This document shows, one piece after another, positions 1 to 64,000 of a stretch of 64,000 nucleotides of DNA. This DNA is from a virus: positions 1-64,000 of the IMG/VR virus record IMGVR_UViG_3300025137_005002; one strand, written 5' to 3'. Both the position numbers and the translations under genes were made by a program. Position 1 is the stretch's first letter. Each line of letters starts with the position of its first letter. The notes below the pieces were generated by a model, which searched no databases, had not been told where the DNA came from, and saw only the letters and a list, made by a program, of their open reading frames with translations.

Positions 1-345
1 ATTTATAGAGATTGGGAAAAGTATTCAAACAACTTTATGAGAATTAATCCTAATGATGTTGCATACACAGACGAAGTATATGGAATGGCAATTAGACTGC
101 TAGGTTGGAAAGATAAAGTAAGACCACCCAAAAGTTTTAGTTTTGTACATATGAAAAGTAAATGCCAAGGCTTGTTAGACTATACTGTTAGCGACACAGA
201 CTGGACTGACTATTTAGATGGACAATATAATGAAGAAGGTATGTGGATTAATAACTATTATCAAACAAAGCCAGTACATTATTGCGTTAAGTCTTGGTGT
301 ACAGACGAATTAATTAACACATTAGAAAAGCAGGCAGGAGTATAA
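1..345 (+). CDS. Hypothetical protein, 5'-truncated by window edge (possibly glycosyltransferase-like)
   Basis: Frame is open from base 1 (IYRDWEKYSNNFMRIN...); stop overlaps next ATG (TAATG). Confidence 0.5.
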   Translation: MYRDWEKYSNNFMRINPNDVAYTDEVYGMAIRLLGWKDKVRPPKSFSFVHMKSKCQGLLDYTVSDTDWTDYLDGQYNEEGMWINNYYQTKPVHYCVKSWCTDELINTLEKQAGV

Positions 346-911
346 TGTCCGACGTAGATTTAGATCAATTGATGCGAGACGCCTTTGGCTCTGCTAAACA
401 AGACCAAGAAGAACAAAAGTTTTACTTATGGTATAATGCGTTTGGCAAAATCTTAGGATTTTCTTCTGCTATGCAAGAAGAATTCAAAGATGAGTTGTAT
501 GCTTTTATTAGTAAAGAAAAATTTATAGAATTGCAAGATGTTAATCTAAATAATTTTATAGTAGACAAAGATAAAGACCCAGTAGAGCTTGTAGATATTA
601 GTTCCGACGGTGCTAGACAAAACTCTAAACTACATAAAATAGATCCTACATTATGGAACGATGACAGACTTATAACTTTAGTATTCGATAAACAAACAAG
701 AAATCTTAGAATTAAAGTTAAAAATCAATTACCAACAAAAAGAAGAATGTGGATAGTACCAAAAGGAAACTATATGATACCACTAGCCGACATTGAATTA
801 TTTGCAGGTATAGACGAAGACTATCACATAAAAGAGTATAAAGATATAACAAGTTGTGAAGTAATAACAGAAGCAGACTTAAATATCTTTGTTGCTTACA
901 AGGAAATATAA
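345..911 (+). CDS. Hypothetical protein
   Basis: 188 aa ORF, GGAG RBS, translationally coupled to upstream gene. Confidence 0.6.
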   Translation: MSDVDLDQLMRDAFGSAKQDQEEQKFYLWYNAFGKILGFSSAMQEEFKDELYAFISKEKFIELQDVNLNNFIVDKDKDPVELVDISSDGARQNSKLHKIDPTLWNDDRLITLVFDKQTRNLRIKVKNQLPTKRRMWIVPKGNYMIPLADIELFAGIDEDYHIKEYKDITSCEVITEADLNIFVAYKEI

Positions 912-912
912 T

Positions 913-1851
913 ATGAAAAAAACTTATCCAATTACAGACTTTGATGTAGTTTATATTAGTTACGACGAACCAAACGCAGAAAAGAATTGGGCAGACTTAT
1001 TAAGTAAGTGCCCGTGGGCAAAACGTGTGCAAGGCGTTAAAGGATTTGATGCGGCTCATAACAAAGCAGGTGAAATTAGTGAAACACATAGACTAGTTAC
1101 AGTAGACGGAGACAATACAGTACGAGAAGACTTCTTTAAACAAACTATTGAAATAGATGAAGAAGAACAAAAAGATTATATTTTTAGTTGGTGTGGACAC
1201 AATGTAATTAATAGTTTAGCATATGGCAACGGTGGACTTAAACTATGGCCCAAACATATTATTGAAAACATGAACAGTCATGAGAATGACGTAAGTGAAA
1301 ATGGAGCCCACAGTGTTGACTTCTGTTGGATGCATACTTACTTTCAGATGGCTGACACATTTAGTGACGTTGTAGTTAACGCAACTCCTGAACAAGCCTA
1401 CAGAGCAGGCTTTCGTGAAGGTGTTAAGATGAGTTTAGATAGAGGTGTACTACCTCCACGCAATAAGTTCTTAACACAAAATCATGTTAAAAACTTACAA
1501 CGTTTAAGTGTATGGTGTAGCATTGGTGCTGATGTTGAAAACGGAGATTGGGCAATACTAGGAGCCAGAGAAGCAGTAACACTTGTAAATTTAGACGAGT
1601 GGGAACATAGCAGAATTGCAGACTACGAATTTATGCAACCTTTTGTAAAAGGTAAATTAAAAGAGTATGCAGACCCTGTTACTAGAAAGTTAGCAACAGT
1701 AAAGTTTGGCGAAAGATTAACAAACGATTTGCATTTTAGAGTTGCTGATTTAGATGCACAAGGTAGTGTATGGTTTAAAAGTGTTTACCAAAATCCAAAG
1801 AGATTTGGTGTAATGATAACAGAGCAAGAAGCAGATAAGAAGAAAAAATAA
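913..1851 (+). CDS. GT-A-like glycosyltransferase (paralog of 19915..20586)
   Basis: FDVVYISYDEPNA...GVKGFDAAH...VDGDN (DxD-like); ATG at 913 preferred over TTG 889. Confidence 0.55.
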   Translation: MKKTYPITDFDVVYISYDEPNAEKNWADLLSKCPWAKRVQGVKGFDAAHNKAGEISETHRLVTVDGDNTVREDFFKQTIEIDEEEQKDYIFSWCGHNVINSLAYGNGGLKLWPKHIIENMNSHENDVSENGAHSVDFCWMHTYFQMADTFSDVVVNATPEQAYRAGFREGVKMSLDRGVLPPRNKFLTQNHVKNLQRLSVWCSIGADVENGDWAILGAREAVTLVNLDEWEHSRIADYEFMQPFVKGKLKEYADPVTRKLATVKFGERLTNDLHFRVADLDAQGSVWFKSVYQNPKRFGVMITEQEADKKKK

Positions 1852-2027
1852 TGGATAAAGATTTAGAAAAAGAATTAGAGATTATAAATTTAAAACTTAA
1901 AAATATCGAAACAAATCAAAAATTGTTGTTAGAGAAACTCGGTAAGCATATTGATTTTATTGATGAAACTTATGAAGGTTTGAGGAATCCTATACAAACG
2001 GCTAAAAGGTTTTTAGGTAGAAAGTAA
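1851..2027 (+). CDS. Small coiled-coil hypothetical protein (58 aa, not in ORF track)
   Basis: MDKDLEKELEIINLKLKNIE...; TAATG overlaps at both ends. Confidence 0.55.
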   Translation: MDKDLEKELEIINLKLKNIETNQKLLLEKLGKHIDFIDETYEGLRNPIQTAKRFLGRK

Positions 2028-2497
2028 TGAAACTAATTGCACATAGAGGAAATACAACAGGACCAAATACTGAAAGAGAAAACAATCCTGAGTACTTGAT
2101 TCATGCAGTTGATAAAGGATACGACTGCGAAGTTGATGTGTGGGTAGTAAATACAATTAACAATATTCAAGAAGTTTGGCTAGGGCATGATGAGCCAACA
2201 TATCAAGTAACAAAACAATTTATAAGCAATCCGGCTTTTTGGAATCATGCAAAAAATTTAGAAGCATTACATTTTATGGTAGATAACAATATACATTGTT
2301 TCTGGCACGAAGGCGATGAACGAACATTAACAAGTAAAGGATACATTTGGACATATCCTTATAAACAAGTGACGAACAAAAGTGTAATTTGTTTGCAAAA
2401 AGAGGATGACACTGTCCCTAAGAACTGTTATGGTGTATGCTCGGACTGGGTTAGCAATTATGAAAATTCGTTTTTATCAAAACCTAAATGGAGTTAG
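2027..2497 (+). CDS. Short glycerophosphodiester phosphodiesterase / PLC-like protein
   Basis: IAHRG...EN...GYDCEVDVW...LGHD motifs of the GDPD fold. Confidence 0.7.
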   Translation: MKLIAHRGNTTGPNTERENNPEYLIHAVDKGYDCEVDVWVVNTINNIQEVWLGHDEPTYQVTKQFISNPAFWNHAKNLEALHFMVDNNIHCFWHEGDERTLTSKGYIWTYPYKQVTNKSVICLQKEDDTVPKNCYGVCSDWVSNYENSFLSKPKWS

Positions 2498-2708
2498 ATG
2501 GGTAGGCTTTGTTCTAGCCATGCTGAGTGCATTTTTATTATCAGGTGGTGACCCAAATGTACAATGGATGGGCTGGGGAATAGCCTGTATTAGTTGTAGT
2601 ATTTGGTTATATATGGGATATAGAGATCAAGATATTCCTAGAGCATTAATGGAACTTATGTATCTAGTATTAGCAATACGTGGAGTTTGGAACTGGGTAG
2701 GATTTTAA
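2460..2708 (+). CDS. Small membrane protein (about 3 TM)
   Basis: Hydrophobic Trp-rich helices; ATG at 2460. Confidence 0.55.
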   Translation: MKIRFYQNLNGVRWVGFVLAMLSAFLLSGGDPNVQWMGWGIACISCSIWLYMGYRDQDIPRALMELMYLVLAIRGVWNWVGF

Positions 2709-2709
2709 T

Positions 2710-3447
2710 ATGAAAATAGCAATTTGTTTAAGCGGACAATTAAGACAAAGTTGGCGTAAGTGTTTACCAACTTGGAATAAAATATTTAGTGAACACGAAG
2801 TACATTACTTTGGACATACATGGACAACAAGAAGTGCTCCTAACTTTGTTAAAGTAACAAAAGGTATTGATGACATTGAAACTATTGATAGGAATGAGAT
2901 ACAAGAACTTCGTAGAGAACTTAATGGTATGGAATTAATTGTACAAGAACAAATACAATTTAAGGCTGGACTTAATCAAGCACTACATGATGTAAACTAT
3001 CAAAGTCAGTTCTATGGTGTAATGGTTGCTTCACACTTAAAGAAGAAATACGAAATAGAAAACAATAGTAACTTTGACCTAGTTGTTAGATTACGTTGGG
3101 ACACTATGTTTGACGAAGATTGGCAAGTGCCTGAACCTAAAAAAGATACGTTACAAGTTATACATTTAGGATTTGAAGAAGGCAATCATAGAAGTAGATG
3201 TGGAGATTTATATTGGCAAGGACCTACAGATGTATATGATATTGCTTGTGATTTTTACAGTCATTTTCATAGACATCCTATAGAGTTTTTTGAAATGCCA
3301 GAGAAGTTACACTACGGACCAGAACACGTTTTTATGTATTATTTAAAAGAATGTAATTTAAATTTAGAACAAATATTTCCACCAATTAAATTAGTAAGAC
3401 CAAAAGCAGAACATATGACAGGAGGAGGTGATTATGAAACTCTCTAA
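2710..3447 (+). CDS. Putative glycosyltransferase-like protein (KIAICxSGxxR family)
   Basis: MKIAICLSGQLR...HTW...FDLVVRLRWD; tandem paralog of next gene. Confidence 0.5.
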   Translation: MKIAICLSGQLRQSWRKCLPTWNKIFSEHEVHYFGHTWTTRSAPNFVKVTKGIDDIETIDRNEIQELRRELNGMELIVQEQIQFKAGLNQALHDVNYQSQFYGVMVASHLKKKYEIENNSNFDLVVRLRWDTMFDEDWQVPEPKKDTLQVIHLGFEEGNHRSRCGDLYWQGPTDVYDIACDFYSHFHRHPIEFFEMPEKLHYGPEHVFMYYLKECNLNLEQIFPPIKLVRPKAEHMTGGGDYETL

Positions 3448-4186
3448 TAATATTGCAATATGTTTTAGTGGAGAACTTAGAACTTTCAAAGTTGCTATGC
3501 CACGTTTAATGGATTACTTTAGAGACACACCTGCAGACATTTATTGTCATACATGGACAACATCAGGTGATAAGTTACATAAACTAAATGACTATAAACT
3601 ATTAGAAGACATTATTGATAATAGTGTTCATCATTTAGTTAAATTAGATTATCAAACATCTATTAATCATTCAGGCCCATTTGGTAATATGCTTTACAGT
3701 ATACAAAAAGCAAACTTTATGAAACGTGAATTTGAAGTAAAGAACAATTTTAGATATGACAAAGTTATTAAATGTAGATATGATATGTTAACACCTGATG
3801 GAAAAACATTTGGTATTAGAGATATAGAAGACAGAACAATTTACTATAGTATTGGTAATAGAGGATTAGTGCCTAATGACTTTGGTAAGCACGGATTAAG
3901 TGATATTATATTTTGGGGAGATAGTCCTAGTATGGATATTGCTTGTGATACATATCGTTATTATAATTGGGAAACTTATCCATTAGCACTAAAACTGCAA
4001 GGCGGTTATACTACAGATCCAGGAGATAGTATGTTAAGTCCTGGAACATTAATATACCAACAAGCACAAAAAAGAAATATTAAAATGACGCAAATTGTTC
4101 CACAGTTAATGGAAACACTTTGGAGAACTAGTGTAGAAGATTTAGATCCAAGCACACAATTTAACGACATAAAGGCGGCGTATTAA
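3434..4186 (+). CDS. Putative glycosyltransferase-like protein (IAICxSGxxR family)
   Basis: IAICFSGELR...HTW...YDKVIKCRYD; strong GGAGGAGG RBS. Confidence 0.5.
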   Translation: MKLSNNIAICFSGELRTFKVAMPRLMDYFRDTPADIYCHTWTTSGDKLHKLNDYKLLEDIIDNSVHHLVKLDYQTSINHSGPFGNMLYSIQKANFMKREFEVKNNFRYDKVIKCRYDMLTPDGKTFGIRDIEDRTIYYSIGNRGLVPNDFGKHGLSDIIFWGDSPSMDIACDTYRYYNWETYPLALKLQGGYTTDPGDSMLSPGTLIYQQAQKRNIKMTQIVPQLMETLWRTSVEDLDPSTQFNDIKAAY

Positions 4187-5058
4187 TGCACTTAATGGTA
4201 ACAGGAGATAGTTGGACTTTCGGAAGTGAGATTAAAGATCCTGCTTTACCGGATACAGTAAGTGATTGGGATCCAGAGAATAACGAATATCGTATTCCTA
4301 AAATATGGCCCACGATGTTGAAAGATATGATTAAGGCAGATGACCTTACTAACATATCTTATCCAGCCGCAAGTAATGATAGAATTGTAAGAACAACATT
4401 AAGTTGGATTACTGAAAACTATATTAAGCCTGGTATAGACTGTGAGAACAATTTGTTTGTCATAGTTGGCTTAACAAGTCCTGAACGTAAGGACTTTTAC
4501 TATAAGGATCCTGTAGACGAACGCAACGGCGCTGGCTGGACTACTATATGGCCCAATCAAACTAACCATCCGTATATGCAAAGAGGTATGCAACCCTTCT
4601 TTGATAACTACAGAATGTACTTATGGAATAAAGAAGAGTATGTTAATCGATATGTACAACAAGTAATTACATTAGAAAATTTCTTTAAAGTGCATAAGAT
4701 TAACTACTTGTTCTTTCAAGCATTTTATAATGTAGATGAAACACAAATATCACAGTGGCAAGATAAAAACTATGTTAACAGTGAAACAGAAAAGATGACT
4801 GTAGGTAATGCTGACCCGCGTTGGAACTTTCATTACAATGGACAAAACGACGGATGGCTATGGGATCAAGTAGACAGTAAAAGATTTTATGGTAAAGAAC
4901 AAGCACCACATAGTTTCCATAGTTACATTACTAATCAAGACAAAACAGAACATAACACAGAAGTTATTACAGGTATGCACCCAAACAAATATGGACATAT
5001 GTTATGGGCAAGAGAACTAAACAAATTTATTAGAGAAAATAAACTATGCGAAATTTAA
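4186..5058 (+). CDS. SGNH/GDSL-like hydrolase/acyltransferase 1
   Basis: GDSWT block I, ASNDRI block II, C-terminal HPNKYGH. Confidence 0.65.
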   Translation: MHLMVTGDSWTFGSEIKDPALPDTVSDWDPENNEYRIPKIWPTMLKDMIKADDLTNISYPAASNDRIVRTTLSWITENYIKPGIDCENNLFVIVGLTSPERKDFYYKDPVDERNGAGWTTIWPNQTNHPYMQRGMQPFFDNYRMYLWNKEEYVNRYVQQVITLENFFKVHKINYLFFQAFYNVDETQISQWQDKNYVNSETEKMTVGNADPRWNFHYNGQNDGWLWDQVDSKRFYGKEQAPHSFHSYITNQDKTEHNTEVITGMHPNKYGHMLWARELNKFIRENKLCEI

Positions 5059-5834
5059 TTATAACGTGTGGAGATAGTTTTAGTAACGGCAGTGGATTAC
5101 CTGACTATGATTGTTTTGAAAAAAGTTTCGGTGGACTAACTGCTGAATATAAAAACGTAGAACAAAAAGTATTAGGTAGATCAGGATGTTGTAACTTTAC
5201 TATTTGGTTACAAGTTAAACACGCAGTTGAAAGAATGACAGTAGGCAACTACAAACCTTTTGTTCTTATTAGTATGACAAATGCGGCAAGAGTAGTTTGG
5301 TTCAAACCTGGACAAGATAAACCAATGGGAACAGAACCTACAATACAACATTTAAATTATGAAGACTATCCACCTTATAACAAATATACACCAGCAGAGC
5401 ACAGAAGACCTATTCCTATTACAACTGATAATAGTATGCAAAGTGAAACACTACAAAACTTAGATAGTTACTTTGATAGAGATGTTAAGGCTCGTTGGGC
5501 ACAGTTTGACAGACACGAACCAGAAGCACGTTTAAGAGTATTACAGAATTGGGTAGCAGACTTTTTCTCATTTGATATTAAGAATGAGTATGACACTGGT
5601 ATATTAACGGCGGCACACTTGCTAATGAAAACAAATAATATACCACACGTTTTTATGGGACACCAGCCAGACTTCGAAAGACTGCTACCTAAAGTAAATT
5701 ACGCAAATATTGATTGGGGTTATTACAGTAGAGAGTATCCGGATACAAGAAACACAGGACATTGTAATTACGAAGGACATAAACAAGTGTTTGAAATTCT
5801 TAAACCAAAAGTAGACGAGCAATGGCATCTTTAG
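5046..5834 (+). CDS. SGNH/GDSL-like protein 2
   Basis: GDSFS, GCCNFTI, C-terminal GHCNYEGH. Confidence 0.6.
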   Translation: MRNLIITCGDSFSNGSGLPDYDCFEKSFGGLTAEYKNVEQKVLGRSGCCNFTIWLQVKHAVERMTVGNYKPFVLISMTNAARVVWFKPGQDKPMGTEPTIQHLNYEDYPPYNKYTPAEHRRPIPITTDNSMQSETLQNLDSYFDRDVKARWAQFDRHEPEARLRVLQNWVADFFSFDIKNEYDTGILTAAHLLMKTNNIPHVFMGHQPDFERLLPKVNYANIDWGYYSREYPDTRNTGHCNYEGHKQVFEILKPKVDEQWHL

Positions 5835-6583
5835 TATATAAAGCAGATTATCCACAACTAGTAGAACCATCAGTTGCCGCGTCAACTTTAAAATGGCATG
5901 GCAGTGATAAAGAAGAATTTTACAAAAAGAATAGTAAGTTCTTTTCTAACTGGCGTTGGAAAGATATAAACATTGAATACAAGTTTAACTGGTTAGGATA
6001 TCGTACAAAGGAAATACCAGAACTGGACAAAGACTTTTTACTAACATTTGGTTGTAGTTTTACAGAAGGAATTGGAATACCTAATTTTATGACATGGCCC
6101 AATAAACTTGCAGGCTTATTAAACTTAGATGTTTATAATGCAGGTAAAGGTGGATCTGGTTTAGACATTTGTTATTACAATGCATTACTTTGGAAACAAA
6201 ATAAATTACCTTTACCAAAACAAGTTGTAATACAATTACCCGAGCCAGAAAGAAAAAGTTGGGGAACATATGTTAACAATGATATTAGTTTAGATGTTAG
6301 CAATGGCAAAGAAGATGATTGGTGGAAACATTATATAACTTCCGATGGCGAAATGCATATGAATAATATTGCGTGGTATCTAGGGTTTAATAATGTATGG
6401 CAATCGCTAGGCGTACCTGTTTTAAATATTACATGGTCACCTTATAAACATTTAGAAAATTTAGAATTTAAATTGCATTACGCAAACGTAAAAAACGATT
6501 CAACTTTACTAGCAAGAGATAATATGCATAGTGGTCCAGAGTGGCATATAAATATTGCTAATAGATGTAAGGAACTATTATGA
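5822..6583 (+). CDS. SGNH/GDSL-like protein 3
   Basis: NWLGYR, FGCSFTEG, NAGKGGSG, ARDNMHSG (DxxH). Confidence 0.65.
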   Translation: MASLVYKADYPQLVEPSVAASTLKWHGSDKEEFYKKNSKFFSNWRWKDINIEYKFNWLGYRTKEIPELDKDFLLTFGCSFTEGIGIPNFMTWPNKLAGLLNLDVYNAGKGGSGLDICYYNALLWKQNKLPLPKQVVIQLPEPERKSWGTYVNNDISLDVSNGKEDDWWKHYITSDGEMHMNNIAWYLGFNNVWQSLGVPVLNITWSPYKHLENLEFKLHYANVKNDSTLLARDNMHSGPEWHINIANRCKELL

Positions 6584-7317
6584 TAAAAACTTTGTATGCT
6601 AATGGAGATAGTTGGACATTCGGACAAGAACTTCGAGATGGCACCACTGACGATTTAGATTATAAATTTTATAACTCATGGCCCTGGCACGTTGCTCAAG
6701 GTTTGAATATACCTCAAGTAGTTAATGAAGGATTAGGTGGCGGAAGTAACGATAGAATATTTCGTAAAACTATAGACTACATTAGAAATTACAAAGGTAA
6801 ACCAAGTGAACTACAAGTAATAGTTGCTTGGACAACATATGAAAGAATTGAGATGCCTGTTGGTGTTAAGAGAAAACACGACAATGGCTACACAGAATGG
6901 GAAGAAGTTAACAATGAGTATATTAGTATACTGTTAAACAACCCACATTTAAATTTAACAAATGATGAAGACTTAGATAGATTACTGCCAGAATATCATA
7001 AGATTCGTACTATGCTGAACAGTAGTAAGGTAAATAGTTATAAGTTCTTTAACTTACAATGGTTGTTAAAACAAGTATGTGATAACTTAAACGTTAACTT
7101 ATTACAGATATATGCGTTAGACAATCCCGAATTTGTAGTAGGTAGACCCGAAGCAAATCAAGAATGGCTGGATGCAATATCCCCATACCCAGTTAGTTTA
7201 ACTAGACAACTAATGGAATACGAACACCTTAAACCCGTAAGGGCTCCCGGAAGACACCCTAATGAATTAGGACACAAAGAATTAGCAAAAACTATTGTTG
7301 CTCACTTGCAACAGTAA
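6580..7317 (+). CDS. SGNH/GDSL-like protein 4
   Basis: YANGDSWTFG, GGSNDRI, HPNELGH. Confidence 0.65.
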   Translation: MIKTLYANGDSWTFGQELRDGTTDDLDYKFYNSWPWHVAQGLNIPQVVNEGLGGGSNDRIFRKTIDYIRNYKGKPSELQVIVAWTTYERIEMPVGVKRKHDNGYTEWEEVNNEYISILLNNPHLNLTNDEDLDRLLPEYHKIRTMLNSSKVNSYKFFNLQWLLKQVCDNLNVNLLQIYALDNPEFVVGRPEANQEWLDAISPYPVSLTRQLMEYEHLKPVRAPGRHPNELGHKELAKTIVAHLQQ

Positions 7318-7336
7318 ACAATATGGAACTCATAAA

Positions 7337-7459
7337 ATGTATATACTAAAAAAAATTAAACGTTGGTTTGGTGACATAGTTTATCGAATTAAACTTGAAC
7401 GTGCTTATCGTAAAAAACTAAAAGAGATTAAGAAAAAAGATCCGTACATATACAAGTAG
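7337..7459 (+). CDS. Small basic peptide (40 aa, not in ORF track)
   Basis: MYILKKIKRWFGDIVYRIKLERAYRKKLKEIKKKDPYIYK fills the gap between two operonic genes. Confidence 0.5.
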   Translation: MYILKKIKRWFGDIVYRIKLERAYRKKLKEIKKKDPYIYK

Positions 7460-7466
7460 GCAAGTA

Positions 7467-8192
7467 ATGAATATTATAATCGGAATGGCAGGAGCCGGCA
7501 GTAGATTTACAGAAGCCGGATACAACACAGTACCTAAACCTTTAGTAAGGGTTGGAGGCACAACAATGATTCAATCAGCAGTAGAGAGTTTGGACATTGA
7601 TGGAAAATATACCTTTGTTGTACGACAAGATCATATGACCGATTATCCTTGGCTCGAGCATCATTTAAAAAGTTTCGCAGACACTGTTAACATTGTTACA
7701 CTTGACCATGTTACAGAAGGAGCCGCTTGTAGTTTATTACAAGCAAAAGAATTTATAAACAACGACGAACCATTGATTAGTATCAATAGTGACCAAGTGT
7801 TACATTGGGATAGTTCAATGTTCTTAGAAAAATGCAAACTCGAGCCCCACGTGAGTTGGGTAATGACCTACCCGCATAATCATAACAAACATAGTTTTGT
7901 TAAGGTTAACGACGAAGGGCAAATAACACAAGCGGCAGAGAAAGTTATGATTAGTAACAAGGCTACTGTTGGCTTATATCATTGGAGTAAAGGAAGTTTG
8001 TTTGTTGAAGGTGCAGAACAAATGATTGCAAATAACGATAGACATAATAACGAATTCTATCTAGCACCAATTTATAATTATACAATTAAAAATAATATTG
8101 TTAAACCATATGAAGTACACGCAAGAAATTTTAGCCCTGTTGGTACTCCAGAAGATTTATCTAACTATCACAACAAGTGGTGGCGTGGATGA
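7467..8192 (+). CDS. Sugar-phosphate nucleotidyltransferase (NTP_transferase family)
   Basis: MAGAGSRF...PKPL, TEGAAC, NSDQ, AEK, NNEFY, GTPEDL. Confidence 0.85.
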   Translation: MNIIIGMAGAGSRFTEAGYNTVPKPLVRVGGTTMIQSAVESLDIDGKYTFVVRQDHMTDYPWLEHHLKSFADTVNIVTLDHVTEGAACSLLQAKEFINNDEPLISINSDQVLHWDSSMFLEKCKLEPHVSWVMTYPHNHNKHSFVKVNDEGQITQAAEKVMISNKATVGLYHWSKGSLFVEGAEQMIANNDRHNNEFYLAPIYNYTIKNNIVKPYEVHARNFSPVGTPEDLSNYHNKWWRG

Positions 8193-8884
8193 TTAAATGC
8201 TTGTATGCAAACGGTGACAGTTGGACTGAAGGAGATGAATTAGGTTTACCTTACAGTGACAATACACCAACATACAGACTTAGAAACAGTTGGCCCAAAC
8301 TACTTGCAGATAAGTTGACTATACCTGCGGTTGTAAACGAAGCAATTAGAGGAAGTAGTGGAAGTAGAATAGCAAGGCGTACAATACGTTTCATGCGTGA
8401 GTGGTGCAATAAACGACATGGTGCAGAGTTACTTGTTGTTGTTTGTTGGACTACATTTGAACGTGATGAGTTGCCAGTGGATTGGAACGGAGCAAAGTAT
8501 ATTCCTTACCACAATGTATGTTATAATATTCCTGGACATATACCAGGAGACGATAAAAAGAATTTAGACCCTATGTTAGTTGAAACAATTAATAAGATGC
8601 ATAAACCTTATACAACAACACTAGGAACAGAAAGTAGAAAACAAATGCAGTTTGAACGTATGTGGAACCTACAACAGATTGCAAAAAGTTTAAACGTAAA
8701 ATTAATTCAAACGTTTGCACTTGATCAACCAGACAGTGAATGGCTTAAAGATGTTAATTATATTACACCAAGTTTTATTGACATGACAAAGAGTCAAGGC
8801 TGGGCTTGTGGAGAAGGCGGACACACATTAGAAGAAGGGCACAAAGGATGGGCAAACTATCTGTATCAAACGATAAGTGGCTAG
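8189..8884 (+). CDS. SGNH/GDSL-like protein 5
   Basis: YANGDSWTEG, GSSGSRI, GHTLEEGH; paralog of 6580..7317. Confidence 0.65.
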   Translation: MIKCLYANGDSWTEGDELGLPYSDNTPTYRLRNSWPKLLADKLTIPAVVNEAIRGSSGSRIARRTIRFMREWCNKRHGAELLVVVCWTTFERDELPVDWNGAKYIPYHNVCYNIPGHIPGDDKKNLDPMLVETINKMHKPYTTTLGTESRKQMQFERMWNLQQIAKSLNVKLIQTFALDQPDSEWLKDVNYITPSFIDMTKSQGWACGEGGHTLEEGHKGWANYLYQTISG

Positions 8885-9132
8885 GCTGGGATCACCCTAT
8901 TGCCGTTGTTGCCGTTAATGGACGAAGTATTCTGCAGAGAACACTTGAAGTAGGAAACTACGAAACAGTAATCTTAGATAAAGAATTAATTCAGTTCTAT
9001 CCAGAGTTAATTGAAATGTGTAAAGTTTATGTTAACGATGTTAAGTTTATGGATGTACATGATCCGGATATGCTTGTTGTTAACACAGAAAAAGAATTAT
9101 ATGAATATAACATTGTAGAGGAACACAAATAA
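8848..9132 (+). CDS. Hypothetical protein
   Basis: ORF coupled to the next gene; start uncertain. Confidence 0.45.
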   Translation: MGKLSVSNDKWLGWDHPIAVVAVNGRSILQRTLEVGNYETVILDKELIQFYPELIEMCKVYVNDVKFMDVHDPDMLVVNTEKELYEYNIVEEHK

Positions 9133-9686
9133 TGATTGCATTAATTATTGCATTACCTGAAGAAGCAGAAGGTATAGACTTTAACAGAACTTACATAAGT
9201 GGAGTTGGAAAAGTTAATTCAATGATTGCTACATTTAAAGCAATTCGAGATGGAGCAACAGGAATACTTAATTATGGATCAGCAGGTTTAGTTAGTAAAA
9301 AAGATTTACACAATCAACTAATACAACCTGATATACTAATACAACGTGATATGTTTACAGAGCCACAAGCACCTAGAGGCGTTACTCCATTTGAAGAAGG
9401 AGATTATGCAGGTGCTATTGACTTAGGTACAGGTACAAACGTTACACTAGGATCCGGAGATAGTTTTGTACAAGAACCTGATCCGTGGTTTGAATATGCT
9501 AGTGTAGATATAGTAGACATGGAAGCCTACGGTATTGCCAAAACTTGTAGGAAGGTTGGCAATGTAACTTTCAAATGTTTTAAATGGGTAAGTGACTTTG
9601 CAGATGAAAATGCAATGGAACATTGGCGTAAGAATTTAGCAAACGGAAATAGTGCAATGAACGAAATAATGAAAGGCTATAAGTGA
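9132..9686 (+). CDS. mtnN: MTA/SAH (5'-deoxyadenosine) nucleosidase-like, PNP_UDP_1 family
   Basis: ALPEE, SGVGKVNS, NYGSAG, SGDSF, VDMEAYGIA, KWVSDFAD. Confidence 0.8.
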   Translation: MIALIIALPEEAEGIDFNRTYISGVGKVNSMIATFKAIRDGATGILNYGSAGLVSKKDLHNQLIQPDILIQRDMFTEPQAPRGVTPFEEGDYAGAIDLGTGTNVTLGSGDSFVQEPDPWFEYASVDIVDMEAYGIAKTCRKVGNVTFKCFKWVSDFADENAMEHWRKNLANGNSAMNEIMKGYK

Positions 9687-10012
9687 AAAAATATAAACTA
9701 GATGATATGAAAGGTGGTTGGTTTGTAGGAAACTTTGAGCCTACAGCCTTTAAGGCAAACTTTGAAGTTGGTATCCACCGACATAAGAAAGGTGAATTCC
9801 ATCAGGATCACTTTCATAAAAAAGGTACAGAGATTAACTGTATGAGAAAAGGCAAAGTAAAAATAAACGGAGAAGTGTTTAGTGAAGGAGATATTTTCAT
9901 ATTATATCCTTACGAAGTTAGTCAAGTTGAATACTTAACCGATGTAGAATTAACAGTGGTTAGAGATATTTGTGACACAGATGACAAATATATGTTTGAC
10001 ATTAAACAATAA
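9683..10012 (+). CDS. Cupin-fold protein
   Basis: GWFVGNFEP; HFH...E cupin motif 1; GDIFIL.P motif 2. Confidence 0.7.
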   Translation: MKKYKLDDMKGGWFVGNFEPTAFKANFEVGIHRHKKGEFHQDHFHKKGTEINCMRKGKVKINGEVFSEGDIFILYPYEVSQVEYLTDVELTVVRDICDTDDKYMFDIKQ

Positions 10013-10030
10013 AGAAGGTACAATACAATT

Positions 10031-11167
10031 ATGCTTGATATATACGTGGATGGAGTAGACGCAAAAGAATACTTCACAGTAACATATAAACTAGAAGGTA
10101 ACGACTTACAACGTGCGGCATTTGGGTTAGCAGTTGGACAAAGTGTGGGTAACCCTAGTGTAAGAAATGAATATGAAACACCAGAACTAATTAGTCAGTA
10201 TGCGGCAAAGATAATTGGTAAGCCTGAAGACTTCGCCGGCAAGAGTACAGGCATTGTAAAGATTGCTTGGCCTTATAGAATTATTGATTGGGAAACAGAT
10301 GGTATTGCTCAATTGATGTGTGTACTAATGGGTGGACAAATGGACATCGATTATATTCATAGATGTGAGTTATTAGATTTAGATATTGACTTTGAATTAT
10401 GTGATGCAGTTAAACCACGTTACGGATTATCAGGGTTTAGAAAACTAGTAGGTAATTACAATAAGCCGTTACTAGGATCTATAGTTAAACCTAAAACAGG
10501 ACTAACAGAGAAAGCATTAATAGAAATTATTACTGCTTTTGTTGAAGGCGGAGTTGACTTTATTAAAGAAGATGAGATAATGGCAAACCCGGCTTGTTTA
10601 CCCCTTAAGACTCGCATAGACGTCGTACAAAGGGCCTTGAAAGGTACAGACGTTGTGTACTGCTATTGTATTAATAGTGATCCATTACATCTACTAGAAA
10701 GAGCTAAAATGGTTGTCGACGGAGGTGGTAATGGAGTTCACGTTAACTTCTGGAGTGGACATGGAGCATACAAGAGTATTAACAAATTAAACTTACCTTT
10801 ATTTGTACATTATCAAAAATCAGGCGATAAAGTATTAAGTAGTGAGAAACACGCATACCGTATTAGTTGGTATGTACTTTGCAAGTTAGCAAGTATCTGT
10901 GGAGTGGACACAATCCATACAGGTATGTGGGGTGGATATTTAAGTGATGATGAAAACGAACTAAGAAGAACAATGCATATGTTGAGTAACAACAATGTTG
11001 TTCCTGCTTTAAGTTGCGGTATGACAGCAGAACTTATACCAGAAATAACAAGACGCTTTGGGGTTGACTATATGGCAAACGTTGGTGGAGCAATACACGA
11101 ACACCCAGATGGTATGAAAGCCGGAGCATTAAAATTAAGAAAAGCAATAGATAGTGTAACACAATGA
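10031..11167 (+). CDS. RuBisCO-like protein (RLP, probably not a carboxylase)
   Basis: IVKPKTGL, GGVDFIKEDE (carbamyl-Lys motif), GGAIHEHPDG..AGA; HxHR replaced by HYQK and loop-6 Lys replaced (GMWGGY). Confidence 0.88.
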   Translation: MLDIYVDGVDAKEYFTVTYKLEGNDLQRAAFGLAVGQSVGNPSVRNEYETPELISQYAAKIIGKPEDFAGKSTGIVKIAWPYRIIDWETDGIAQLMCVLMGGQMDIDYIHRCELLDLDIDFELCDAVKPRYGLSGFRKLVGNYNKPLLGSIVKPKTGLTEKALIEIITAFVEGGVDFIKEDEIMANPACLPLKTRIDVVQRALKGTDVVYCYCINSDPLHLLERAKMVVDGGGNGVHVNFWSGHGAYKSINKLNLPLFVHYQKSGDKVLSSEKHAYRISWYVLCKLASICGVDTIHTGMWGGYLSDDENELRRTMHMLSNNNVVPALSCGMTAELIPEITRRFGVDYMANVGGAIHEHPDGMKAGALKLRKAIDSVTQ

Positions 11168-11328
11168 TAGATAAAAATAAAACAAAAGATTATACAAAAC
11201 CTGAACCTGCTGAACTACAACGAAAACTTGATGAAAAGATGAAAAAGTTTTTAGAGAAAGGCGGCAAAATTGAGAAACTTGAACCAATGAAACCTACGAA
11301 AGAACAATTAAAAAGTTGGACAGTGTAG
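11164..11328 (+). CDS. SutA-like small protein (54 aa, not in ORF track)
   Basis: ...LDEKMKKFLEKGGKIEKLEP...; FLxxGGKI motif; overlaps neighbours at both ends. Confidence 0.5.
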   Translation: MIDKNKTKDYTKPEPAELQRKLDEKMKKFLEKGGKIEKLEPMKPTKEQLKSWTV

Positions 11329-11855
11329 TGATAAACTATAAGCAACATATTATAAATGTACCAGACTATCCAGTTAAAGGAATACAATTCAAAGACCTTA
11401 CTCCGTTATGGAGTGATACAGAAATACTTTTTCAATTAATTAAAGATATGGCTAAACCTTGGGAACGACGAGGCATTAGAAAAGTTGTTGCTATAGAGTC
11501 TAGAGGATTTATTATAGGTAGTGCATTAGCAATACAATTAGGTTGTGGATTTGTTCCCATAAGAAAACCTGGTAAGTTACCTAGAGATACTTTCAGTGAA
11601 GCATATGATTTAGAGTATGGATCAACAGAGATACATATCCATAAAGATGCACTTACAGATGAGAATGTTTTAATAGTAGACGACTTACTAGCAACAGGTG
11701 GAACTGCTTTAGCGGCTTATGTTTTATTACAAAAGAATTTTCCAAATGTTAATGTTGCAGGATTTAGTTTTATGGCATCATTAGATTTTTTACAAGGGCA
11801 TAGTGATTTAAGTATGTTGGGATTACCAATAGAAAGTTTAGTTAGTTATTCATGA
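11328..11855 (+). CDS. apt: Adenine phosphoribosyltransferase
   Basis: PDYP..GIQFKDLTP, IESRGF, RKPGKLP, YDLEYG, IVDDLLATGGT PRPP-binding motif; GTG start at 11328 likely. Confidence 0.93.
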   Translation: MINYKQHIINVPDYPVKGIQFKDLTPLWSDTEILFQLIKDMAKPWERRGIRKVVAIESRGFIIGSALAIQLGCGFVPIRKPGKLPRDTFSEAYDLEYGSTEIHIHKDALTDENVLIVDDLLATGGTALAAYVLLQKNFPNVNVAGFSFMASLDFLQGHSDLSMLGLPIESLVSYS

Positions 11856-12550
11856 ATTATGTTTTTGATGTAGACGGTACTCTATCCGAAAGTAGACAAA
11901 CTATAGACGTAGACTTTAGACTTTGGTTCATGAAATGGATGAAAGGTAAAGATGTTTTTATTGTTACTGGAAGTGATAGACCTAAAACTATAGAACAAAT
12001 AGGACATGAGATCGTAGATAACTGTACAATGGTATTTCAATGTGCAGGCAATAGTGTATGGCGTAACGGTATAGAAGTTTCAAGTAGTAATCTTAATGCA
12101 CCATCTGATATGGATACATGGTTAGAACAAATGGTAGACTTTAGTAGGTGTCCAGAAAAAACTGGAAATCATATTGAAAAACGTACAGGGTTAATAAATT
12201 TTAGTACTGTAGGAAGAAATGCAGTAGGACAACAACGTGATGATTATTATGAATGGGATAAAATTAATAACGAACGTGTAAGCATATGTCATCAATTTAA
12301 TGAAACCTTTCTAGGCTTTGAAGCAGAGCTAGGCGGAAACACTAGTATAGATATTCATTTAAAAGGAAAGAACAAAGCACAGGTGTATGATATTATAGGA
12401 TCACCTATGGTGTTCTTTGGAGATAGAATTCATGCAAACGGAAACGATAAACCGTTAGCAGACAAAATGGTACACCCAGAAGATGAGTGGCATCAAGTAG
12501 TTGGACCACACGAGACATGGGATATCTTATTACAAAAGTATACGGACTAA
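11852..12550 (+). CDS. HAD-IIB hydrolase, eukaryote-type phosphomannomutase-like
   Basis: FDVDGTL, VTGSD..K..EQ, IEKRTGLINFSTVGR, GGNTSIDI, FFGDR...GND. Confidence 0.8.
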   Translation: MNYVFDVDGTLSESRQTIDVDFRLWFMKWMKGKDVFIVTGSDRPKTIEQIGHEIVDNCTMVFQCAGNSVWRNGIEVSSSNLNAPSDMDTWLEQMVDFSRCPEKTGNHIEKRTGLINFSTVGRNAVGQQRDDYYEWDKINNERVSICHQFNETFLGFEAELGGNTSIDIHLKGKNKAQVYDIIGSPMVFFGDRIHANGNDKPLADKMVHPEDEWHQVVGPHETWDILLQKYTD

Positions 12551-12551
12551 T

Positions 12552-13904
12552 ATGGAACCTGCTGATCCACAAGTAATGAAAAGAAAACTGAATTCAGTTG
12601 GCCCTGGATTCTGTTTAGCCAAGTGGACTCAACTTACACTTAACTTACAAAATGGAACTGCTCACAGTTGTCATCACCCACCTGTACACCAAGTGTCTAA
12701 AGATGAAATTAAATTAGATCCTAGTTCATTACACAATTCAATATTTAAAAAACAACAACGTAAAGATATGCTCGAAGGTGGCAGACCTAAAGAGTGTGAC
12801 TACTGTTGGAGAGTTGAAGATGCAGATCCAAATGCATTAAGTGACAGACATTTAAAAAGTGCATTTAGTTGGAGCAACGAACACTTTGATAAAATTAAAA
12901 ACAATGATTGGAGTACAAACTTTCAACCTACTTATGTAGAAGTAAGTTTTGGTTATGCTTGTAACTTTAAATGTATGTATTGTAGTCCTGCTATTAGTAG
13001 TGCATGGATGCAAGAAGCAAAGCAACATGGAAGTTTTCCAACCTCTGATAATTACAATGATATCAAATGGTTAGAACGTTCAGGTCGTATGCCGATACCT
13101 GAAAGAGAAGAGAATCCATATGTAGATGCATTTTGGAAATGGTGGCCCGACTTATATCCTGCGTTACATACTTTTCGTGTTACAGGCGGTGAACCATTAA
13201 TGAACAAAAATACTTTCCGTATGATGGATTGGATTATTAATACTGATACACCTAATACAAATTTATTGTTAGGTATTAATAGTAACTTTTGTGTTGACGA
13301 CAAACTGTTTAATAAGTTTATTAGTCAAGCACACAAAGTAGTAGATAGTAACAAAGTTCGCAAGTTAGAAGTTTATACAAGTGCTGAAGCAGTTGGTAAT
13401 AAAGCAGAGTATATTAGAACTGGATTAGATTACAAGAAGTTTTTTGCTAACGTAGAACGTGTACTAGAAGAATTTAAAGATAATAATAAATTTATTATTA
13501 CGTTTATGTGTACTTACAATGCATTGAGTGTAACAACATTTGGTGGCTTCTTAAAAGACCTTATTAAGTTAAGAAAAAAGTATGGCAGAGATTGTATGTA
13601 TATTGATATACCATTCTTAAGATATCCCGAAATGATGGACGTTAAAATACTTCCTGGTAGTTTCGAAGAGTATATGATTAGTACTGTAGACTACATGGAA
13701 CAGATGGAAACTGAAGGATTAGTACATAGTAGCGAAACTGCTAAACTTAAACGTATTATAGAATACTGGCGCAGTCAACGTACTGTAGACCATAGCAATC
13801 ATAGAAAAAACTTTAAAGTTTATACTAAAGAACTTGATATTCGCAGAAGCACTAACTTTAAAGAAGTTTTCCCAGAATATGCGGGTTTCTACGATGCAAT
13901 TTAA
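12552..13904 (+). CDS. Radical SAM enzyme #1, N-terminal twitch domain (type A)
   Basis: FCLAKW...SCHH...ECDYC N-terminal Fe-S domain; CNFKCMYC; TGGEP. Confidence 0.9.
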   Translation: MEPADPQVMKRKLNSVGPGFCLAKWTQLTLNLQNGTAHSCHHPPVHQVSKDEIKLDPSSLHNSIFKKQQRKDMLEGGRPKECDYCWRVEDADPNALSDRHLKSAFSWSNEHFDKIKNNDWSTNFQPTYVEVSFGYACNFKCMYCSPAISSAWMQEAKQHGSFPTSDNYNDIKWLERSGRMPIPEREENPYVDAFWKWWPDLYPALHTFRVTGGEPLMNKNTFRMMDWIINTDTPNTNLLLGINSNFCVDDKLFNKFISQAHKVVDSNKVRKLEVYTSAEAVGNKAEYIRTGLDYKKFFANVERVLEEFKDNNKFIITFMCTYNALSVTTFGGFLKDLIKLRKKYGRDCMYIDIPFLRYPEMMDVKILPGSFEEYMISTVDYMEQMETEGLVHSSETAKLKRIIEYWRSQRTVDHSNHRKNFKVYTKELDIRRSTNFKEVFPEYAGFYDAI

Positions 13905-15099
13905 TACAATTTACATAAATAACATTAGTAAAGAAATTAACCAGCATACTGTTGATGCAATATCAACTAACTGTTATGACACTTTAAATGCTGGTACTAT
14001 GTCCTATGTAGACGAATCACTACATTCCTTGGGCATTAACAATCCGTATTTTATATTTAATGGACCATGTGAATGGTTCGGATCTTGGTCGGATTCGCGG
14101 ATAAACTTCGAAGCTCATACCGAAGTGTACTTCTTCCTCTATGAAGTGTTATCAGTATGGCACAATCACTCCAGATATAATTGTCCAGATGGTAGTATAA
14201 AAAAAGAATGTAAAATCAATGAATTCGAAATGATACAGAACTGGTGCAACAAGCACAACGTTAGTAAGTTCTCTATATTTACAAACGAGTATCGTATGTT
14301 AGAACAATTACAAAATACAAAATACACCAACTGGGCAATATATCCTTTAGATACATTTAGTCTAGGTTACTGCAAACTAAATCGTGAACCTAGCAATAAT
14401 ATTCCAGAACAACTTAATTATAAAATAAACTGCTTTACATATCGCTGGGATCAGCACAGACACGCGGCAGTTTCATTTATACATAATACACTTCCTAATG
14501 ATAGTACTATAACACACTGGCATAGAACAGATGATGTATTACTTAAATTTCCGTTAAACACTAGCAAACATTTTGAAGCATATAGTAAAGGTTGTAAAAG
14601 CCTTATGGATTTGTTGCCTATAACAAGAACTGATGCTGAAACTGAATTAGTTAGTATGCAGGATTTTGTTAACCCAAGTAAAGGAACAATAAATAATATA
14701 GCAGGATCAGATAACATAGAAGAAGCATACGAATCATCTTTTGTTACTCTTGCTTGTGAAACTAATTATGAATATCCTTGGGGACAAATAAGTGAGAAAA
14801 CTTTAGATCCTATAAAGCAAGGATCTCCAATATTATTATTAGCAGGACCACATAGTTTAGATTTATTAAAACATTGGGGTCTAAAAACATTTCACGAATT
14901 TTGGGACGAAGGCTATGACGAAGAACTAGACCCAATCAAACGAATGGACAAAGTATTTGATATCATTATTGATATTAGTAATCAATCATATAAAGAACTT
15001 ACTATAATAAGAAAACATATGAAGCCTATACTTGTCCACAATCGGAACTTAATTAGAACTGGTGCAATTAGAAAACACATAACAAAGGTATTAGCATGA
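13894..15099 (+). CDS. Putative GT-B / GT10-like glycosyltransferase
   Basis: C-terminal FVTLACETNY...ISEKT..PI...KTF..FWDEGYD motif resembling GT10 donor-binding region. Confidence 0.45.
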   Translation: MQFNTIYINNISKEINQHTVDAISTNCYDTLNAGTMSYVDESLHSLGINNPYFIFNGPCEWFGSWSDSRINFEAHTEVYFFLYEVLSVWHNHSRYNCPDGSIKKECKINEFEMIQNWCNKHNVSKFSIFTNEYRMLEQLQNTKYTNWAIYPLDTFSLGYCKLNREPSNNIPEQLNYKINCFTYRWDQHRHAAVSFIHNTLPNDSTITHWHRTDDVLLKFPLNTSKHFEAYSKGCKSLMDLLPITRTDAETELVSMQDFVNPSKGTINNIAGSDNIEEAYESSFVTLACETNYEYPWGQISEKTLDPIKQGSPILLLAGPHSLDLLKHWGLKTFHEFWDEGYDEELDPIKRMDKVFDIIIDISNQSYKELTIIRKHMKPILVHNRNLIRTGAIRKHITKVLA

Positions 15100-16241
15100 A
15101 CATAGGTTGGTTTGGTTTAGGCAAACTTGGAATGATTAGTTCTGAGATGTTAGTTAAGAAGGGGCATACAGTTACAGGGTATGACAAGGAAGAACGCTTT
15201 AGTGGGCTTGTACGAGTGTCTAAGACACCAAAAGAAGCAGTAGTAGGACAGGACTTTGTCTTTGTTGCAGTACAAACTCCACACCATAAAGACTATGGTG
15301 GAGAGAAGCCTATAACACATTTGCCAAACAAAGACTTTGGATTAGACCCTGTCAAAGAATGCTTAAAAGAAATTAACAAATATGCAACAGAAAATACTAT
15401 TGTTGTTTTAATCAGTACAATACTTCCTGGAACAACAAGAAGAGAATTCGCAGGCTTATTAGATAAAGCAAGATTAATTTATAACCCATACTTAATTGCT
15501 ATGGGCACAGTTGCTTGGGATATGGTAAATCCAGATATGGTTATCATTGGAGGCAACAAACCAAACGACACTGATGCAAAAGCATTAATAAAATTTTACA
15601 AAACAGTAATGGAGAATGATCCGCATTATAATATTGGTACATGGGAAGAAGCAGAAGCAACAAAAATATTTTATAACACATTTATTAGTGCAAGGTTAAG
15701 TCTTGTTAATATGATTCAAGACGTTGCCCAAAGTGTTGGGAATATGAATGTTGATGTTGTAACAAATAGTTTAAGTAATGCAGGATACCGAATTACCAGT
15801 GCCGCTTATATGAAAGCAGGCATGGGCGATGGTGGACCTTGTCACCCTAGAGATAATATTGCCTTAAGACATTTAGCGGAACGATTAGACCTAGGTTATG
15901 ACTTGTTCGACGCGATTGCCAAAAGTAGAGAAGTACAAGCCGAACGTATGGCAAAAGAAATATTAAAACATGGAAAGCAAATTTGCTTTACAAGTGATAC
16001 ATATAAGCCAGGAGTAACATACACTGATGGATCTTATGCACTACTAGTTCAACACTATATTGGAAAGTTGGGTGGAATGATTGTTAATGGTTTCGACCAT
16101 GCAGTTGAAGTTATGGTTATAACTCACCCAACTGACCATAACTTTAATGTTGATAAAGCAACAATAGTTTTTGATCCTTGGCGTACATACGAAGCCAAAG
16201 ACCCAAACGTGAAAGTAATACATTATGGAAACACTAGATAA
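15096..16241 (+). CDS. UDP-glucose/GDP-mannose dehydrogenase family protein
   Basis: GLGKLG Rossmann motif, AVQTP, STILPGT, KIFYN, GDGGPCHPRD catalytic Cys. Confidence 0.88.
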   Translation: MNIGWFGLGKLGMISSEMLVKKGHTVTGYDKEERFSGLVRVSKTPKEAVVGQDFVFVAVQTPHHKDYGGEKPITHLPNKDFGLDPVKECLKEINKYATENTIVVLISTILPGTTRREFAGLLDKARLIYNPYLIAMGTVAWDMVNPDMVIIGGNKPNDTDAKALIKFYKTVMENDPHYNIGTWEEAEATKIFYNTFISARLSLVNMIQDVAQSVGNMNVDVVTNSLSNAGYRITSAAYMKAGMGDGGPCHPRDNIALRHLAERLDLGYDLFDAIAKSREVQAERMAKEILKHGKQICFTSDTYKPGVTYTDGSYALLVQHYIGKLGGMIVNGFDHAVEVMVITHPTDHNFNVDKATIVFDPWRTYEAKDPNVKVIHYGNTR

Positions 16242-16752
16242 ACTTCAACCTCTAGAATATCATACAGTAGAAATTTCTCCAACTTGGGAAATAGGAGACT
16301 ACGAAGAGTTTGATTACAAAAGAGTAGAGTATGGAGACTTTAAGCAATTAGCAAAATGGAAGACTGCTGGCTTTACACATGATAACTTTACTGGTATGAT
16401 GTTTAATGACCAAAAAAGTATTCCACAATGGGCAAAGAATATAGCAACAGTATTAGAATGGAAAGACTGCGGTTTTACATTTTACAAAATGACTACTGGA
16501 GATATACTACCGCCACACTCAGACCACTTCAACAAGTATAAAGAACTTTTTGGAATAGAGTCAAGTGATGACGTATTACGTGGTTTGGTATTTTTAGAAG
16601 ATAAAAAGCCAGGACACATTTTTGAAGTAGACCAGTATAGTATGAACTGGCACAAAGGAGGTGCCGTTTTATGGAGAGGTAGAGTTCCCCATAGTGCAGG
16701 CAATATAGGATATGAACCAAGATACACGTTACAAATTACAGGACATTATTAA
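16225..16752 (+). CDS. 2OG-Fe(II) oxygenase-like protein
   Basis: HSD...H...N...R.TLQITG facial triad and 2OG-binding Arg. Confidence 0.7.
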   Translation: METLDKLQPLEYHTVEISPTWEIGDYEEFDYKRVEYGDFKQLAKWKTAGFTHDNFTGMMFNDQKSIPQWAKNIATVLEWKDCGFTFYKMTTGDILPPHSDHFNKYKELFGIESSDDVLRGLVFLEDKKPGHIFEVDQYSMNWHKGGAVLWRGRVPHSAGNIGYEPRYTLQITGHY

Positions 16753-17413
16753 TCTAGATATTCTAGAGTTATTAAAGGACTACGGCGTTGGGTGGAATAA
16801 TCCTTACGACATCATATACGAGTTTGAAAAAAGACTCGCTGAATACACAGGTGCACCTTATGTAGTTACAACAGATTGTTGTACACACGCACTTGAACTA
16901 GCCCTACGTTGGTATAAAAAGAGACACCCTAGTCATGTACCTTCAATAAAGATACCTGACCAAACATACCTTAGTATTCCAATGATGCTTGAAAAGGTTG
17001 GACTTTCTTTTAGTATTACTGAAGAAGAATGGATTGGTGAGTACCAGTTAGGACCTAATCTTCCTATATGGGATAGTGCTAGAAGATTACAAAAGAATAT
17101 GTACGAAGAAGAAACGTTCAAATGCTTGAGTTTTGGACACGGTAAACCATTGACAATTGGCAAAGGAGGTGCTATACTATTAGATAGTAGAGAAGCCTAT
17201 GATTGGCTAATTCGTGCCAGGTACGATGGTAGAGATCTAAAAGTTTCTCCTTGGGATAAAGAACACTACGAAACATTGGGTTTTCATTACTATATGTCAC
17301 CAGACCAAGCGGCGATAGGTATAGTTAAGTTAGACCAATACAAAGAAACTGCTCCTAAGAAAGTAGCATATCCAAGTATTAAGAAATGTTTCATGATAGG
17401 GAATAATAAATGA
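16712..17413 (+). CDS. DegT/DnrJ/EryC1/StrS PLP aminotransferase (short form)
   Basis: FEKRLAEYTG, CTHALELAL, DSA, SFGHGKPLTIGKGG, GFHYYM...AAIG. Confidence 0.82.
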   Translation: MNQDTRYKLQDIINLDILELLKDYGVGWNNPYDIIYEFEKRLAEYTGAPYVVTTDCCTHALELALRWYKKRHPSHVPSIKIPDQTYLSIPMMLEKVGLSFSITEEEWIGEYQLGPNLPIWDSARRLQKNMYEEETFKCLSFGHGKPLTIGKGGAILLDSREAYDWLIRARYDGRDLKVSPWDKEHYETLGFHYYMSPDQAAIGIVKLDQYKETAPKKVAYPSIKKCFMIGNNK

Positions 17414-18414
17414 TTATAGAATCACATAATGAATGGGATCCATTAAAGAAAGTTATACTAGGAGATGTGCATGGTGCAAGATTTCCAAAGTACGATGATG
17501 TTTTTAATGAAGTTGCTAAACATAGTAAGTGGACAGAAACTGCACAACCAGTTGGACCAATTAACCAAGACATTATTGACTTAACAGATCACGAGTTAAG
17601 ACAGTTTGAAAAAGTATTAGTTGAACTAGGAATTGAAGTTTTACGTCCAAGACAATTAGACTTTCAACAAACTGTACATGGATACAGATACTTTGCAGAT
17701 GGTTTTTATAATTACTGTCCTAGAGATGTTATCCTTGTAATAGGAAACGTTGTAATTGAAACACCAGTATTGTTTCATAGTAGGTTTCATGAAACAGAAG
17801 CATACCGTGACATTAGACACGAAGCAATGAAGTCAGGTGTTAAATGGATTAGTGCACCAAGACACGCACTACCAGTACATGAAGTATTTGAAGATGGTAA
17901 ACTTACAGAGAAGACTCCAATCTTTGATGCGGCTAACGTAATGCGTTTTGGTAATGACTTATTATACTTAAAAAGTCAAACAGGTAATGCCGCAGGTGCC
18001 CAATGGTTAAGTACAGTACTTGGACCAGAGTACACAGTTCATATATGGGAAGACGTTTATGCGTATGCTCATATTGATAGTACTATCGCGGCACTTAACG
18101 AATCAACTCTTTTAATTAACAAACAAAGAGTTAAGCCATCACAGTTACCAAAGTTTTTAAAGAAGCATAAACGAATTTGGGTTGACAGTGTAGAGGATAT
18201 GGAGTTTCACAAATATCCATATGCTAGTAATTGGATTGGAATGAATGTGTTAAGCATTGATCCTAAAACAGTTGTCGTCGATCCTAGACAACCAAAGTTA
18301 ATTAAGAAATTAGAAAAAGCAAAGTTTGAAGTTATACCTGTACAACTTACACACAGTCGTACATTAGGTGGCGGACATCATTGTGCAACATTAGATTTGG
18401 AGAGACGAGCATAA
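17410..18414 (+). CDS. Amidinotransferase (StrB1/glycine amidinotransferase family)
   Basis: SHNEWDPLK.VILG, CPRD, FDAAN, HIDST, LGGGHHCATLD (catalytic Asp-His-Cys). Confidence 0.9.
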   Translation: MIIESHNEWDPLKKVILGDVHGARFPKYDDVFNEVAKHSKWTETAQPVGPINQDIIDLTDHELRQFEKVLVELGIEVLRPRQLDFQQTVHGYRYFADGFYNYCPRDVILVIGNVVIETPVLFHSRFHETEAYRDIRHEAMKSGVKWISAPRHALPVHEVFEDGKLTEKTPIFDAANVMRFGNDLLYLKSQTGNAAGAQWLSTVLGPEYTVHIWEDVYAYAHIDSTIAALNESTLLINKQRVKPSQLPKFLKKHKRIWVDSVEDMEFHKYPYASNWIGMNVLSIDPKTVVVDPRQPKLIKKLEKAKFEVIPVQLTHSRTLGGGHHCATLDLERRA

Positions 18415-19922
18415 TGTTAACACTAGGAGTTAGTTCAGGATTTCATGATGCCGGATTGGCAGTTGTCGAAGACGGTGAAGTAGTATTTGCTGGACACAGT
18501 GAAAGATACAGTAAACAAAAACACGACAAAGACTTACACCCTGATATTATTAAACAAGCATTGTCATATGGCAAGCCTGATGTTATTGGGTTTTACGAAA
18601 CTCCTTGGCTTAAGAAGACTAGAGAGTTATATGCCGGACAAGGTATGTTTGGTGATCGTTCAAGTACATGGACAACTAAAGGTGCGTTACGTCAACAGTT
18701 TGGAGACTTACTTCCTAAAACAAAAATTAAAACATATAGACATCACCAAAGTCATGCGGCGGCAGGATTTCAAACAAGTCCTTATAATGATGCAACAGTT
18801 GTTGTTATCGATGCTATTGGAGAATGGGAAACTATTACTATATGGCACGCCGAATATGATGAGAAGATGAATGCAGTATATAAAAAATTGTACAGTCAAA
18901 AGTATCCACATAGTATTGGATTATACTATAGTGCTATGACACACAGACTAGGCTTACGTCCACTTGATGAAGAATACATTATGATGGGCATGGCTGGTTG
19001 GGGTTTACCTACACACTCAAGTAACATACGACAAGCACTAGTACGTGATGATGCTAACACAAAATTTACACAAAACTTGCACATTGGAGTTGACAATGAC
19101 TTCTTAAAAGACGTAAACGAATATGAGATAGCCGCAAGTGCTCAAGAAGTTGTTGAAAAACTTATTGATAATGTAATGGCTAGAGCAAGAGGGTTTAACA
19201 AAAGTCGTAATTTAGTTTACATGGGAGGCGTTGCTCTTAACTGTTTATACAATCGTAACTTAGGTAAGTTCTTTGATGACGTTTGGATTATGCCTAATCC
19301 AGGAGACTGTGGAAGTAGTTTAGGTAGTGCCGCATTAGCATATGGAAGTAGACTTAATTGGGAAACACCATTCTTAGGAACACCTATTGTTGGCAAGTAT
19401 CCATCTGAAGAACTAATAGACGAACTACAAAAGAATAAAATTGTAGGAGTAGCAAGTGGTAAAGCAGAGTTTGGTCCACGTGCATTAGGTAATAGAAGTT
19501 TATTAGCAGACCCTAGAGGTGCAGAAATAAAAGATAAAGTAAATGAGATTAAACGTAGACAAAAGTTTAGACCATTTGCTCCAATGATATTAGCAGAACA
19601 CGTTAATGAATATTTTGAAATGCCAGACAAGTTACCAACTAGTCCTTATATGCAAGTGGTAGCAAAGTGTAAAAAGCCAGAAGAGTTTCCGGCTATTATA
19701 CACGTCGACGGAACAAGTCGTGTACAAACAGTAGACGAACACTTTCCAAGTGGTGTCAGAGAACTATTAGAGAAATGGTATGTACTTACAGGCTGTCCTA
19801 TATTACTTAATACAAGTTTAAATATTAGAGGTGAGCCAATGGTTGATACTAGAGCAGATGCAGATAGATTTGAAAAAGAATATGGTGTAAAAGTTTGTAG
19901 TGATGGTGCAGTAAATGTTTGA
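18414..19922 (+). CDS. O-carbamoyltransferase (NodU/CmcH/TobZ family)
   Basis: HDAG, ERYSK.KHD, HHQSHAA, DAIGE, GGVALNC, EFGPRALGNRS, RPFAP, HVDGTSRVQTV, LNTSLN. Confidence 0.93.
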   Translation: MLTLGVSSGFHDAGLAVVEDGEVVFAGHSERYSKQKHDKDLHPDIIKQALSYGKPDVIGFYETPWLKKTRELYAGQGMFGDRSSTWTTKGALRQQFGDLLPKTKIKTYRHHQSHAAAGFQTSPYNDATVVVIDAIGEWETITIWHAEYDEKMNAVYKKLYSQKYPHSIGLYYSAMTHRLGLRPLDEEYIMMGMAGWGLPTHSSNIRQALVRDDANTKFTQNLHIGVDNDFLKDVNEYEIAASAQEVVEKLIDNVMARARGFNKSRNLVYMGGVALNCLYNRNLGKFFDDVWIMPNPGDCGSSLGSAALAYGSRLNWETPFLGTPIVGKYPSEELIDELQKNKIVGVASGKAEFGPRALGNRSLLADPRGAEIKDKVNEIKRRQKFRPFAPMILAEHVNEYFEMPDKLPTSPYMQVVAKCKKPEEFPAIIHVDGTSRVQTVDEHFPSGVRELLEKWYVLTGCPILLNTSLNIRGEPMVDTRADADRFEKEYGVKVCSDGAVNV

Positions 19923-20586
19923 TATTATCTTTATGAGTTACGAAGAACCAAATGCAGATAAGCATTGGGACATTGTAAAGAAAAAGTTTCCATGGAGTAG
20001 AAGAAGTCATGGAGTAAAAGGATTACCAAACGCACATCAAGCCTGTGCTAAAATGGCTCGTACAGAAATGTATTATGTTATAGAAGGCGACAATCTAATT
20101 AGTGAAGACTTTGATCCAAGTTTTAAACCAGACAAGTATGGCAAAGATGCAGTGTATGTTTGGCGAGCTCGTAATAGTGTTAACGATTTAGTTTATGGAT
20201 ACAGTGGTATTAAATTGTTTCCAACGCAAAAAGTATTAGACGTTGATGTGGATAAAGTTGTAGACTTTACTACTGCAATTAGTACAAAGTTTGTACCTTA
20301 TCAAGTTGTAGGTAGTACAGTACATTATGATACTGATCCTTTCAATACTTGGAAGGCGGCATTTAGAGAGTGTACTAAACTAACAAGTAAAGTAATACCT
20401 GGACAAAAGAACGATGAAGATGATGCTAGACTTCGTACATGGACTACAATAGGCAATGGAGACTTTGGAGACTTTAGTATTGCTGGAGCATTGTCTGGTG
20501 CAGAGTATGGAAAATACAACAACGACTATAAAAATATTAATGACTGGAAATGGTTAGAGGAAAGATTTGAACAAGAAACAAATTAA
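19915..20586 (+). CDS. GT-A-like glycosyltransferase (paralog of 913..1851)
   Basis: FDIIFMSYEEPNA...GVKG..NAH...IEGDN...YGYSGIKLFP...AFRE. Confidence 0.55.
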   Translation: MFDIIFMSYEEPNADKHWDIVKKKFPWSRRSHGVKGLPNAHQACAKMARTEMYYVIEGDNLISEDFDPSFKPDKYGKDAVYVWRARNSVNDLVYGYSGIKLFPTQKVLDVDVDKVVDFTTAISTKFVPYQVVGSTVHYDTDPFNTWKAAFRECTKLTSKVIPGQKNDEDDARLRTWTTIGNGDFGDFSIAGALSGAEYGKYNNDYKNINDWKWLEERFEQETN

Positions 20587-21274
20587 CTTTGTAGACGATA
20601 ATGATTTATTTGGTCGTATTGGTTTACTTACAGGCGACACATTATTCAACGACTTGCGTAAAGCGAGTGATAACTTAAACGCAGACTTTACTGATGCGTT
20701 AAGTTGGGGACAATTAAAAAGCAAACGTTGGTTAGTAGACGAGCTAGTTCGTACAGGTGAAGAATTAAGAACTGTATTTGTCCTAGGAGGATGGTACGGT
20801 ACGTTAAGTGCTATGTTGTTTAATACTAATATGGTTATTCATTACATAAGAAGTTTTGATATAGACGAAGGATGTCAACCTATTGCTGATGCAGTTAATA
20901 ATACCCATGTACAAAACAACTGGAGATTCAAAGCAGTTATAGAAGATATGCATAATATAAACTATGACGCACACACTTGGAGTTGTTGGAGTACTAAAAA
21001 TAGTCGTATGAGTTTTCCAGTTACAGATAGACCCAATACAATTATAAACACTAGTTGCGAACATATAGAAAAGTTTGGAGAATGGTATTACAATATACCT
21101 AAAGGAAAGTTATTAGTATTACAAAGTAACAACTATGATAAGTTACCTGAACACGTTAATTGTGCAACAGGGTTAGAACACTTTAGTGAACAGACTCCAA
21201 TGAGTAAAGTTTTATATCAAGGCGAATTGCCATTAAGCAAGTACACTAGATATATGAGAATAGGAATTAAGTAG
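20567..21274 (+). CDS. Class I SAM-dependent methyltransferase-like protein
   Basis: VFVLGGWYG motif I, SFDID acidic motif II, INTSCEH. Confidence 0.55.
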   Translation: MNKKQINFVDDNDLFGRIGLLTGDTLFNDLRKASDNLNADFTDALSWGQLKSKRWLVDELVRTGEELRTVFVLGGWYGTLSAMLFNTNMVIHYIRSFDIDEGCQPIADAVNNTHVQNNWRFKAVIEDMHNINYDAHTWSCWSTKNSRMSFPVTDRPNTIINTSCEHIEKFGEWYYNIPKGKLLVLQSNNYDKLPEHVNCATGLEHFSEQTPMSKVLYQGELPLSKYTRYMRIGIK

Positions 21275-21558
21275 TGGGATTTAATTTTTGGCAATCGATC
21301 CCACAACAAGAAAGGACAATCAAAATGAATGAAGTATTCATCCCCTATAGTTTTAGAACACGCAGAGGTGCTAGAATTACAAATGAAAGATATACAGAAG
21401 GCAAAAGCCTTTGGGAATCAACAAAAGAGTTTTGCAAGAACAATGTAAAGAACAAGTATGTTGTAGACAATACTGTTTACGGTAAAGGTGTTCGTGTTGA
21501 ACTTGAAGATGAAGCAGACGTAGAAGTGATACACGCATGGATCAACAAGAACTCATAG
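21274..21558 (+). CDS. Hypothetical protein
   Basis: ORF in operon context. Confidence 0.45.
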   Translation: MGFNFWQSIPQQERTIKMNEVFIPYSFRTRRGARITNERYTEGKSLWESTKEFCKNNVKNKYVVDNTVYGKGVRVELEDEADVEVIHAWINKNS

Positions 21559-21770
21559 AAGGATTATCTACGAGAGAATTGCAAAAGGAAAGTGCAAAAG
21601 CACTAGCCACGATGAGTGCAACCAGTGTTAACATTCATCAGTTTAACAAACAAGCACACCATAATAGTTGGAACTGGTACAAAGCAGTAATAAAATGGTA
21701 TGTAGAACAACACGGCGACTTACCCAGCAAAGTCGGACCAGGTAAAGATGTAAGGCTTATATGGGAGTAA
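21537..21770 (+). CDS. Hypothetical protein
   Basis: 77 aa ORF overlapping its neighbours. Confidence 0.55.
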   Translation: MDQQELIEGLSTRELQKESAKALATMSATSVNIHQFNKQAHHNSWNWYKAVIKWYVEQHGDLPSKVGPGKDVRLIWE

Positions 21771-21988
21771 GAGTAATTAAGTATGCCAGTGCTTGTTTTA
21801 TTTTAGTAGCAATGGTATTTCATGTAGCAGGTATTACTCCTTGGAATAGTATACTGCAATTAATAGGAGCATCAGGTTGGGTCTACGTAGGATATAAATG
21901 GAATGAGAAAGCAATTATACTTAACTTTCTTCCACAGTTCTTTATAATCATACCTATGCTTGTTTATATATATTGGATAATAAAATGA
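21761..21988 (+). CDS. Small membrane protein
   Basis: Three hydrophobic segments. Confidence 0.55.
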   Translation: MGVRVIKYASACFILVAMVFHVAGITPWNSILQLIGASGWVYVGYKWNEKAIILNFLPQFFIIIPMLVYIYWIIK

Positions 21989-22082
21989 TAGAAGATATGT
22001 TTTTTATAAGTGACTTTGAAATACTAGTTTATACACTAGTGTTTGGTATAGGATTTTTACTTTACATGATGTGGAATGAAAG

Positions 22083-22838
22083 ATGAATATAACAATAGCA
22101 GGATATGGATTTGTAGGCAGAGCAGTAGATACATTTGTTGGAACTAAACATTCAACGTTTATTGTAGACCCTGCTTATAATGAAAATACAATATCTTCAA
22201 TGAGTTGCGATGCAGTTATTATATGTGTAAGTACACCAGCAAATACAAACGGTAGTTGCGATATGACTAACGTTATTAATGTAATTAGCGATGCACCGGA
22301 TGTACCTATATTAATAAAGAGTACAATCAGTATAGAAGGCTGGCGTAAACTTAAAGAACTGTTTCCTAAAAAAGACATAGCATTCAGTCCAGAGTTTCTA
22401 AGAGCTAACACTGCCGAGTTAGATTTTGTTTCACAAGATAAAATGTATGTAAGTGAAAGCACTAATCATTTTTGGGTTGAATTCTTTAAAGGAATAAAAC
22501 CAACACTATCTATTTTTTATGGCAATGCAGAAGAATTAATTATAACAAAGTATATGCGTAATAGTTTTTTAGCAACTAAAGTAAGTTTCTTTAATCAAGT
22601 ATTTGACTTATGTGAGTCATTAGGTGTAGACTTTGAAACTGTTAGACGTTATACTACAGAAGACAGTCGTATAACAGACAGTCATAGTTATGTAACAGAC
22701 GAACGAGGATTTGCTGGACATTGTTTTCCAAAGGATACTCAGGCTATATTAAAAACTGCAAACGAAGCCGGCTATGATTTAAGTCTAGTTAGAGAAGCAG
22801 TACAGTATAATGAAAGAGTTAAGTGGACTAAGAAATGA
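22083..22838 (+). CDS. UDP-glucose 6-dehydrogenase-like protein lacking the C-terminal domain
   Basis: GYGFVG, CVSTP, IKST, SPEFLR, KYMRNSFLATKVSFFN, GFAGHCFPKD. Confidence 0.85.
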   Translation: MNITIAGYGFVGRAVDTFVGTKHSTFIVDPAYNENTISSMSCDAVIICVSTPANTNGSCDMTNVINVISDAPDVPILIKSTISIEGWRKLKELFPKKDIAFSPEFLRANTAELDFVSQDKMYVSESTNHFWVEFFKGIKPTLSIFYGNAEELIITKYMRNSFLATKVSFFNQVFDLCESLGVDFETVRRYTTEDSRITDSHSYVTDERGFAGHCFPKDTQAILKTANEAGYDLSLVREAVQYNERVKWTKK

Positions 22839-23176
22839 AATTAGATGTATTAGATATAGGCGGAGAGGTAGTTAAAGACAATGACACCTACTTACTTAAA
22901 GACAATAAGACTTTAAAAAATCTTGTTGTTAGTAGTACAGATTTAAAACCCAATAGAAGTACTACGGGCCATGCACACGTTGGACAAGAAGAAGTCTATT
23001 ACTTTGTAAGTGGCTGGGGAACAATGGAACTTATTAGCACAAACGGAAAAGTAACAAGTCACGATGTTAAACCTGGTACTGTAATTTTAATTGAAGATGG
23101 ATTCTTTCATAGAGTTCATGCAGGTAGTGACGGTTGTTATTTTGTTTGTGTGTTTGATGGAAAGAGAAATCATTAG
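22835..23176 (+). CDS. Cupin protein (mannose-6-phosphate-isomerase-like)
   Basis: GHAH..QEEVYYF..G.G and G.FHRV cupin motifs. Confidence 0.75.
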   Translation: MKLDVLDIGGEVVKDNDTYLLKDNKTLKNLVVSSTDLKPNRSTTGHAHVGQEEVYYFVSGWGTMELISTNGKVTSHDVKPGTVILIEDGFFHRVHAGSDGCYFVCVFDGKRNH

Positions 23177-23336
23177 TGAAATGGTTTGATTATTTAAGTA
23201 TTTACTGGCACACCAAAGCATTACATTTTGGAATTAAACTTTGGATGTTTGGAGTATGGTATGGATTACCTATCGTAGTAGCCAGTTGGTGGACTTGGAG
23301 AGTATATGAAGAATGTAGAAGAAAGAGTTTATTAAG

Positions 23337-23753
23337 ATGAAAGTAGGAATAACATTTAGTACATTTGATTTGTTACACGCAGGACATATTGCTATGTTGC
23401 GTGATGCAAAGGAACAGTGTGATTACTTAATTGTTGGACTACAAAGTGATCCTACTATTGATAGACCAGATACAAAGAACAAACCAATACAAACAATGTT
23501 TGAAAGATACTTACAATTAAAAGCAGTTGAGTATGTTAACGAAGTTATACCTTATCAAACAGAACAAGATTTAGAAGACATTCTACGAACGTTAAATATC
23601 AATGTAAGGATACTTGGCGAAGAGTATAGAGATAAAGACTTTACAGGTAAAGACATTTGTAGATCCAGAGATATCGAACTATACTTTAACAAACGAGATC
23701 ATAGGTTTAGTACAACTGATCTTAGAAAGAGAGTTAGAAGTGAAGGAGTATAA
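23337..23753 (+). CDS. Cytidylyltransferase (TagD/glycerol-3-phosphate type)
   Basis: TFDLLHAGH (HIGH-type), LIVGL..D, ER, FSTT. Confidence 0.85.
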   Translation: MKVGITFSTFDLLHAGHIAMLRDAKEQCDYLIVGLQSDPTIDRPDTKNKPIQTMFERYLQLKAVEYVNEVIPYQTEQDLEDILRTLNINVRILGEEYRDKDFTGKDICRSRDIELYFNKRDHRFSTTDLRKRVRSEGV

Positions 23754-23946
23754 CGTAAAGATAAAAGTTGGAGACAGTATTAGTGTAGGTCGCTTTCGTA
23801 ACGTTAAAACTAAAATAAAAAGCATTGAACTCGATAAAGATAATCAACCTATTATAATTACTAGTAAGGGCAGTAGGAAGTTACTTAATTTTAAACTAGA
23901 ATCAAAACCAACAAGTAGCAAGCCAGCAAAAATGCTCATGGAGTAA
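23740..23946 (+). CDS. Small beta-rich hypothetical protein
   Basis: GTG start at 23740; IKVGD.I.VGRFRN... Confidence 0.5.
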   Translation: MKEYNVKIKVGDSISVGRFRNVKTKIKSIELDKDNQPIIITSKGSRKLLNFKLESKPTSSKPAKMLME

Positions 23947-23948
23947 TT

Positions 23949-25034
23949 GTGTATAGCATACAAGACATTGATACAGTTCATTTAGAGATTACGCAGAAGT
24001 GCCAAGCCGCCTGTCCAATGTGCGACAGGAATATGAACGGTAAAGGACTTAACCCACATATTAATCTAGACGAACTTACATTAGATGATTGTAAAAAGAT
24101 ATTCACAGTTGACTTTGTTAAACAACTAAAGTCAATGTATATGTGTGGTAACCTGGGAGACCCCATTGTTGCTACAGACACACTTGAAGTATTTGAATAC
24201 TTTAGACAACACAATCCAAACATATGGTTAAGCATGAACACTAACGCAGGTGCTAAGAAACCTGAGTGGTGGGCAAGGTTGGCAGAAGTGTTTGGTAAAC
24301 ACGGACACGTTATCTTCAGTGTAGATGGATTGAAAGACACTAACCATTTATACCGTCAAGGTGTAAGTTGGAAGATAGTTGAACAATCAATGAAGGCGTT
24401 TATTGATGCAGGTGGCAAAGCACGTTGGGACTTTCTTATTTTTGAACACAATCAACACCAAGTAGAAGAAGCCAAAGCAATGGCAGACTCTCTAGGGTTT
24501 GAAAGTTTTGTTAGTAAGAAGACTGGACGATTTGTAACTGCAACAACAGAGAAAAAAGAAAGCCACCAAGCCAAAGACCGTAAAGGTAAAGACAGCACAG
24601 AACTTAAAAAGCCTGATGCTAAATATTTAAACAAAGCATTAAAACAACAAGACGAACTAGTCAACAAACACGGTAGTATGGATGCCTATTACGATAGAGC
24701 ATCAATCGTATGTAAAGTTTCGAACTCTACTACTAAAAGTTTATATATCAGTGCCGAAGGGCTGGCACTTCCTTGTTGTTGGACTGCTGGACGTATGTAT
24801 AAATGGTGGCATAAAGATCCTAAGAAAGAAGAACCTGTTTGGGACTTTATTGAACGTGCTGGTGGCAAAGATAAAGTTGATGCTAGATACGGATTAGATA
24901 AAGTATTCAATACAGGTATTTTTGATGACATCGCTAACAGTTGGAGTAAGCCAAGTTGTGGCGATGGTAAACTTAAAGTATGTGCCATGAAGTGTGGATC
25001 TGAATTTGATCCATTCGCGGAGCAGTTTAAGTAA
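23949..25034 (+). CDS. Radical SAM enzyme #2, C-terminal twitch (type B)
   Basis: LEITQKCQAACPMC, GNLGDP, TN, FSVDG, HN.HQ; C-terminal C...PCC...C..KC. Confidence 0.9.
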   Translation: MYSIQDIDTVHLEITQKCQAACPMCDRNMNGKGLNPHINLDELTLDDCKKIFTVDFVKQLKSMYMCGNLGDPIVATDTLEVFEYFRQHNPNIWLSMNTNAGAKKPEWWARLAEVFGKHGHVIFSVDGLKDTNHLYRQGVSWKIVEQSMKAFIDAGGKARWDFLIFEHNQHQVEEAKAMADSLGFESFVSKKTGRFVTATTEKKESHQAKDRKGKDSTELKKPDAKYLNKALKQQDELVNKHGSMDAYYDRASIVCKVSNSTTKSLYISAEGLALPCCWTAGRMYKWWHKDPKKEEPVWDFIERAGGKDKVDARYGLDKVFNTGIFDDIANSWSKPSCGDGKLKVCAMKCGSEFDPFAEQFK

Positions 25035-26191
25035 TGAAAAAATTTGTTTATGTAGAAGATATCAAACGTATTGAGTTTGGTATTACTAGTCTGTGTAATG
25101 CAGGTTGTCCAATGTGTGCAAGACATATTGATGGAACTAGTATTGTTAAACCAGACTTACCTCTACGAAGTATATCAATTGATGACTTTATAAAGATTTC
25201 AGAAGACATAGGAGTACATACAAGAAAGGTTAACTGTAACCTTTGTGGTACAGTTGGTGATCCTATAGCACACCCACAGATAGAAAAGATACTTCACTAT
25301 GGTGCAGAGAAATATAAAGTTGTTACACTTGATACAAATGGTAGTTTAAGAGATACAAAATTTTGGACTCGTCTAGGAGAAAAGCATCAACAGGTTATTA
25401 AAGACGGAGAAGGTAGACGGGGTATAGAAGTTAACTTTAGTATAGATGGTTTAGAAGATACTAATCAACTATATCGTATTAATACAGACTACAATAAGAT
25501 TATAGAGAACGCACAGGCATTTATTAACGCAGGTGGCAAGGCTATATGGAAGTTTATTATATTTGAACACAATGAACATCAAGTTAGCGAAGCAAAGCAA
25601 AGAGCTGAAGACATGGGCTTTGCAGAATTCTCAACACTAGTAAGTAGCAGGTTTAGATTAAACACAGGCGAAGCAGTTAGTGTAGATAGTTATAAGAAGA
25701 AGGTGAATGCACCAAGTCGTGAGAAAGTAGAACAAACTCAAGACAAGCAATTCAACCTTAAAGCAAGTGATAAGTACAGTAACAAAGAAGTTACAGACTG
25801 GTATATCAAATTTGCTAAACCAGGCAATCAAGAGAAAGAACTAGCAGAAGCAACGTATGACATTAACTGTAAGAGTATCGATAAAGGTTACTTGTACATA
25901 GACGAAGTTGCTAGACTCTGGCCTTGTTGTCACTTTCATGGTGGACTAACAGGACACACGTTTAGAAGGTTCTGGGCAGACATTGAAAAGCAGTATGGTA
26001 AAGACTTTAACAGTTTAAGAACAAGTACGTTACACCAACTATTAGATCACGATTACTTTAAAGAGTATTTGCCTAACAGTTGGGTCAATCCACAAGAATA
26101 CAAACTTTGCAAAAAGTGTGTGCAAGTATGTGACAAGAGCAAAGGCATGAATAAAGATGCACAACAAAAGGCATATACGGAATTAAGATGA
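25034..26191 (+). CDS. Radical SAM enzyme #3, type B
   Basis: CNAGCPMC, GTVGDP, TNG, FSIDG; C-terminal C...WPCC...C...C. Confidence 0.9.
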   Translation: MKKFVYVEDIKRIEFGITSLCNAGCPMCARHIDGTSIVKPDLPLRSISIDDFIKISEDIGVHTRKVNCNLCGTVGDPIAHPQIEKILHYGAEKYKVVTLDTNGSLRDTKFWTRLGEKHQQVIKDGEGRRGIEVNFSIDGLEDTNQLYRINTDYNKIIENAQAFINAGGKAIWKFIIFEHNEHQVSEAKQRAEDMGFAEFSTLVSSRFRLNTGEAVSVDSYKKKVNAPSREKVEQTQDKQFNLKASDKYSNKEVTDWYIKFAKPGNQEKELAEATYDINCKSIDKGYLYIDEVARLWPCCHFHGGLTGHTFRRFWADIEKQYGKDFNSLRTSTLHQLLDHDYFKEYLPNSWVNPQEYKLCKKCVQVCDKSKGMNKDAQQKAYTELR

Positions 26192-27600
26192 AACATAAAC
26201 TACCAAGTAAAACATTTTGTGCTCTACCATGGATGCATTTAAGCAGTAGACCTAACGGACATATGAGAGTATGTTGTACAGCCAATGCAAGTGCAGTACA
26301 GGACGCAGACTCAGGTAAGAAGGTTGGAGGCGGTGAAGTAGGTGTACTAAAGAATGATGATGGTAAGCCTGCTAACTTTAACACTACAGGTTTAACTGAT
26401 GCATGGAACAATAGTTATATGCGAAGTGTACGACTACAAATGCTTAAAGGTGAAAAGCCTGCAAGTTGTTTAAAGTGTTATAAAGAAGAAGAGGCTGGAC
26501 ACGCCAGTAAACGTATGTGGGAGACAGAGTACTGGGGAAACAGATTTAACTTAGAAGAGATAGTTGCAGAGACTACAGCCGATGGCAGTGTACCTCCTAA
26601 GATTCGTTATATAGATTTGCGTATGGGCAGTAAGTGTCAACTAGGTTGTGTTATGTGTAGTCCACATGATTCAAGTGGTTGGGTTAAAGATTGGAAGAAG
26701 ATGTATCCTACACTAGAGAATGCTAAACTTAAAAACAGTATGCAGTGGGATCAAAAAGGACAAGTAGATGGTGCCACATATAATTGGCATATGAAGAATC
26801 CAAAATTTTGGGAAGAGTTATATGAACAGATCCCACATATGTATCAGTTATACTTTGCAGGTGGAGAAAGTACTGTTATTGAAGAACACTACACACTGTT
26901 AGAAGAAGTTGTTCGCAGAGGATATGCACCTAAGATTGAATTGCGTTACAATAGTAATGGAGTTGAAATGCCACAAAGACTGTTTGACTTATGGGATAAG
27001 TTTAAACGTGTTCGCTTTCACTACAGTATAGATGCATACGGCAAACAAAATGATTATATTCGTTACCCAAGTGTATGGGAACATCAAGTGAAACAGTTTC
27101 ATTTATTAGATAACACAGGACCTAATGTAGAAGTTACTACGGCTACAACTATACTAGCACTTAATATCTACTACATACCCGAGTTTGTTAAATGGAAACT
27201 AACACAAAACTTTAAAAAAATTAATATGTGGCCCTTGGGAGCAGGTGGAATTAATATGCACTTTGCTTATTGGCCTCCTCAACTAAATGTTAAAGTGTTA
27301 CCTCCTGAATTTAAAAAGGAAGTTACACGCAAATACACTGAAGACTTTATTCCTTGGTTAAAAGAGAACTGGAAACTATGCACAGGAGTTGAACAAGCAG
27401 ACGTAGACTATGACACTTGGTTAGCAAGTACATACGGAGTTAAACGTTTTGAGAACATTGTTAACTTTATGAACGCAGAAGACTGGAGTGAACGTTTACC
27501 AGAGATGAAAGAGTGGGTTGAAAAATTAGAAATGCACAGAGGACAGAACTTTGCAGAAGCATTTCCAGACATGACACATATATTCGACAACGTAAAGTAG
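26188..27600 (+). CDS. Radical SAM enzyme #4, type A
   Basis: FCALPW...VCC...SCLKC; CQLGCVMC; AGGE; YIRYPS.W. Confidence 0.9.
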   Translation: MKHKLPSKTFCALPWMHLSSRPNGHMRVCCTANASAVQDADSGKKVGGGEVGVLKNDDGKPANFNTTGLTDAWNNSYMRSVRLQMLKGEKPASCLKCYKEEEAGHASKRMWETEYWGNRFNLEEIVAETTADGSVPPKIRYIDLRMGSKCQLGCVMCSPHDSSGWVKDWKKMYPTLENAKLKNSMQWDQKGQVDGATYNWHMKNPKFWEELYEQIPHMYQLYFAGGESTVIEEHYTLLEEVVRRGYAPKIELRYNSNGVEMPQRLFDLWDKFKRVRFHYSIDAYGKQNDYIRYPSVWEHQVKQFHLLDNTGPNVEVTTATTILALNIYYIPEFVKWKLTQNFKKINMWPLGAGGINMHFAYWPPQLNVKVLPPEFKKEVTRKYTEDFIPWLKENWKLCTGVEQADVDYDTWLASTYGVKRFENIVNFMNAEDWSERLPEMKEWVEKLEMHRGQNFAEAFPDMTHIFDNVK

Positions 27601-27604
27601 TGCT

Positions 27605-28738
27605 ATGTCTTTATGTAACGCACCTTTTACCAATTTATACTACTCAAGCAATACAAAACAAGTTGCGTTCTGTTGTGATATGGAACGACAACCTATAAAG
27701 ACTAGTATTAACGACTGGTGGAACAGTGACTACAGTAAACAAATAAGACAAATGATGCTGGATAGAAAGTATCCTGTGGCTTGTAAAAGTTGTGCTCGAG
27801 CAGATAGCCTAGGACTTGAACCTCACAGTCGCAGTTTCGATAGTCAAACAATTCCCAAAGACATAACTAAACCAACTAGCATAGACTATAGACCAGATAA
27901 CCTTTGTAATCTACAGTGTACAATGTGTAGTCCTGTAAGCAGTAACCTAGTAGAACAGTTATGGAGCAAGTATCCAGACGTGTTTGGCGGAGTTACACCT
28001 GTGCCTAAAGACGAAGGTATGGATCAACAGTTAATGAACACACTGGATAAACAAACAGTGGCACTAAAAGTACTAGGTGGAGAACCTACTATTAACAAAA
28101 GAGTACACGAAGTATTCAAGTACTGTATTGATAATGGATACGCAGAGAACATCGACTTGCGTATGACTACTAACTTTACTAACATGAACAGAACATACGA
28201 ACTGTTAGAACAATTTAAGACAGTAAAGATAGGTGCTAGTTTAGATGCTACAGGCCCAACATACGAATATATAAGACAACCTGCTAAATGGAACAGTGTA
28301 AAGAATCATATACTAGACTTTAGCAAAAGATACACAGGCAATAAAAAATTTAAATTAAGTGTTAACATGGTATGGCAACCTACTAGTGCATTTACTGTAA
28401 AGACTTGGTTACCCGAACTGTTTGACTTATTCTACAATCAAGTAACAGTAAGAACTACACAGATAGATATACTACCTGTAAGTCCACATCATACTAACTG
28501 GGCAAGTGTACCCACACACTTGAGATCAAGTATAATCCAAGACTTGGATAGCGTCACTTGTACTAACAGTGAACAACTACAGATTGTAAGAGATATGAAA
28601 CAGATAGCCAGTAGTTATGAACCTTATAGTTTAAGTGAACAACAAAAGTTTAAACAATGGACACTGCAAATGGACAAGCACAAAAAAACAAACATACTAG
28701 AACTAGATCCTAGGTTTAAGGAACTGTTAGAATGCTAG
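27605..28738 (+). CDS. Radical SAM enzyme #5, type A
   Basis: LCNAPF...FCC...ACKSC; DYRPDNLCNLQCTMC; LGGEP. Confidence 0.9.
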   Translation: MSLCNAPFTNLYYSSNTKQVAFCCDMERQPIKTSINDWWNSDYSKQIRQMMLDRKYPVACKSCARADSLGLEPHSRSFDSQTIPKDITKPTSIDYRPDNLCNLQCTMCSPVSSNLVEQLWSKYPDVFGGVTPVPKDEGMDQQLMNTLDKQTVALKVLGGEPTINKRVHEVFKYCIDNGYAENIDLRMTTNFTNMNRTYELLEQFKTVKIGASLDATGPTYEYIRQPAKWNSVKNHILDFSKRYTGNKKFKLSVNMVWQPTSAFTVKTWLPELFDLFYNQVTVRTTQIDILPVSPHHTNWASVPTHLRSSIIQDLDSVTCTNSEQLQIVRDMKQIASSYEPYSLSEQQKFKQWTLQMDKHKKTNILELDPRFKELLEC

Positions 28739-29298
28739 TTAACTTTGGAGATGTATACACTGTTAAACTCAAACTTGAAGGTGAGAATCTAACACAATTC
28801 CTACAAGGTTTAATTACCAATGACATTAATAGTATTGACGGTGTATTAGAAACTTATATACTTACACCACAGGGTAAAATAAAACATCAAATAACAATTG
28901 AAGACAAGGGCGACAGTTATACTGTACTATGCACAAACGACCAAAGTGATTTAAGTAAGTTTTTAACAATGTATGCAAACCTAAGTGGTGTTACAGTAAC
29001 TCCGTTGAGTACAGATGATGTATACTATGACCAACGTTACTTTGTTGAACTACTAGCCAAGGGTAAAATTGATACTAACTTTCTAGTTCAACCTAGTTTA
29101 TATCCAAATGAAGTAGATGACAGTCTTGTTAACTATACCAAAGGATGTTTTGTAGGACAGGAAGTAGTTGCTAGAATGAAACATCTACAAAAGAACAAGC
29201 GAACTGTACAAGTACACCTTACAGTTTGTGAACTAGTTAAAGGTGCAAAGGTGTTAACCACAGTAGACAACTACTGTATAGTAAGACAGCCTTGTTAA
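28732..29298 (+). CDS. ygfZ: YgfZ/IBA57-like folate-binding Fe-S maturation factor (compact)
   Basis: FLQGLITND, LTPQGK, signature KGCFVGQEVVAR. Confidence 0.85.
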   Translation: MLVNFGDVYTVKLKLEGENLTQFLQGLITNDINSIDGVLETYILTPQGKIKHQITIEDKGDSYTVLCTNDQSDLSKFLTMYANLSGVTVTPLSTDDVYYDQRYFVELLAKGKIDTNFLVQPSLYPNEVDDSLVNYTKGCFVGQEVVARMKHLQKNKRTVQVHLTVCELVKGAKVLTTVDNYCIVRQPC

Positions 29299-29299
29299 T

Positions 29300-29545
29300 A
29301 TGTATTATAAATTGTATATGCCGAGCTTTGATGGAGCCACATGGTTCTATTACACAGATGTAGACAATCAAATAATGACATTTGCTACACCCGAACAAGC
29401 ATATGTATACAGTACTAACCTTACTCGTAAAGGTATGTGGGGAAGTAGAGCAGTGGTACACAACAACAAAGGTGAAGTTGTACCTTTTGGCCCAGGGGAT
29501 ACTGCTGGTCTGTCTGACGAAGACGTCGGTAAAGCCAATTTTTAG
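29300..29545 (+). CDS. Hypothetical protein
   Basis: 81 aa ORF directly after ygfZ. Confidence 0.5.
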   Translation: MYYKLYMPSFDGATWFYYTDVDNQIMTFATPEQAYVYSTNLTRKGMWGSRAVVHNNKGEVVPFGPGDTAGLSDEDVGKANF

Positions 29546-29557
29546 GTAAGTATTAAT

Positions 29558-29725
29558 ATGCTTTCTAAATTATTTAATGGGTTGCTTACACTACTGGCCC
29601 TGCCTATCTGTTGTTTAATAGCATTAATGGACACTGGTAACGGTATGAGCTATAAGCAAAACTTGAATCTTGTAATGGGACTTGGACAAAAAGGAAAATA
29701 CAATGACGAGAACAACACAAATTGA
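29558..29725 (+). CDS. Small hydrophobic protein (55 aa, not in track)
   Basis: MLSKLFNGLLTLLALPICCLIALM...; preceded by a TAAGTATT late-type motif. Confidence 0.4.
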   Translation: MLSKLFNGLLTLLALPICCLIALMDTGNGMSYKQNLNLVMGLGQKGKYNDENNTN

Positions 29726-29885
29726 ATTGAAAGATGATGTATACACAGTTAATATGTATATCGACAACAAGTTAATTGAAGCAAGAAGTCTTCCTGGACA
29801 CAGTAAGTGGTATGCTTACAGTTGTGCAGATAACTTTATCCTAGGGATCATATACCCTGAACAGTTAGAACTTGACTTCGGATAA
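29703..29885 (+). CDS. Hypothetical protein
   Basis: AAGGA RBS before ATG 29703. Confidence 0.5.
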   Translation: MTRTTQIELKDDVYTVNMYIDNKLIEARSLPGHSKWYAYSCADNFILGIIYPEQLELDFG

Positions 29886-29925
29886 ACTCTAGCAAAAACC
29901 CAAAAAAAATCTGTAGCAAAAATTT

Positions 29926-30087
29926 TTATTTGCCCTGGTATTTCTTACGACGAAGTTTTTGATTTTGTTTAGTACTAGTACAGTTAATTCCACATACCCG
30001 TTCAACATACTTTGTTAAAGGATTGTTCTTTTGATATGAAGTATATTCGCTAGACTGTTTCAAATTGCGTTTATTATGTAGCGCCAT
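29926..30087 (-). CDS. Small basic protein (53 aa, not in track)
   Basis: MALHNKRNLKQSSEY...RRKKYQGK, downstream of 30099..30299. Confidence 0.4.
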   Translation of the reverse strand: MALHNKRNLKQSSEYTSYQKNNPLTKYVERVCGINCTSTKQNQKLRRKKYQGK

Positions 30088-30098
30088 TTGTTTAGTAC

Positions 30099-30299
30099 TT
30101 ATGCTCTAGCCTTTGATTTAGACATCATATCCCAAAAGTTAATTTGACTTTGTTTGGAATACAGTTTATCCAAGTATAGTTTGTCTTTGCTTGACAGTGT
30201 TGATTGTGATTCTAAACGTTTAATCTCATATGCAGTTTCAATGGGCCACATTACATTGTGTAGTAGCATGACTCTACGTTGTTTAGGTGTTATGTTCAT
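30099..30299 (-). CDS. Early hypothetical protein
   Basis: AGGAG RBS and own sigma70-like promoter. Confidence 0.6.
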   Translation of the reverse strand: MNITPKQRRVMLLHNVMWPIETAYEIKRLESQSTLSSKDKLYLDKLYSKQSQINFWDMMSKSKARA

Positions 30300-30326
30300 A
30301 GTGTCTCCTGTAGTTAACTATAACTT

Positions 30327-30354
30327 ACTATAGCACATATACACTGTCTGTCAA
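30327..30354 (-). promoter_or_regulatory. Sigma70-type early promoter
   Basis: TTGACA-16 nt (ending TGC)-TATAGT. Confidence 0.75.
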
Positions 30355-30595
30355 GCATTGAATACACTAGTAACGGTTGTTACTATAGTACAGGATTTAA
30401 AGGTGTGAAAAGGTGTTGCTAAAACCTCAAAAAAATTGACAGCCGATTTGATTGCGCCAGGGTAAGGAATCAAGGTGGGGCCAAAACGTAGCCCCCTGGG
30501 GTCAGATTTCAGAAAGTTTTTTTAGATTCAGAGTATATATGGATATAGTGTATACAGTTCGTATAACCCCCCTATTAGCTCTTACTGTGGGTATA

Positions 30596-30847
30596 CTATG
30601 CTTGTACTATATCAACTGCCCATTGATCCCAGGGCTCAGTCTCTGTTGCTTTAAGACAGTTCATGCTAGTAGTATAGTCTGAACTTAATACATTGTTCTC
30701 TAGTGTATCTGCTACTAGGTTCATGTCCTCCTCACTATTGGTATCTACCCATAGTGTACCATGTTCCCAATGCATACTAGGTGCAGTAAGGTCCTGTTCA
30801 ATGAATGCAGTGTTAATTGCTTGTATGCTCTTAGTCTCTAGTCCCAT
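30596..30847 (-). CDS. Early acidic hypothetical protein
   Basis: AGGAGG RBS, upstream promoter. Confidence 0.65.
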   Translation of the reverse strand: MGLETKSIQAINTAFIEQDLTAPSMHWEHGTLWVDTNSEEDMNLVADTLENNVLSSDYTTSMNCLKATETEPWDQWAVDIVQA

Positions 30848-30878
30848 GTAAGCCTCCTATTAATTAACTTATACATAT

Positions 30879-30906
30879 ATAATAGCACACATACACACTT
30901 TGTCAA
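30879..30906 (-). promoter_or_regulatory. Sigma70-type early promoter
   Basis: TTGACA-16 nt (ending TGC)-TATTAT. Confidence 0.75.
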
Positions 30907-30922
30907 CCGAAATAAATACTAT

Positions 30923-31141
30923 ATGTACTGGAAAAACATTAAACAAGGGTTAATTAAAGCGGCGATTATACTAGTACCTACCTATATTACTGCTTATCTA
31001 ACTGATAAAATGATATATGTTGTGCCCATGTTGGCGGCTAGTGGCTTTATTGCCGCGGCTTTGTTCAATGATACAGTGGAAAAACGTGTAGATGATGACT
31101 CTGGTTACAAAGAACTAGAGGGAGATGTGGATGCTGAATAG
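30923..31141 (+). CDS. Small 2-TM membrane protein with acidic tail
   Basis: Two hydrophobic helices; TAAATACT motif 2 nt before ATG. Confidence 0.55.
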   Translation: MYWKNIKQGLIKAAIILVPTYITAYLTDKMIYVVPMLAASGFIAAALFNDTVEKRVDDDSGYKELEGDVDAE

Positions 31142-31172
31142 TATCCTAGACTTCTCATTATATAATATACAT

Positions 31173-31201
31173 ATTATAACAGGTTTTTATCACTTTGTCA
31201 A
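31173..31201 (-). promoter_or_regulatory. Consensus sigma70 promoter
   Basis: TTGACA-17 nt (ending TGT)-TATAAT. Confidence 0.75.
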
Positions 31202-31235
31202 CCGGTTTTTTGCCAATAATATCAACAGTAATAGG

Positions 31236-31263
31236 TTGACAAATCACCTAATCAGTGTATAAT
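31236..31263 (+). promoter_or_regulatory. Sigma70 promoter for radical SAM #6
   Basis: TTGACA-16 nt-TATAAT, 25 nt before ATG 31288. Confidence 0.75.
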
Positions 31264-31287
31264 AACAATAAGCACCCGAGTGACTAT

Positions 31288-32610
31288 ATGAAACCGAATA
31301 CAAAAAGCTCTACATTCTGCGTATTACCGTGGATTCATTCGCATACATCTGCTAATGGAACCTTCAAACCCTGTTGTAATGCCATGGGTAATGATCAACC
31401 TGTGCATACCAGCAACCCTTTAGACAAGAGTACATGGTATAAGTTCGACGCTAGTGACACAAACAAAGCCAGAGCCGCGGATAGTGTAAGCATAAGACGT
31501 AATGGTTATACATTAAGTGAATGGTTTGTAAGTCCTTATATGAATACACTGCGTGATGACTTGAATAACGGTGTGAAGAATCCCATGTGTGGACGTTGTT
31601 GGAGAGATGAAGCAAGGAGTGGCAGTAGCATACGTTCAAGAATGAACAGTAAGTACCAAGACTTGTTACCAGAAGAACCCGGCATAGTATACTTGGACCT
31701 TAAGTTAACCAATCAATGTAACCTCAAGTGTCGTATGTGTGGCCCTAGTGACAGTAACCTTATAGGCAGTGACATAGTACAACTAGAACAACTGGGTCTA
31801 CCTGTACCTATTAACTACAGTAATGCCTTCGGCCCTAGGAGAAGAGCTCAAGTTACGGACAAGTATATAAGTGGATTACCACACAGTACCAATGAAGACA
31901 TTAAGCAACTAGTAAAACAAATTAAAGTAATGAAAATAACCGGCGGTGAACCTACACTACAGCCGGAAGTATTGAGACTATTAGACTATGCTATAGACAA
32001 TGGCTATGCTGATAACATTGAATTACAAATAACAACTAATGCTACCAAGTTCACTCCCACATTTTTAGATCATATTGAACAGTTTAAACACGTGAGCTTT
32101 AATATAAGTGTAGATGGTTACGGTAAGACATACGATTATATACGGTATCCCTTTACATGGGACAAGTTTGAGGAACGTATAGAGATGTTAGAGCACCGTT
32201 ATGGAGCGAAGAATGAGCGAGTAGTATGGAAGTATACTTGTGTACCGCAGATGTTTAACATAGAGAACCTTTATAAACTACAAACAAGGGTAGGCAAGTA
32301 TGATCTATATATGAATAACGTGCTACACCCTGATGGTATATACAATAGTTTAGACATAGTCCCACTTAACATACTGGAGAGAAGTGTTAAATCAATTAAA
32401 TTGGTAGAAGGTTCAAGTGAGATACTAGTAAACTATTTAAAAAGATTAATTACAGATAAAAAGAAATATGGTGAAGTATCACTAGAGCGATTAAAAGACA
32501 TGGTGTTAAGTGTACAAGGAGTAGATACCTTACGCAAACAACACTATAAAGACTATTTAGAGCCCCGTACGGTGGACTTTATAAGTGAATCGGCCCGTAA
32601 GACTATTTAA
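31288..32610 (+). CDS. Radical SAM enzyme #6, type A
   Basis: FCVLPW...PCC...MCGRC; CNLKCRMC; TGGEP; YIRYP. Confidence 0.9.
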   Translation: MKPNTKSSTFCVLPWIHSHTSANGTFKPCCNAMGNDQPVHTSNPLDKSTWYKFDASDTNKARAADSVSIRRNGYTLSEWFVSPYMNTLRDDLNNGVKNPMCGRCWRDEARSGSSIRSRMNSKYQDLLPEEPGIVYLDLKLTNQCNLKCRMCGPSDSNLIGSDIVQLEQLGLPVPINYSNAFGPRRRAQVTDKYISGLPHSTNEDIKQLVKQIKVMKITGGEPTLQPEVLRLLDYAIDNGYADNIELQITTNATKFTPTFLDHIEQFKHVSFNISVDGYGKTYDYIRYPFTWDKFEERIEMLEHRYGAKNERVVWKYTCVPQMFNIENLYKLQTRVGKYDLYMNNVLHPDGIYNSLDIVPLNILERSVKSIKLVEGSSEILVNYLKRLITDKKKYGEVSLERLKDMVLSVQGVDTLRKQHYKDYLEPRTVDFISESARKTI

Positions 32611-32732
32611 AGGTAGGAACGCACTGTATACGAGCGACAAAAAAGAGAGGCGTGAGCGACGGCAACCGACCATTAAGAAAAATTCTGCACCCTTGCACAC
32701 ATTCACTTTTAAATCAATTTAAATGAATACAC

Positions 32733-32761
32733 TTGCATTCACTGTAGATTCAGTGTATAAT
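32733..32761 (+). promoter_or_regulatory. Probable sigma70-type promoter
   Basis: TTGCAT-17 nt-TATAAT; shares TCAGTGTATAAT with the 31236 promoter. Confidence 0.55.
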
Positions 32762-32923
32762 ATAACGATAAATACTAGTATGCAGTAGTTCACTGCTCAT
32801 CAGCATACAGTGTATTAAATGAATTAAATTAAATCAATCCTCTACTAGCATAGATAACGTGCTATAGAGTAAATAACTGTTATAAAGAGTACGCAACTTA
32901 TTACCGTCAATAAAAGAGAACAC

Positions 32924-34519
32924 ATGAGCATAGACTTAAATAATCCCTACGATAAACAAGTATTTGATACTAACCCTTTAGAACCTTTAAATCCGCAACT
33001 ACTGACTGAACGTAAAGAGTCAAAGTGGAAAGACAATGAAGGCTACACCATGTTTCAATATGAACGTGTTAAACGTTTAGAATTGGAATTCAATAACACT
33101 TGTTTTTTATACTGTGGAGGTTGTGGACGTACATTTAATCCAGAACTAGAAAAAGCAGGCAAGAAACTTGTTATGCTTAAAGACATCAAAAAGTTTTTCC
33201 CACCCGAATTTTGTAGTCAACTGCACTACTTTTTAAGTTGCGGTAACTATGGTGATCCAACTGCACACCCTGAAACACTAGACATACTACGTTACTTTAG
33301 AGAGAACGGTACAAAGAACGTATCAATATCAAGTAACGGAGCATCAAGAAGTCCAGAATGGTGGGCAGAACTAGCCACAATAATCAATGGCGAAGGTGGA
33401 AGCCGTGACAATATAGTTAATTACTACGGCGGTAGAGTTACCTTTAGCATTGACGGACTGGCTGATACTAACCATTTATATCGTGTGGGAGCAAAGTGGG
33501 ATCGTATTGTAGAAAACGTTACTGCGTTTATTAATGCAGGAGGTAGAGCACGTTGGCAATGGATAATGATGAACCATAATGAACACCAATTAGAAGAGGC
33601 CAAAGCATTTGCCAAAGACATAGGCTTTAGTGAGTTTATTGAAAAGGTATCCTTTAGATATAACCCCATACGCATGAGCAAACGTGAAGCAGAGAAACTG
33701 GCTGAAGATGCCGAGTTTGAAATGCTTAAAGACCGTAGTTTAAAGCAGGAAGAAATGCGAAAAGACGTTAGTATGAAATTTGAGCTTACCGACACTTCAG
33801 GCGTCTCTTCGAGCCGAGCCGCTAAACAAGGTGGCACCGAACTTTCGCCCGTTAATGTAAGTGTTAATCCAGCGAACCAACATCCTTATAGAGAAAAGAT
33901 TAAAGGCATACACGAACGTACAAGCAAGACTGCTAAAAAGTTTTGGAACACTAAACAAAACATTATATGTCAGAATATAGGTGATCCACGTATATATGTT
34001 GATGCTACAGGTAAAGTATGGCCCTGCAATTGGTTAGGTGGAATAGAATTTTATGAAAACAAGGACACGCATTGGCCCTTGCCTAGTTATAAGAAGTATG
34101 GTATAGATGATCAATGGAACAGTTTATATAACTTTGCAGATGATGATAACCCTGTTAGAAGCATACTAGAACATCCTTTTTATGAGTATTTGCTGGAAGA
34201 AGACTGGAAACATAGTAGTGAAATGCAACCTGCTAAATGTAAACAAATGTGTCATACAGAGCTAGGTGATGGTATATTTGAAAGTATGAGACGTAATGAA
34301 CAGAATTTAAAAACTGGTGAGTATAAAGACATCAGCGAAATACATGATACAGGTATTACTAAAGATGGACAACTAGTAGAAGCACCTAAAGATCAAAAAA
34401 CAGGACGTTATAAACATCAAGGCGGAACAGGCATTGGTCCTGGCAGTAACAAGGCTGTAGAAGGATTAGATCAATCAATATTAGATATTGAAACTATAGA
34501 TGAAGACGACGAATCATAA
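32924..34519 (+). CDS. Radical SAM enzyme #7, type B with extended linker and termini
   Basis: LEFNNTCFLYCGGC, GNYGDP, FSIDG, HNEHQ; C...WPC...KCKQMC. Confidence 0.88.
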   Translation: MSIDLNNPYDKQVFDTNPLEPLNPQLLTERKESKWKDNEGYTMFQYERVKRLELEFNNTCFLYCGGCGRTFNPELEKAGKKLVMLKDIKKFFPPEFCSQLHYFLSCGNYGDPTAHPETLDILRYFRENGTKNVSISSNGASRSPEWWAELATIINGEGGSRDNIVNYYGGRVTFSIDGLADTNHLYRVGAKWDRIVENVTAFINAGGRARWQWIMMNHNEHQLEEAKAFAKDIGFSEFIEKVSFRYNPIRMSKREAEKLAEDAEFEMLKDRSLKQEEMRKDVSMKFELTDTSGVSSSRAAKQGGTELSPVNVSVNPANQHPYREKIKGIHERTSKTAKKFWNTKQNIICQNIGDPRIYVDATGKVWPCNWLGGIEFYENKDTHWPLPSYKKYGIDDQWNSLYNFADDDNPVRSILEHPFYEYLLEEDWKHSSEMQPAKCKQMCHTELGDGIFESMRRNEQNLKTGEYKDISEIHDTGITKDGQLVEAPKDQKTGRYKHQGGTGIGPGSNKAVEGLDQSILDIETIDEDDES

Positions 34520-35807
34520 GCAATTAAAAGGCTTTTGTGTACTGCCTTTTATTCATTTAAGCACAAGAACTGATGGAAGTATGCAGATATGCTGTCATGC
34601 TAACAGTAGCAGTGACCCCAAGAATAGACGTCCAGGTACTAATCGCAAAGACACAGGCGAATTTGTTAATTTAAAAGTAGATAAAGCAGAAGACTATTGG
34701 AACACTGACTTTATGCGTACAATAAGAACAGATATGTTGGCTAATAAAAAGCCACGTGCTTGTTTAACCTGTTATAAAGAAGAGTCACTAGGATATAGAA
34801 GTAAACGTGTATGGGAAAATGAAGAGTGGGAAAATAGAATTAATGTAGGCGATTTATTGAATAAAGTCAGCAGTGATGGTAGTATTAAATATGGTATTAA
34901 CTATGTTGATATGAAATTAGGTAATAAATGTGACCTAGCCTGTGTAATGTGTAACCCTGCAGACAGTACACAATGGATACCAGACTATAATAAATTAATT
35001 AGTGCAGGCAGTGACGAATTAAAAAATGAAATACATTGGAATAAATCAGAAGCAGGTGGATATAATTGGTGGAAAAATAATAAAACATATTGGAATGATA
35101 TCTATGAGCAACTGCATAATTTAAAACATATCTATATTATTGGCGGTGAGCCTACTATTAATAAAGAATTTAAAGTATTTTTACAGTACTGCGTGGATAA
35201 TAATTATGCTAAAGACATTGAATTAAGATTTAATACCAATGGACAAACATTGGATAATGAATTAAAAGAATTATATAAATCATTTAAACACTGTTTAGTT
35301 CATTTAAGCATGGACGGTATAGAGCAACGTTATACATATATTCGTTATCCTGGCACATGGGAAAAAGAATTAAATGTATTAAAGTATTGGGATGATATGC
35401 CTGATAATGTAACAGTGGATATTGACTGTACAGTTAGTGCTTTAAATGTTAGCCATATTCCTGAATTTGTTCGTTGGAAAATGGATCAAGGCTTTAAAAA
35501 ATTAAATAAAAGAAGATTTGGTGGAACTATAGGTATGCATTTCCTATGGACACCTAACTTTTTGGGTATTAATAATTTAAATAAAGAAATAAAACAAAAA
35601 GCACAACAAGATATAATGCAATTAAGAATGGAACTTGGTAAACAAGTTACAGATAGATATAAAAAGTTTGATGCTCTTATAAGTGCATTAGATAAACCAG
35701 CAAAGAATATTCCATTACTAGTAGAGTATTTAGATAAAATGGATAGGATAAGAGGTACTTCATGGACGGATACGTTTCCAGAACTAATAAGTTTGCGTCA
35801 GAATTAA
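34500..35807 (+). CDS. Radical SAM enzyme #8, type A
   Basis: FCVLPF...ICC...ACLTC; CDLACVMC; IGGEP. Confidence 0.9.
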   Translation: MKTTNHKQLKGFCVLPFIHLSTRTDGSMQICCHANSSSDPKNRRPGTNRKDTGEFVNLKVDKAEDYWNTDFMRTIRTDMLANKKPRACLTCYKEESLGYRSKRVWENEEWENRINVGDLLNKVSSDGSIKYGINYVDMKLGNKCDLACVMCNPADSTQWIPDYNKLISAGSDELKNEIHWNKSEAGGYNWWKNNKTYWNDIYEQLHNLKHIYIIGGEPTINKEFKVFLQYCVDNNYAKDIELRFNTNGQTLDNELKELYKSFKHCLVHLSMDGIEQRYTYIRYPGTWEKELNVLKYWDDMPDNVTVDIDCTVSALNVSHIPEFVRWKMDQGFKKLNKRRFGGTIGMHFLWTPNFLGINNLNKEIKQKAQQDIMQLRMELGKQVTDRYKKFDALISALDKPAKNIPLLVEYLDKMDRIRGTSWTDTFPELISLRQN

Positions 35808-36736
35808 TAGAAAAAGATTTAATTAGTTCTAAAAAACACAATGCAATTTACGATTACTTTTTTCAAACAACATTAAGAGATGCTCCGTGGTATGATTGGT
35901 TAGATAAACCTGGATACTTTGAAGTTGCTGACGAATATAAAGAACGTATTACAGAATGGATACATGATAATGATTTTAATACAGTAACAGGATTAAATCA
36001 ATATAAACACTGTGATTTAATTAATGGAACTACTCAAGCATTTGATGAAGCATATTATAGATATAAAGATAGAAATCTAAGAGTTTTGCGTGGCGAGTAT
36101 GCGTACCATAAAAGAATTGTTACTGATTATCAATATTTAGATAGTGTAGACAAGGATAATATTGAATTAAGTCAATTAGATAACAAAAATCCAATAAAAG
36201 AAAATGATTGGGTAATAATGAGTTTACCTTTTTGTGGGAATGGTGCTATGCCTACTGGGTATCATGCTATATTAGATGACTGTTGGAGATTAAAAGTTCC
36301 TGTGTTAGTTGATTGTGCATGGTATGGTACTTGTATGGATCTACATATTGAATTAGGACACCCTGCTATAACAGAAGTTTGTTTTAGTTTAACTAAAAGT
36401 ACAGGTACAGGTAATATTAGAAGTGGTGTACGTTACAGTAATTACGAAGATAATTTACCAATTAGACAACAAAATAATTATAATCATTTAGTATTAGGTG
36501 CGGCTCAAGTAGGTATTCATGTTATGAAACATATACCTAGTGACTGGCAAGTAAAGAATTACAGAGACTTTCAAGTACAACTATGTCGTAAATTGAATAT
36601 TATGCCAACAAACTGTATGCATATTGCACTAGCAGAAGGAGATGAGGATTGGCACAAAGACTTTTTAATTGACCAACGTTATTATAAAGTTGGAATTAGA
36701 CAAGCACTTAAAGAAATTAAAAAAGGCAACTTGTGA
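35762..36736 (+). CDS. PLP-dependent enzyme, fold type I (aminotransferase/decarboxylase-like)
   Basis: NGTTQAF, GEY.YH, VLVDCAW, FSLTK (Schiff-base Lys), R.G. Confidence 0.7.
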   Translation: MDGYVSRTNKFASELIEKDLISSKKHNAIYDYFFQTTLRDAPWYDWLDKPGYFEVADEYKERITEWIHDNDFNTVTGLNQYKHCDLINGTTQAFDEAYYRYKDRNLRVLRGEYAYHKRIVTDYQYLDSVDKDNIELSQLDNKNPIKENDWVIMSLPFCGNGAMPTGYHAILDDCWRLKVPVLVDCAWYGTCMDLHIELGHPAITEVCFSLTKSTGTGNIRSGVRYSNYEDNLPIRQQNNYNHLVLGAAQVGIHVMKHIPSDWQVKNYRDFQVQLCRKLNIMPTNCMHIALAEGDEDWHKDFLIDQRYYKVGIRQALKEIKKGNL

Positions 36737-36743
36737 TACAAGA

Positions 36744-37814
36744 ATGTTAGATATAGACAAAATTAATTATATGATGATAGAGTTTACATCGGCTTGTAAT
36801 GCCAGATGTCCTGCCTGTGCTAGAACACAACATTTTGTCAACAGTGGTATAACTCCACACGGCAGTAGACAGATAACAATGGATCATATGAAGAATTTGT
36901 TTGGTATTAAATGGCCCAACCTAAGAAAAATAAACATTGATGGTAACTATGGTGACAGTATGTATCATCCTAAAAGTTTAGAACTATTAGAGTATATTGC
37001 GGACACGCAAGATGCGTCTAATATTAAGTTATATATTGATAGTAATGGAGGGTATAAGACCCCAGAGTTTTGGAAAGACTTAGGACAACTGATGAAACGT
37101 TTTCATGATACAAGTTGTATTACATTTGGCATTGATGGAATAGATCCGGAGATGCACGCCAGGTATAGAGTAAGAGTTAATTTAGATAAAGTCTTTGCTA
37201 ATGCTAAAACATTTATTGAAAATGGTGGCAATGCAGAATGGAAGTGGATTGGCTTTGATTATAATGATCATCAACTTGAAGATGCTAAACGCATGAGTAA
37301 AGAAATGGGCTTCAGTGCGTTTATCTATAAAAACACTAGAGTAAGACATAGCATCATAAGACAGGCAATGGGTTTGCAAGACTTAGACAAAGGAGTTACT
37401 GCTACAAGTAAAAATGTTAACAGTACAATTAGTAAAGACATTGTAAAACAAGCACAGAAAGAAATTGCTAGTGTAAAAGATTTTGCTAATGAATCAGTTA
37501 TTAAATGTAGATTCCGTAGAGAGAAGAACTACGGATTTCAAGTAGAGCATAGTGGCAGAATATACCAGTGTTGTCATTTACCAGGATACTACAATTATCA
37601 GCAACCGGGCAGTAAAATATACAAAGAATATGAGTACTATACAAATAAATACAGTAGTAACTGGAACAGTTTAGACGAACATAACATAATGGACATACTA
37701 AATCATCAATATTTCCAACATGATTTGACTGACAGTTTTAATAACAAAACAGATGCTTCTGAGAACCCAAGAATAAGTAGATGCATTTCAAAATGTGGAT
37801 CAATTGATGGCTAA
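36744..37814 (+). CDS. Radical SAM enzyme #9, type B
   Basis: IEFTSACNARCPAC, GNYGD, FGIDG; GRIYQCCH...RCISKC. Confidence 0.9.
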   Translation: MLDIDKINYMMIEFTSACNARCPACARTQHFVNSGITPHGSRQITMDHMKNLFGIKWPNLRKINIDGNYGDSMYHPKSLELLEYIADTQDASNIKLYIDSNGGYKTPEFWKDLGQLMKRFHDTSCITFGIDGIDPEMHARYRVRVNLDKVFANAKTFIENGGNAEWKWIGFDYNDHQLEDAKRMSKEMGFSAFIYKNTRVRHSIIRQAMGLQDLDKGVTATSKNVNSTISKDIVKQAQKEIASVKDFANESVIKCRFRREKNYGFQVEHSGRIYQCCHLPGYYNYQQPGSKIYKEYEYYTNKYSSNWNSLDEHNIMDILNHQYFQHDLTDSFNNKTDASENPRISRCISKCGSIDG

Positions 37815-39069
37815 ATTAAAAGACAAGTTCTGTCCAGCACCTTTCGTACATGGATATATCAATGCAAATAACAGAGCTCATAAACTTTGTTGTATGAGTG
37901 ATATTGTGGGCAGGTTTGATAATTCAAAACCTTTGCAAGAAACATTTCAAAATTTTTGGAATGGAGAGTTTATGCAAGACACAAGAAAGTCTTTTATGCA
38001 AGGAGAGTTTCCTGATGCTTGTTGGTATTGCAAAGAACACGAAGAAAAAGGCAACATCGCTGAAAGTCAACGTGTGCAATTACTTAAACGTTATGAAAAT
38101 AAACTAGACTACGAAGAACTTGAGTTAGATATTATAAACGGTAACAGACATAATAAGCCATTAGATATTGATTTACGTCCTGGTAAACTATGCAATTTAA
38201 AATGCAGAAGTTGTAATACTGTTTGGAGTGATAAGATTGAAAAAGAAGTTTTAGCAAATCCAGAGATACAAGGCAAAGAATGGTATTGGGATACCATTAC
38301 ACAAAACAAAAAGTCAATGGACATTGTTAATAGTATTGACTGGGAAAGTGATGACTTTGATATTGTAAGTGGATTTGATTTAACAAATGTTAGATGGTTA
38401 AAAATGTCTGGCGGAGAGACACTAGTAGATAAACGTGTTATTAAAATGTTACAACGTGTGGCAGATACAGGTTATGCAAAAGATATAAACTTACATTTAC
38501 TTACTAATGGAACAGTTAGTCCACATAAACTACAGTTATTACTAGAATCATTTAAACTATTAACAATTAATACAAGTTTTGATGCAAGTGGATCGTTAAA
38601 TGAATACTTAAGAACAAATTCAAAGTACGACAAGTGTATCACAAACTTTAAAGACATATTTAAAATAAAGAATTTACAATGGCAAGGCATTAATGCAGTT
38701 ATGCAAGTTACTAATGCTTTCAATGTTGACGAATGGTATAGTGAATTATATGAAATAGGCAAAGAAGCAGGCGGGGATAAGTTTAAAGGAATTAACTTAC
38801 TGCCGTTAGTTGATCCTATGTATTTGTGTGTTGGTTGGTTAGATGAAGATCATAAACAACTTATTCAAAGCAAGTTAGACATATTACTTAAACGTTATGC
38901 TAACAATACCGATATTGAAAAGAAATTAAAAGTTTTAAAAACAGAATTAAATCAAAAACTAGATGTAGAGTACGAAAAGGCAAGGTATGTAAGACATACA
39001 AAAGCATTAGATAAAATTAGGAATACAAATGTGTTAGATTTTGTGCCACAACTACAGAGGTATTGGTAA
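37807..39069 (+). CDS. Radical SAM enzyme #10, type A
   Basis: FCPAPF...LCC...ACWYC; DLRPGKLCNLKCRSC; SGGE. Confidence 0.9.
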   Translation: MAKLKDKFCPAPFVHGYINANNRAHKLCCMSDIVGRFDNSKPLQETFQNFWNGEFMQDTRKSFMQGEFPDACWYCKEHEEKGNIAESQRVQLLKRYENKLDYEELELDIINGNRHNKPLDIDLRPGKLCNLKCRSCNTVWSDKIEKEVLANPEIQGKEWYWDTITQNKKSMDIVNSIDWESDDFDIVSGFDLTNVRWLKMSGGETLVDKRVIKMLQRVADTGYAKDINLHLLTNGTVSPHKLQLLLESFKLLTINTSFDASGSLNEYLRTNSKYDKCITNFKDIFKIKNLQWQGINAVMQVTNAFNVDEWYSELYEIGKEAGGDKFKGINLLPLVDPMYLCVGWLDEDHKQLIQSKLDILLKRYANNTDIEKKLKVLKTELNQKLDVEYEKARYVRHTKALDKIRNTNVLDFVPQLQRYW

Positions 39070-39812
39070 TGGAATGGCTTGATATAATAAACAACAGACA
39101 CACAACGTTTGCTTGGGAAGAAGATAGTGTACCAACACAAGAAGAACTTGTAGATGTTCTGCAAGAAGTATTTGCACATATACCATCTAAAAATTTACAG
39201 TTTCCTTATCAAGTAAGACTGTTAAGGAATAATGATCCTGAGATAAGAAAAGAAATAATGACTATTTGTAAACGTAATGACCATGTAACAGACGAAGAAG
39301 ATAGAGGTAATCCTCAAGTACTTGCTCCGTGGCTTATTGGTTTTTGTTCTAGATGGGTAGCAGACTTAGAGTCGAGATACGAAACAGAGTCAACAAGAGG
39401 ACAAGACTATTTAGATAACCCAGAAACAGGTAAAAGATTAAGACAAGAAAAGCAAGGTAAACATTTTATTAATGAAAAAGGACAAGTGCAAACAGAAAAT
39501 ATTGAAATAGGTATTATGTCTACTTACATAATGTTAGCAATGGCTAACAGAGGAATACAAACTGGTATGTGTCAAAACATACAAAGAAATTATGAAAGAG
39601 CAGAAGAGATATTTGATATTGATAGTGATGTTAGAAACTTAGACTTTAGATTTATAATGGGAGTTGGGTATGGAAAAGATGCTAATGTAAAACATGAGTA
39701 CCTTGATCCTAGAATAGATAAAACAAAATCAATTCCGTTTAAACCTACAAACGTTGAAAAAGTTTATAATCGTCCAAACTTTGATGATGTTATTAAGGTA
39801 ATAAAATCATGA
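39069..39812 (+). CDS. Nitroreductase-fold flavoprotein
   Basis: IINNRHT..., PSKN.Q.P, APW, EIG....IMLA....GIQTG, MGVGY. Confidence 0.7.
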   Translation: MEWLDIINNRHTTFAWEEDSVPTQEELVDVLQEVFAHIPSKNLQFPYQVRLLRNNDPEIRKEIMTICKRNDHVTDEEDRGNPQVLAPWLIGFCSRWVADLESRYETESTRGQDYLDNPETGKRLRQEKQGKHFINEKGQVQTENIEIGIMSTYIMLAMANRGIQTGMCQNIQRNYERAEEIFDIDSDVRNLDFRFIMGVGYGKDANVKHEYLDPRIDKTKSIPFKPTNVEKVYNRPNFDDVIKVIKS

Positions 39813-40990
39813 CACTTCCTACAAATACATTTTGTGCGGCTCCTTGGTACGCAACGTATTACAAAGATAGTTTAAAGAAATACAAAATGTGTTGCGTATT
39901 TGATCCATGGATGGAGGCTGAAAGCCCTCAGGATTATTATAATAGTCCACTAGTACAAGATGTTAGAGATAAGATGCTTAAAGGCGAGTGGCATAGCGGA
40001 TGTGCAGACTGTCAAAGTCGTGAAGAAAATAAAATGATTAGTGACAGAACTACATTTAATCATTACTTTGAAAAAGATATTGCTAAAGGTTTTGATACTG
40101 GACAGTTTAAGTTAAAGTGGCTGGATTATAGACCTGGTAACTTATGTAACTTAAAATGTAGAATGTGTCACCCTAGTAATAGTAGTTTAATTGATAAAGA
40201 AACGCAAGAGAATGAAGAACTTAAAGAGTTCATGGGTAAAAAACATTATCCAGTTAATGATGATCTATTGCCTAATATATGTAACAAAGAAACATTTGAA
40301 AATTTAGAAGTATTAAAGATACTTGGCGGCGAACCTACTATTGATCCACAGGTTACGAAACTATTAGAATGGACTGTAGGAAACGGTTACGCAAAGGATA
40401 TTAATTTGCGTTTCACAACTAATGCAACTAACATGAATAAACGTTGGGTAGAAGCAGTTAATCAATTTAAAACTTGTAAGATACAAATTAGTTTAGATGG
40501 CACTGGACCAACATACGATTATATTAGAACAGGTGCTAATTGGAGTAAGATTAAAGAGAATACTTTGCGTTGTCCAGAGATGTATAATAATATTAGAGCA
40601 ATGGGATCTAACATAGTGTATAGTGTTTATAATTGTTTTACAGTTGATCAGTGGCTACCTGAGTTAAAGCAAATTAGAAGAGAAATAAAAGATCAAGGTA
40701 TTAACTATGAATTTAATGTAATTAATTGCACAACACCTGCTCATCAAAAAGTATCTAACTTACCAGATGAATTAAAACAAGTAATCTTAGATAAAATTGA
40801 TGCACTTGGGTTTGAAGACGAAGTAACTCATTCTATAAGAACTTACACAGAACTTCCAGCAGTTGGATCTCCAAGTGGACACGCAATTAGATTTTTTAAA
40901 CATAACGATATACTAGATAGATTAAGAAGAACTAATATAGAGACATTAAGTCCAGAGTATAAACAATTAAGAGAAGTTTCTAATGCATAA
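39809..40990 (+). CDS. Radical SAM enzyme #11, type A
   Basis: FCAAPW...MCC...GCADC; DYRPGNLCNLKCRMC; LGGEPT. Confidence 0.9.
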   Translation: MTLPTNTFCAAPWYATYYKDSLKKYKMCCVFDPWMEAESPQDYYNSPLVQDVRDKMLKGEWHSGCADCQSREENKMISDRTTFNHYFEKDIAKGFDTGQFKLKWLDYRPGNLCNLKCRMCHPSNSSLIDKETQENEELKEFMGKKHYPVNDDLLPNICNKETFENLEVLKILGGEPTIDPQVTKLLEWTVGNGYAKDINLRFTTNATNMNKRWVEAVNQFKTCKIQISLDGTGPTYDYIRTGANWSKIKENTLRCPEMYNNIRAMGSNIVYSVYNCFTVDQWLPELKQIRREIKDQGINYEFNVINCTTPAHQKVSNLPDELKQVILDKIDALGFEDEVTHSIRTYTELPAVGSPSGHAIRFFKHNDILDRLRRTNIETLSPEYKQLREVSNA

Positions 40991-42161
40991 AACAAAAACT
41001 AGTTGTAGTGCATTGTGGCGAAGTCTGTATTATAATGACATGACAAATGAGTATAGAGTTTGTTGTGACTTCAAACCCGTAGACATGACGAAAAGAGTAG
41101 GACTAGGCAGTGTTGAAGAATATCTTGCTAGTGATGTTTATCAAGAACTAAAGTCTGATATGTTTCAAGGTAAGTGGCACGAAGGTTGTAAAACCTGTGA
41201 GATAGATGAAGAAAGAGGAATGGAAAGTCAACGTCAATCCTTTAATAGACAGTTTAAACTAGAAGATATTAAAGACGATCAAGACTTTCAAATAAAGTAT
41301 TTAGATTATAGACCAGGTAATTTGTGTAATCTTAAATGTAGAATGTGTACACCAATGTTTAGCAGTGTACTAGAGAAAGAATTAAATGATAACCCAGAAC
41401 TAAAAGAATATGCAAGTACTAAAGTATTTGATATGATGGATGTTGCAGTTGGGCAGTTAATTAAAGACGAAAAACGTTTTGAGCATTTAGAATTACTAAA
41501 AGTATTAGGTGGCGAACCTACTATTGATCCACAAATATATGACTTATTAGAATTTGTAATAGACAAAGGGTATGCAAAGAATATAACATTAAGGTATACG
41601 ACAAACGCTACCAACCAGAACAAACGCTGGCTCAACTTAATTAAAAAGTTTAAAAGAGTTGGAGTAACATTTAGTTGTGATGGAACTGGAGAAACATACG
41701 AGTATATTAGAACTCCTGCTAAATGGGAATCAGTTAAAAAGAATATACTAAATGTTGGAGAAATTACAAACTTATATAGAACAGGATTTAATGTAGTGTT
41801 TAGTGTTTGGAATTGTTTTACAGTCGATAAATGGTTACCAGAGTTAATACAAATGTCTAACAAGATATCAGGACAAACAGAACAAGACCGTATACAAATA
41901 ATAAATTGCACACACCCTAAAGGATCACAAGTATTTAATATGCCTGATCAATTTAAACAAATTGTTTTAGATAAGTTAAAAACATTACCACAACACCATA
42001 CAGTAGTTCAACAGTTAATACATTATACACAACTACCACAACGTAATAATACTGCAACAAAGAGTTTCTTTGACTACAACGACAAATTAGATAGAATTAG
42101 AAAAACAAATATTAATGATATAAGCGAACATTATGAAACACTTCGACAGAACACATTATAA
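40983..42161 (+). CDS. Radical SAM enzyme #12, type A
   Basis: SCSALW...VCC...GCKTC; DYRPGNLCNLKCRMC; LGGEPT. Confidence 0.9.
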   Translation: MHKTKTSCSALWRSLYYNDMTNEYRVCCDFKPVDMTKRVGLGSVEEYLASDVYQELKSDMFQGKWHEGCKTCEIDEERGMESQRQSFNRQFKLEDIKDDQDFQIKYLDYRPGNLCNLKCRMCTPMFSSVLEKELNDNPELKEYASTKVFDMMDVAVGQLIKDEKRFEHLELLKVLGGEPTIDPQIYDLLEFVIDKGYAKNITLRYTTNATNQNKRWLNLIKKFKRVGVTFSCDGTGETYEYIRTPAKWESVKKNILNVGEITNLYRTGFNVVFSVWNCFTVDKWLPELIQMSNKISGQTEQDRIQIINCTHPKGSQVFNMPDQFKQIVLDKLKTLPQHHTVVQQLIHYTQLPQRNNTATKSFFDYNDKLDRIRKTNINDISEHYETLRQNTL

Positions 42162-43644
42162 AGATCCAGAAGAGTATCAGCAGAGTATAAAAGATAAAGG
42201 CTGTTCAGGCTTTTGTCCTATACCCTGGGTTAGTCTAGGAGTTAATAACAACGGTGACTATCGTATGTGTGTTCAAGCCGCGGCTAATAGAAAAGATAAT
42301 ATCAGAGGACAATGCAAAGGTACTGATGGTGTTACTATGCGTATTGAAGATACAAGTATTGCCGACAGTCGCAACAGTGAAGTAATGAAAGAAACACGTC
42401 GCGATATGATTGCCGGTAAAAGAAGTGAACATTGTGTCAGATGTAACAAGGAAGATGATGCTGGTTCTAGTAGTAGACGTTGGCTGGACTTAAAAAAGTA
42501 TTGGCAAGAGTTTGATATTGATGATGCAATAGAAAACACTAACGAAGATGGAAGTATAGACACAGAAGAATATCCGCTATTAGATTTAGATTTAAGACTA
42601 GACAATACTTGTAACTTAAAATGTAGAATGTGTGGGCCTACTGAAAGTCATCAATGGTACACTGAATGGGTTAAGACAAGTGGGTATAATAAATTTAAAG
42701 CATATGATCATACAGTTAATTTAGAGATGAAAGGCAATCGTGCTCAGATAGTTGGAAAAAGTCCTTATGGTTGGTCTGATAGAGTAGATGTTGCAAACAT
42801 ACTACAGAAAGATGCTCCTCATTTAAAACAAATATACATGAGTGGAGGAGAACCGTTAATCATTAAACAACAATATGAACTATTGCAAAAGTATATTGAT
42901 AATGGAACTGCAAAAGACCTAGAAGTAGATTACAATACAAACTTTACTAGTATTCCACAACGTGCATTGGATCAATGGAAAGAGTTTAAACAAGTTAATA
43001 TTGGCGGAAGTGTAGACGGTATTGACAAAGTTAATGACTATGTTAGGTATCCAAGCAAGTGGAGTCAAGTAAAAGATAACATAAAGAAATTAGATACACA
43101 AACAGAAGACAATGTAACTTGTTGGTTAACATATACTTGGCAGATATTAAATGTGTTAAGTGTAACAGACTTAATTGAATACTGTTTAGAACAAGACTTC
43201 GTTAAGTTTAATAGGTACAGTCAAAGTGCTTTCTTTACATATCACCCTGTACATAATCCTGCGTATTATTGTGTAACTAGTTTACCTGATAGTGCTAAAG
43301 AATATGTTACAAATCATATTAACAACTGGAAAAACGGTTGGTTTACTGATTGGTGTAATAGTAAACCTAAAGACTATAAAATGTCTAATACTAATTATAA
43401 AATGAGACATCATGGACAAATTATAAGAGATTGGGATCATGGCATTGATGGACTATATGATGTAACAGAGAAACAATTAGATTCAATGTTAAATTTTATG
43501 CATGGTAGCAGTACAACAGAACATATGCCAGAGATGTGGAGACGTACACAAATACTTGATAAGAGTAGAGGAGAAAACTTTGAAGAAGTTTATCCTGAAC
43601 TTGCAGTTCATATTAAAAAACACTTAGGTATTAGTAATGATTAA
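42133..43644 (+). CDS. Radical SAM enzyme #13, type A
   Basis: FCPIPW...MC...HCVRC; CNLKCRMC; SGGEP. Confidence 0.9.
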   Translation: MKHFDRTHYKDPEEYQQSIKDKGCSGFCPIPWVSLGVNNNGDYRMCVQAAANRKDNIRGQCKGTDGVTMRIEDTSIADSRNSEVMKETRRDMIAGKRSEHCVRCNKEDDAGSSSRRWLDLKKYWQEFDIDDAIENTNEDGSIDTEEYPLLDLDLRLDNTCNLKCRMCGPTESHQWYTEWVKTSGYNKFKAYDHTVNLEMKGNRAQIVGKSPYGWSDRVDVANILQKDAPHLKQIYMSGGEPLIIKQQYELLQKYIDNGTAKDLEVDYNTNFTSIPQRALDQWKEFKQVNIGGSVDGIDKVNDYVRYPSKWSQVKDNIKKLDTQTEDNVTCWLTYTWQILNVLSVTDLIEYCLEQDFVKFNRYSQSAFFTYHPVHNPAYYCVTSLPDSAKEYVTNHINNWKNGWFTDWCNSKPKDYKMSNTNYKMRHHGQIIRDWDHGIDGLYDVTEKQLDSMLNFMHGSSTTEHMPEMWRRTQILDKSRGENFEEVYPELAVHIKKHLGISND

Positions 43645-44731
43645 ATTAGAAGATTTAGAATCAATACAATTAGAAATTACAAGTAATTGTAATGCTATGT
43701 GTTTAGATTGTGCTAGAAACATTGACGGAGTAAAACTTAATCCATATGTAGAGTTTGGTAAAGCAGGAAACATGAGCTTCGAGTTATTTAAAAGTATACT
43801 TAACAAAAAGACATTACCTAACTTTAAGAAGTTAGAACTAGATGGTAACTTTGGTGATAGTTTAATACATCCGCAGAGTTACGAGTTTATGGAATACTAT
43901 TGTAATGAGTTTCCAGGAACTGGTATTGAGATTAACTCTAACGGATCTTATAATGATACAGACTGGTGGTATAAGTTAGGAAAGTTATTATCCACACATC
44001 TTAAAAAGAGACCCGAGCATATTAAGTTTGGTATAGACGGAGTAGACTTTGAAACACACGGAATATACAGACGTAACTTAGATTACAATAAAATTATAGA
44101 TAATGCAAAAGCATTTATAGATGGCGGAGGTGTTGCTACATGGAAGTTTTTAGAATTTGACCACAACACACATCAAGTTGAACAAGCAAGACAGATAGCA
44201 AAAGAATTAGGCTTTAAGAGATTTTATTTAAAAGCAACAAGAAATAAAACAAGAGTAATTGAAGAAACTTTAGATAATAAATCTTACAAAGTAACCGGAC
44301 AAGCAACAAAGAAAAAAGAACATATTGAAATAGACTCAATGGATAAGGCTACAAGAAATGTTTTAGAAAATCATATAAAAAGTATTGTAAGTGATACTGA
44401 AAACTTTTATGATACAAGTACAGTCCGTTGTCCGTGGCAAAAACGTAAGATGATACAAATAGATTACGATGGTAGAATATATCAGTGTTGTCATATTGGT
44501 GGAAAATATGGTAGAGCAAAGAACTTTAGACATAAAGAGTATCAATATTACATTGACAAATATGGTATTGATTGGAATAACTTAAATATACATACACTAC
44601 AAGAAGTTTTTGATCATCCATATTGGAAAGATCTCGACGAAAGTTTTGATAATAGTATAAATGACAAATCAAATCCAAGAATTAAAAGATGTGTTGAAAA
44701 ATGTTCAGCAGAATTATGGGGTAAAGCATGA
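43637..44731 (+). CDS. Radical SAM enzyme #14, type B
   Basis: LEITSNCNAMCLDC, GNFGD, FGIDG; GRIYQCCH...RCVEKC. Confidence 0.9.
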   Translation: MIKLEDLESIQLEITSNCNAMCLDCARNIDGVKLNPYVEFGKAGNMSFELFKSILNKKTLPNFKKLELDGNFGDSLIHPQSYEFMEYYCNEFPGTGIEINSNGSYNDTDWWYKLGKLLSTHLKKRPEHIKFGIDGVDFETHGIYRRNLDYNKIIDNAKAFIDGGGVATWKFLEFDHNTHQVEQARQIAKELGFKRFYLKATRNKTRVIEETLDNKSYKVTGQATKKKEHIEIDSMDKATRNVLENHIKSIVSDTENFYDTSTVRCPWQKRKMIQIDYDGRIYQCCHIGGKYGRAKNFRHKEYQYYIDKYGIDWNNLNIHTLQEVFDHPYWKDLDESFDNSINDKSNPRIKRCVEKCSAELWGKA

Positions 44732-46050
44732 GTAAAACATACTGTCCTATTCCTTGGAACTTCCAAGCAGTAAGAAACAATGGTGATGTTCGTATTTGCT
44801 GTCAAGCAAATGTAACAAAGAACCAGGGTGTGGTTAGACATAAAGATGGCACACCTTATAATGCAGGAAGAGATAGTTTAGTTAGAGCCCGTAATGCCGA
44901 CCTTATGAAAATTGTTCGTAAGAATATGTTAGCAGGTATATGGAGTGACGAGTGTAAGAGGTGTAAGCAAGAGGAAGAAGTTGGACTTAATAGTAGACGT
45001 CAATATGAATTACAAACTTGGAGTAAACTTGATATAAAAGAAGCACGAGCACTTACTAAAGTCGATGGAACTATTGATACAGAACGTGCTCCAATAAATT
45101 ACTACGATTTAAGATTTGGTAACTTATGCAATTTGCAGTGTCGTATGTGTGGACCTACTGATAGTCATAGTTGGTATGAACAATGGACTGACTATCATAA
45201 AGAAGAAGGCTTTCAAGATACACATGGATACGTTAAGTTAAATCGTAATAAAAAAGGTAGATTAGAAACTAAAGATTATAGTTGGCACGGATCTACAAGT
45301 TTTTGGAATAATATTGAAAAGAATTTAGATAAAATTCAGCACGTTTATATGGCAGGCGGTGAACCTATGATGATTGAACGTCATTACGAGTTCCTAGAGA
45401 AGTGTGTTAAGAAAGATGTTGCTAAAAACATATTAATTGAATACAATACTAACATGACAAACTTACCTGACAAAGTATTAGAGTACTGGAAGCATTTTAA
45501 AGAAGTTAGAGTTGGTGCAAGTATAGATGGTATGGGAGAAGTATTAGAGTATCAACGTTATCCAATTAAGTGGGAACAGGCAAAGAAGAATTTAGATAAA
45601 CTAGATAAGTTTGCACAAGAAAACAGTAACATAATGGCATGGATAGCCTACACTGTTACAGTGAATAATGTTTGGCACTTGCCTGAGTTTATGTTATGGA
45701 AAGTTAAATCAAGTGGCTGGAAGAAGATTAACAGTACAATGAAAAGACCAGTAATAACTCATCATGTTGCACATGGTCCAAAGAGAATGAACTTAAAGAT
45801 ATTGCCTCCGCATTTAAAAGAAACTTTAGAAGCAGTTTATAATAATTGGAAAGCCATATTTGCTAGTGAGTTTACTGAATTACAAACAGAAAAGGCTTGC
45901 AAAATCCTTGATAGTGTGTTACAATTTACTAAATCAGAAGATTATGATCAATTAGACGAATACATCAAATTCACAAAATATTTGGATAGAACTAGGAAAC
46001 AAGATATCACAAAAGTTGTTCCTAGATACAAGGATTTGTTTAATGATTAA
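44728..46050 (+). CDS. Radical SAM enzyme #15, type A
   Basis: YCPIPW...ICC...ECKRC; CNLQCRMC; AGGEP. Confidence 0.9.
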   Translation: MSKTYCPIPWNFQAVRNNGDVRICCQANVTKNQGVVRHKDGTPYNAGRDSLVRARNADLMKIVRKNMLAGIWSDECKRCKQEEEVGLNSRRQYELQTWSKLDIKEARALTKVDGTIDTERAPINYYDLRFGNLCNLQCRMCGPTDSHSWYEQWTDYHKEEGFQDTHGYVKLNRNKKGRLETKDYSWHGSTSFWNNIEKNLDKIQHVYMAGGEPMMIERHYEFLEKCVKKDVAKNILIEYNTNMTNLPDKVLEYWKHFKEVRVGASIDGMGEVLEYQRYPIKWEQAKKNLDKLDKFAQENSNIMAWIAYTVTVNNVWHLPEFMLWKVKSSGWKKINSTMKRPVITHHVAHGPKRMNLKILPPHLKETLEAVYNNWKAIFASEFTELQTEKACKILDSVLQFTKSEDYDQLDEYIKFTKYLDRTRKQDITKVVPRYKDLFND

Positions 46051-46762
46051 AGAAGGATATAAAGGTCTAAACAATTCAGTATACATTGATAATGGATTTA
46101 GAATACAAATAGAATCTAGTACTAGATGTAACTGCTTATGTCCTGGTTGTGCTAGAACAAAAATTAAACAAAAGTTTGACGCAGGAAAAAGTAACTTAAT
46201 GTATCCAATTATGGATATGTCATTAGAAGACTTTAAACTATTAGTCCGACCAGAGAACAATATATTTAGAATAACTTATAGTCTTACACTAGGAGATCCT
46301 ATATATAGTGGATCGTTCTTAGAACAGTTAGAATATTTAAATACTTTAGAGAAACGTCCTTGGATTAATTTACATACAAACGGAAGTGGTCGTTCTAAAG
46401 ACTGGTGGTATAAACTAGGTAAACTATTAAAAGGCAGAGACAGAGTTGAGTTTGCTATAGATGGTTTAGAAGATACAAACAAAATTTATAGAATAAATTC
46501 TAAATGGAAAACAATTATAGAAGGCATTAAAACATTAAAACATAGTATAGATGAAATTGATAGTGATGCCGAAGTAGATGTTAGACACATTATATTTGAA
46601 CACAACTATCATCAAACTATCGAAGTTTGCAAACTAGCACAAGAACTAAAGGCTAATACTTTGCGTATTTTTGTTGGTGATGGTAGAACGCCAAAGCATA
46701 TGATTTTAAAAAGTAAAGGGTGGGATATAATTAAGAAAGAAGTAAATGATTATCTATCCTAA
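46043..46762 (+). CDS. Radical SAM enzyme #16, type B core only
   Basis: IESSTRCNCLCPGC, LGDP, TNG, FAIDG, EHNYHQ; no C-terminal Cys domain. Confidence 0.85.
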   Translation: MIKEGYKGLNNSVYIDNGFRIQIESSTRCNCLCPGCARTKIKQKFDAGKSNLMYPIMDMSLEDFKLLVRPENNIFRITYSLTLGDPIYSGSFLEQLEYLNTLEKRPWINLHTNGSGRSKDWWYKLGKLLKGRDRVEFAIDGLEDTNKIYRINSKWKTIIEGIKTLKHSIDEIDSDAEVDVRHIIFEHNYHQTIEVCKLAQELKANTLRIFVGDGRTPKHMILKSKGWDIIKKEVNDYLS

Positions 46763-47096
46763 ATGCAAATATAGAGATGACCAAGTTCCTATCCTAAGAG
46801 TAGATGGATACGTTGGACCTTGTTGTCACTTTGGAGGAGAACAACCCTGGTATGATTTAAAACAATTACTAGGAGAGAAGATAGAACAATTACATATAAC
46901 AAAAGGAACTATGGATGAAATTAATCGTAGTGAAGCAAGTTATATGATTGAACAAAGTTTTACAGAAGCACCTATGGATACTTGTAAACAAATGTGTGAT
47001 AAACCTTTTTTAGAAACAAGTAAAAAGAGTGGCTTTAGTACTGCTAACAACAAAGTAATGATTAAGAATTTAAACAAGAGTAGATTAGATGATTGA
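46746..47096 (+). CDS. Stand-alone SPASM/twitch Fe-S domain (partner of #16)
   Basis: PKC...DGYVGPCCH...TCKQMC, matches the C-terminal domain of type B paralogs. Confidence 0.75.
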   Translation: MIIYPKCKYRDDQVPILRVDGYVGPCCHFGGEQPWYDLKQLLGEKIEQLHITKGTMDEINRSEASYMIEQSFTEAPMDTCKQMCDKPFLETSKKSGFSTANNKVMIKNLNKSRLDD

Positions 47097-47418
47097 TATT
47101 TTAATTAAATCTATAATAGGTGGACTAATAATTGGAATAGTTAGTACGTTGGCACAGAAGAACCCAACTGCTGGTGCATTTATAATGGGCATACCTTTAG
47201 TAAGTATTATTACATTAAGTATTATGCATTATAGTGGCGTTGACTATCAAACGTTTAGAACATTCTCATATCAAACTGTTTACTTTGTAGCAATAAGTTT
47301 AGTATTCTTTCCTATCTTTGTTGCACTTTATAACTACAACTTTTGGTTTGCTTTACTAGGTAGTGCAACTATAACAGGTGCTTTAATGTTAGCCAGTGTT
47401 AAACTTTTGGACTTTTAA
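47089..47418 (+). CDS. 4-TM membrane protein
   Basis: IK.IIGGLI...VS.LA...P..GA....IPLVS; four hydrophobic helices. Confidence 0.65.
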   Translation: MIDILIKSIIGGLIIGIVSTLAQKNPTAGAFIMGIPLVSIITLSIMHYSGVDYQTFRTFSYQTVYFVAISLVFFPIFVALYNYNFWFALLGSATITGALMLASVKLLDF

Positions 47419-48528
47419 ATGACTGATTTAAAAACTAGTGAATATGATTTTAGTGCTATACCCTACAATGATTTAGTTAGTGTAGGACAACGTACTTTAA
47501 TACATAGGGATATATTTACAGTAAGTTGGCTACTAGGAAGATTCTGTAATTATAAATGTAGTTATTGTTGGCCCTATGCTCGTAGTGACAGAAAAGATCA
47601 TAGACCTTTAGAACTTTGTTTAAAAACAATAGATGAGATTAAAAGACAGGCTAGAGAAAATAACTTTAACAGTTTTCACTTTAGTTTAAGTGGAGGAGAA
47701 CCAACTTTCCACCCAGGCTATTTAGATATAATGAAACATTTATCTGATGATGCACAAAATACGAATTATACAAGTGTACATATGACTAGCAACTGTAGTC
47801 GAAACATGAAATGGTTTCAAACATATGTTGATTACGCAAGTAAGTTTCACAGGGCTAGTATCACTTGTAGTTTACACGTTGAACACGTTAACAATAAAGA
47901 AAAAATGCAACAATTGGCAGACAAGTTAATACTATGTCAAGAACATGATGTACAAGTTACAATTAATATGGTTATGGTACCACAGTTATTTGATCAGTAT
48001 TATGAAAATGCATTGTTCTTTCATAACCAAAACATTAACGTAACACTAAAGCCTATGAGTGATCCTACGGCGAGTAGAGTTGTAGATGGATATACAGAAG
48101 AAATGAAGCAAAAACTGTATAATGATATGCCACAACGTGCTTATACAGAACAAAAAAATAAATATGTAATAAGACCGAAGCCGAATTGGAAACCCTTACC
48201 GGAAATGAAATTAGACAACGGCACTGTACCACAACATTTTCAAGTTGAGTTTGAAGATAGCAAAGGCAAGAAATGGTACATGGATCAAGCAGAACGTTTT
48301 AATGCGTTTAACTTTAACAAATTCAAAGGCTGGAATTGTAACGCAGGATACCAAGGAGTTATCATAAGAGAACCAGACGGTTCGATTAAGCGAAGTTATA
48401 GTTGCAGTGATGTTCCATTAGGGAATATTGAAACAGGATTTAAATTATTTGATAAGCCGATGCCTTGTATATCACAAAGTTGTGTATCAAGTGCAGACAG
48501 TAAAATACCGAAAAGAAAGATTATATGA
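47419..48528 (+). CDS. Radical SAM enzyme #17 (distinct subtype, C-terminal Cys domain)
   Basis: CNYKCSYC, SGGEPT, TSN; C-terminal CNAG...SC...LGNI...PC...C. Confidence 0.9.
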   Translation: MTDLKTSEYDFSAIPYNDLVSVGQRTLIHRDIFTVSWLLGRFCNYKCSYCWPYARSDRKDHRPLELCLKTIDEIKRQARENNFNSFHFSLSGGEPTFHPGYLDIMKHLSDDAQNTNYTSVHMTSNCSRNMKWFQTYVDYASKFHRASITCSLHVEHVNNKEKMQQLADKLILCQEHDVQVTINMVMVPQLFDQYYENALFFHNQNINVTLKPMSDPTASRVVDGYTEEMKQKLYNDMPQRAYTEQKNKYVIRPKPNWKPLPEMKLDNGTVPQHFQVEFEDSKGKKWYMDQAERFNAFNFNKFKGWNCNAGYQGVIIREPDGSIKRSYSCSDVPLGNIETGFKLFDKPMPCISQSCVSSADSKIPKRKII

Positions 48529-48707
48529 AAACTACAAGAGGAATCTTTGCAGGACTAGACGAGGAATCGTTCAACAAAATTAAAAAAACTTTTAATGTTG
48601 AAGAAGCAAAGGTTGAACCAAAAAAGAAAACCAACCAAGAGAAGAAACACTATGGAAAGAACAAAAGAAGAAATAGTAAAAGAAATAAAGACGATAATAG
48701 AAAATAA
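48525..48707 (+). CDS. Small highly basic protein
   Basis: ATGA overlap with upstream stop; Lys/Arg-rich; 3' end overlaps nfuA-like gene. Confidence 0.4.
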   Translation: MKTTRGIFAGLDEESFNKIKKTFNVEEAKVEPKKKTNQEKKHYGKNKRRNSKRNKDDNRK

Positions 48708-48993
48708 CATTCAGCCAAACGTTGCTATGCACGGTGGCGAAATTGTCTTTAAAGACTTTGATGTTGATTCTGGCAACGTACTAGTAATGTTAAGTGGATC
48801 TTGTTCAGGATGTTCTAGCAGTATGGTAACACTTAAACTAGGTGTTGAGAATATGCTAAAACATTATGTAAAAGAAGTCACAGGGATCACAGGCGTAGAC
48901 GATCCTAACTTTAACGATCCATATTACACAAACTACGATACATTTCAAGAAGAAGAATACTATAGTACAGATGAGTATAAAAAAGAAGATTAA
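48652..48993 (+). CDS. nfuA: NifU-C/NfuA-like Fe-S cluster carrier
   Basis: IQP.VAMHGG.I, L.GSCSGC.SS..TLK.GVE.ML. Confidence 0.85.
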   Translation: MERTKEEIVKEIKTIIENNIQPNVAMHGGEIVFKDFDVDSGNVLVMLSGSCSGCSSSMVTLKLGVENMLKHYVKEVTGITGVDDPNFNDPYYTNYDTFQEEEYYSTDEYKKED

Positions 48994-49375
48994 TAATTGG
49001 GGCGAAGACTTACAACTACTAGAAGGGCAAGACAGGTTACAATACCTAGTTGACCTAGCTCGTAATGCCACATCATTACCTCCAGAAATGAGAACTGACG
49101 AACGACTTGTTCCAGGTTGTATCAGTAAAATTTGGGTAGATGTGGGTTTAGTAGAAAACAAAGTTAAAGTATATTACGATAGTGATGCTTTAATACCAAA
49201 AGGTATAGCAACAATAGTTTGTGATATATTTACTGACAGTACTAAAGACGAAGCATTGAATCTTGCTACGGAAGATTTAGAACCACTAGGATTTATGCAA
49301 TTAGTAACACCACAGAGACGTAACGGACTCTTTAACCTAATAGGTGTAATAAAAGGGAAAGTAGAAAGGTTGTAA
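48971..49375 (+). CDS. sufE: SufE-family sulfur acceptor
   Basis: VPGCISKIW, DSDA.I.KG, TPQRRNG. Confidence 0.9.
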   Translation: MSIKKKINNWGEDLQLLEGQDRLQYLVDLARNATSLPPEMRTDERLVPGCISKIWVDVGLVENKVKVYYDSDALIPKGIATIVCDIFTDSTKDEALNLATEDLEPLGFMQLVTPQRRNGLFNLIGVIKGKVERL

Positions 49376-50028
49376 TGGAATATAAGGGCATCAGTGAATC
49401 CGAATTTCATTTTGTTATCCCGGAAGTAAAAACTCCGTTAAAAGAATTAACAGAATTATATAACAAAGTAAAAGACTATTCCTATACATGGAACGATTAC
49501 AAGAAGAAATATGATCCAAATAAACATCATCAGCCTAGAGGAGATGGTGGATTAGGAGCAGTATATTCTCCAGACTTAGAAGGTATAGAAATAAAAGACT
49601 ACCCTGTAGTAAAGGAGTTCTTAAGAAACTTTATTTTTTATCAACCAGATGAAAAAGATATTAATAACGAAAGTGGATTAGAAGGAAATGATGTTACTTT
49701 TATGACATACGAGCCTGGCTTTGTATTTAAGAAACATACTGATAGAGAAATGCAATACAATCTTATGATGCCTATACTCCCATTAACTAATAATGAACCT
49801 ATACATTATTGGGTAGGAGAAGATAAAGACAGGGATATTACGGATAAGAAAGTAGCAACTGTTTACTATAATTTTGATCACCCAACAGTTTGTAATGGTA
49901 AGGCTTTACATAGTGTAGACGAAATTAAAGAACATAGAGTTATATTTAGAATTAAACTTGCTAAAGAATCATTTGAATCAATTAGAGAAAGGTATAAACG
50001 AGGTACATTTTTAAATGTTAATGACTAA
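49375..50028 (+). CDS. 2OG-Fe(II) oxygenase-like protein
   Basis: HTD...LHSV...R.IFRI pattern. Confidence 0.5.
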   Translation: MEYKGISESEFHFVIPEVKTPLKELTELYNKVKDYSYTWNDYKKKYDPNKHHQPRGDGGLGAVYSPDLEGIEIKDYPVVKEFLRNFIFYQPDEKDINNESGLEGNDVTFMTYEPGFVFKKHTDREMQYNLMMPILPLTNNEPIHYWVGEDKDRDITDKKVATVYYNFDHPTVCNGKALHSVDEIKEHRVIFRIKLAKESFESIRERYKRGTFLNVND

Positions 50029-50569
50029 AGAACTAACGCCAGAGATGGATACTTGTTTACAAAAATTTTGTAAGAAGTGTGAAGAACTAGGTTATATGAA
50101 TAATACATTTTCAGCAATGAAGTATGATTGGTTACGACAACAAGGAGGTATATGGCATTGTGTATCACACGGAGGACTTGAAGCAGGTTACGGAGATATA
50201 TTAAGTTTAGCAGGATGTCATCCATTACCAGAAGTAAACGACAATGCGTGGAGAGTAATGTTTAGAGGTGTACAATTACCAGGACATTATGGATTTGGGT
50301 TAAGTAAGTATCATATGAATGCCTTAACATGGAGGTATATACTTCCTAAACAGTTAGAGTTTATCGGACCAGACAAAGAAATTTATATCACTACAAACAT
50401 GAATAATGATGCTAGTGGTAAAATGAACAAGACACATCGCTTGTTTCAAAGACTAAAAGTACTAGGAATGGTAGAACATCATAATGATATGGAGTTATAC
50501 TTTACTAGACAATCGGTGTGGAAACTTAATAGAGAAATGTACATGGAGGTACGAGCTAATGTGGTTTAA
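50021..50569 (+). CDS. Hypothetical protein, possible GNAT-like fold
   Basis: ILSLAGCH...WRVMFRG...IYITTN; weak similarity by eye. Confidence 0.4.
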   Translation: MTKELTPEMDTCLQKFCKKCEELGYMNNTFSAMKYDWLRQQGGIWHCVSHGGLEAGYGDILSLAGCHPLPEVNDNAWRVMFRGVQLPGHYGFGLSKYHMNALTWRYILPKQLEFIGPDKEIYITTNMNNDASGKMNKTHRLFQRLKVLGMVEHHNDMELYFTRQSVWKLNREMYMEVRANVV

Positions 50570-50846
50570 TTGGAATCATCTTAGAGAAGCCGAAAAGCAT
50601 GGTGGCAATAAAGGAACAAACGCAGTAGTTCTTTATTTCAAACATGGCTGGGTAAGTATAAAAGAAGCATGGAGTTTATTGTTATTATGTATAGCAAGTA
50701 TCCTACACGCAATTTGCCCACCGTTGTTTGACTTTAAATTATTAGAACTAAGATTAAAATATGATGAAAAGTTATATGACTTTGTTCCAACACACCCTGC
50801 TTGGGATAGCCTAAGAAAAAAAATAGCAAAAAAGAAAAAGAAGTAA
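50559..50846 (+). CDS. Hypothetical protein
   Basis: HL.E...YF.H...LHAI.P.LF pattern; GGAGG upstream of ATG 50559. Confidence 0.5.
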   Translation: MWFNWNHLREAEKHGGNKGTNAVVLYFKHGWVSIKEAWSLLLLCIASILHAICPPLFDFKLLELRLKYDEKLYDFVPTHPAWDSLRKKIAKKKKK

Positions 50847-50849
50847 TTA

Positions 50850-51575
50850 ATGCAATACGAAGAACTGCAAAAGATTATTAGTAATGGTATCACTATTCAA
50901 TCAAGTGGTACAACAGGAACACCTAAACGAATAGAACAAACTCCTGCTAAACTAAAAGCGGCTGATGAAGTTGCAATAGATAGTCAACAACTTACTAGTA
51001 ACTCTAAAATTTATACAATATGTAAAACAACTCATGCTGGAGGTTTGTTAGCACAAACTTTACCTGGCATTCGTATTGGAGCAGAAGTTATTGTAGAAGA
51101 CTTTAATGCATACAGGTTTGTTAGAGAAGTTACAAAGTATACGCATACGCATATTACACCTGACCATGGCAAAGCAATAATAAAAACTAAAGGCTGGAGA
51201 GATTTAGATTTAACAGGATTATGGGTAACTTGTGGTAGTGACAGAGTTCCGTGGTATTTAATAAGTGCCTTTGTTAGTAAAGGTGCAACGTTTATGACTA
51301 ATTGGGGAATGACAGAGATAGGACCTTGTGCTATCAATACAGTTTTTGATAGTATGGACAAGGTAGAAGAATATAGAAGTAAAATTATACACGGTATGAA
51401 TGGCGACGAATCTTTACCAATATTAGGAGATAGATTCTACTGTGATTACCAAATATCTGAATGGAATGAACTAATTGTTAAAGGAGATATATGCGTATAT
51501 AATGATTGGTTTAAAACTGGAGATAAAGTAGTAACTAAACAAGACATATTATATTATGATGGGAGAATAAAATGA
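50850..51575 (+). CDS. Minimal ANL-family adenylating (AMP-binding) enzyme
   Basis: SSGTTGTPK, HAGG, WGMTE, WFKTGD, GR; only 241 aa. Confidence 0.8.
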   Translation: MQYEELQKIISNGITIQSSGTTGTPKRIEQTPAKLKAADEVAIDSQQLTSNSKIYTICKTTHAGGLLAQTLPGIRIGAEVIVEDFNAYRFVREVTKYTHTHITPDHGKAIIKTKGWRDLDLTGLWVTCGSDRVPWYLISAFVSKGATFMTNWGMTEIGPCAINTVFDSMDKVEEYRSKIIHGMNGDESLPILGDRFYCDYQISEWNELIVKGDICVYNDWFKTGDKVVTKQDILYYDGRIK

Positions 51576-51705
51576 TACTAGACTTTTTCGTATTAGTTTT
51601 AATTATTATTGGGTCAGGCATACTTTATAGTTTTTTATGGAGTTGGCACAAAGACAAAGAATGGCGACGTAACAATCCAGATGAACATAACATAAAAGAA
51701 AAAGA

Positions 51706-52389
51706 ATGATAATAATTAATGCACCAATGGGAGCAAAAGGTCATCAAATAGGTAGACTTCTTGCTAGTTGTGATAATGTTGCTTGGTACAATACTGAAGC
51801 AAATGGCGAACACCCGTGGATGCCTTATAAAGAGAATGCATTATACGGAACTGATAAGAATTTTACTATATATCACTGGAATAGACGCTTTAAAGACGGT
51901 TTAACTGTTCCCCCTGTACTTGATATGGCAGAACGTCAAGGGCTTTGTACGGGCAAATATGACGCTCTAAAAGGCCCAATTGAGCAGGTTCAACCCAAGC
52001 ATTTACTGTATACACTCCATGGTGCCTTAGATAAATCTAAAGCATTCTTTGAAGGTGCAAAACATATAGTAGTCATACCAAAAGACATGGCTAGATTACT
52101 TGCTAGGTACTGTCAAACAAGTGCCAAGTATTATGTGAATCCTGAGAATCCAGATAAAACATTCTTTGATTTATATGAGGGAAAGTATATGAATATACTA
52201 GAACATCTGGAGAGATGTGTAGATAACTATAGCCGATTTGCTAGTGAGGAAGATGTTATTGTATCTGATCCTGATAAGTTATTCATAGAAGATAACTTTA
52301 AAATGGTTTGTGATAAATTTGAATTAACATTTAATAAAGAAAATTACGATAAAGTTATTAGTTTTATTCAAAACCCAATGTCGCAATAA
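51706..52389 (+). CDS. Hypothetical protein, possible P-loop/sulfotransferase-like fold
   Basis: N-terminal IIINAPMGAKGHQIGRLL. Confidence 0.4.
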   Translation: MIIINAPMGAKGHQIGRLLASCDNVAWYNTEANGEHPWMPYKENALYGTDKNFTIYHWNRRFKDGLTVPPVLDMAERQGLCTGKYDALKGPIEQVQPKHLLYTLHGALDKSKAFFEGAKHIVVIPKDMARLLARYCQTSAKYYVNPENPDKTFFDLYEGKYMNILEHLERCVDNYSRFASEEDVIVSDPDKLFIEDNFKMVCDKFELTFNKENYDKVISFIQNPMSQ

Positions 52390-53101
52390 ATGTATCTAGT
52401 TTTTGATTTTTTACTGTATAAGAATATGAGTCTTCATTCTTACCTTCGAGTATATCTCTATTAGCATTAATAGGAACCCCTTCGATCATACGAATATACT
52501 TTAGTATCATTTGGTCTTCGGTGTCAACACCCCAAACGTTTTTCCAATATCCTTCATTACATATATTCATAGTTAATTTGTTTTCATGAATGAACATTAG
52601 ATTATGTCTATTCTCATGAGCCATTTCTTTTATCATTGTTTCGCGATTAGTATATGCTTCTTTGTATCTTGGGTAAGGTATATCAAATCCACCTGCACCA
52701 AACCAACCTTCTTCACAGTTTTCATTTGATCTATAAACAATTACATACTTACTGTTTGGAAACATCTTATAAATTTTAGGTAAGTCAATACTAAATTGAT
52801 GACACTTAATAATTTTATATCCGTTATTCTGTGTTATCCATGCACTATCTATTTCTTTAAATATTTCTTCTTTAGAAAGTTTATCAAGTTTATTAAAGTT
52901 ATCTCCCCAAGGAAACCCTGGACCAAAATATGATCCTCTATGTGGTATTATATCTGGATCATTAAAGTGTGCATACTGTCTATCATCAGCATAGTCTCCA
53001 GTATCAAATAGATACTTTTTAGATTGTGCCATTACATGAGCAACTGCACTCCATTTACTTCCAGGGGCACCTGTGAAAAATACTAACTTACTTTCGTCCA
53101 T
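52364..53101 (-). CDS. Sulfotransferase-like P-loop protein
   Basis: FFTGAPGSKWS, IIKCH, FP.SK.VIVYR; paralog of 53489..54358. Confidence 0.5.
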   Translation of the reverse strand: MDESKLVFFTGAPGSKWSAVAHVMAQSKKYLFDTGDYADDRQYAHFNDPDIIPHRGSYFGPGFPWGDNFNKLDKLSKEEIFKEIDSAWITQNNGYKIIKCHQFSIDLPKIYKMFPNSKYVIVYRSNENCEEGWFGAGGFDIPYPRYKEAYTNRETMIKEMAHENRHNLMFIHENKLTMNICNEGYWKNVWGVDTEDQMILKYIRMIEGVPINANRDILEGKNEDSYSYTVKNQKLDTFIATLGFE

Positions 53102-53487
53102 TACCTGTGCATTCCGTTTTTATTTTGATAATTTAATATTGCTGACTTAATGGCATCTTCTGCCAATACACTACAGTGAATCTTTACTGGAGGTAGTGCA
53201 AGTTCTTCTACAATGTCCATATTTTTAACTGCCTTTGCTTCTCCTAGTGTCATACCTTTAACCATTTCAGTTACAAGACTGCTACTAGCAATCGCACTTC
53301 CACAACCGTATGTTTTAAAACAAGCATCTTCAATGACATCATCTATTACTTTTATTTGCAATCGCATAACATCTCCACAAGCAGGAGCACCTACCATTCC
53401 AGTTCCTACACTAGAATCGTCCGTATCCATCTTGCCTACATTACGAGGATTTTCGTAATGGTCTAAAACCTTTTTACTATAAGCCAT
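53101..53487 (-). CDS. iscU: Fe-S cluster scaffold IscU
   Basis: MAYSKKVLDHYENPRNVG, GAPACGD, GCGSAIASSS, LPPVKIHC. Confidence 0.96.
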   Translation of the reverse strand: MAYSKKVLDHYENPRNVGKMDTDDSSVGTGMVGAPACGDVMRLQIKVIDDVIEDACFKTYGCGSAIASSSLVTEMVKGMTLGEAKAVKNMDIVEELALPPVKIHCSVLAEDAIKSAILNYQNKNGMHR

Positions 53488-53488
53488 T

Positions 53489-54358
53489 TTATTTTCGTCC
53501 GTATTTGTTAATAACTTTAACTGTAGAATCAATTAAACTCTGTGGGATAATCTGATTGGTATAAGTTGTCTCTGGGTTATATATCATTGCCATGTTGGCT
53601 TTACTTCTGTCATCGAGCATATGTTTTGTATATGCATCTCTACCTTCTTGAGTATCTAAATCCCATGAACCATCACCTAGTTGTTCTGCTAGTGTTTGAA
53701 TCTTAGGATCTCTGTCCCATACATCTTTGTAACTTACTTCTGTAGGATCTAATCCTAATGCTTCGTGTACTTGAGCAAGAGTATTGTATCTTAAAAATGG
53801 AACACCTAACTCTGCCGCAAACTTAATTGAATTAGCATTTTCTATTTTAATTTGTTTAAGCATTTTTTCATTTGTTTCATACCAATCGTAATGCGGATAC
53901 TCAATATCAAATCCACCTACAACTTGCCACCATTCTAAACATAGTTGGTCTGGTAAGTAGTATGCAATAATTCTAGCCTTAGGAAAACATTTATGTAAAT
54001 GTTCTAGCCCGTATGCAAACCAATGACTTTTAATAATTTTAATACCATTATCCCAATCACTGAATGCTTGTTTAAATTCTGTTAGTAGTGCTTCTTTAGA
54101 CCAGTTTTCCAAATAGTCAAATGTTCTTCCAAATTCGTGGCAAGGTCCAAAGTATACTCCACGATGCCAGCCTATGCCTGCTTTCTTACCATCTTCATAT
54201 GAAGCAGTACGTTCGTATGAACGTGTTTCTGTTTGGTCTGAAAGGTTTATACTTGGGTGACTTGTTATCGATTGGATACTTGCACTCCATCTTGTTCCAG
54301 GAGCACCTGTAATTAATATTAGATCTTCGCCTTGATAGTTATCTATTCCACTCTGCAT
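53489..54358 (-). CDS. Sulfotransferase-like P-loop protein
   Basis: LITGAPGTRWS, IIKSHWF, GGFDI.YP.Y shared with 52364..53101; start taken at the internal ATG. Confidence 0.5.
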   Translation of the reverse strand: MQSGIDNYQGEDLILITGAPGTRWSASIQSITSHPSINLSDQTETRSYERTASYEDGKKAGIGWHRGVYFGPCHEFGRTFDYLENWSKEALLTEFKQAFSDWDNGIKIIKSHWFAYGLEHLHKCFPKARIIAYYLPDQLCLEWWQVVGGFDIEYPHYDWYETNEKMLKQIKIENANSIKFAAELGVPFLRYNTLAQVHEALGLDPTEVSYKDVWDRDPKIQTLAEQLGDGSWDLDTQEGRDAYTKHMLDDRSKANMAMIYNPETTYTNQIIPQSLIDSTVKVINKYGRK

Positions 54359-54866
54359 AAATTCTAACCTTATCTTTGTCTGGTATCTCAGTACCAAGTT
54401 CTACTAGTTTAAATCCATAGTCTTTACAAAACGTTTCATGATACTGTTCACTCCAATTAAAGAAGTTAACTTTGTGTGTGTTTGGGTTCCCATGGTCAAA
54501 ACGCCCTGGGTTACAACGCCAAAATATTTTACATGAAGGTTTCATATGTGTAATAACTTTTTCAATTTGTGTACGAATTTTTGCTTCGTCACCAAAGTTA
54601 ATACTACCTAAACAAAATGCTACATCAAATAGTCTATCTGTTTCAAAGTCTTCAATAGTTGTAACAATGTCTGCTTTATCATTTGCAGGATCAACTCCTA
54701 CTAAATTTTTTATGTGTCCTTTAAAAGGATTATGTCCACAGCCAACATCTAATACCCAATCTCTTTTACGAAGTTTGTGTACAAGATCCATACCTGACAA
54801 AGCATACTTGTCCATTTCAGGTTGCCATTCTGTAGAAAAATATTTGTTAAGTTCTTGCTGGTTCAT
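54339..54866 (-). CDS. Class I SAM-dependent methyltransferase
   Basis: VLDVGCG, GVDP, FDVAFCLGSINF. Confidence 0.8.
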   Translation of the reverse strand: MNQQELNKYFSTEWQPEMDKYALSGMDLVHKLRKRDWVLDVGCGHNPFKGHIKNLVGVDPANDKADIVTTIEDFETDRLFDVAFCLGSINFGDEAKIRTQIEKVITHMKPSCKIFWRCNPGRFDHGNPNTHKVNFFNWSEQYHETFCKDYGFKLVELGTEIPDKDKVRIYAEWNR

Positions 54867-54867
54867 A

Positions 54868-55557
54868 TTATATATTTATTTCTTTAATGAGTGGAAAGAT
54901 ATTTGCAATAACTTTGGCACAAGCATGAGCAATATCCATATGTTCTTTTTGTGTACCATTGGCGCCACGTAACTCGATATAATGAACCCACGAACGTAAT
55001 GATCCATTCATATACAATGTAGTCTTTGTAATACCTTCGGGTAAAACTTTACGAGCTTGTTCTTTTGCAATACCTTTTTTAATTGCCCAGTCATATTCTT
55101 TTTTAGCCAAGACAGCAATACGTCTTTGAGCCCAGTCCCACTCTTGTTGTAGTTTTGGGTCTTCAACTTCAATACTATTTTGTCTATTCTTAGGGTCTTG
55201 TAAACGTGCTTCACTGTATTCAAACATTTCTGTTTGGTCATTTGGATCAGCATATCTCTGACTGAACTCTTGAAAAGCAAAACTGCGATGTCTTACTATC
55301 TGATGAGCAATATCTCTAGTAGTATGTATTTCTAAACAAGCACTCACCATCTCTAATGGAGACCAATGTTTGTGCTTAATTAAGTATTTGATAAGTTTTT
55401 CGTTAGTTTCCTTATTCATTTGATTGCTAGGATTACTAACCCTGGCACAAAAGGCTATAAGGTCCTGTACAGATTCTAAATGAGTACCTTTGCCTTCATC
55501 GGACAAGTGTACCATTGTATCAGCCTGACTATAACTTATGAGTTTAACGTTATCCAT
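54868..55557 (-). CDS. thyX: Flavin-dependent thymidylate synthase
   Basis: HWSPLE, RHRSFAFQEFSQRY ThyX motif, EQAR..LP, LR....TQKEH. Confidence 0.95.
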   Translation of the reverse strand: MDNVKLISYSQADTMVHLSDEGKGTHLESVQDLIAFCARVSNPSNQMNKETNEKLIKYLIKHKHWSPLEMVSACLEIHTTRDIAHQIVRHRSFAFQEFSQRYADPNDQTEMFEYSEARLQDPKNRQNSIEVEDPKLQQEWDWAQRRIAVLAKKEYDWAIKKGIAKEQARKVLPEGITKTTLYMNGSLRSWVHYIELRGANGTQKEHMDIAHACAKVIANIFPLIKEINI

Positions 55558-55876
55558 TATTAATCTTTCCCAATGTTTGCTCAGTTGCTTCTGAAACAAC
55601 ATCCGCGGTTTTCCCTACGTCGATATGCCAATCGACAAATCGAATCTTTCCTTCAATTTTGTCTAGTTTTTCGTCTAGGGATCTTTCTAATCGGCTATAG
55701 TTAAGATTGTTTTGTTCAACAAGTTCTTTAACATTAACGTCAATAGATTTACCATCTTTAAGATGGATTACGAGCCGGTCAACATACTCCATAGGAATGT
55801 CTTTGTATTCGACTTCCTGAAATAAATCTTCCCAATGAGATAAAATTTGTGATAACCAAATTTGTGAATTGGTCAA
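55550..55876 (-). CDS. Hypothetical protein
   Basis: 108 aa ORF, GGAGG RBS. Confidence 0.6.
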   Translation of the reverse strand: MTNSQIWLSQILSHWEDLFQEVEYKDIPMEYVDRLVIHLKDGKSIDVNVKELVEQNNLNYSRLERSLDEKLDKIEGKIRFVDWHIDVGKTADVVSEATEQTLGKINNG

Positions 55877-55887
55877 CTATCCCTCCA

Positions 55888-56439
55888 CTACACTGTAGAA
55901 TCAGTTGTCTCTACTTTCGCAGGACGACCTCTTCCTCTTTTCTGTAATGGATGCAATTCGTCTGCTTCTTTAATTAGACGATCTGCTTCTTTCTTCATTG
56001 TTGATGCTTGATTTCTCAAACTAGTTGCAATCTGTTCATCAGATAATGCCGCCGTCGAACTTGGTGCTGTCGGACTTGCTCCAACTGTTACTGCCGGTTG
56101 TGGGATTTCTCCAATAGCAAGGTTAACTTGATTTAAAGGAACCTTAGTTCTAGCATTAGGTGTTAAATGAATTTCTGTTGTTGGAACTTTTACTAAAAGA
56201 TTACCAACATGGATTGTATTAAGTAAACCTTCACCTGTTTCAGTTTTAAATCTACTTGCCGCGTCAGCCAAAGTGTCAACACTTTCAGCATCTGCCGTTC
56301 CTAGACATTCATTGATTGCTTTTCTAGGTACTGCTGGTAACGAATCGATATATGCTACCAAACAATTTTGAGGTTCGCCTGGAACCTGTCTAAACATTAC
56401 GGCAACTTTACGGTCACCATGTAAACCAATATGTTTCAT
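55888..56439 (-). CDS. Hypothetical protein with C-terminal coiled coil and AT-hook-like motif
   Basis: AAGGAG RBS; KRGRGRPAK near C-terminus. Confidence 0.6.
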   Translation of the reverse strand: MKHIGLHGDRKVAVMFRQVPGEPQNCLVAYIDSLPAVPRKAINECLGTADAESVDTLADAASRFKTETGEGLLNTIHVGNLLVKVPTTEIHLTPNARTKVPLNQVNLAIGEIPQPAVTVGASPTAPSSTAALSDEQIATSLRNQASTMKKEADRLIKEADELHPLQKRGRGRPAKVETTDSTV

Positions 56440-56454
56440 TGATTACTCCTTTGA

Positions 56455-56862
56455 TTAATTTGATTCTGTACTAGCACTATCTTCAGTTGCTGGTGCAGTT
56501 TCGTTAGTTTCTACTGCTGGTGCTTCATCGCCCTCGGCAGGTTTATCAACTGCATCACCTTTTGGTATTGCTCCTGTTGATACTAGAAAATTAACTAGAT
56601 TTGTATATGTTTCGCCTACAGTTTTTAATTCTTCTGCTTTAAAGGCTCCACGTTGAGTACAGATTTGAACAATTTGTACCATCTTTTTTAGGTCACCAAC
56701 TGATAGTCCTGGTTGAGGTGGTAAACCTTCTGCAGGTGGTACCATAGGTGTTCCTTCAGGTGTCTTTGGTGCTGGCATCTTAATACCAGTACTTCCAGTA
56801 CCTGTTGTCGCATCAACTGGATGTGACGTATGTTTCGCTTTTCTTACCATTGTTTTCTCCAT
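56455..56862 (-). CDS. Hypothetical protein with low-complexity termini
   Basis: Core LSVGDL...QRGAFKAEEL..VG..Y..L..FL; Pro/Thr/Glu-rich ends. Confidence 0.6.
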   Translation of the reverse strand: MEKTMVRKAKHTSHPVDATTGTGSTGIKMPAPKTPEGTPMVPPAEGLPPQPGLSVGDLKKMVQIVQICTQRGAFKAEELKTVGETYTNLVNFLVSTGAIPKGDAVDKPAEGDEAPAVETNETAPATEDSASTESN

Positions 56863-56865
56863 TTG

Positions 56866-56900
56866 TATAAATAGTTATATACTACTATTATTATTTATCA
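56866..56900. promoter_or_regulatory. Divergent T4-late-type promoter motifs
   Basis: TATAAATA on + (56866-56873) and TGATAAATA on - (56892-56900) between divergent genes. Confidence 0.55.
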
Positions 56901-56915
56901 TCACAGGAAAACCCC

Positions 56916-57461
56916 ATGAAGAAGTTGATTATTATTTGTACACTTTTGTTATCTAGTTTGTCTGCATATGCAGAAGAACCTTATAACTTACTCAATCCGC
57001 CTAAAGTCGTTGAATTCAATGAACCCCAGGCAAAATACTTTTTTAATGTAGCAGGCGGTTGTGTATATCTTTACACAATGCAATACAAACACGCCGCAGT
57101 GGCTAATTTAATAGACGGAAGTCAACCAAGTGCTGACTGGATGTCTAATGCTAGTGCTGAATCCAATGCTTGGATCAATCTAGCAAAACTTACAGAAGTT
57201 ATCCTAATTAAGAATTACGATGCTACTGCACAAGAAATTCTAGATTATAAACTAGGACAGTTTGCACAAATGAACGAATATTTTGCTAGTACATTTATGT
57301 CTACACACCCGCAGGAGTTTTTTACTAAACTTCTAAGCTCTACAAGTTATTGTGTATTAAACCGAGAACCTATTATGAAGTTTTTACAACTTGCAAGTGA
57401 GCATGAAAGTAATAAGCCTAAGGATGTGCCAGAGGTTGATAAGCCAGTGAAAAGAATGTAG
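56916..57461 (+). CDS. Secreted/periplasmic hypothetical protein
   Basis: Signal peptide MKKLIIICTLLLSSLSAYA; lone + strand gene in a - strand block. Confidence 0.6.
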   Translation: MKKLIIICTLLLSSLSAYAEEPYNLLNPPKVVEFNEPQAKYFFNVAGGCVYLYTMQYKHAAVANLIDGSQPSADWMSNASAESNAWINLAKLTEVILIKNYDATAQEILDYKLGQFAQMNEYFASTFMSTHPQEFFTKLLSSTSYCVLNREPIMKFLQLASEHESNKPKDVPEVDKPVKRM

Positions 57462-57759
57462 ATTCTTCAGGAACTTCAAACCCAATAGTTACTTCAACAT
57501 CGAAGCCGTGATAGTCGTTCCAGTCTTCCATATCATCTAATTCACCAAGTTTTGATGCTCGTTCCTTTTTTGAATACTCTGTAACTGTAAATCTGCCATC
57601 TAGGTTACTAAATATCCAATTCTTAATATGGTCAACTACTTCGTTATGTGTTTGACCCATATTCATATGATTAACTTCATGTTTAATTTGTGTAAAGTGA
57701 GGAGGCATAATACTTACCTCTCTTTGATTAAGAACATTTAATGGATTAATATCTCTCAT
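57418..57759 (-). CDS. Hypothetical protein
   Basis: NPLNVL..R.V...PPHF...IGFE...E..FF.L. Confidence 0.6.
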   Translation of the reverse strand: MRDINPLNVLNQREVSIMPPHFTQIKHEVNHMNMGQTHNEVVDHIKNWIFSNLDGRFTVTEYSKKERASKLGELDDMEDWNDYHGFDVEVTIGFEVPEESTFFSLAYQPLAHP

Positions 57760-57926
57760 TTAATACTACCAATCATTACTAATACACAAATATAAAAAAA
57801 TGCAAAAGCAAAAACAGGTGCCGCATTTGAAATCTTCTTTGTAGTTTCTGGCTCAGGCGTTACATAATTCGAACCCATATAATCTCTATCCCAAGCATCT
57901 CTTCTTGTGTCTTTTTTATTACTCAT
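57756..57926 (-). CDS. Small membrane-anchored protein
   Basis: MSNKKDTRRDAWDRDY... with C-terminal TM; track start 58004 probably too long. Confidence 0.45.
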   Translation of the reverse strand: MSNKKDTRRDAWDRDYMGSNYVTPEPETTKKISNAAPVFAFAFFYICVLVMIGSIK

Positions 57927-58053
57927 TAGTAACTCGCAAATACTACAAATACAATACAAGCAATAAAACCTGCAACCAAAACATGATTGCCAAGATTTAA
58001 CCAACTAGTACCTACAGTACTTTTGTTCTTTGGATCTATAAATTTATTTTCCA

Positions 58054-59358
58054 TTATGCCGCTCTTTTTCTACTTTGTTCTTTTTGTTCATAGTAAGCAT
58101 AAGTTCCAAATGGTGGAACAATATCATCACTACCATGAATAATAAACACTGTATCACAGTATAAATCATCACCCCAACTACCAAACGGATATCCGTCTGT
58201 AAACATAATAAATTTCTTAGGCTCAATACCTTTTTCTTTCATATACTCCCAATTACATTCGAAGTCTGTACCTCCGCCTCCAACTGGAATATAGTCAATT
58301 AACTCTTCTCCGTTACTTGGATCAAAGTCTTGTTCAGCATAAACACTAGTATCAAAGCACCATACTTTAATATTGTAATCTTCATATGCATCCATAATAC
58401 CTTTTATTTCACTTAAAAAGTCTCTTGCCATTTTGTTACTAATACTACCTGACATATCAAGAGCAATACAAACATCAATCTTTTCATCATTGTTCATACC
58501 AGGTAATACTGCGTCCATGTGCCACGAACGTCTGTTAATCTTTTGAAAAGTAAAGTCACTCTTAATAGTGCTTTCAATTTGTTGTTGAAGTAATGTTCTC
58601 CAATCCATTTTAGGTTGTGTCCATTGCTCAATAAGTCTTTTAACACCTGCAGGCAAATTACCAGAACCAGCACTTTGAGCCGCACCCATTACAGCCGCTT
58701 TCATTTCTTCTTTAATTTGTCTCTTCTCTTCTTCTGAAAGTCTAGGGCGTCCACTGTTTTTACCTTTAGAACTATCGTCGCCCTCGCCTTCATTGGCTTT
58801 TCCACTTCCAGAATCATCTTCTAAATGGTCATCAAGTACTTTATCTAATAGAGAATCAATATCAATTTTATCTGCATTCTCATATAAGTCGTCGTACACT
58901 TCTTCAAATGCCCAACCATAATATTTTCTGTCGTGTATCATATCTACAGTTGTAATAGGTTCACCTACAGTATTTTGTATTAGGTCACCATTTACACAAT
59001 AGTCAGCGGCAATATTTGCCAAATTTTTATCTCTGCCAGGGAACCTTCCCATATGGTCATAAACTACATGAAGTACTTCATGCCCAAACAAGAACATAGT
59101 TTCACCTACACTCAATGCATTTACGAATTTTGTATTGTAATAGAAACGTCTACCATCAGTTGCCGCGGTTGGCAACCATTCATCAGCATTAATAAGTTCA
59201 AGCCTTGTTGCTAATGTACCAAAAAATGGATGTTTAATAAGTAGGCTAACTCTAGCCTGGATTAGTTTTTCCTTAACTATTTTATCTAGTTCAGGATCAG
59301 TTTCAAATCCAACTTCACACTTGAATTTGTTACCTGTTTTATTTGTTTGAAACGACAT
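58054..59358 (-). CDS. HExxH metallopeptidase + VWA-domain protein (DUF2201-like)
   Basis: PFFG, TAATDG, HEVLH, N.AAD..VN; VWA MIDAS DMSGS, GGGGTDF, FTDG. Confidence 0.85.
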   Translation of the reverse strand: MSFQTNKTGNKFKCEVGFETDPELDKIVKEKLIQARVSLLIKHPFFGTLATRLELINADEWLPTAATDGRRFYYNTKFVNALSVGETMFLFGHEVLHVVYDHMGRFPGRDKNLANIAADYCVNGDLIQNTVGEPITTVDMIHDRKYYGWAFEEVYDDLYENADKIDIDSLLDKVLDDHLEDDSGSGKANEGEGDDSSKGKNSGRPRLSEEEKRQIKEEMKAAVMGAAQSAGSGNLPAGVKRLIEQWTQPKMDWRTLLQQQIESTIKSDFTFQKINRRSWHMDAVLPGMNNDEKIDVCIALDMSGSISNKMARDFLSEIKGIMDAYEDYNIKVWCFDTSVYAEQDFDPSNGEELIDYIPVGGGGTDFECNWEYMKEKGIEPKKFIMFTDGYPFGSWGDDLYCDTVFIIHGSDDIVPPFGTYAYYEQKEQSRKRAA

Positions 59359-59388
59359 TTAATACCTCTTTTTTTAACTTACTATTAT

Positions 59389-59416
59389 ATAATAGCATCT
59401 TTACAGTATTTGTCAA
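59389..59416 (-). promoter_or_regulatory. Sigma70-type early promoter
   Basis: TTGACA-16 nt (ending TGC)-TATTAT. Confidence 0.75.
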
Positions 59417-59419
59417 CTA

Positions 59420-59674
59420 TTAATTCAGTGTTCTTTTACCGAATCTATTAGCCAAATGGGGAAAATCTTCTTCGAATTCTTGCGAAATTGCTTCTTCCAT
59501 ACCTGATTCTGCCATTGCTAAAACCTGTTTAATTGTATGGTTAACTCTACTATTATCCCTTGGCATTAGAACGGTTTTTAAATCACCATTTGGAGTTATT
59601 ACTAATACCCAATCGTCGTCTTTGACTGACTTCATTAAGACTTCTAAATCTTTTTTAATGTCTGGTTTCTTCAT
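59420..59674 (-). CDS. Hypothetical protein
   Basis: TAAATACT motif 3 nt before ATG 59674. Confidence 0.55.
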   Translation of the reverse strand: MKKPDIKKDLEVLMKSVKDDDWVLVITPNGDLKTVLMPRDNSRVNHTIKQVLAMAESGMEEAISQEFEEDFPHLANRFGKRTLN

Positions 59675-59687
59675 AATAGTATTTACC

Positions 59688-59717
59688 AAAAAAGTGGGAG
59701 GGCTTTTACACCCTCCC
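59688..59717 (-). terminator. Rho-independent terminator after the AAA ATPase
   Basis: GGGAGGG/CCCTCCC stem (59696-59717) followed by a U-tract on - strand. Confidence 0.8.
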
Positions 59718-59737
59718 TAATATACCTAGCAGGAGAA

Positions 59738-60853
59738 CTAGGCATTATGACTGGCTTTGATATATTTTCCGAACCTGTCATAAAACTCTTTGTAGTTTTT
59801 AAGATATTTTGGTCTCAAAGGAATCTTGTATGTTACAAGTGCCGCCCTTGCACCAAGTACAACCATTTCAGTTTCGAAGTTATCCATCATAAACCTAAAG
59901 AAGTTATCTGCAAGTTTATGGAATTTTTCGATACCTTTTGTACCTTCTTTATTATATGCTTCTCTCAATTCGTAACACATTGAAACTGTCAATGAATACC
60001 TACCTGAGATTTCAACACTTGAATCTAACTTCTTAACTTTACCGTTAAGTACGTCAGTTGGATTAGGAAGTTTACCACTGTTCTTCATAGTAGCCATAAA
60101 CTTAACACCAACACCTTCACCTACTGCACCTGACACTAGGTTAGCCAATGTTGCTTCATCCATATCGTCGTCATCAATAAGATCACTTACGAAAGTCCAA
60201 CTTCTTGGAGTTGCAAAACTTCTACTAGAAGACCTAGGATCAAAATCAAATAAGTCTTGTTTGTGAACTGTAATGTGACCAATTACATCAGAATGGATAC
60301 CATTATTAATAGCCCACTCTAACCAACTATCATAATCAACTCTCATCTCCATATGAACAAATCTATTTGCCAACGGAGCAGGCATTCTATAAGTAACACC
60401 TTTATCAGTTTCTCTATTACCCGCCGCTACAATAACAACGTTATCAGGAAGTTGATACTTACCAACTCTGTTATTAAGAACAAGTTGATATGCCGCCGCC
60501 TGTGTAGATTGTGGAGCAGAGTTAAGTTCGTCTAAGAACAATACAACTGTATCGTATTTCTTAGCCAACTCGGCACTTGGAAGGTCAACTGGTGGAGCCC
60601 AATCCATAACGCCTAATTCTTTATTGTAAAAAGGAATACCTTTGATATCTGTAGGCTCCATAAGAGCCATTCTCAAATCTATCAATAATGCATTACCAAC
60701 GTCACCAGAATCAACGATGCCTTGCATCAGTTCTGATTTACCAATTCCCATAGGTCCCCAAAGGAACACGGGTCTCTTTTTTGTAAAGGCTTTTAATATT
60801 GCCTTCTTTGCTTCAGTACTTGTTACAGTTCTGTTTTCAGTGATTGTAGACAT
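59738..60853 (-). CDS. MoxR-like AAA+ ATPase
   Basis: Walker A GPMGIGKS, Walker B LFLDELN, AAGN, PLANRF, TPRSW; AGGAG RBS. Confidence 0.88.
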   Translation of the reverse strand: MSTITENRTVTSTEAKKAILKAFTKKRPVFLWGPMGIGKSELMQGIVDSGDVGNALLIDLRMALMEPTDIKGIPFYNKELGVMDWAPPVDLPSAELAKKYDTVVLFLDELNSAPQSTQAAAYQLVLNNRVGKYQLPDNVVIVAAGNRETDKGVTYRMPAPLANRFVHMEMRVDYDSWLEWAINNGIHSDVIGHITVHKQDLFDFDPRSSSRSFATPRSWTFVSDLIDDDDMDEATLANLVSGAVGEGVGVKFMATMKNSGKLPNPTDVLNGKVKKLDSSVEISGRYSLTVSMCYELREAYNKEGTKGIEKFHKLADNFFRFMMDNFETEMVVLGARAALVTYKIPLRPKYLKNYKEFYDRFGKYIKASHNA

Positions 60854-60889
60854 AGTTTCTCCTGCTTTCTGTGTCATGTTTATAATTTT

Positions 60890-60917
60890 ATATTAGCACC
60901 ATTCTGTATATTGTCAA
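60890..60917 (-). promoter_or_regulatory. Sigma70-type early promoter
   Basis: TTGACA-16 nt (ending TGC)-TAATAT. Confidence 0.7.
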
Positions 60918-60922
60918 CCTTT

Positions 60923-61270
60923 TTATGCAACATTTTGAAATCCTAAACTTGCAACAACGGATTTATTACCGCTTTCATCTATGACAATATCTCCAACACT
61001 AACTGAATGCATTGGTTTAAATCTTTCTATTTGTTCTTCAGGACCTATATTACCAACTTCAAATACATCTTCTAAATCGTTAGCATTAATATTTGCAACG
61101 TGTTCAAAGTAACCATCTTTAAATGCTTGACTGGCTGGAACATTAATATCTTCATTACACATTATCATATCCATTTTAGCCTTCTGCTTTGGAACTGAAT
61201 TATGTCCTGTTTCATTAACTTGGTCAACTTCTGCACTAGTAAGTTTAATTTGATAAAGTTTGTATTTCAT
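60923..61270 (-). CDS. YodL-like protein
   Basis: YKLYQI...LEDVF..GN...MHSVSVGDIV. Confidence 0.6.
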   Translation of the reverse strand: MKYKLYQIKLTSAEVDQVNETGHNSVPKQKAKMDMIMCNEDINVPASQAFKDGYFEHVANINANDLEDVFEVGNIGPEEQIERFKPMHSVSVGDIVIDESGNKSVVASLGFQNVA

Positions 61271-61300
61271 TATTTGTCCTTTTTCTCTTAACATACTATT

Positions 61301-61328
61301 ATAATAACACCATTCTGTTATCTGTCAA
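61301..61328 (-). promoter_or_regulatory. Sigma70-type early promoter
   Basis: TTGACA-16 nt (ending TGT)-TATTAT; spacer resembles that of the 60890 promoter (ACAGAATGGTG). Confidence 0.75.
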
Positions 61329-61333
61329 CCTTT

Positions 61334-61540
61334 TTATATTGCGTATTTTGACCAGTATTCTTGCCATACATCATATAATCCATCTTCATAATTATCAGCA
61401 TCAGATGATCCAGCAAGTAAATTTACATGGTCTTTCATTTTGTTTTGAAACTCGTTGTAGTCTTCACAACTTTTTATTTCTTCACAAGCGATATCGTAAA
61501 ATTTATCTACGTTATCAAATATCATTGAACTCATTCCCAT
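61334..61540 (-). CDS. Early acidic hypothetical protein
   Basis: AGGAG RBS. Confidence 0.6.
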   Translation of the reverse strand: MGMSSMIFDNVDKFYDIACEEIKSCEDYNEFQNKMKDHVNLLAGSSDADNYEDGLYDVWQEYWSKYAI

Positions 61541-61541
61541 A

Positions 61542-61742
61542 TTATACTCCTATTGTTGTTAATTGAAATATTGCTTCGTTAATGTGTAATGCGATACTAA
61601 TACCAAATATCCATGCTAGTGTACCAAACATAAACCAAATCATAAGCAATACTATAAATGCTTTAATACTAAATTTAATAATTTCTGGAAAGTATTTTAC
61701 TGCTACAAAAATTATTGCTATTAATCCTATAAAACTTAACAT
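61542..61742 (-). CDS. Early small membrane protein
   Basis: Two TM helices; AAGGAG RBS. Confidence 0.6.
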   Translation of the reverse strand: MLSFIGLIAIIFVAVKYFPEIIKFSIKAFIVLLMIWFMFGTLAWIFGISIALHINEAIFQLTTIGV

Positions 61743-61764
61743 CTTATCTCCTTATTATAGTATT

Positions 61765-61792
61765 ACTATAACATGGATTGCTAATACGTCAA
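61765..61792 (-). promoter_or_regulatory. Sigma70-type early promoter
   Basis: TTGACG-16 nt (ending TGT)-TATAGT. Confidence 0.65.
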
Positions 61793-61908
61793 CCTTTTAT
61801 TTTATCGCAGTTTATATGAAGAATTTGATACCTTAAATGCCCATTATATGGTAGTTTAATCGCTTATATAAGGGCCGTATACGGGCAAACGGGTGTTTTG
61901 GGTGTACT

Positions 61909-62295
61909 TTACAAGGGTTTATTGGCTTCTAGATATAAATCTAAGTCGCCATCATATAAAGATAGCATTGTAGCCACTTGATCACCAAATAATTCAATTT
62001 TATGGTGGTCATTTGATAGTCGTCCTACTAGGAAATACGGACACTCTATTATTTTGTCCATATATAGGACTTTTTTCATTGATTGTACAGGAGTTTTGAG
62101 AGTTAGTGTGGTATAATCAATATCACAGTTCTTTATAAAAAACTGCCTACCCACATGAGTTAATCTAAGTCCACCATCATCTCTGAAGTTGGCCCAAATT
62201 TGAGGATAAATTGTTTTGAAAGGTTCGCTAACACCTACTGCTTCTTTAAGCAGTAATTCGGTTAACTCTCGTTTGTTGATTCCGGATATATGCAT
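61909..62295 (-). CDS. Hypothetical protein
   Basis: W.N.R..GGLRLT..G...PYF...L.LYDGDL. Confidence 0.6.
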   Translation of the reverse strand: MHISGINKRELTELLLKEAVGVSEPFKTIYPQIWANFRDDGGLRLTHVGRQFFIKNCDIDYTTLTLKTPVQSMKKVLYMDKIIECPYFLVGRLSNDHHKIELFGDQVATMLSLYDGDLDLYLEANKPL

Positions 62296-62564
62296 TTGCC
62301 AGCATTCAGTAAAACTACTGTGAATTTATCACATTTAAATAGTACGTTTAATTTCTTTGCCAAGTTAATTGCATGGCCCGGATTAGAAAAAGAAACTTTT
62401 TTGTACTTTGGACTAGCATACCCAACCATTGCATTAAAACTTTTTAAGTTAATTGGTTTGGCATCATAAAAGACAGCCCACACACCTTCTGATTGAAGTA
62501 TTTGATCTGTCTTGTAGTCTTTATCGACTTTTTCTATTAGTATTACTGGTTTTGGTCTACTCAC
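62262..62564 (-). CDS. Hypothetical protein
   Basis: GTG start after AGGAG; SRPKP...KYKKVSFSNPGHA.NLAKKLN; TGATAAATA motif upstream (62588-62596). Confidence 0.65.
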   Translation of the reverse strand: MSRPKPVILIEKVDKDYKTDQILQSEGVWAVFYDAKPINLKSFNAMVGYASPKYKKVSFSNPGHAINLAKKLNVLFKCDKFTVVLLNAGKCIYPESTNES

Positions 62565-62619
62565 TACATATTCTCCTATTATAATATTATTTATCAAATA
62601 GAAGGATAAAGTGCTACTA

Positions 62620-62841
62620 TTATGAGCCGAATGAACCGCCGTCCATTTGCCCTGTAACAGGTGCGTTGTCTTGCTCCATAACCTTAATTAACTTATCTTG
62701 TAATAAGATTACTTTACTTTGTAGTTCTACAATATCATTTAATAATAATTTTGCATCACTAGTTTGTAACGAGACCTGTTCCTTTTGCATATCACTACTG
62801 CTTGAAACTAGGTGACTGAAGTTACTAATTTGTATACTCAT
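62620..62841 (-). CDS. Small coiled-coil protein
   Basis: GAGGA RBS; C-terminal MDGGSF. Confidence 0.55.
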   Translation of the reverse strand: MSIQISNFSHLVSSSSDMQKEQVSLQTSDAKLLLNDIVELQSKVILLQDKLIKVMEQDNAPVTGQMDGGSFGS

Positions 62842-62916
62842 TTTGGATCCTCTTTATTCATACGCCATAACATAAACACTGGCAAAGAATAAATTAGTAT
62901 CATAACTAATATCATA

Positions 62917-63432
62917 TTAATCATCTTCTTTACTCTTTTTTCTTAACATTGTTAGCATATCATCTTTCATTTTAAATGGTCCAATGAATTCATATTTGTC
63001 TAAGGTTACAAGTTTAGGACAGAAACTTCTTGTCCAGCCATTCTCATACTTAACAACATAATACCCGGCACAATGCATACTTTGGCTTTTTTCATTTTTA
63101 GAATATAAAGGTAATTTTTTCCTAACGTCATATACAACATTAAAAGATTTACTTGCACTAGGATAGCCATGAACATCATCAACGTGTCGTTCATCTGTAT
63201 TCCTAGTAACTTCTGTTTCTACAACTCTATTACTAACTTTGTATACATTAGTTTCAACGTCAATACCAAACTCTTCTTGTAGTTTATTTTTATCAGTTAC
63301 TTGAAACTTACCGTTCTTATAACTGACTTCGTATTGCTCATTTGCAATCTGTCGAAGTGTTCCACACTTTTGACCATCGGATTCTATAATCCAAAACTTT
63401 TTATCAACTATTGTTTTTAAACTGTAACTCAT
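62917..63432 (-). CDS. Hypothetical protein
   Basis: LPLYSK..KS.S..CAGYY...FCPKL.TL..Y...GPFK. Confidence 0.6.
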   Translation of the reverse strand: MSYSLKTIVDKKFWIIESDGQKCGTLRQIANEQYEVSYKNGKFQVTDKNKLQEEFGIDVETNVYKVSNRVVETEVTRNTDERHVDDVHGYPSASKSFNVVYDVRKKLPLYSKNEKSQSMHCAGYYVVKYENGWTRSFCPKLVTLDKYEFIGPFKMKDDMLTMLRKKSKEDD

Positions 63433-64000
63433 TCTCTATAACCTGCTTGTAAAAATTCTGCGTACTTTTGAGCATTCTCCGCCACCTTGTTTAATTCATA
63501 CTTTCCACAAAACTTTAAAAACTTTGCACCTACCATTGTATGATCCTTTATTGCTACAGTTTCATCAATATGGTCATCTACATAGTCTTTTATTTCTTGT
63601 GGTTGTTTTGTCAAGTCAATCAACTGTACGTTTCGTTGATAATCATCTATTACACGATGCTCAATACCATTATGGTCTACCCAACGTTGTAGCATCATAT
63701 TATTCCAATTGAAGCCTTTGTTGTTTCTATCTTCAAATGCTTCTACTAATCCTACTTTATTCTTTGTACCTTTTTTACGAACACCTGGAAATGCACTAAA
63801 CACATTGTCACTAGTATCACCTCTCATACATTTTTCAAATAATAACCATTCAGGGTTAGGTGTTTCTTTAGGTTGTTTTGTTTTCTTATCAATTACATGA
63901 TTACCTTTGTCATCAAAGATACCTTGTAGTGTATGTAATTCTTGTGTAATGCCGTTGTATTGTGTAACCTTATCAGTTATTAACTGTATAAAGTCTGTGT
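63429..64000 (-). CDS. rnh: T4 RNase H-like / 5'-3' exonuclease (FEN family), 5'-truncated by window edge
   Basis: Frame open to window end; K.MRGDTSDNV...PG, RN.QLIDL...P typical of the H3TH region. Confidence 0.75.
   Translation of the reverse strand, partial: TDFIQLITDKVTQYNGITQELHTLQGIFDDKGNHVIDKKTKQPKETPNPEWLLFEKCMRGDTSDNVFSAFPGVRKKGTKNKVGLVEAFEDRNNKGFNWNNMMLQRWVDHNGIEHRVIDDYQRNVQLIDLTKQPQEIKDYVDDHIDETVAIKDHTMVGAKFLKFCGKYELNKVAENAQKYAEFLQAGYRE

Follow-up and report, generated by a model that had tools for sequence, protein, structure and literature searches.

In our study, a very large phage was found to carry a gene for a RuBisCO-like protein (RLP) which, judged from its residues, is an intact, non-carboxylating relative of RuBisCO, unable to fix CO2. 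The explanation that we prefer, and hold with about even confidence, is that the predicted non-carboxylating RLP works within a mobile sugar-activation cassette through the putative steps given below, and that the nucleosidase and adenine phosphoribosyltransferase (APRT) genes of this phage serve a separate adenine salvage. The window analysed was a stretch of 64,000 nucleotides from an IMG/VR virus record of 76,478 bp with a completeness of 21% (CheckV). The record contained phage-type genes, and its ATPase was 49.5% identical to the ATPase of the PA5oct-like jumbo phages. The features of the cassette region are given in Table 1.

Table 1. Genes of the RLP cassette and its surroundings, with their positions in the window.
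Feature	Position	Strand	Remarks
Mini-GDPD, 156 aa	2027..2497	+	Helix-poor glycerophosphodiester-phosphodiesterase-like barrel; fourth cassette member
Sugar-phosphate nucleotidyltransferase (NTP-transferase), 241 aa	7467..8192	+	Pfam NTP_transferase 2.4e-09; cassette hub
DUF6071/GDSL-like protein	8177..8884	+	Pfam DUF6071 1.4e-11; between NTP-transferase and cupin
108-aa ORF	8806..9132	+	Family in 6 loci, nearest relatives only
MTA/SAH/5'-deoxyadenosine-type nucleosidase, short, 184 aa	9132..9686	+	Gene-sized insertion specific to this phage
Metal cupin, 109 aa	9683..10012	+	HxH...E motif; closest to small phosphomannose isomerases (PMIs)
RuBisCO-like protein (RLP), 378 aa	10031..11167	+	'Form IV-like' phage clade; enolisation core kept, carboxylation residues replaced
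54-aa Lys/Glu-rich small ORF	11164..11328	+	Start overlaps RLP stop (ATGA); read from sequence
Adenine phosphoribosyltransferase (APRT)	11316..11855	+	NCBIfam NF002636 9.3e-57, 191 bits vs cut-off 125
Eukaryote-type phosphomannomutase (PMM, HAD-IIB)	11852..12550	+	Sugar-phosphate mutase; Pfam PMM 5.9e-21

The RLP gene was open throughout, with zero internal stops, and its product matched Pfam RuBisCO_large at 1.4e-35 (123.5 bits; cut-off 30.1). Every motif that the initial annotation had read in this gene was present, namely KPK (153–155), DFIKEDE (within VDFIKEDE, 175–182), HYQK (260–263), GMWGGYL (298–304), and SCG (328–330). The nearest solved relative was the form III RuBisCO of P. horikoshii (2cwx, 1.2e-32), and in a residue-by-residue alignment the motifs fell on K175/K177, K201/D203/E204, H292–R295, K334, and S379–G381 of 2cwx, respectively. 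The KPK motif, the carbamate lysine and the ligands of Mg were retained, as were the glycines that bind phosphate. The residues of RuBisCO for CO2 addition and C2-C3 cleavage were substituted (H294Q, R295K, H298D, K334Y, E60G, T65N, and N123G), so that the remodelled, non-carboxylating active site claimed at the outset was borne out by the alignment. The invariant residues of the family included K153, K155, K179, D181, E182, Q262, Y303, S328, C329, G330, G352, G353, H356, and R370; most of the replacements were likewise invariant (Q262, Y303, C329, G36, N41, and G102; conservation in 51 and 27 sequences).

In the tree, the RLP was placed inside a separate clade of 38 rows with a support of 100. 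Membership of MtnW, which the initial annotation had named as counting against its proposal, was rejected on the basis of this fully supported separate clade and a sub-cut-off score against the MtnW model TIGR03332 (103.7 bits; cut-off 513.6); the carboxylase residues were absent as well. Form III membership was also rejected, as by its sequence the protein falls in the 'Form IV-like' clade already published for phages and Beckwithbacteria. This clade contained 193 IMG/VR loci and one Beckwithbacteria MAG, and Patescibacteria were also included. A previous study reported that the phage 'Form IV-like' proteins group with Beckwithbacteria sequences and diverge strongly from other RLPs, with catalytic residues partly kept; as far as its passages on these proteins go, their function was left open and their gene context was not mentioned (Jaffe, Castelle, Dupont & Banfield, Mol Biol Evol 2019; PMC6389311). 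The RLP of the window agrees with those proteins in being phage-borne and in sharing a clade with Beckwithbacteria sequences. Our study adds to that account the cassette of nucleotidyltransferase, cupin and mini-GDPD, its fusions, and, in this phage, the insertion of a nucleosidase and an APRT.

The initial annotation had linked the RLP with the genes for the NTP-transferase, the cupin and the GDPD-like protein, and this link was upheld by co-occurrence, by natural fusions and by the presence of the same trio in bacteria. The linkage was counted in 80 viral and 9 cellular RLP loci and in 51 dereplicated loci encoding RLP relatives. The NTP-transferase was present in 79 of the 80 viral and 8 of the 9 cellular loci, and lay within 10 kb in 50/51 dereplicated loci; it adjoined the RLP in 8/9 bacterial loci. 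The small cupin was found in 62/80 loci (within 10 kb in 39/51 dereplicated loci) and the mini-GDPD in 65/80 (38/51). These counts in the dereplicated loci indicate that the linkage is not due to chance. Natural fusions joined the RLP with NTP_transferase (P0122), the NTP-transferase with the cupin (L040, L050, and L059), HAD_2 with the NTP-transferase (L053, L058, and L069), and the NTP-transferase with HAD (L026). A Verrucomicrobiae chromosome was found to hold an isolated RLP-NTP-transferase-cupin trio. The commonest further neighbours of the cassette were GDP-mannose 4,6-dehydratase, GT2/GT4 glycosyltransferases and methyltransferases.

The profile of the NTP-transferase matched 4evw (2.5e-38), followed by mannose-1-phosphate guanylyltransferases (1.5e-11) and then HddC-like, GlmU and RmlA enzymes; inositol-1-phosphate cytidylyltransferase was also among the NCBIfam and PDB matches of the enzyme. 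The mini-GDPD gene, which in most loci comes directly 3' of the RLP gene, lies in the window upstream of it by about 8 kb. Its product contained the invariant residues H6, R7, E18, N19, E35, D37, H54, H74, and K76, which correspond to the HRG/EN/ExD/HD motifs of GDPD. It matched the P. furiosus GDPD 7e0v by profile (1e-4), and its model (pLDDT 93.4) aligned to 1vd6 over 140 residues (VIA Z 10.2, rmsd 3.4); VIA Z ranged from 10.2 to 7.9 for 22 GDPD/PLD rows, the next being 6.8. The cupin contained invariant H43, H45, E50, and G57. Its model (pLDDT 94.8) gave VIA Z of 12.3/12.2 (rmsd 2.0/1.9) to the Thermococcus PMIs 7zvy/7zvm, with other cupins within 1 Z, and its profile matched 7zvm at 5.7e-4; by predicted structure and profile it thus appears closest to the small archaeal PMIs. 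The PDB matches of the PMM were phosphomannomutases only (best 6.6e-21). It was found 3' of the RLP in 10/80 loci, equal to 4/51 dereplicated groups, and HAD_2 was found in 8/80 loci.

The nucleosidase and the APRT are gene-sized insertions, since blastn against the collinear relatives L001 and L003 (81–87% nucleotide identity) left gaps exactly at 9131–9678 and ~11330–11851; the latter stretch was also without a counterpart in L041. The nucleosidase scored 1.4e-19 against NF004168 and 4.8e-17 against the MTA/SAH model NF005522, both under the cut-off, and its MEA and SD catalytic motifs aligned with those of the solved MTA/SAH nucleosidase 3eei. It was found in 0/80 viral and 0/9 cellular other RLP loci, including relatives whose RLP was 90–92% identical. 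It overlapped both neighbours, its start with the stop codon before it (TAATG) and its stop with the start of the cupin (GTGA). The likely start of the APRT was GTG at 11328, overlapping the stop of the 54-aa ORF, which showed 79–94% amino-acid identity across L001–L005. In L007, L008, and L024, this position was taken by an APRT of 36% identity. The record contained 14 radical SAM matches, and more by Pfam and PHROGs; about 17 such enzymes lie downstream of the cassette. The nucleosidase and the APRT stand outside the conserved RLP pathway and are most likely an adenine-salvage pair that clears the 5'-deoxyadenosine, SAH and MTA of these enzymes.

The interval 7467–11167 also holds, besides the nucleosidase, the DUF6071 gene and the 108-aa ORF, with the APRT lying just beyond it; the initial annotation had named none of these four genes in connection with the RLP. 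The DUF6071 family had three paralogues in the window, the others at 4186–5058 (Pfam 2.1e-22) and 6580–7317 (7.8e-09); it was present in 13/90 loci and stands outside the conserved core. The 108-aa ORF gave zero Pfam or NCBIfam matches.

The module was also found without the RLP. Among 59 loci centred on the NTP-transferase, drawn from the best 80 matches to the query (44–50% identical to the window enzyme), the mini-GDPD was present in 56 and the RLP in only 2. The RLP-free pair of NTP-transferase and mini-GDPD, usually with a HAD-NTP-transferase fusion, was common and was seen, among others, in cultured cyanophages, and both genes occurred together in 17 records of cultured phages. Cultured Synechococcus myophages (S-CAM9, S-PRM1, S-SM2, Bellamy, and others) share the NTP-transferase family and the mini-GDPD with the window, and Bellamy also carries a cupin of the same kind. 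Their NTP-transferases, up to 65% identical to the HAD-fused form, sit in glycan islands; their partners are HAD_2 fusions, or a class II aldolase, phosphoheptose isomerase and kinases; a search of these cyanophages for the RLP found none. A single HAD-fused subclade may make up most of this sample, so that the apparent alternation of RLP and HAD could reflect phylogeny.

In the scheme that we propose, the RLP would enolise a 2-keto sugar phosphate to an epimer or a carbonyl-shifted isomer, giving a rare ketose phosphate, which the PMI-like cupin would convert to an aldose phosphate. The PMM, or the HAD domain in other phages, would put the phosphate on C1; the nucleotidyltransferase would form an NDP-sugar for the glycosyltransferases of the island; and the mini-GDPD may perform some phosphodiester step that goes with the NTP-transferase. 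The PMI-like cupin and the eukaryote-type PMM resemble, by analogy, the GDP-mannose route, and the overall logic would be that of the bifunctional PMI/GDP-mannose pyrophosphorylase (type II PMI, e.g., AlgA/ManC) with PMM, the RLP being an extra upstream feeder. Both have a cupin isomerase fused to or adjoining an NTP_transferase and a separate mutase, and a GDP-mannose dehydratase is a frequent neighbour here. However, the cupin of the window has only 109 aa and falls outside the PMI Pfam family, the cassette adds the RLP and the mini-GDPD, and its sugar need not be mannose. Since the cupin was missing from about a quarter of the loci and the PMM from most, the four-step scheme is not universal.

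Two facts stand against a GDP-mannose-like route through an aldose-1-phosphate: the mini-GDPD, which accompanies the NTP-transferase more faithfully than any other gene, has no place there, and the NTP_transferase family also contains activators of non-anomeric phosphates, such as LicC, PntC and the inositol-1-phosphate cytidylyltransferase (IPCT) matched here. The module might instead make an NDP-activated ketose or polyol phosphate, installed not as a glycosyl donor but as a phosphodiester-linked decoration analogous to ribitol-phosphate, arabinitol-phosphate or phosphocholine; the ketose phosphate would come from the RLP, unless the RLP works on the ketose once it is NDP-linked, and transfer or editing of the phosphodiester would fall to the mini-GDPD. 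This is the less likely course, yet one with several points in its favour. No gene is linked more tightly to the NTP-transferase than the mini-GDPD, which retains the complete GDPD catalytic motif set, GDPD chemistry takes alcohol-phosphate-alcohol diesters as substrates, a route to CDP-arabinitol by way of a xylulose-5-phosphate cytidylyltransferase is known, and most RLP cassettes lack a mutase or HAD, as expected if an anomeric phosphate is not needed. On the other hand, the NTP-transferase profile ranks aldose-1-phosphate enzymes (GMPP, HddC-like, GlmU, and RmlA) first after 4evw, a glycosyl donor is suggested by the PMM, the PMI-like cupin and the GDP-mannose dehydratase found nearby, and we know of no GDPD acting as a transferase in glycan synthesis.

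A disposal of SAM by-products is rather improbable. Here 5-deoxyribose or methylthioribose would be freed by the nucleosidase and, in its phosphorylated ketose form, be processed by the RLP and cupin on the model of the R. rubrum MTA-isoprenoid shunt (DeepYkr RLP 1,3-isomerase and cupin methylsulfurylase) or of the MtnW/MtnX/MtnD steps of B. subtilis; the APRT would recycle adenine. Such RLP-plus-cupin salvage pathways are documented, and in them too an enolising or isomerising RLP adjoins a small cupin; the window further has a nucleosidase of the MTA type and a HAD enzyme, the cupin-RLP pair lies between the nucleosidase and the APRT and is translationally coupled to them, about 17 radical SAM genes follow, and the APRT position is filled by a second, divergent APRT in three relatives. 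However, the nucleosidase was inserted recently and occurs in none of the 89 other loci, and the RLP clade is apart from MtnW-like sequences. No MtnA/IF-2B, MtnK/APH, class II aldolase, MTA phosphorylase or MtnB was found in this record, which is 21% complete. The obligate partner, the NTP-transferase, has no salvage role, and the cassette is common in phages without a visible radical SAM array. Another reading would place the RLP in the archaeal/CPR nucleotide (AMP/pentose-bisphosphate) pathway as part of a branch without carboxylation. This reading, in which adenine would be freed from a nucleotide and the RLP would handle a ribose bisphosphate-derived ketose for carbon salvage, is very unlikely. 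Form III RuBisCO as the nearest solved relative, the Patescibacteria and Beckwithbacteria of the clade, and the adjoining adenine-handling genes are in its favour, but ribose-1,5-bisphosphate isomerase (IF-2B) was not found in the record, the adenine genes are recent insertions, glycan genes surround the cassette, and 3-PGA could not be made because the cleavage and carboxylation residues are lost. A genuine CO2-fixing RuBisCO, acting as a photosynthesis-boosting auxiliary gene, deserves almost no credence: the protein belongs to the RuBisCO large-subunit superfamily, but K334, H294, E60, T65, and N123 are all replaced by family-invariant residues, and it scored 144–147 bits against RuBisCO models with cut-offs of 438–497.

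A biosynthetic nucleotide-sugar role, as proposed in the initial annotation, therefore remains the best reading of the RLP cassette, with the corrections that the branched or keto sugar suggested there was not supported by the results and that the RLP is not obligatory to the module. As the NTP-transferase and the mini-GDPD co-occur without it, the RLP is an add-on, probably one that feeds the module. Because it almost always accompanies a sugar-activating enzyme, the RLP probably serves to make an unusual sugar phosphate that is destined for a surface glycan.

The RLP gene was found to encode a stop-free protein of 378 amino acids. Residues 134–376, which correspond to the catalytic TIM-barrel domain, matched the RuBisCO large-subunit superfamily PF00016 (1.4e-35; 123.5 bits, cut-off 30.1), and this match above the curated cut-off makes the RLP a member of that superfamily. 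The active site was read residue by residue from an alignment to the form III RuBisCO of P. horikoshii (2cwx, 1.2e-32), and all the motifs quoted for the RLP in the initial annotation were borne out by it. The RLP contained the conserved K153/K155 (reference K175/K177), K179, D181 and E182 (K201, D203 and E204), S328 (S379), G330 (G381) and G352/G353 (G403/G404), and H296 (H327) was mostly kept across the family. The replaced positions were H294 (Q262), R295 (K263), H298 (D266), K334 (Y303) and G380 (C329), together with W66 (P42) and the N-terminal-domain residues E60 (G36), T65 (N41) and N123 (G102). Across two family alignments, one of 51 dereplicated and one of 27 diverse members, the replacement residues were mostly invariant, and further invariant residues included H237, N239, Y247, W280, D293, H356 and R370. 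Because of this pattern of kept and replaced residues and its invariance across the family, the RLP keeps the machinery for Mg2+ binding, lysine carbamylation and proton abstraction next to a carbonyl, and has lost everything that RuBisCO uses for CO2 addition and adduct cleavage. The pattern is the product of selection, not of decay.

The score of the RLP was far below every NCBIfam equivalog cut-off. A bona fide RuBisCO of forms I–III was ruled out by the incomplete catalytic set (K175/K177/KCX201/D203/E204/H294/H327/K334/E60/T65/N123) and by scores of 143.9 bits with the rubisco_III model (cut-off 497) and 146.5 bits with PRK04208 (cut-off 438). An MtnW/YkrW DK-MTP-1-P enolase was rejected on the scores with TIGR03332 (103.7 bits, cut-off 513.6) and NF007095 (131.8 bits, cut-off 409), on the separate clade and on the lack of a methionine-salvage context in the incomplete record. 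The initial annotation had set its reading against a grouping with MtnW; no such grouping occurred, either in the TIGR03332 score or in the tree, where the MtnW-leaning metagenomic proteins P0174 and P0196 fell outside the clade of the window RLP, as did the form III-leaning P0163 and P0165. An OiaX or apiose-pathway RLP was likewise rejected, with 117.4 bits against the OiaX model NF042437 (cut-off 700). In the comparison with DeepYkr, the group of the R. rubrum 5-methylthioribulose-1-P 1,3-isomerase, the cupin adjoined the RLP and the MtnP and MtnA context was not found, the tree carrying no named DeepYkr reference. A search of the whole record, which is 21% complete by CheckV, found no IF-2B, Aldolase_II or APH.

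The large protein database contained 2,323 superfamily matches at E ≤ 0.001; among the 120 matches listed, the length was about 375–441 amino acids (mostly about 380) and the identity 52–92%. After clustering at 50%, the library had no more than about 30 clusters with a score better than 1e-45 against the RLP, and 193 IMG/VR loci contained an RLP of this kind. A FastTree phylogeny of 134 sequences placed the window RLP in a clade of 38 rows with a support of 100 and a long stem. Beside viral loci, this clade contained Patescibacteria, Beckwithbacteria, a Pelagibacteraceae SAG, Verrucomicrobiae, Planctomycetales, Sphingobacteriales and Balneola; the RLP of the Beckwithbacteria MAG locus L084 was 49% identical to that of the window. 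Jaffe et al. (2019, PMC6389311) describe about 80 'Form IV-like' phage RLP sequences, some of them on Myoviridae contigs, with the function left open there. As judged by the description in the paper rather than by the authors' sequences, the window RLP belongs to this group: it is encoded by a phage, clusters with Beckwithbacteria away from other RLPs and diverges at key residues (Jaffe et al., 2019). Because of this match, the gene family itself is taken as already published. A tblastn search of 50,697 GenBank phage records gave no match to the RLP at 1e-5, and thus no cultured phage that encodes it. In another RLP clade, the metagenomic protein P0214 (583 amino acids) was a natural TIR-RLP fusion (TIR_2 3.3e-13, RuBisCO_large 9.8e-46), which suggests a defence or NAD-derived-nucleotide context. 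Two further proteins, P0155 (726 amino acids) and P0168 (742 amino acids), contained an IF-2B family domain fused to a form III-like RuBisCO. The IF-2B family includes ribose-1,5-bisphosphate isomerase, and these fusions would place two consecutive steps of the AMP/pentose-bisphosphate pathway on one polypeptide.

The genomic linkage was scored by tblastn of the window proteins against 80 viral loci with an RLP relative. The NTP-transferase was present in 79/80 loci, the lone exception (L005) being cut off at a contig end, the 109-amino-acid cupin in 62/80 and the 156-amino-acid mini-GDPD in 65/80. The usual gene order was NTP-transferase, cupin, RLP and mini-GDPD, with a span of about 3 kb. 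When nine cellular loci were added and RLPs at least 85% identical were merged, 51 groups were obtained, of which 50 contained the NTP-transferase, 39 the cupin, 38 the mini-GDPD and 31 all three. The NTP-transferase adjoined the RLP in 8 of the 9 bacterial loci, and in a complete Verrucomicrobiae chromosome the RLP, NTP-transferase and cupin trio was isolated amid unrelated genes. A natural fusion of the RLP with the NTP-transferase was found in the metagenomic protein P0122 (667 amino acids), and the NTP-transferase and cupin shared a single ORF in L040, L050 and L059. HAD_2 was fused to the NTP-transferase in L053, L058 and L069/L070, and the NTP-transferase to HAD in L026. These group counts and fusions bear out the linkage of RLP, NTP-transferase, cupin and GDPD-like genes claimed in the initial annotation, and the trio that it had singled out was found in viral and bacterial loci alike. 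Apparent GDPD fusions of 455 amino acids in L036, L038 and L039 were artefacts of ORF extension across an in-frame stop. Other frequent neighbours of the RLP loci were GDP-mannose 4,6-dehydratase, FkbM and other methyltransferases and GT4/GT2 glycosyltransferases; the T4 clamp loader was also a neighbour, in at least one family of seven loci. Full-text literature searches yielded no paper in which RLPs are connected to nucleotide sugars and cupins.

The scan was repeated around the transferase with its 80 best-matching viral loci, and the count was made over the 59 whose flanks reached at least 2.5 kb in each direction. The mini-GDPD was present in 56/59, the RLP in 2/59 and the cupin in 5/59. 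The transferase of these loci was a 458-amino-acid HAD_2 fusion, directly followed by the mini-GDPD, which started 1,382 bp downstream of the transferase start. HAD_2 was found in 77/79 transferase-centred loci whereas only 8/80 RLP-centred loci contained it. The transferase family and the mini-GDPD also co-occurred in cultured Synechococcus myophages, namely in 17 GenBank records that included S-CAM9, S-PRM1, DSL-LC03, S-8S53/55/56, B3/B23, SynMITS9220M01, S-SM2 and Bellamy, and tblastn found no RLP among these 17 records. In S-SM2 and Bellamy, the neighbours of the module were class II aldolase, phosphoheptose isomerase and kinases, and Bellamy gp207 was a cupin-family member (hhalign 99.9%, 1.4e-34). 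As the pair occurs without the RLP in viral loci and cultured phages, the NTP-transferase and mini-GDPD are the constant core of the cassette, to which the RLP has been added. Three sub-modules seem to alternate upstream of this core, namely the RLP (with or without the cupin), HAD_2 and the sets of aldolase, isomerase and kinases, in a transferase-centred sample that is perhaps dominated by one subclade. The core locus of S-SM2 (L171, 148113–160865) and that of Bellamy (L172, 161326–175775) contained class II aldolase/phosphoheptose isomerase fragments; a transketolase-like gene and a carbohydrate kinase were additionally present in S-SM2, and a kinase and the cupin gp207 in Bellamy. S-SM2 gp208 and Bellamy gp213, annotated as hypothetical, were found to be the mini-GDPD. 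Bellamy gp210, suspected together with S-SM2 gp205 (370 amino acids) of being a remote RLP, was rejected at an hhalign probability of 0.1%, a ruling that covers gp210 only.

The NTP-transferase scored 37.6 bits with PF00483 (cut-off 21.2) and contained the G-x-G-x-R signature, with G9, G11, R13 and also K24 invariant, which places it among the sugar-1-phosphate nucleotidyltransferases. Its best profile match was 4evw, an uncharacterised NDP-sugar pyrophosphorylase of V. cholerae (2.5e-38), followed by mannose-1-P guanylyltransferases (1.5e-11) and then by HddC-like proteins, GlmU and RmlA. The cupin contained the HxH...E metal motif on a cupin fold (model pLDDT 94.8), and its top matches were the phosphomannose isomerases of Thermococcus, of about 105 amino acids (7zvy/7zvm; Z 12.3/12.2, rmsd 2.0/1.9, profile 5.7e-4), with unrelated cupins within 1 Z. 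In the mini-GDPD the GDPD motifs HRG, EN, ExD and HD were invariant and aligned to 7e0v (1e-4). The model was a compact GDPD barrel (pLDDT 93.4), about 100 amino acids shorter than solved GDPDs, with Z 10.2–7.9 to 22 GDPD/PLD rows in the structure search (VIA) and 6.8 to the next TIM barrels; motifs and modelled barrel together identify a GDPD fold. Pfam GDPD gave no match to it, and the Atlas search returned unnamed viral clusters only, the nearest named one being GDPD (0.86, a lead only). For the HAD enzyme downstream, phosphomannomutases were the only PDB matches. Complex prediction for the RLP with the NTP-transferase gave 0.00 in both runs, which weighs neither for nor against an interaction.

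In the window the cassette was loosened: the start of the mini-GDPD gene lay upstream, at a distance of about 8 kb from the RLP gene, and the transferase was separated from the cupin by a DUF6071 gene and a 108-amino-acid ORF. The collinear relatives L001 and L003 lacked two exactly gene-sized segments, 9131–9678 and about 11330–11851, which contained the nucleosidase and the APRT. The nucleosidase scored 70.6 bits (cut-off 129) and 62.2 bits (cut-off 161) with MtnN/Pfs-type equivalogs, at 184 amino acids against about 230, and its MEA and SD motifs aligned to the catalytic region of the solved MTANs 3eei and 4pr3. The second ORF is an adenine phosphoribosyltransferase, being above the equivalog cut-off of NF002636 (191.3 bits, cut-off 125) and just under that of TIGR01090 (177, cut-off 185.85). 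The nucleosidase was found in 0/89 other loci; an APRT of 36% identity was present at the same position in L007, L008 and L024. Both genes are insertions into the cassette, and both were translationally coupled to their neighbours (junctions TAATG, GTGA, TAGTG and ATGA). A third gene-sized segment, 5838–6573 (ORF 5822–6583, no Pfam match), was absent from L001 and present in L003. The record also contained a radical SAM array that is unusually dense for a phage, with fourteen radical SAM matches, 11 of them above the Pfam cut-off, and further ones by Pfam and PHROGs. Several of its ORFs had about 110–160 extra N-terminal residues, and one had a SPASM domain. The 5'-deoxyadenosine that radical SAM enzymes give off is inhibitory to them and is removed by MTA/SAH nucleosidase. 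For this reason, the likeliest role of the nucleosidase and APRT is that of a clearance pair for SAM by-products of the radical SAM island, in which the adenine freed would be returned to AMP. A conserved 5'-deoxyadenosine salvage operon of nucleosidase, cupin, RLP and APRT was dropped as the main reading because the other loci lacked the nucleosidase.

The IMG/VR record is 76,478 bp long, of which the window is the first 64 kb, and its CheckV completeness implies a full genome of about 300–400 kb. The close relative L003, a contig of 306,714 bp, had 81–87% nucleotide identity over the region. Phage-type genes of the record included those for thymidylate synthase and for a CobS-like ATPase and its VWA partner; the ATPase shared 49.5% identity with its counterpart in PA5oct-like jumbo phages. 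The genes up to about 52 kb were nearly all on the + strand. Gene orientation and GC skew flipped at about 52000, with the cumulative skew peak at 50–52 kb, and the − strand block beyond contained the thymidylate synthase, a VWA/metallopeptidase protein and the CobS-like ATPase. Tailoring genes (sugar or small-molecule) were found at 15096–22838, where they separate the cassette from the radical SAM array. The tandem paralogues at 2710–3447 and 3428–4186, joined to the mini-GDPD by single-linkage clustering only, were unrelated to it. In 1800–13000, promoter- and terminator-like sites were no commoner than in shuffles.

Features of the cassette and its surroundings
Feature	Positions	Strand	Remarks
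Mini-GDPD	2027–2497		
Tandem paralogues	2710–3447, 3428–4186		23% identity, E 2e-13; no Pfam match
DUF6071 (GDSL-like) paralogues, three	4186–5058, 6580–7317, 8177–8884		one between NTP-transferase and cupin
NTP-transferase	7467–8192		
Nucleosidase	9132–9686		PNP_UDP_1 protein, 184 aa; nucleosidase 1.4e-19, MTA/SAH nucleosidase 4.8e-17
Cupin	9683–10012		
RLP	10031–11167	+	
54-aa Lys/Glu-rich ORF	11164–11328		start inside RLP stop codon (ATGA); 79–94% identity in five nearest relatives
APRT	11316–11855		
HAD enzyme (eukaryote-type PMM)	11852–12550		
Radical SAM array	12501–13904 and 23949–48528	+	~17 ORFs, mostly overlapping
UDP-glucose/GDP-mannose dehydrogenase-like ORFs	15096–16241; 22083–22838		second one shorter
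Asp/Arg hydroxylase-like ORF	16225		
DegT-matching ORF	16712		233 aa; only the profile middle, positions 163–243 of 360, of DegT aminotransferase
Amidinotransferase/ADI-like ORF	17410		
Carbamoyltransferase	18381–19922		recurs in 15/80 RLP loci

The initial annotation had read the cassette as possible RLP-linked nucleotide-sugar biosynthesis; its observation was confirmed and this interpretation was supported in part. As a general reading, we give an even chance to the RLP being a biosynthetic feeder to a nucleotide-activation module. In such a scheme the RLP would enolise a 2-keto sugar phosphate and reprotonate it to an epimer or a carbonyl-shifted isomer, with the invariant Y303 and C329 as candidate acids. 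The cupin may isomerise a ketose phosphate to an aldose phosphate, the PMM or HAD may set the 1-phosphate, and the transferase would yield the NDP-sugar. These specific assignments are less certain than the general reading. With its cupin, PMM and GMP-like transferase, the cassette of the window would follow the same logic as the GDP-mannose route, whose type II PMI unites a cupin and the pyrophosphorylase in one protein, a fusion also seen in the cupin-transferase ORFs. The main weakness of the stepwise scheme is that it has no place for the mini-GDPD. The same protein is the main support for a rival reading, with phosphodiester decoration by an NDP-activated ketose or polyol phosphate made by the module, since the NDP-sugar scheme leaves it unexplained. 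Direct feeding of a freed 5-deoxy or methylthio sugar into the RLP was rated as a minority possibility, because neither MtnA, MtnK nor class II aldolase was found in the incomplete record and because the conserved partner of the RLP is the transferase, not a salvage enzyme.

Under the biosynthetic reading, the RuBisCO fold may have an anabolic, glycan-building job, a proposal that we hold tentatively and rate at slightly short of even. Through enolisation, followed by epimerisation or carbonyl migration, the clade would produce a rare sugar phosphate and feed it to the transferase and mini-GDPD, a widespread activation module of phages and bacteria. An undescribed activated sugar or sugar-phosphate would thereby reach the surfaces of marine and freshwater bacteria under infection. 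At the former K334 and G380 positions, an invariant acid pair of Tyr and Cys is conceivable, and the RLP would be one interchangeable feeder sub-module among several, beside HAD_2 and class II aldolase with heptose isomerase. To our knowledge, the pathways served by characterised RLPs are all catabolic or salvage ones (methionine salvage, the MTA-isoprenoid shunt, acid-sugar and apiose degradation), and the predicted role would be of a new kind for the RuBisCO fold.

The split between core and add-on narrows what has to be compared, namely the nucleotide sugars made by cassettes that have the RLP and by those that lack it. The nucleosidase and APRT next to the array of about 17 radical SAM genes form a separate testable case, that of a phage with its own clearance of SAM by-products. 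The RLP clade has thousands of metagenomic members and occurs in phages, a Pelagibacteraceae single-cell genome, Verrucomicrobiae and CPR bacteria. If the reading is true, an RLP clade tied to a nucleotidyltransferase in glycan islands would give the RuBisCO superfamily a biosynthetic role and would point to an undescribed activated sugar made during the infection of abundant aquatic bacteria.

Follow-up and report, generated by a model that had tools for sequence, protein, structure and literature searches.

A RuBisCO-like protein cassette and a nucleosidase–adenine phosphoribosyltransferase pair as likely separate units of one phage operon ahead of a radical SAM array

Why does a phage place a nucleosidase, a cupin, a RuBisCO-like protein (RLP), a small ORF, an adenine phosphoribosyltransferase (APRT) and a HAD enzyme in one tight run directly before an array of radical SAM enzymes? 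The preliminary description of the window (the whole 64,000-nucleotide stretch of viral DNA that was analysed) read this run as a module for the disposal of SAM by-products. We consider it likely that two functional units, an RLP sugar-activation cassette and a nucleosidase/APRT adenine salvage, instead form a mosaic here and are transcribed together as an operon. The relevant features are as follows.

2027..2497, + strand: 156-aa mini GDPD-like phosphodiesterase, the fourth conserved component of the RLP cassette (family profile, motif)
2710..4186, + strand: two tandem paralogs of a ~246-aa DUF7796-like family, predicted GT-A fold glycosyltransferases (AlphaFold, Foldseek)
7467..8192, + strand: sugar-phosphate nucleotidyltransferase (NTP-transferase; PF00483, 37.6 bits)
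8177..8884, + strand: DUF6071 paralog (PF19547, 45 bits)
8806..9132, + strand: unassigned 108-aa ORF, no Pfam or NCBIfam match
9132..9686, + strand: minimal MTAN-type nucleosidase, 184 aa (PF01048, PNP_UDP_1, 36.7 bits vs cut-off 25.1)
9683..10012, + strand: small metal-binding monocupin, 109 aa, phosphomannose-isomerase-like, core member of the cassette (HxH..E motif, fold)
10031..11167, + strand: 'Form IV-like' RLP, 378 aa (PF00016, 123.5 bits)
11164..11328, + strand: 54-aa lysine- and glutamate-rich ORF, kept in the closest relatives only
11316..11855, + strand: APRT (NF002636, 191.3 bits vs cut-off 125)
11852..12550, + strand: phosphomannomutase (PMM)-type HAD-IIB enzyme (PF03332, 75.7 bits vs cut-off 22.4)
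12501..13904, + strand: twitch-domain radical SAM enzyme that opens the array (NF033640, N_Twi_rSAM, 322.7 bits)

An ORF check of the window found all six genes of the 9132-12550 run at these positions on the + strand, separated by few-base overlaps or an 18-base gap. Contigs of three independent marine studies bridge every junction in gene order (contig X2 spans the whole stretch, X5 spans 8700-11995, and X6 spans 8700-11168 and 11149-12700), and the gene order is therefore not an assembly artefact. Contigs from a metatranscriptome library span parts of all genes, it being understood that RNA-library contigs are not proof of transcription. The gene run first described before the array is thus borne out by ORFs, domain matches and bridging contigs, as is the count of 17 radical SAM enzymes: the 76-kb record holds 17 N_Twi_rSAM matches, 16 of them within the window. 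Among the lesser genes, the 108-aa ORF has tblastn matches in five loci only, those of its closest relatives (L003-L007), and a SutA-RBD match to the 54-aa ORF lies below threshold (25.6 bits vs cut-off 29.3). The window carries three DUF6071 paralogs (4186-5058, 6580-7317 and 8177-8884), the last with a weak SGNH/GDSL-like match (Lipase_GDSL_2 at 0.0032).

The RLP has 193 viral (IMG/VR) and 50 cellular relatives, and its best PDB match is a form III enzyme (2cwx, 116.9 bits). In RuBisCO numbering, residues K175, K177, K201, D203, E204, H327, S379, G381, G403 and G404 are kept, whilst in the family alignment the positions of E60, T65, N123, H294, R295 and K334 are substituted and invariantly different. 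The metal and enolisation core is retained and the carboxylation residues are lost. The N123 position is an invariant Gly (MGGQ; G102), where MtnW has its catalytic Lys. With this Gly, and with scores of 103.7 vs a cut-off of 513.6 (TIGR03332) and 131.8 vs 409 (NF007095), the protein was rejected as MtnW; a bona fide form III RuBisCO was likewise rejected, on a rubisco_III score of 143.9 bits vs a cut-off of 497 and the replacement of six carboxylation residues. A Beckwithbacteria relative (L172) shares 49% identity with the RLP. Phage RLPs have already been published: Jaffe, Castelle, Dupont & Banfield (2018/2019, Mol Biol Evol 36:435, PMC6389311) described 'Form IV-like' RLPs of phages and Beckwithbacteria, and the available part of that paper leaves their function open and mentions no gene-neighbourhood link.

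We compared RLP neighbourhoods in 80 viral and 50 cellular loci, the latter from SAR11, Legionella, Beckwithbacteria and DPANN. The NTP-transferase, for which none of the NCBIfam ManC equivalog models gave a match, adjoins the RLP in 79 of the 80 viral and 46 of the 50 cellular loci, and is a near-obligate partner of the RLP. The cupin is present in 62 of the 80 viral loci by tblastn (57 by ORF clustering) and in 16/50 cellular loci. The mini-GDPD family, found in 60/81 viral and 23/50 cellular loci, has an invariant HR..EN..E.D..GH signature, and its profile matches the glycerophosphodiester phosphodiesterase 7e0v (9e-5) over the first 54 residues; here the gene sits ~7.5 kb upstream, displaced from the rest of the RLP cassette. 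Cupin and RLP therefore stand in a conserved set with the NTP-transferase and mini-GDPD that is common to phages and microbes. A viral variant lacking the RLP, with the order NTP-cupin-PMM-GDPD, occurs in two loci (L149 and L150).

No Pfam or NCBIfam family matched the 109-aa cupin at E<0.01. Its metal motif HxH..E (H43, H45 and E50) is invariant in the family alignment, the family profile matches PDB cupins, and the AlphaFold model (pLDDT 94.9) is all-beta. At E<=0.001 Foldseek returned 137 matches in the PDB; all of the top-listed ones are cupin-fold proteins, with monocupins first. Motif and model together indicate a true cupin with a predicted double-stranded beta-helix. Its best characterised fold matches are the Thermococcus monocupin phosphomannose isomerases (PMIs; 7zvm and 7zvy, TM 0.64-0.70). 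We rejected an assignment as ARD/MtnD, as there was no ARD match and the nearest folds were generic monocupins and these Thermococcus PMIs. The HAD enzyme carries motifs I-IV (DVDGT, TGSD, K..K and FGDR..NGND) and is kept in the radical SAM clade of the RLP phages, in 10 of the 80 loci. MtnX was rejected for this protein, whose sole matches are to PMM (PF03332), Hydrolase_3 and HAD-IIB/Cof models.

The wider surroundings are those of a glycan island. The ~246-aa paralog family was seen in 38 loci, with a DUF7796 match in 13/36 members, and the AlphaFold model (pLDDT 86.4) has GT6 glycosyltransferases as its best Foldseek matches (4ayl and 4cj8, E 6e-8). Downstream of the cassette lie nucleotide-sugar dehydrogenases, a DegT aminotransferase, a carbamoyltransferase and a cytidylyltransferase; at other loci the neighbours are frequently a GDP-mannose 4,6-dehydratase, together with sugar O-methyltransferase-like genes and GT2. 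The preliminary description had drawn an analogy of RLP, HAD and cupin to MtnW, MtnX and MtnD, which fails on all three proteins: the RLP does not pass the MtnW tests, the HAD is PMM-type and the cupin is not an ARD. Its own caveats fared better. The HAD is indeed PMM-like (PF03332, 75.7 bits), neither MtnA nor an MtnB-type aldolase was found in G000 or G001, and a place for RLP and cupin in sugar biosynthesis is the better reading, given the NTP-transferase and mini-GDPD partners and the glycan islands.

The nucleosidase comes from a minimal lineage of marine, SAR11-type proteins. Its family profile has 41 PDB matches, all of them MTA/SAH or aminofutalosine nucleosidases except an unnamed plant chain, At4g34840, and the best is 3eei (9.8e-18). 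The residues invariant in the family alignment (E11, G49/A51/G52, D110/F112, M130-E131 and D155) align with the SGDxF, (V)EMEA and VSDxAD motifs of MTANs; their counterparts in the E. coli MTAN we take to be E12, S76-G78, F151, M173-E174 and D197. The catalytic and adenine-binding set of MTANs is thus retained. The protein is ~45 residues short of canonical MTANs (184 vs ~230 aa), with losses in the stretch from strand 1 to the SGxGK motif and around the middle, and it scores below every NCBIfam nucleosidase cut-off (NF004168, 70.6 vs 129; NF005522, 62.2 vs 161; TIGR01704, 22.9 vs 73.8); for these two reasons its substrate range is a matter we infer. In any case the substrates would be SAM by-products, because the family matches only 5'-substituted-adenosine nucleosidases. 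Phage MTA/SAH nucleosidases have been published before, accompanied by radical SAM, MetK and methyltransferases (Coutinho et al. 2020, Microbiome 8:163, PMC7678222).

The APRT is a bona fide equivalog, with a second model also above its cut-off (NF002634, 176.2 bits vs 170) and both the PRPP motif VLIVDDLLATGGT and the motif RKPGKLP found. Against sister phages of 82-88% identity, nucleosidase and APRT each stand out as an indel of exactly one gene's length: window positions 9131-9678 (nucleosidase, with colinear flanks) and 11328-11854 (APRT) are missing in L003, L005 and L043. The two indels flank precisely the cupin-RLP pair. In 14 further viral loci the nucleosidase directly adjoins an APRT, with either gene first, and the adjacent pair also occurs in a complete Ca. 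Pelagibacter genome. Both genes are missing from sister G001 (306.7 kb, 87% complete), which has 16 radical SAM matches, and they are therefore accessory. It should be noted that the mosaic reading takes the flanking of cupin-RLP by both insertions as coincidence.

Radical SAM genes reach a density of 39.8 per Mb in 20 nucleosidase records vs 3.0 per Mb in 23 RLP controls, a ~13-fold enrichment (Fisher p=0.017, Mann-Whitney p=0.006, uncorrected for kinship) in counts that include fragment records and controls picked by another gene (RLP). In loci L083, L127, L131, L138-L141 and L151, relatives of the nucleosidase are found within a radical SAM array or at its edge. A radical SAM gene is missing from many nucleosidase loci, where thymidylate synthase adjoins instead; in nine viral loci it lies 0.6-6.5 kb from the nucleosidase. 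Only one radical SAM match occurs in G008, a nucleosidase phage of 210 kb that is 100% complete. As to the suggested correlation of mtnN and apt with radical SAM number, the enrichment of nucleosidase records (per Mb, uncorrected for kinship) stands beside a sister with 16 matches and neither gene.

Whether all five enzymes serve one pathway is decided chiefly by where their genes occur. None of the 80 viral RLP loci has a nucleosidase, three have an APRT and ten a PMM; among 25 further RLP records a nucleosidase occurs in just one, at a distance of ~35 kb or more from the RLP, and five nucleosidase-bearing records lack an RLP, four of these being radical SAM-rich. By these separate distributions of the RLP set and of nucleosidase/APRT, the five genes are not one co-evolved cassette. 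For the SAM by-product module, the identity of nucleosidase and APRT, their recurrence as a pair and the radical SAM enrichment stand, and the unity of the five genes does not. A single by-product pathway, in which RLP, cupin and HAD act on the released ribosyl moiety in the manner of MtnW, MtnD and MtnX, or of the RLP and cupin of R. rubrum, would account for the translational coupling of the genes in one operon directly before the array and for the two insertions exactly flanking cupin-RLP. However, it is contradicted by the low MtnW scores and the Gly of the RLP, by a HAD with no MtnX match and a cupin with PMI-type folds, and by the absence of IF-2B (MtnA), class II aldolase (MtnB/Ald2) and MetK from G000 and its 87%-complete sister G001. 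With cupin and RLP lacking a nucleosidase in ~80 viral and 50 cellular loci, this pathway is largely refuted by the gene distributions, and we regard it as very improbable. Equally improbable is a variant in which the RLP pathway turns released 5-deoxyribose or methylthioribose, after phosphorylation and isomerisation by the host, into an activated deoxy-sugar, so that the nucleosidase was recruited beside cupin-RLP. Known RLPs act on 5-substituted ribulose-1-phosphates, which together with the exact flanking speaks for such a route; nevertheless, the RLP cassette almost always occurs without a nucleosidase, the phage showed neither a kinase nor an isomerase that would act on the ribosyl moiety, and elsewhere nucleosidase and APRT adjoin each other, not the RLP. 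We reject an archaeal-type pathway in which AMP made by APRT would give rise to RuBP, the substrate for carboxylation by a form III-like RuBisCO. The form III PDB match and an APRT 150 bases downstream might suggest it, but all six carboxylation positions are replaced across the RLP family, the rubisco_III score is far below its cut-off, no IF-2B-type R15P isomerase was found in the phage, and APRT is missing from 77 of the 80 RLP loci.

A more serious alternative, though still an unlikely one, is that nucleosidase and APRT were copied from a SAR11-type housekeeping pair for general purine salvage, supplying AMP for phage replication with no specific tie to radical SAM and an incidental place in the operon. 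The adjacent pair in the Pelagibacter chromosome, the thymidylate synthase near nine viral nucleosidases, the complete phage with its single radical SAM match and the radical SAM-rich sister without the pair are all consistent with this. Against it, the family matches 5'-substituted-adenosine nucleosidases and not general purine nucleosidases, radical SAM genes are ~13 times as dense as in controls, and several nucleosidase genes are embedded in arrays.

We therefore return to the mosaic of two units. The RLP sugar-activation cassette would be old and widespread, comprising the NTP-transferase, the PMI-like cupin and the Form IV-like RLP, here with a PMM-type mutase and with the mini-GDPD farther upstream, in a glycosylation and sugar-tailoring island of putative GT-A glycosyltransferases, nucleotide-sugar dehydrogenases, a DegT aminotransferase and a carbamoyltransferase. 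From a ketose phosphate, cupin, PMM and NTP-transferase could supply an NDP-hexose; the RLP, for its part, most likely acts on a keto-sugar phosphate by enolisation or isomerisation and so gives an unusual unit that the transferase would activate. The second unit would be young and lineage-specific, two single-gene insertions of the minimal MTAN-type nucleosidase and APRT. Judged from its sequence, the nucleosidase may cleave 5'-deoxyadenosine, MTA and SAH to adenine and a ribosyl moiety, the latter being left to the host, and APRT would convert adenine and PRPP to AMP. The two enzymes probably recycle the adenine of spent SAM, and their most plausible role is to lift product inhibition from the ~17 radical SAM enzymes and from methyltransferases.

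Each unit resembles known systems in part. The company of RLP, cupin and HAD near an MTA-type nucleosidase recalls the B. subtilis MtnW/MtnX/MtnD system and the R. rubrum MTA-isoprenoid shunt (RLP plus cupin), but here the RLP is not MtnW, the HAD is of the PMM type (IIB) and the cupin is no ARD; there is no MtnA, MtnB-type aldolase or MetK, and cupin and RLP co-evolve with the NTP-transferase rather than the nucleosidase. Another parallel is the GDP-mannose route of ManA (PMI), ManB (PMM) and ManC (GMP), including the bifunctional NTP-transferase-cupin PMI/GMP, to which the NTP-transferase, small cupin and PMM-type mutase correspond; the canonical route has no place for an RLP, and the transferase here lacks a ManC equivalog match. 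Nucleosidase and APRT recall E. coli Pfs/MtnN (EC 3.2.2.9) and Apt in fold, catalytic residues and the apparent two-step logic of nucleosidase to adenine and APRT to AMP, the phage nucleosidase differing in being shorter, below equivalog cut-offs and of the minimal marine SAR11-type lineage. In contrast to the phage SAM-cycle genes of Coutinho 2020 (PMC7678222), there is no MetK here, and nucleosidase and APRT are separated by cupin-RLP. The RLP itself fits the description of the clade of Jaffe 2018 (PMC6389311) in its divergence, its occurrence on large uncultured IMG/VR phage contigs, its partly conserved active-site residues and its Beckwithbacteria relative. Unlike in the available part of that account, its partners in glycan islands are here an NTP-transferase, a cupin and a mini-GDPD, and this genome goes beyond those RLPs by the addition of PMM, nucleosidase and APRT.

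All ORFs in the preliminary description were found exactly where it placed them, on the + strand, and the run of genes leading into the radical SAM array reads as follows.

9132-9686, + strand: nucleosidase (nucleosidase fold by Pfam/NCBIfam)
9683-10012, + strand: 109-aa cupin (no Pfam match; recognized by family motif, PDB profile and AlphaFold model)
10031-11167, + strand: RuBisCO-like protein, RLP (Pfam/NCBIfam)
11164-11328, + strand: 54-aa Lys/Glu-rich ORF (sub-threshold match to the SutA RNAP-binding domain, 25.6 bits against 29.3)
11316-11855, + strand: APRT (NCBIfam, above the equivalog cut-off)
11852-12550, + strand: HAD protein of the PMM-type HAD-IIB group (Pfam/NCBIfam)
12501-13904, + strand: first twitch-domain radical SAM gene (Pfam/NCBIfam)

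Neighbouring genes are separated by 18-base gaps or overlap by a few bases, and so form a single operon. Every junction is bridged by contigs from three independent marine metagenome studies, showing that the gene order is not chimeric. In a seawater metatranscriptome library (X9), contigs span 8700-9383, 9563-11019, 11038-11613 and 11797-12700, and with them parts of all the genes; this hints at expression of the operon in nature, although DNA carry-over is possible. The 54-aa ORF between the RLP and APRT genes is kept in the closest relatives only. The window forms the first 64 kb of a 76.5-kb IMG/VR virus record; GC content is ~34%. CheckV puts the completeness of the record at 21%, which makes it part of a phage genome of roughly 300 kb. 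The twitch-domain radical SAM model (N_Twi_rSAM, NF033640) has 17 matches in the record, 16 of them within the window. Searches of 50,697 GenBank phage records with the stretch and the RLP (blastn and tblastn) returned zero matches, leaving no cultured phage reference.

The stretch is a sugar-activation operon in which a nucleosidase and an APRT have been inserted. Aligned by blastn to its nearest relatives L003 and L005, whose flanks are 82-88% identical in nucleotide sequence, and to the more remote locus L043 (69-77%), the window differs by exact gene-sized indels at 9131-9678 and 11328-11854 and is colinear elsewhere. Both genes are absent from the entire record of the sister phage G001 (306.7 kb, 87% complete), which has 16 radical SAM matches. 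In the records of two more distant loci, L010 and L026, an APRT occupies the slot that it has in the window. Shared descent of these same-slot APRTs was considered but not adopted: they are only 38% identical to that of the window, compared with 55-57% for the neighbouring RLP and PMM, so that the history of the slot may be one of gain or of loss. Among 25 other RLP-bearing records, only one had a nucleosidase, at a distance of at least ~35 kb from the RLP, whilst four of the five nucleosidase-bearing records that lack an RLP were radical SAM-rich. The nucleosidase, cupin, RLP, APRT and HAD genes had been described as one cassette, and the shared operon agrees with this, but the cupin and RLP travel without the nucleosidase, and two of the genes are indels.

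Of 193 relatives of the RLP on viral contigs, 80 fetched loci were compared by tblastn with the window proteins and by all-against-all ORF clustering. The NTP-transferase (window 7467-8192) was near the RLP in 79 of the 80 loci, the cupin in 62, and a 150-aa family (window 2027-2497), identified as a miniature glycerophosphodiester-phosphodiesterase-like protein (mini-GDPD), in 60; PMM was near it in 10, APRT in three and the nucleosidase in none. Other frequent neighbours were GDP-mannose 4,6-dehydratase, sugar O-methyltransferase-like proteins and a GT2. A ~246-aa family, present in the window as tandem paralogs (2710-3447 and 3428-4186), accompanies the cassette in 38 loci and has a predicted GT-A glycosyltransferase fold; this assignment comes from a fold search, in which the GT6 enzymes BoGT6a and GTA/GTB were the best matches, as a PDB profile search gave no match. 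DUF7796 was detected in 13 of 36 members. The same association was evident in 50 cellular RLP loci, including a complete Ca. Pelagibacter genome, three Legionella species, Nonomuraea, Azospirillum, Beckwithbacteria and Woesearchaeota, where the adjacent genes were the NTP-transferase (46 loci), mini-GDPD (23) and the cupin (16). Downstream, the window encodes two nucleotide-sugar dehydrogenases, a DegT aminotransferase, a carbamoyltransferase, another cupin and a cytidylyltransferase. Together with the neighbour distributions, these genes place the cupin and RLP in a sugar-activation cassette within a glycan or sugar-tailoring island, bearing out the caveat, attached to the original proposal, that the two might belong to sugar biosynthesis.

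Three DUF6071 paralogs (4186-5058, 6580-7317 and 8177-8884), one with a weak GDSL/SGNH match, are interspersed among the glycosyltransferase-like genes and the NTP-transferase. A second small cupin (Cupin_2) and a PF01467 cytidylyltransferase lie at 22835-23753, immediately before the main radical SAM block, and possibly represent a second activation step of the island.

The nucleosidase belongs to a family with PDB matches to MTA/SAH and aminofutalosine nucleosidases (best E 1e-17), and the family alignment retains the MTAN catalytic and adenine-binding residues. Compared with canonical enzymes, the protein falls short by ~45 residues, and its score lies under every equivalog cut-off. An identical nucleosidase is carried by 18 contigs. 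The family is present in Pelagibacter genomes, and a complete Ca. Pelagibacter sp. genome (L215:1504-2566) encodes a 177-aa minimal nucleosidase 47 bases from an APRT gene transcribed in the opposite, diverging direction; that SAR11 carries the same minimal enzyme explains the abundance of the family in marine metagenomes. In a survey of 87 viral nucleosidase loci, APRT was the immediate neighbour in 14, with either gene first, and thymidylate synthase lay 0.6-6.5 kb away in nine. A pattern scan for APRT in viral contigs found none; these APRTs were found by tblastn of the nucleosidase loci. Paralogs of the radical SAM genes in the window's array adjoin the nucleosidase at several of these loci: at L083, which has the closest relative (57% identity), it lies at the end of an array, at L127 it lies inside one, and L131, L138-L141 and L151 have such neighbours too. 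The record of L127 (G007), a 79-kb fragment of another phage, gives 18 twitch-type radical SAM matches; its nucleosidase lies within the array, and it has no RLP.

The comparison of nucleosidase presence with radical SAM copy number, as proposed in the preliminary description, gave the expected direction. Twenty nucleosidase-bearing records (1.31 Mb) contained 52 Radical_SAM matches, or 39.8 per Mb, with at least two matches in 7 of 20; 23 RLP-bearing control records from outside the window's clade (2.68 Mb) contained eight, or 3.0 per Mb, with at least two in 1 of 23 (Fisher's exact p=0.017; Mann-Whitney p=0.006; both ignore kinship among the phages). The association is an enrichment, not a rule. 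MetK, an IF-2B-type isomerase (MtnA or R15P isomerase) and a class II aldolase (MtnB or Ald2) were all absent from the window's record and from G001, which limits the phage to the adenine half of the by-product. As a pair, the nucleosidase and APRT are sensibly regarded as a fairly ordinary add-on for SAM by-products and adenine salvage, statistically tied to radical SAM-rich phages, which tend to bring their own nucleosidase, predicted to clear 5'-dA and SAH, and sometimes an APRT. The idea of a SAM by-product disposal module serving 17 radical SAM enzymes probably holds for these two genes, but not for the RLP, HAD and cupin.

For the latter three, a role like that of MtnW/MtnX/MtnD had been suggested, and is rejected in view of an RLP far below the MtnW model cut-off, a HAD with PMM motifs and the lack of MtnA and MtnB. 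The RLP also scores far under the form III and OiaX cut-offs. Aligned to the form III RuBisCO 2cwx and across its family, it retains K175, K177, the carbamylation/metal triad (here K-E-D-E), H327, S379, G381 and G403/G404, whilst E60, T65, N123 (Gly), H294-R295 (Q-K) and K334 (Y) are replaced and invariantly different in the family. Judged by these residues and scores, the protein is not MtnW and would be unable to carboxylate; it is presumably able to bind a metal and enolise a phosphorylated keto-sugar. The residues, together with the absence of an R15P isomerase, rule out the archaeal AMP-RuBisCO pathway. The 109-aa protein is a genuine cupin: an HxH..E motif is invariant in its family, the family profile matches PDB cupins, though no named family in an NCBIfam scan, and the AlphaFold model of the protein (pLDDT 94.9) matches monocupins, the best functionally characterized being Thermococcus monocupin phosphomannose isomerases (TM 0.64-0.70). 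A variant viral cassette (L150:14472-16480, also L149) has the order NTP-transferase, cupin, PMM, mini-GDPD, with the RLP absent from the whole 40-kb record and a nucleosidase 6.5 kb upstream. Here, PMM may substitute for the RLP in supplying the NTP-transferase substrate.

It is conceivable, but very improbable, that the nucleosidase and APRT came to flank the cupin and RLP because ribosyl waste from radical SAM chemistry serves the RLP cassette as a substrate. In that case the host would phosphorylate and isomerise 5-deoxyribose or methylthioribose, which would then become the precursor of a nucleotide-activated deoxy-sugar. If true, what the ~17 radical SAM enzymes of the phage discard would supply it with a building block for that same glycan or secondary-metabolite pathway. 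Returning to the sugar-activation cassette, we consider the chances evenly balanced that the Form IV-like RLP makes some new activated sugar unit, a role that, to our knowledge, has never been shown for a RuBisCO fold.

Separating the two units averts mis-annotation of the stretch as a phage methionine-salvage or MtnW pathway. Coutinho et al. 2020 (PMC7678222) described SAM-cycle auxiliary genes in a phage, namely those for an MTA/SAH nucleosidase, MetK, methyltransferases and radical SAM proteins, and the tie between nucleosidase/APRT and radical SAM is a modest extension of these. The RLP cassette is the more interesting element. Jaffe et al. 2018 (PMC6389311) reported 'Form IV-like' RLPs of unclear function, ~80 of them from putative phage contigs, and also from Beckwithbacteria. 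The GOS paper noted novel RuBisCO-homolog clades, and the present clade may correspond to the 'IV-GOS' RLPs; we found no literature on an RLP linked to a nucleotidyltransferase. With its NTP-transferase, cupin and mini-GDPD, the cassette is very widespread in phages, SAR11, Legionella, CPR bacteria and DPANN archaea, and its chemistry, once solved, would show what a large orphan branch of the RuBisCO superfamily does in biosynthesis. The compact operon of RLP, PMI-like cupin and PMM narrows the candidate substrates to ketose or aldose phosphates. The cupin, PMM and NTP-transferase resemble the PMI-PMM-pyrophosphorylase route to NDP-hexose, and we infer that the RLP contributes to a route of this kind.

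Follow-up and report, generated by a model that had tools for sequence, protein, structure and literature searches.

A radical SAM gene array in an uncultured T4-like marine jumbo phage that probably tailors an unusual sugar-type molecule

Results

An array of 17 radical SAM genes probably tailors an unusual sugar-type molecule; it is carried by a T4-like marine jumbo phage that is uncultured and whose genome is estimated at roughly 310-350 kb. A motif scan of the window, by which we mean the whole 64,000-nt stretch analysed here (positions 1 to 64,000 of IMG/VR record IMGVR_UViG_3300025137_005002), returned exactly 17 CxxxCxxC ORFs among 64 plausible ORFs. These start at 12501, 23949, 25034, 26188, 27605, 31255, 32924, 34500, 36669, 37795, 39809, 40983, 42133, 43637, 44728, 46016 and 47419; 16 of the 17 lie within 23.9-48.5 kb, and together the 17 intact genes account for more than a quarter of the fragment DNA. 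Pfam Radical_SAM matches 16 of them (11 above the gathering score), and the one ORF without such a match, 12501, scores 323 bits against NCBIfam NF033640 (N_Twi_rSAM; cut-off 170 bits). The CxxxCxxC signature is not a chance motif, since phmmer links all 17 ORFs into one homologous family, which divides into ten type A proteins, six type B proteins and one weakly viperin/MoaA-like protein. A preliminary description of this DNA had given the same count and interval and had proposed HMM and similarity analysis of the set; motif count, Pfam, NF033640 and phmmer all agree with it, ten of the proteins being placed in NF033640. The overlapping + strand arrangement that it described was likewise found: neighbouring array genes overlap by 1-68 nt, and type B-to-type A pairs by 4-20 nt.

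The contig from which the window comes is 76 kb long and about 21% complete, and no structural genes were found on it. It is collinear from end to end, at 70-87% nucleotide identity, with G006, a 306.7-kb viral contig (87% complete) carrying the gene for a capsid protein of the T4 gp23 type (E 2e-99); a gp23-type capsid gene is also present in G001-G004. Collinearity with the gp23-encoding G006 supports a phage origin, which the preliminary description had proposed to confirm. The flank of the contig carries PHROG matches and jumbo-phage ATPase/VWA genes, and near-identical DNA occurs in seawater metagenomes from at least four studies.

The cluster cysteines are retained in all 17 radical SAM proteins, and dN/dS against G006 is 0.05-0.34 wherever that contig has a counterpart. 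The preliminary description had named relaxed selection (dN/dS near 1) and lost cluster ligands in most copies as signs that would speak against its reading, and neither was seen. Invariant ligands and low dN/dS support the view that the copies are functional and not decaying.

The ten type A proteins are full members of NF033640 (238-423 bits) and match it end to end, with an N-terminal four-Cys twitch followed by CxxxCxxC and GGE. In their alignment C11, C29, C94, C97, C150/C154/C157 and GGE are invariant; a wider set of 98 sequences, both viral and cellular, shows no variation at the twitch and SAM-cluster cysteines, GGE, N257, S280 or R292. All ten genes are on the + strand: 12501..13904 (322.7 bits; CNFKCMYC at residue 154; dN/dS 0.13 against G006), 26188..27600 (423 bits; dN/dS 0.068), 27605..28738 (237.6 bits), 31255..32610 (263.8 bits; dN/dS 0.18), 34500..35807 (360.9 bits; dN/dS 0.17), 37795..39069 (242.9 bits; dN/dS 0.19), a tandem pair spanning 39809..42161 (39809-40990 and 40983-42161; 273 and 284 bits), 42133..43644 (335 bits; dN/dS 0.078; 88% identical to the G006 and G007 copies) and 44728..46050 (361.5 bits). 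The core gene 26188 represents the most conserved type A ortholog group, with 2839 metagenome proteins matching at E<1e-10, and 44728 represents the second most common, its cluster occurring in 41 of 82 loci. The tandem genes 39809 and 40983 are sisters in the tree and both map to a single G006 gene (62% and 46% identity); we read them as a lineage-specific duplicate pair.

In type B the twitch-like Cys domain is C-terminal, with C255, C276, C345 and C349 invariant in the alignment. Comparison of the type A N-terminus with the type B C-terminus by hhalign gave E 5e-5 and a probability of 67%, against 0.5% for a control comparison. Again all genes are on the + strand: 23949..25034 (Pfam Radical_SAM 35.9 bits; dN/dS 0.075), which accompanies the core type A gene as its conserved partner, with orthologs (identity at least 40%) in 58 of 80 related loci; 25034..26191 (32.5 bits; C-terminal PCC..G motif; dN/dS 0.15); 32924..34519, aligned with the others and bearing a long insert and an acidic tail (25.8 bits; dN/dS 0.15); 36669..37814 (36.3 bits; dN/dS 0.048); 43637..44731 (22.4 bits; C-terminal SPASM 19.3 bits; dN/dS 0.094); and 46016..47096 (Radical_SAM 41.3 bits, SPASM 19 bits), which the alignment resolves into a core (46016-46762) and a detached twitch piece (46746-47096). 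This split is kept in G006, at dN/dS 0.14 and 0.07. The proposal that each enzyme carries or is paired with an auxiliary Cys-rich domain holds for both types through their invariant cysteines, and for 46016 through its pairing with 46746-47096. The third-type protein (47419..48528, +; Pfam 52.3 bits; dN/dS 0.053) is conserved, with 74% identity to the copy in G002, and of the NCBIfam models it matches viperin_w_prok best, though its 44 bits fall short of the cut-off (180); several type A copies match this model weakly as well.

Upstream of and between the radical SAM genes are many genes for sugar handling, on the + strand throughout. A tailoring block at 15096..19922 encodes, by Pfam, a UDP-Glc/GDP-Man dehydrogenase, a 2OG-oxygenase-like protein, a DegT aminotransferase (at 16712, the PLP enzyme of the preliminary description), an amidinotransferase-like protein and a carbamoyltransferase, all conserved in G006 (dN/dS 0.06-0.18). 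Pfam also identifies an NTP-transferase, DUF6071, a PNP_UDP_1 nucleosidase-like protein, a RuBisCO-like protein, a phosphoribosyltransferase and a PMM-like HAD protein at 7467..12550, and a second dehydrogenase-like gene with cupin and cytidylyltransferase-like genes at 22083..23753. The AF2 model of 19915-20586 (pLDDT 92.8; present in 52 of 80 loci) has a GT-A fold, matching GT-A glycosyltransferases and nucleotidyltransferases at Z 9-11.4; the fold is common to nucleotidyltransferases such as IspD and MobA, and SunS, a peptide S-glycosyltransferase, and the capsid glycosyltransferase of PBCV-1 are among the GT-A matches. Adjoining it, 20567-21274 (63 of 80 loci) is methyltransferase-like as a language-model (Atlas) lead, but a profile search of the PDB returned nothing, so that the methyltransferase claim stands as a lead only. 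Elsewhere among phages the GT-A-like domain is fused with the methyltransferase-like one in a single ORF, or is repeated 7-10 times within one ORF. A second GT-A-like paralog, linked to 19915 by phmmer within the window, lies at 889..1851; its domain is fused upstream of a 19915-like domain in L039, L029 and L006.

Other neighbours, likewise on the + strand, include a conserved 77-aa protein with zero Cys residues (21537..21770; 35 of 80 loci, median identity 66%; dN/dS 0.076) and a recurrent array partner at 35762..36736, a fold-type-I PLP aminotransferase-like protein whose profile matches two aminotransferases, 3if2 and 3g7q (E about 1e-3), in an alignment that pairs the DxA and SLSK lysine motifs. 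The 35762 family, in which D184, S209 and K212 never vary, occurs in 18 viral loci and seven genome-collection loci, of which L150 looks like phage. The predicted adenylating enzyme was recovered as an AMP-binding domain at 50850..51575 (+; Pfam 43 bits over part of the profile), while the candidates for a nitroreductase-fold flavoprotein, 49375 and 50015, gave no matches. The contig also carries QueE and QueD (7-deazaguanine genes), outside the array and on the opposite strand, and a thymidylate-synthase homolog.

Three Fe-S helpers named in the preliminary description are well matched by Pfam: a NifU-domain protein (48595-48993, +; 76 bits) and SufE (48971-49375, +; 93 bits), both also in G006, and the IscU scaffold (53101..53532, -; NifU_N 170.6 bits), whose G006 ortholog is 75% identical. 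The fourth, ygfZ, can be assigned only weakly: the short folate-binding-domain protein at 28732..29298 (+) resembles YgfZ/CAF17 in PDB profiles (E 0.003-0.02), but its GCV_T score of 22 bits is below the Pfam cut-off of 25.6. To call this a self-supporting supply chain is an overstatement, because no cysteine desulfurase or reductant was found in the fragment; nor was an A-type carrier found there, or a cysteine desulfurase in the 87%-complete G006. G002 and G001 carry an additional SufS-type desulfurase. IscU or SufE is present in 10 of 29 related records of at least 60 kb, and these 10 include each of the five records with a completeness of 50% or more; among 50,697 GenBank phage records, 16 match IscU and two match SufE. 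Fe-S genes do co-occur with radical SAM expansion across the clade, as had been proposed for checking, but the link to radical SAM load is correlative, since the helper subset varies from genome to genome and mostly sits outside +/-10 kb of the core gene.

The array is not unique to this contig. Relatives occur on at least 553 IMG/VR viral contigs, usually as arrays, with 2-8 full family copies within +/-10 kb of the core gene; G001 has about 17 full copies and G002, a complete 328-kb genome with direct terminal repeats and genes in common with the contig, about 14. The G002 copies are scattered over more than 200 kb and not arranged as one pathway operon, and four of the 17 proteins have an ortholog there at 45% identity or more. 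At that identity, 302 collected proteins fall into 93 clusters, most of them rare. A four-gene core (19915, 20567, 23949 and 26188) is nevertheless co-conserved in most loci. Among cellular organisms the family is at home in Bdellovibrionota, whose genomes carry 3-19 copies each and have tandem arrays of up to 7-9 genes, several of these arrays lying among housekeeping genes. Their type A arrays are adjoined by type B, 35762-like, carbamoyltransferase-like and amidinotransferase-like genes; the GT-A-like protein did not turn up among their neighbours. In the tree, viral branches are intermixed with cellular ones, and the Bdellovibrionota copies are only 25-35% identical to those of phages.

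Discussion

We favor, at a probability of roughly 45%, the possibility that a variable island of a jumbo phage tailors an activated sugar- or cyclitol-like intermediate, with the Fe-S helpers playing an auxiliary part. The conserved neighbours are best read as pointing to a sugar or aminocyclitol-type substrate class; the preliminary description's proposal stands at this level, but not for a specific substrate. We infer a scheme in which two kinds of enzyme with swapped domain order (twitch then core in type A, core then twitch in type B) would each hold a SAM-cleaving [4Fe-4S] cluster and one auxiliary cluster, and would abstract hydrogen from hydroxyl-bearing carbons of the nucleotide-activated intermediate, leading to oxidation, epimerisation, dehydration or C-C/C-methyl chemistry. 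The PLP aminotransferase-like, amidinotransferase-like, carbamoyltransferase and methyltransferase-like neighbours may then aminate, amidinate, carbamoylate and methylate the product, and the GT-A-fold transferase may be among the enzymes passing it to an acceptor, which might be a small molecule, the host envelope or the virion. Most related phages have in common a core of four genes (GT-A-like, methyltransferase-like, 23949 and 26188), and the remaining radical SAM copies are interchangeable additions whose set varies from genome to genome. IscU, NifU and SufE would raise the Fe-S supply for the roughly 35 clusters that one enzyme set requires, still depending on host sulfur mobilisation and host reductants. 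Several observations weigh against this scheme: the closest solved folds of the core enzyme are generic, the GT-A fold also occurs in nucleotidyltransferases, the methyltransferase is a lead only, no GT-A-like protein was found next to the Bdellovibrionota arrays, the G002 copies are dispersed, and the Fe-S helpers vary and lie mostly away from the core gene.

Modification of peptides or proteins, whether RiPP-like maturation or cross-linking, epimerisation or GT-A-mediated glycosylation of structural proteins, is a doubtful alternative. SPASM/twitch enzymes characterised so far mostly have peptide substrates. Structure prediction, one of the checks suggested earlier, gave a model of 26188 (AF2, pLDDT 90.6) with generic fold matches: Foldseek ranks the RiPP maturases SkfB (6efn), CteB (5why) and SuiB (5v1q) first, followed by BlsE, viperin, anSME and MoaA, and the best Foldseek and PDB-profile matches, which also include 8vpo, would fit a peptide substrate, as would the SunS and PBCV-1 matches of the GT-A protein and the conserved 77-aa ORF inside the cassette. 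All these structural matches are weak, however (TM <=0.35; identity 11-15% for the three maturases); a leader-binding domain of the RRE type was not detected, the N-terminus being occupied by the twitch itself; no conserved short Cys/Ser/Thr-rich precursor ORF adjoins the arrays, the 77-aa protein being free of Cys; and NDP-sugar, aminotransferase, amidino- and carbamoyltransferase genes dominate the neighbourhood. Hypermodification of phage DNA or tRNA, or synthesis of viperin-style nucleotides, is quite unlikely. QueE, QueD and the thymidylate-synthase homolog would suit it, as would the viperin_w_prok matches, the phosphoribosyltransferase, nucleosidase-like and cytidylyl/nucleotidyl-transferase genes of the island and the resemblance of the GT-A-like fold to nucleotidyltransferases. 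Yet all viperin scores (19-44 bits) are far under the cut-off, QueE and QueD stand apart from the array, Bdellovibrionota chromosomes carry the same arrays, and sugar tailoring, not base modification, is where a set of dehydrogenase, DegT, carbamoyltransferase and amidinotransferase genes is typically seen.

It is also possible, if unlikely, that the copies share no pathway and form a fast-turnover library of independent enzymes, serving for instance host takeover or counter-defence, with the Fe-S genes as general auxiliary metabolic genes (AMGs) that would sustain the metabolism of the infected host. The strongly differing repertoires, the many rare clusters, the scattered G002 copies and the variable Fe-S helper sets, mostly away from the core gene, all point this way, and IscU and A-type carrier genes are known among marine viral AMGs (PMC5332604). 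Set against this are the co-conserved four-gene core, the short overlaps of the B-to-A pairs, an association that recurs in Bdellovibrionota, and tailoring genes that are tightly interleaved and co-conserved with G006. Very improbable, and already close to refuted, is a cellular contig (a Bdellovibrionota or other bacterial island) mislabelled as viral. The family's cellular home, the presence of related contigs (L099, L100, L101, L119 and L150) in bacterial MAG bins and the lack of a structural gene on the 76-kb contig would be in keeping with it, but collinearity with the 307-kb gp23-carrying contig, the genes held in common with the complete G002 genome and the phage matches of the flank argue otherwise.

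For the tailoring of a sugar- or cyclitol-like intermediate, the BtrN system is an instructive comparison. BtrN is a twitch radical SAM dehydrogenase that acts with a PLP aminotransferase in an aminoglycoside pathway. As there, the enzymes described here combine a radical SAM core with one auxiliary-cluster twitch domain, and their neighbours include PLP aminotransferase-like, amidinotransferase-like and carbamoyltransferase genes, consistent with oxidation of a hydroxyl followed by transamination. Unlike BtrN, which was absent from the listed sequence or fold matches, type A is permuted, with its twitch at the N-terminus.

The statement that no characterised system resembles this one holds for function, but the gene pattern was published in 2017 (PMC5332604) and the family is catalogued as NF033640. 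No characterised member of NF033640 was found, nor did the literature searched yield anything on N-terminal twitch proteins, in agreement with the earlier view of a family without assigned function; relative to the catalogued family, what differs here is the ten-copy array, accompanied by permuted relatives of type B and by genes for Fe-S helpers. Bdellovibrionota N_Twi_rSAM arrays belong to the same family and have type B and 35762-like partners, but are cellular. Precedent in a virus comes from TARA_ERS488813_N000010, a marine T4-like viral genome with 12 radical SAM genes and Fe-S assembly genes, for which gene counts are given without family assignment or function and whose authors proposed that the virus provides the clusters needed by Fe-S proteins of its own (Nishimura et al. 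2017, PMC5332604). That genome has an A-type carrier, cas4, grx and paaD, whereas the contig described here, which has no A-type carrier, has IscU, NifU, SufE and the YgfZ-like protein.

A single family of radical SAM enzymes in three architectures

The array of radical SAM genes is real, intact, selected and widespread. An ORF listing and a scan of its translations placed the CxxxCxxC motif in exactly 17 proteins of the window, all encoded on the + strand, one at 12501 and the other sixteen within 23949-48528, with start/stop overlaps of 1-68 nt. That the motif arose by chance can be excluded: Pfam Radical_SAM (PF04055) matches 16 of the 17 (11 of them above the gathering score), the sole copy without such a match (12501) is a member of the NF033640 family at 323 bits, and phmmer joins all 17 into one family. 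The preliminary description, which had counted 17 CxxxCxxC radical SAM ORFs, was therefore correct on this point. The GGE and CxxxCxxC motifs characteristic of the superfamily are present, and cluster and SAM binding are predicted from sequence; for enzymes such as 26188 and 23949, two clusters each are expected. An eighteenth radical SAM gene, QueE, lies past the window at contig positions 67558-68454.

Ten of the proteins match the N_Twi_rSAM model NF033640 over its full length at 237.6-423 bits, against a curated cut-off of 170 bits. We refer to these as type A, the twitch domain preceding the radical SAM core; their genes start on the + strand at 12501, 26188, 27605, 31255, 34500, 37795, 39809, 40983, 42133 and 44728. 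Pairwise identity among them is 21-36%, and C11, C29(/C30), C94 and C97 of the N-terminal twitch, C150/C154/C157 and the GGE motif are invariant in all ten paralogs. Across 98 viral and cellular sequences the same Cys and GGE residues, together with N257, S280 and R292, are invariant or at least 90% conserved. The remaining seven proteins match NF033640 at 25-50 bits in the core region only and are non-members.

Six of these seven (type B; + strand starts 23949, 25034, 32924, 36669, 43637 and 46016) have the SAM motif near the N-terminus and belong to an architecture with a C-terminal 'C...G...PCC...C..C' domain. The ORF at 46016-46762 does not itself include the C-terminal Cys domain; this part is supplied by the ORF that follows and overlaps it (46746-47096). 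The close viral relative G006 has the gene divided in the same way, and both pieces are under purifying selection. In profile-profile comparisons the cores of types A and B align (E 8e-16) and the type A N-terminus matches the type B C-terminus (E 5e-5, probability 67%, versus 0.5% for the control), and on the strength of both matches we consider the two types to be relatives with swapped domain order. In 16 of 58 loci the core type A gene (26188 in the window) has a type B ortholog immediately before it, so strict B-then-A pairing is a tendency rather than a rule. The third type is represented by 47419, whose best NCBIfam match is prokaryotic viperin. Its scores of 44.3 and 28.8 bits fall far below the viperin cut-offs (NF038283, 180 bits; TIGR04278, 450 bits), as do those of type A (19-29 bits).

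With regard to better-known relatives, only 26188 exceeded the Pfam SPASM (PF13186) cut-off (22.4 versus 21.5 bits), with an N-terminal match; 34500, 43637 and 46746 scored 19-19.5 bits, slightly under the 21.5-bit cut-off. The AlphaFold model of 26188 (pLDDT 90.6) has generic structural neighbours, namely SkfB, CteB, SuiB, BlsE, viperin, anSME and MoaA, all at TM <=0.35, and so is of no help in reading the chemistry. BtrN was absent among the matches listed for the PDB profile and Foldseek searches, an absence that is no bar to kinship. BtrN-type dehydrogenases do differ from type A in having the twitch at the C-terminus, the reverse of the order seen here.

Viral origin and selection

The source record is 76,478 bp long, of which the window is the first 64 kb, and CheckV puts its completeness at about 21%. 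No structural genes, including the gp23 capsid gene, were found on the 76-kb contig. Three lines of evidence nevertheless make a phage origin well supported, as judged from gene content and synteny: (i) the flanking genes include PHROG families that large phages typically carry (an ATPase, a VWA/'HNH' protein, QueE/QueD, a thymidylate-synthase homolog and a tail-fibre-like protein), the VWA protein sharing 35-45% identity with jumbo-phage proteins, for example those of PA5oct and Atu_ph07; (ii) the entire contig is collinear, at 70-87% nucleotide identity, with G006 (306,714 bp, 87% complete), a record found by a scan with the 42133 protein, the island straddling the two ends of that record; and (iii) G006 encodes a T4 gp23-family capsid protein (E 2e-99), and gp23 is also present in the more distant viral relatives G001-G004, among them G002, a complete genome of 328,149 bp with direct terminal repeats. 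The viral source assumed in the preliminary description is thus supported through a collinear, gp23-bearing relative, the capsid gene itself being absent from this fragment.

For every radical SAM gene with a counterpart in G006, dN/dS was 0.05-0.34. Relaxed selection or loss of cluster ligands had been named beforehand as observations that would count against the array; we found neither, as the cluster cysteines are also kept. The gene at 27605 falls where the G006 record is broken into its two ends. For 39809 and 40983 the counterpart is a single G006 gene (62% and 46% identity), which indicates a lineage-specific tandem duplicate. A 1.7-kb stretch inside the array (29545-31255) has no ORF of at least 84 aa; it contains small ORFs only, on both strands, with an AT skew near zero, and it coincides with the start/end point of the G006 record, whose small ORFs are 45-67% identical to those here.

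Nearly identical DNA is present in seawater metagenomes from at least 4 studies. Two metatranscriptome contigs (X9 and X10) span the whole array; they were assembled from RNA libraries, which may hold carried-over DNA, and we have set them aside as proof of expression. In one seawater DNA run (X3) the summed contig depth was 96-129 at window positions 31000-33000 versus 12-25 across most of the remaining array, a rise pointing to other, co-occurring phages that have this stretch in common.

The flanks hold several further features. On the - strand at 58054-60877 are a MoxR-like ATPase gene and that of the VWA/'HNH' protein (434 aa), a pair with 35-57% identity to cultured jumbo phages (PA5oct, Atu_ph07 and Rak2-like coliphages) and to G002. 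Beyond the window, also on the - strand, are QueE-like and QueD-like genes of 7-deazaguanine synthesis (contig 67558-68945; L001:3558-4945 in our numbering of the contig's remainder), the former 85% identical to its G002 counterpart, and a 1008-aa ORF (L001:8642-11668) whose only match is the PHROG 'protease' family phrog_3677 (E 2e-33). The window contained no Rfam family and, according to ARAGORN, no tRNA.

Distribution among viruses and predatory bacteria

A pattern scan of IMG/VR identified relatives encoded on at least 553 contigs, and in nearly all of the 80 best loci 2-8 full copies of type A fall inside the 10 kb to the left and right of the core gene. Copies above the family cut-off number up to about 17 per record (G001) and about 14 in the complete genome G002. 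Distant arrays also occur in cultivable phages, namely Vibrio phage K566 (3-4 copies) and KVP40-like phages. For the core gene typified by 26188, metagenomes contain 2839 relatives at E<1e-10, many of them at 65-69% identity and on contigs of up to 346 kb. When 302 collected type A proteins were clustered at 45% identity, 93 clusters resulted, of which one is universal, one occurs in half of the loci and the remainder are rare; G002 encodes an ortholog with 45% identity or more for only 4 of the window's 17 genes. The picture that emerges from these comparisons is of a small conserved core with a large accessory set that turns over fast.

Cellular relatives, searched for in prokaryote contigs with one genome per species, are overwhelmingly from Bdellovibrionota (25-35% identity, contigs up to 3 Mb). 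Of 121 genomes sampled from this phylum 27 have the family, compared with 0 of 14 model organisms; five Bdellovibrionota genomes hold 3-19 copies each, and tandem arrays reach 7-9 genes. Type B, 35762-like and carbamoyl-/amidino-transferase-like genes adjoin the type A arrays there too. In a maximum-likelihood tree viral and cellular sequences are interleaved: the well-supported branches require at least 5 label changes, and the sister group of the core viral clade is a Bdellovibrionales clade. One 1.9-Mb Bdellovibrionales genome (G008, the record of loci L122, L126 and L161) carries 16 NF033640 copies, mostly arranged in tandem, at 0.79-0.80 Mb and 1.07-1.09 Mb.

Some apparently cellular occurrences appear to be of another kind. 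Five 'MAG' contigs labelled Pseudobdellovibrionaceae (L099), Neisseriaceae (L100), Crocinitomicaceae (L101), Gammaproteobacteria (L119) and Bacteriovoracaceae (L150) carry phage-type core genes at 57-67% identity, and L099, L100 and L119 also have the phage GT-A-like gene; these contigs probably come from phages and were assigned to bacterial genomes during binning. The identity of IscU was considered as a hint to the host and proved uninformative: many Bdellovibrionota reach 63-75% and other MAGs 63-71%.

Iron-sulfur helper genes

The preliminary description held that the array comes with its own Fe-S supply chain. Three helper genes are solid assignments, namely NifU at 48595 (76 bits), SufE at 48971 (93.4 bits) and IscU at 53101-53532 on the - strand (NifU_N, 170.6 bits), and all are kept in G006. 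The gene at 28732 is weakly YgfZ-like: it scores 22 bits against GCV_T (cut-off 25.6), encodes 188 aa compared with about 320 aa at full length, and has PDB matches at E 1.7e-4 to 0.02 across about 50 residues. A cysteine desulfurase (PF00266) was found neither on the 76-kb contig, which is about 21% complete, nor in the 87%-complete G006, and no A-type carrier was found on the contig.

Other relatives carry SufS and SufE (G002), SufS, SufE and NifU (G001), IscU (G003) or SufE (G004), and these differing subsets suggest repeated acquisition. The desulfurase of G002 and G001 is SufS-like (E 1e-100); in G002 it is a full SufS-type enzyme (L082:188-1291; E 1e-100 to solved SufS structures), which the genome encodes as well as SufE. 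IscU or SufE occurs in 10 of 29 related records of at least 60 kb, including 5 of the 5 that are at least 50% complete, as against 16 (IscU) and 2 (SufE) of 50,697 GenBank phage records searched by tblastn. This difference supports the view that Fe-S helpers co-occur with the radical SAM expansion, as far as gene content can tell. That part of the original claim stands; the notion that the supply is self-supporting does not, because the set is partial and dependent on the host. Provisioning of Fe-S helpers is genuine but partial, and these genes make the phage a system in which the supply of cofactors by a virus to enzymes of its own can be tested.

Likely chemistry of the array

Pfam matches in and around the array comprise an NTP-transferase, a PMM-like HAD enzyme, two UDP-Glc/GDP-Man dehydrogenase-family genes, a 2OG-oxygenase-like gene, DegT, an amidinotransferase-like gene, a carbamoyltransferase, a cupin, a cytidylyltransferase, an AMP-binding domain protein, a nucleosidase-like gene, a RuBisCO-like protein and a phosphoribosyltransferase. 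The nitroreductase-fold flavoprotein mentioned in the preliminary description could not be located in the window. In the set of 80 related loci, core type A is linked most often to 20567 (63 loci), type B 23949 (58) and 19915 (52), followed by 47419 (34-50), a 77-aa ORF at 21537 (35) and 35762 (18).

In its AlphaFold model (pLDDT 92.8), 19915 adopts a GT-A nucleotide-diphospho-sugar transferase fold over residues 1-140. At Z 9-11.4 the model matches B4GALNT1, STIV A197, SpsA, SunS and WrtF, as well as the nucleotidyltransferases IspD/MobA, and D59 and E11 are invariant. The protein is a member of the GT-A fold by this model and is predicted to be a transferase or nucleotidyltransferase. A paralog lies at 889-1851, and in other phages the domain is fused to a 20567-like domain or repeated 7-10 times per ORF. 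Such repeats are seen at L010:607-4266, L016:106-4128 and L012:3951-6713, in ORFs of 920-1340 aa with no Pfam family; Pfam likewise found nothing in the GT-A-like fusion proteins of 519-1340 aa. A language model labelled 20567 methyltransferase-like, which we retain as a lead since a profile of the family retrieved no solved relative from the PDB. The 35762 family aligns to fold-type-I aminotransferases over the Asp and SLSK lysine motifs (E about 1e-3), and these residues are invariant. Pfam gave nothing for 13834, 19915, 20567, 35762, 39063, 49375, 50015, 51706 and 52364, and single-sequence PDB searches of 49375, 35762 and 13834 gave no useful match.

We favor sugar-type tailoring as the most likely chemistry, and specifically the tailoring of a sugar or aminocyclitol, to which we assign a probability of about 45%. 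Our reasoning for ranking this reading first is that the neighbouring genes, taken together, fit a plausible order of steps: radical chemistry would oxidise a hydroxyl, transamination, amidination or carbamoylation, and methylation could follow, and the product would finally be transferred. A much broader scenario can also be framed, although we think it improbable. T4-like marine jumbo phages and predatory Bdellovibrionota might share, through repeated exchange, a combinatorial permuted-twitch toolkit of dozens of subfamilies, each performing a distinct and so far undescribed radical transformation of amino-sugar or cyclitol scaffolds; the products would be hypervariable aminoglycoside-like glycans on the virion or the invaded cell, and phage IscU, NifU and SufE (with SufS in some) would serve as a dedicated Fe-S feed.

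There is precedent for the gene pattern. Nishimura et al. 2017 (PMC5332604) described environmental genomes of marine T4-like viruses that carry Fe-S assembly genes; one has 12 radical SAM genes, and the authors put forward the idea that the virus sustains Fe-S proteins of its own. The pattern is accordingly not new to the literature, and the window adds another, Fe-S-rich member. Our literature searches found no paper on the N-terminal-twitch family and nothing relevant on Bdellovibrio radical SAM paralogs. The interest lies in the biochemistry of what the array makes: NF033640 is a large radical SAM family without a known reaction, it is under purifying selection here, occurs on hundreds of marine viral contigs and recurs in predatory bacteria, and the array takes up 21.4 of 76.5 kb, over a quarter of the fragment. 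Solving how it works would probably extend the list of radical SAM reactions, and it would uncover a class of glycan or small molecule that phages in the ocean make and that has gone unrecognised.

Upstream of the array, the RuBisCO-like protein at 10031-11167 (Pfam RuBisCO_large, 123 bits) has 90% identity in G006 with a dN/dS of 0.10. Also upstream are three paralogous DUF6071 proteins (4186-5058, 6580-7317 and 8177-8884), one of which weakly matches a GDSL lipase, and a further paralog pair at 2710-3447 and 3428-4186.
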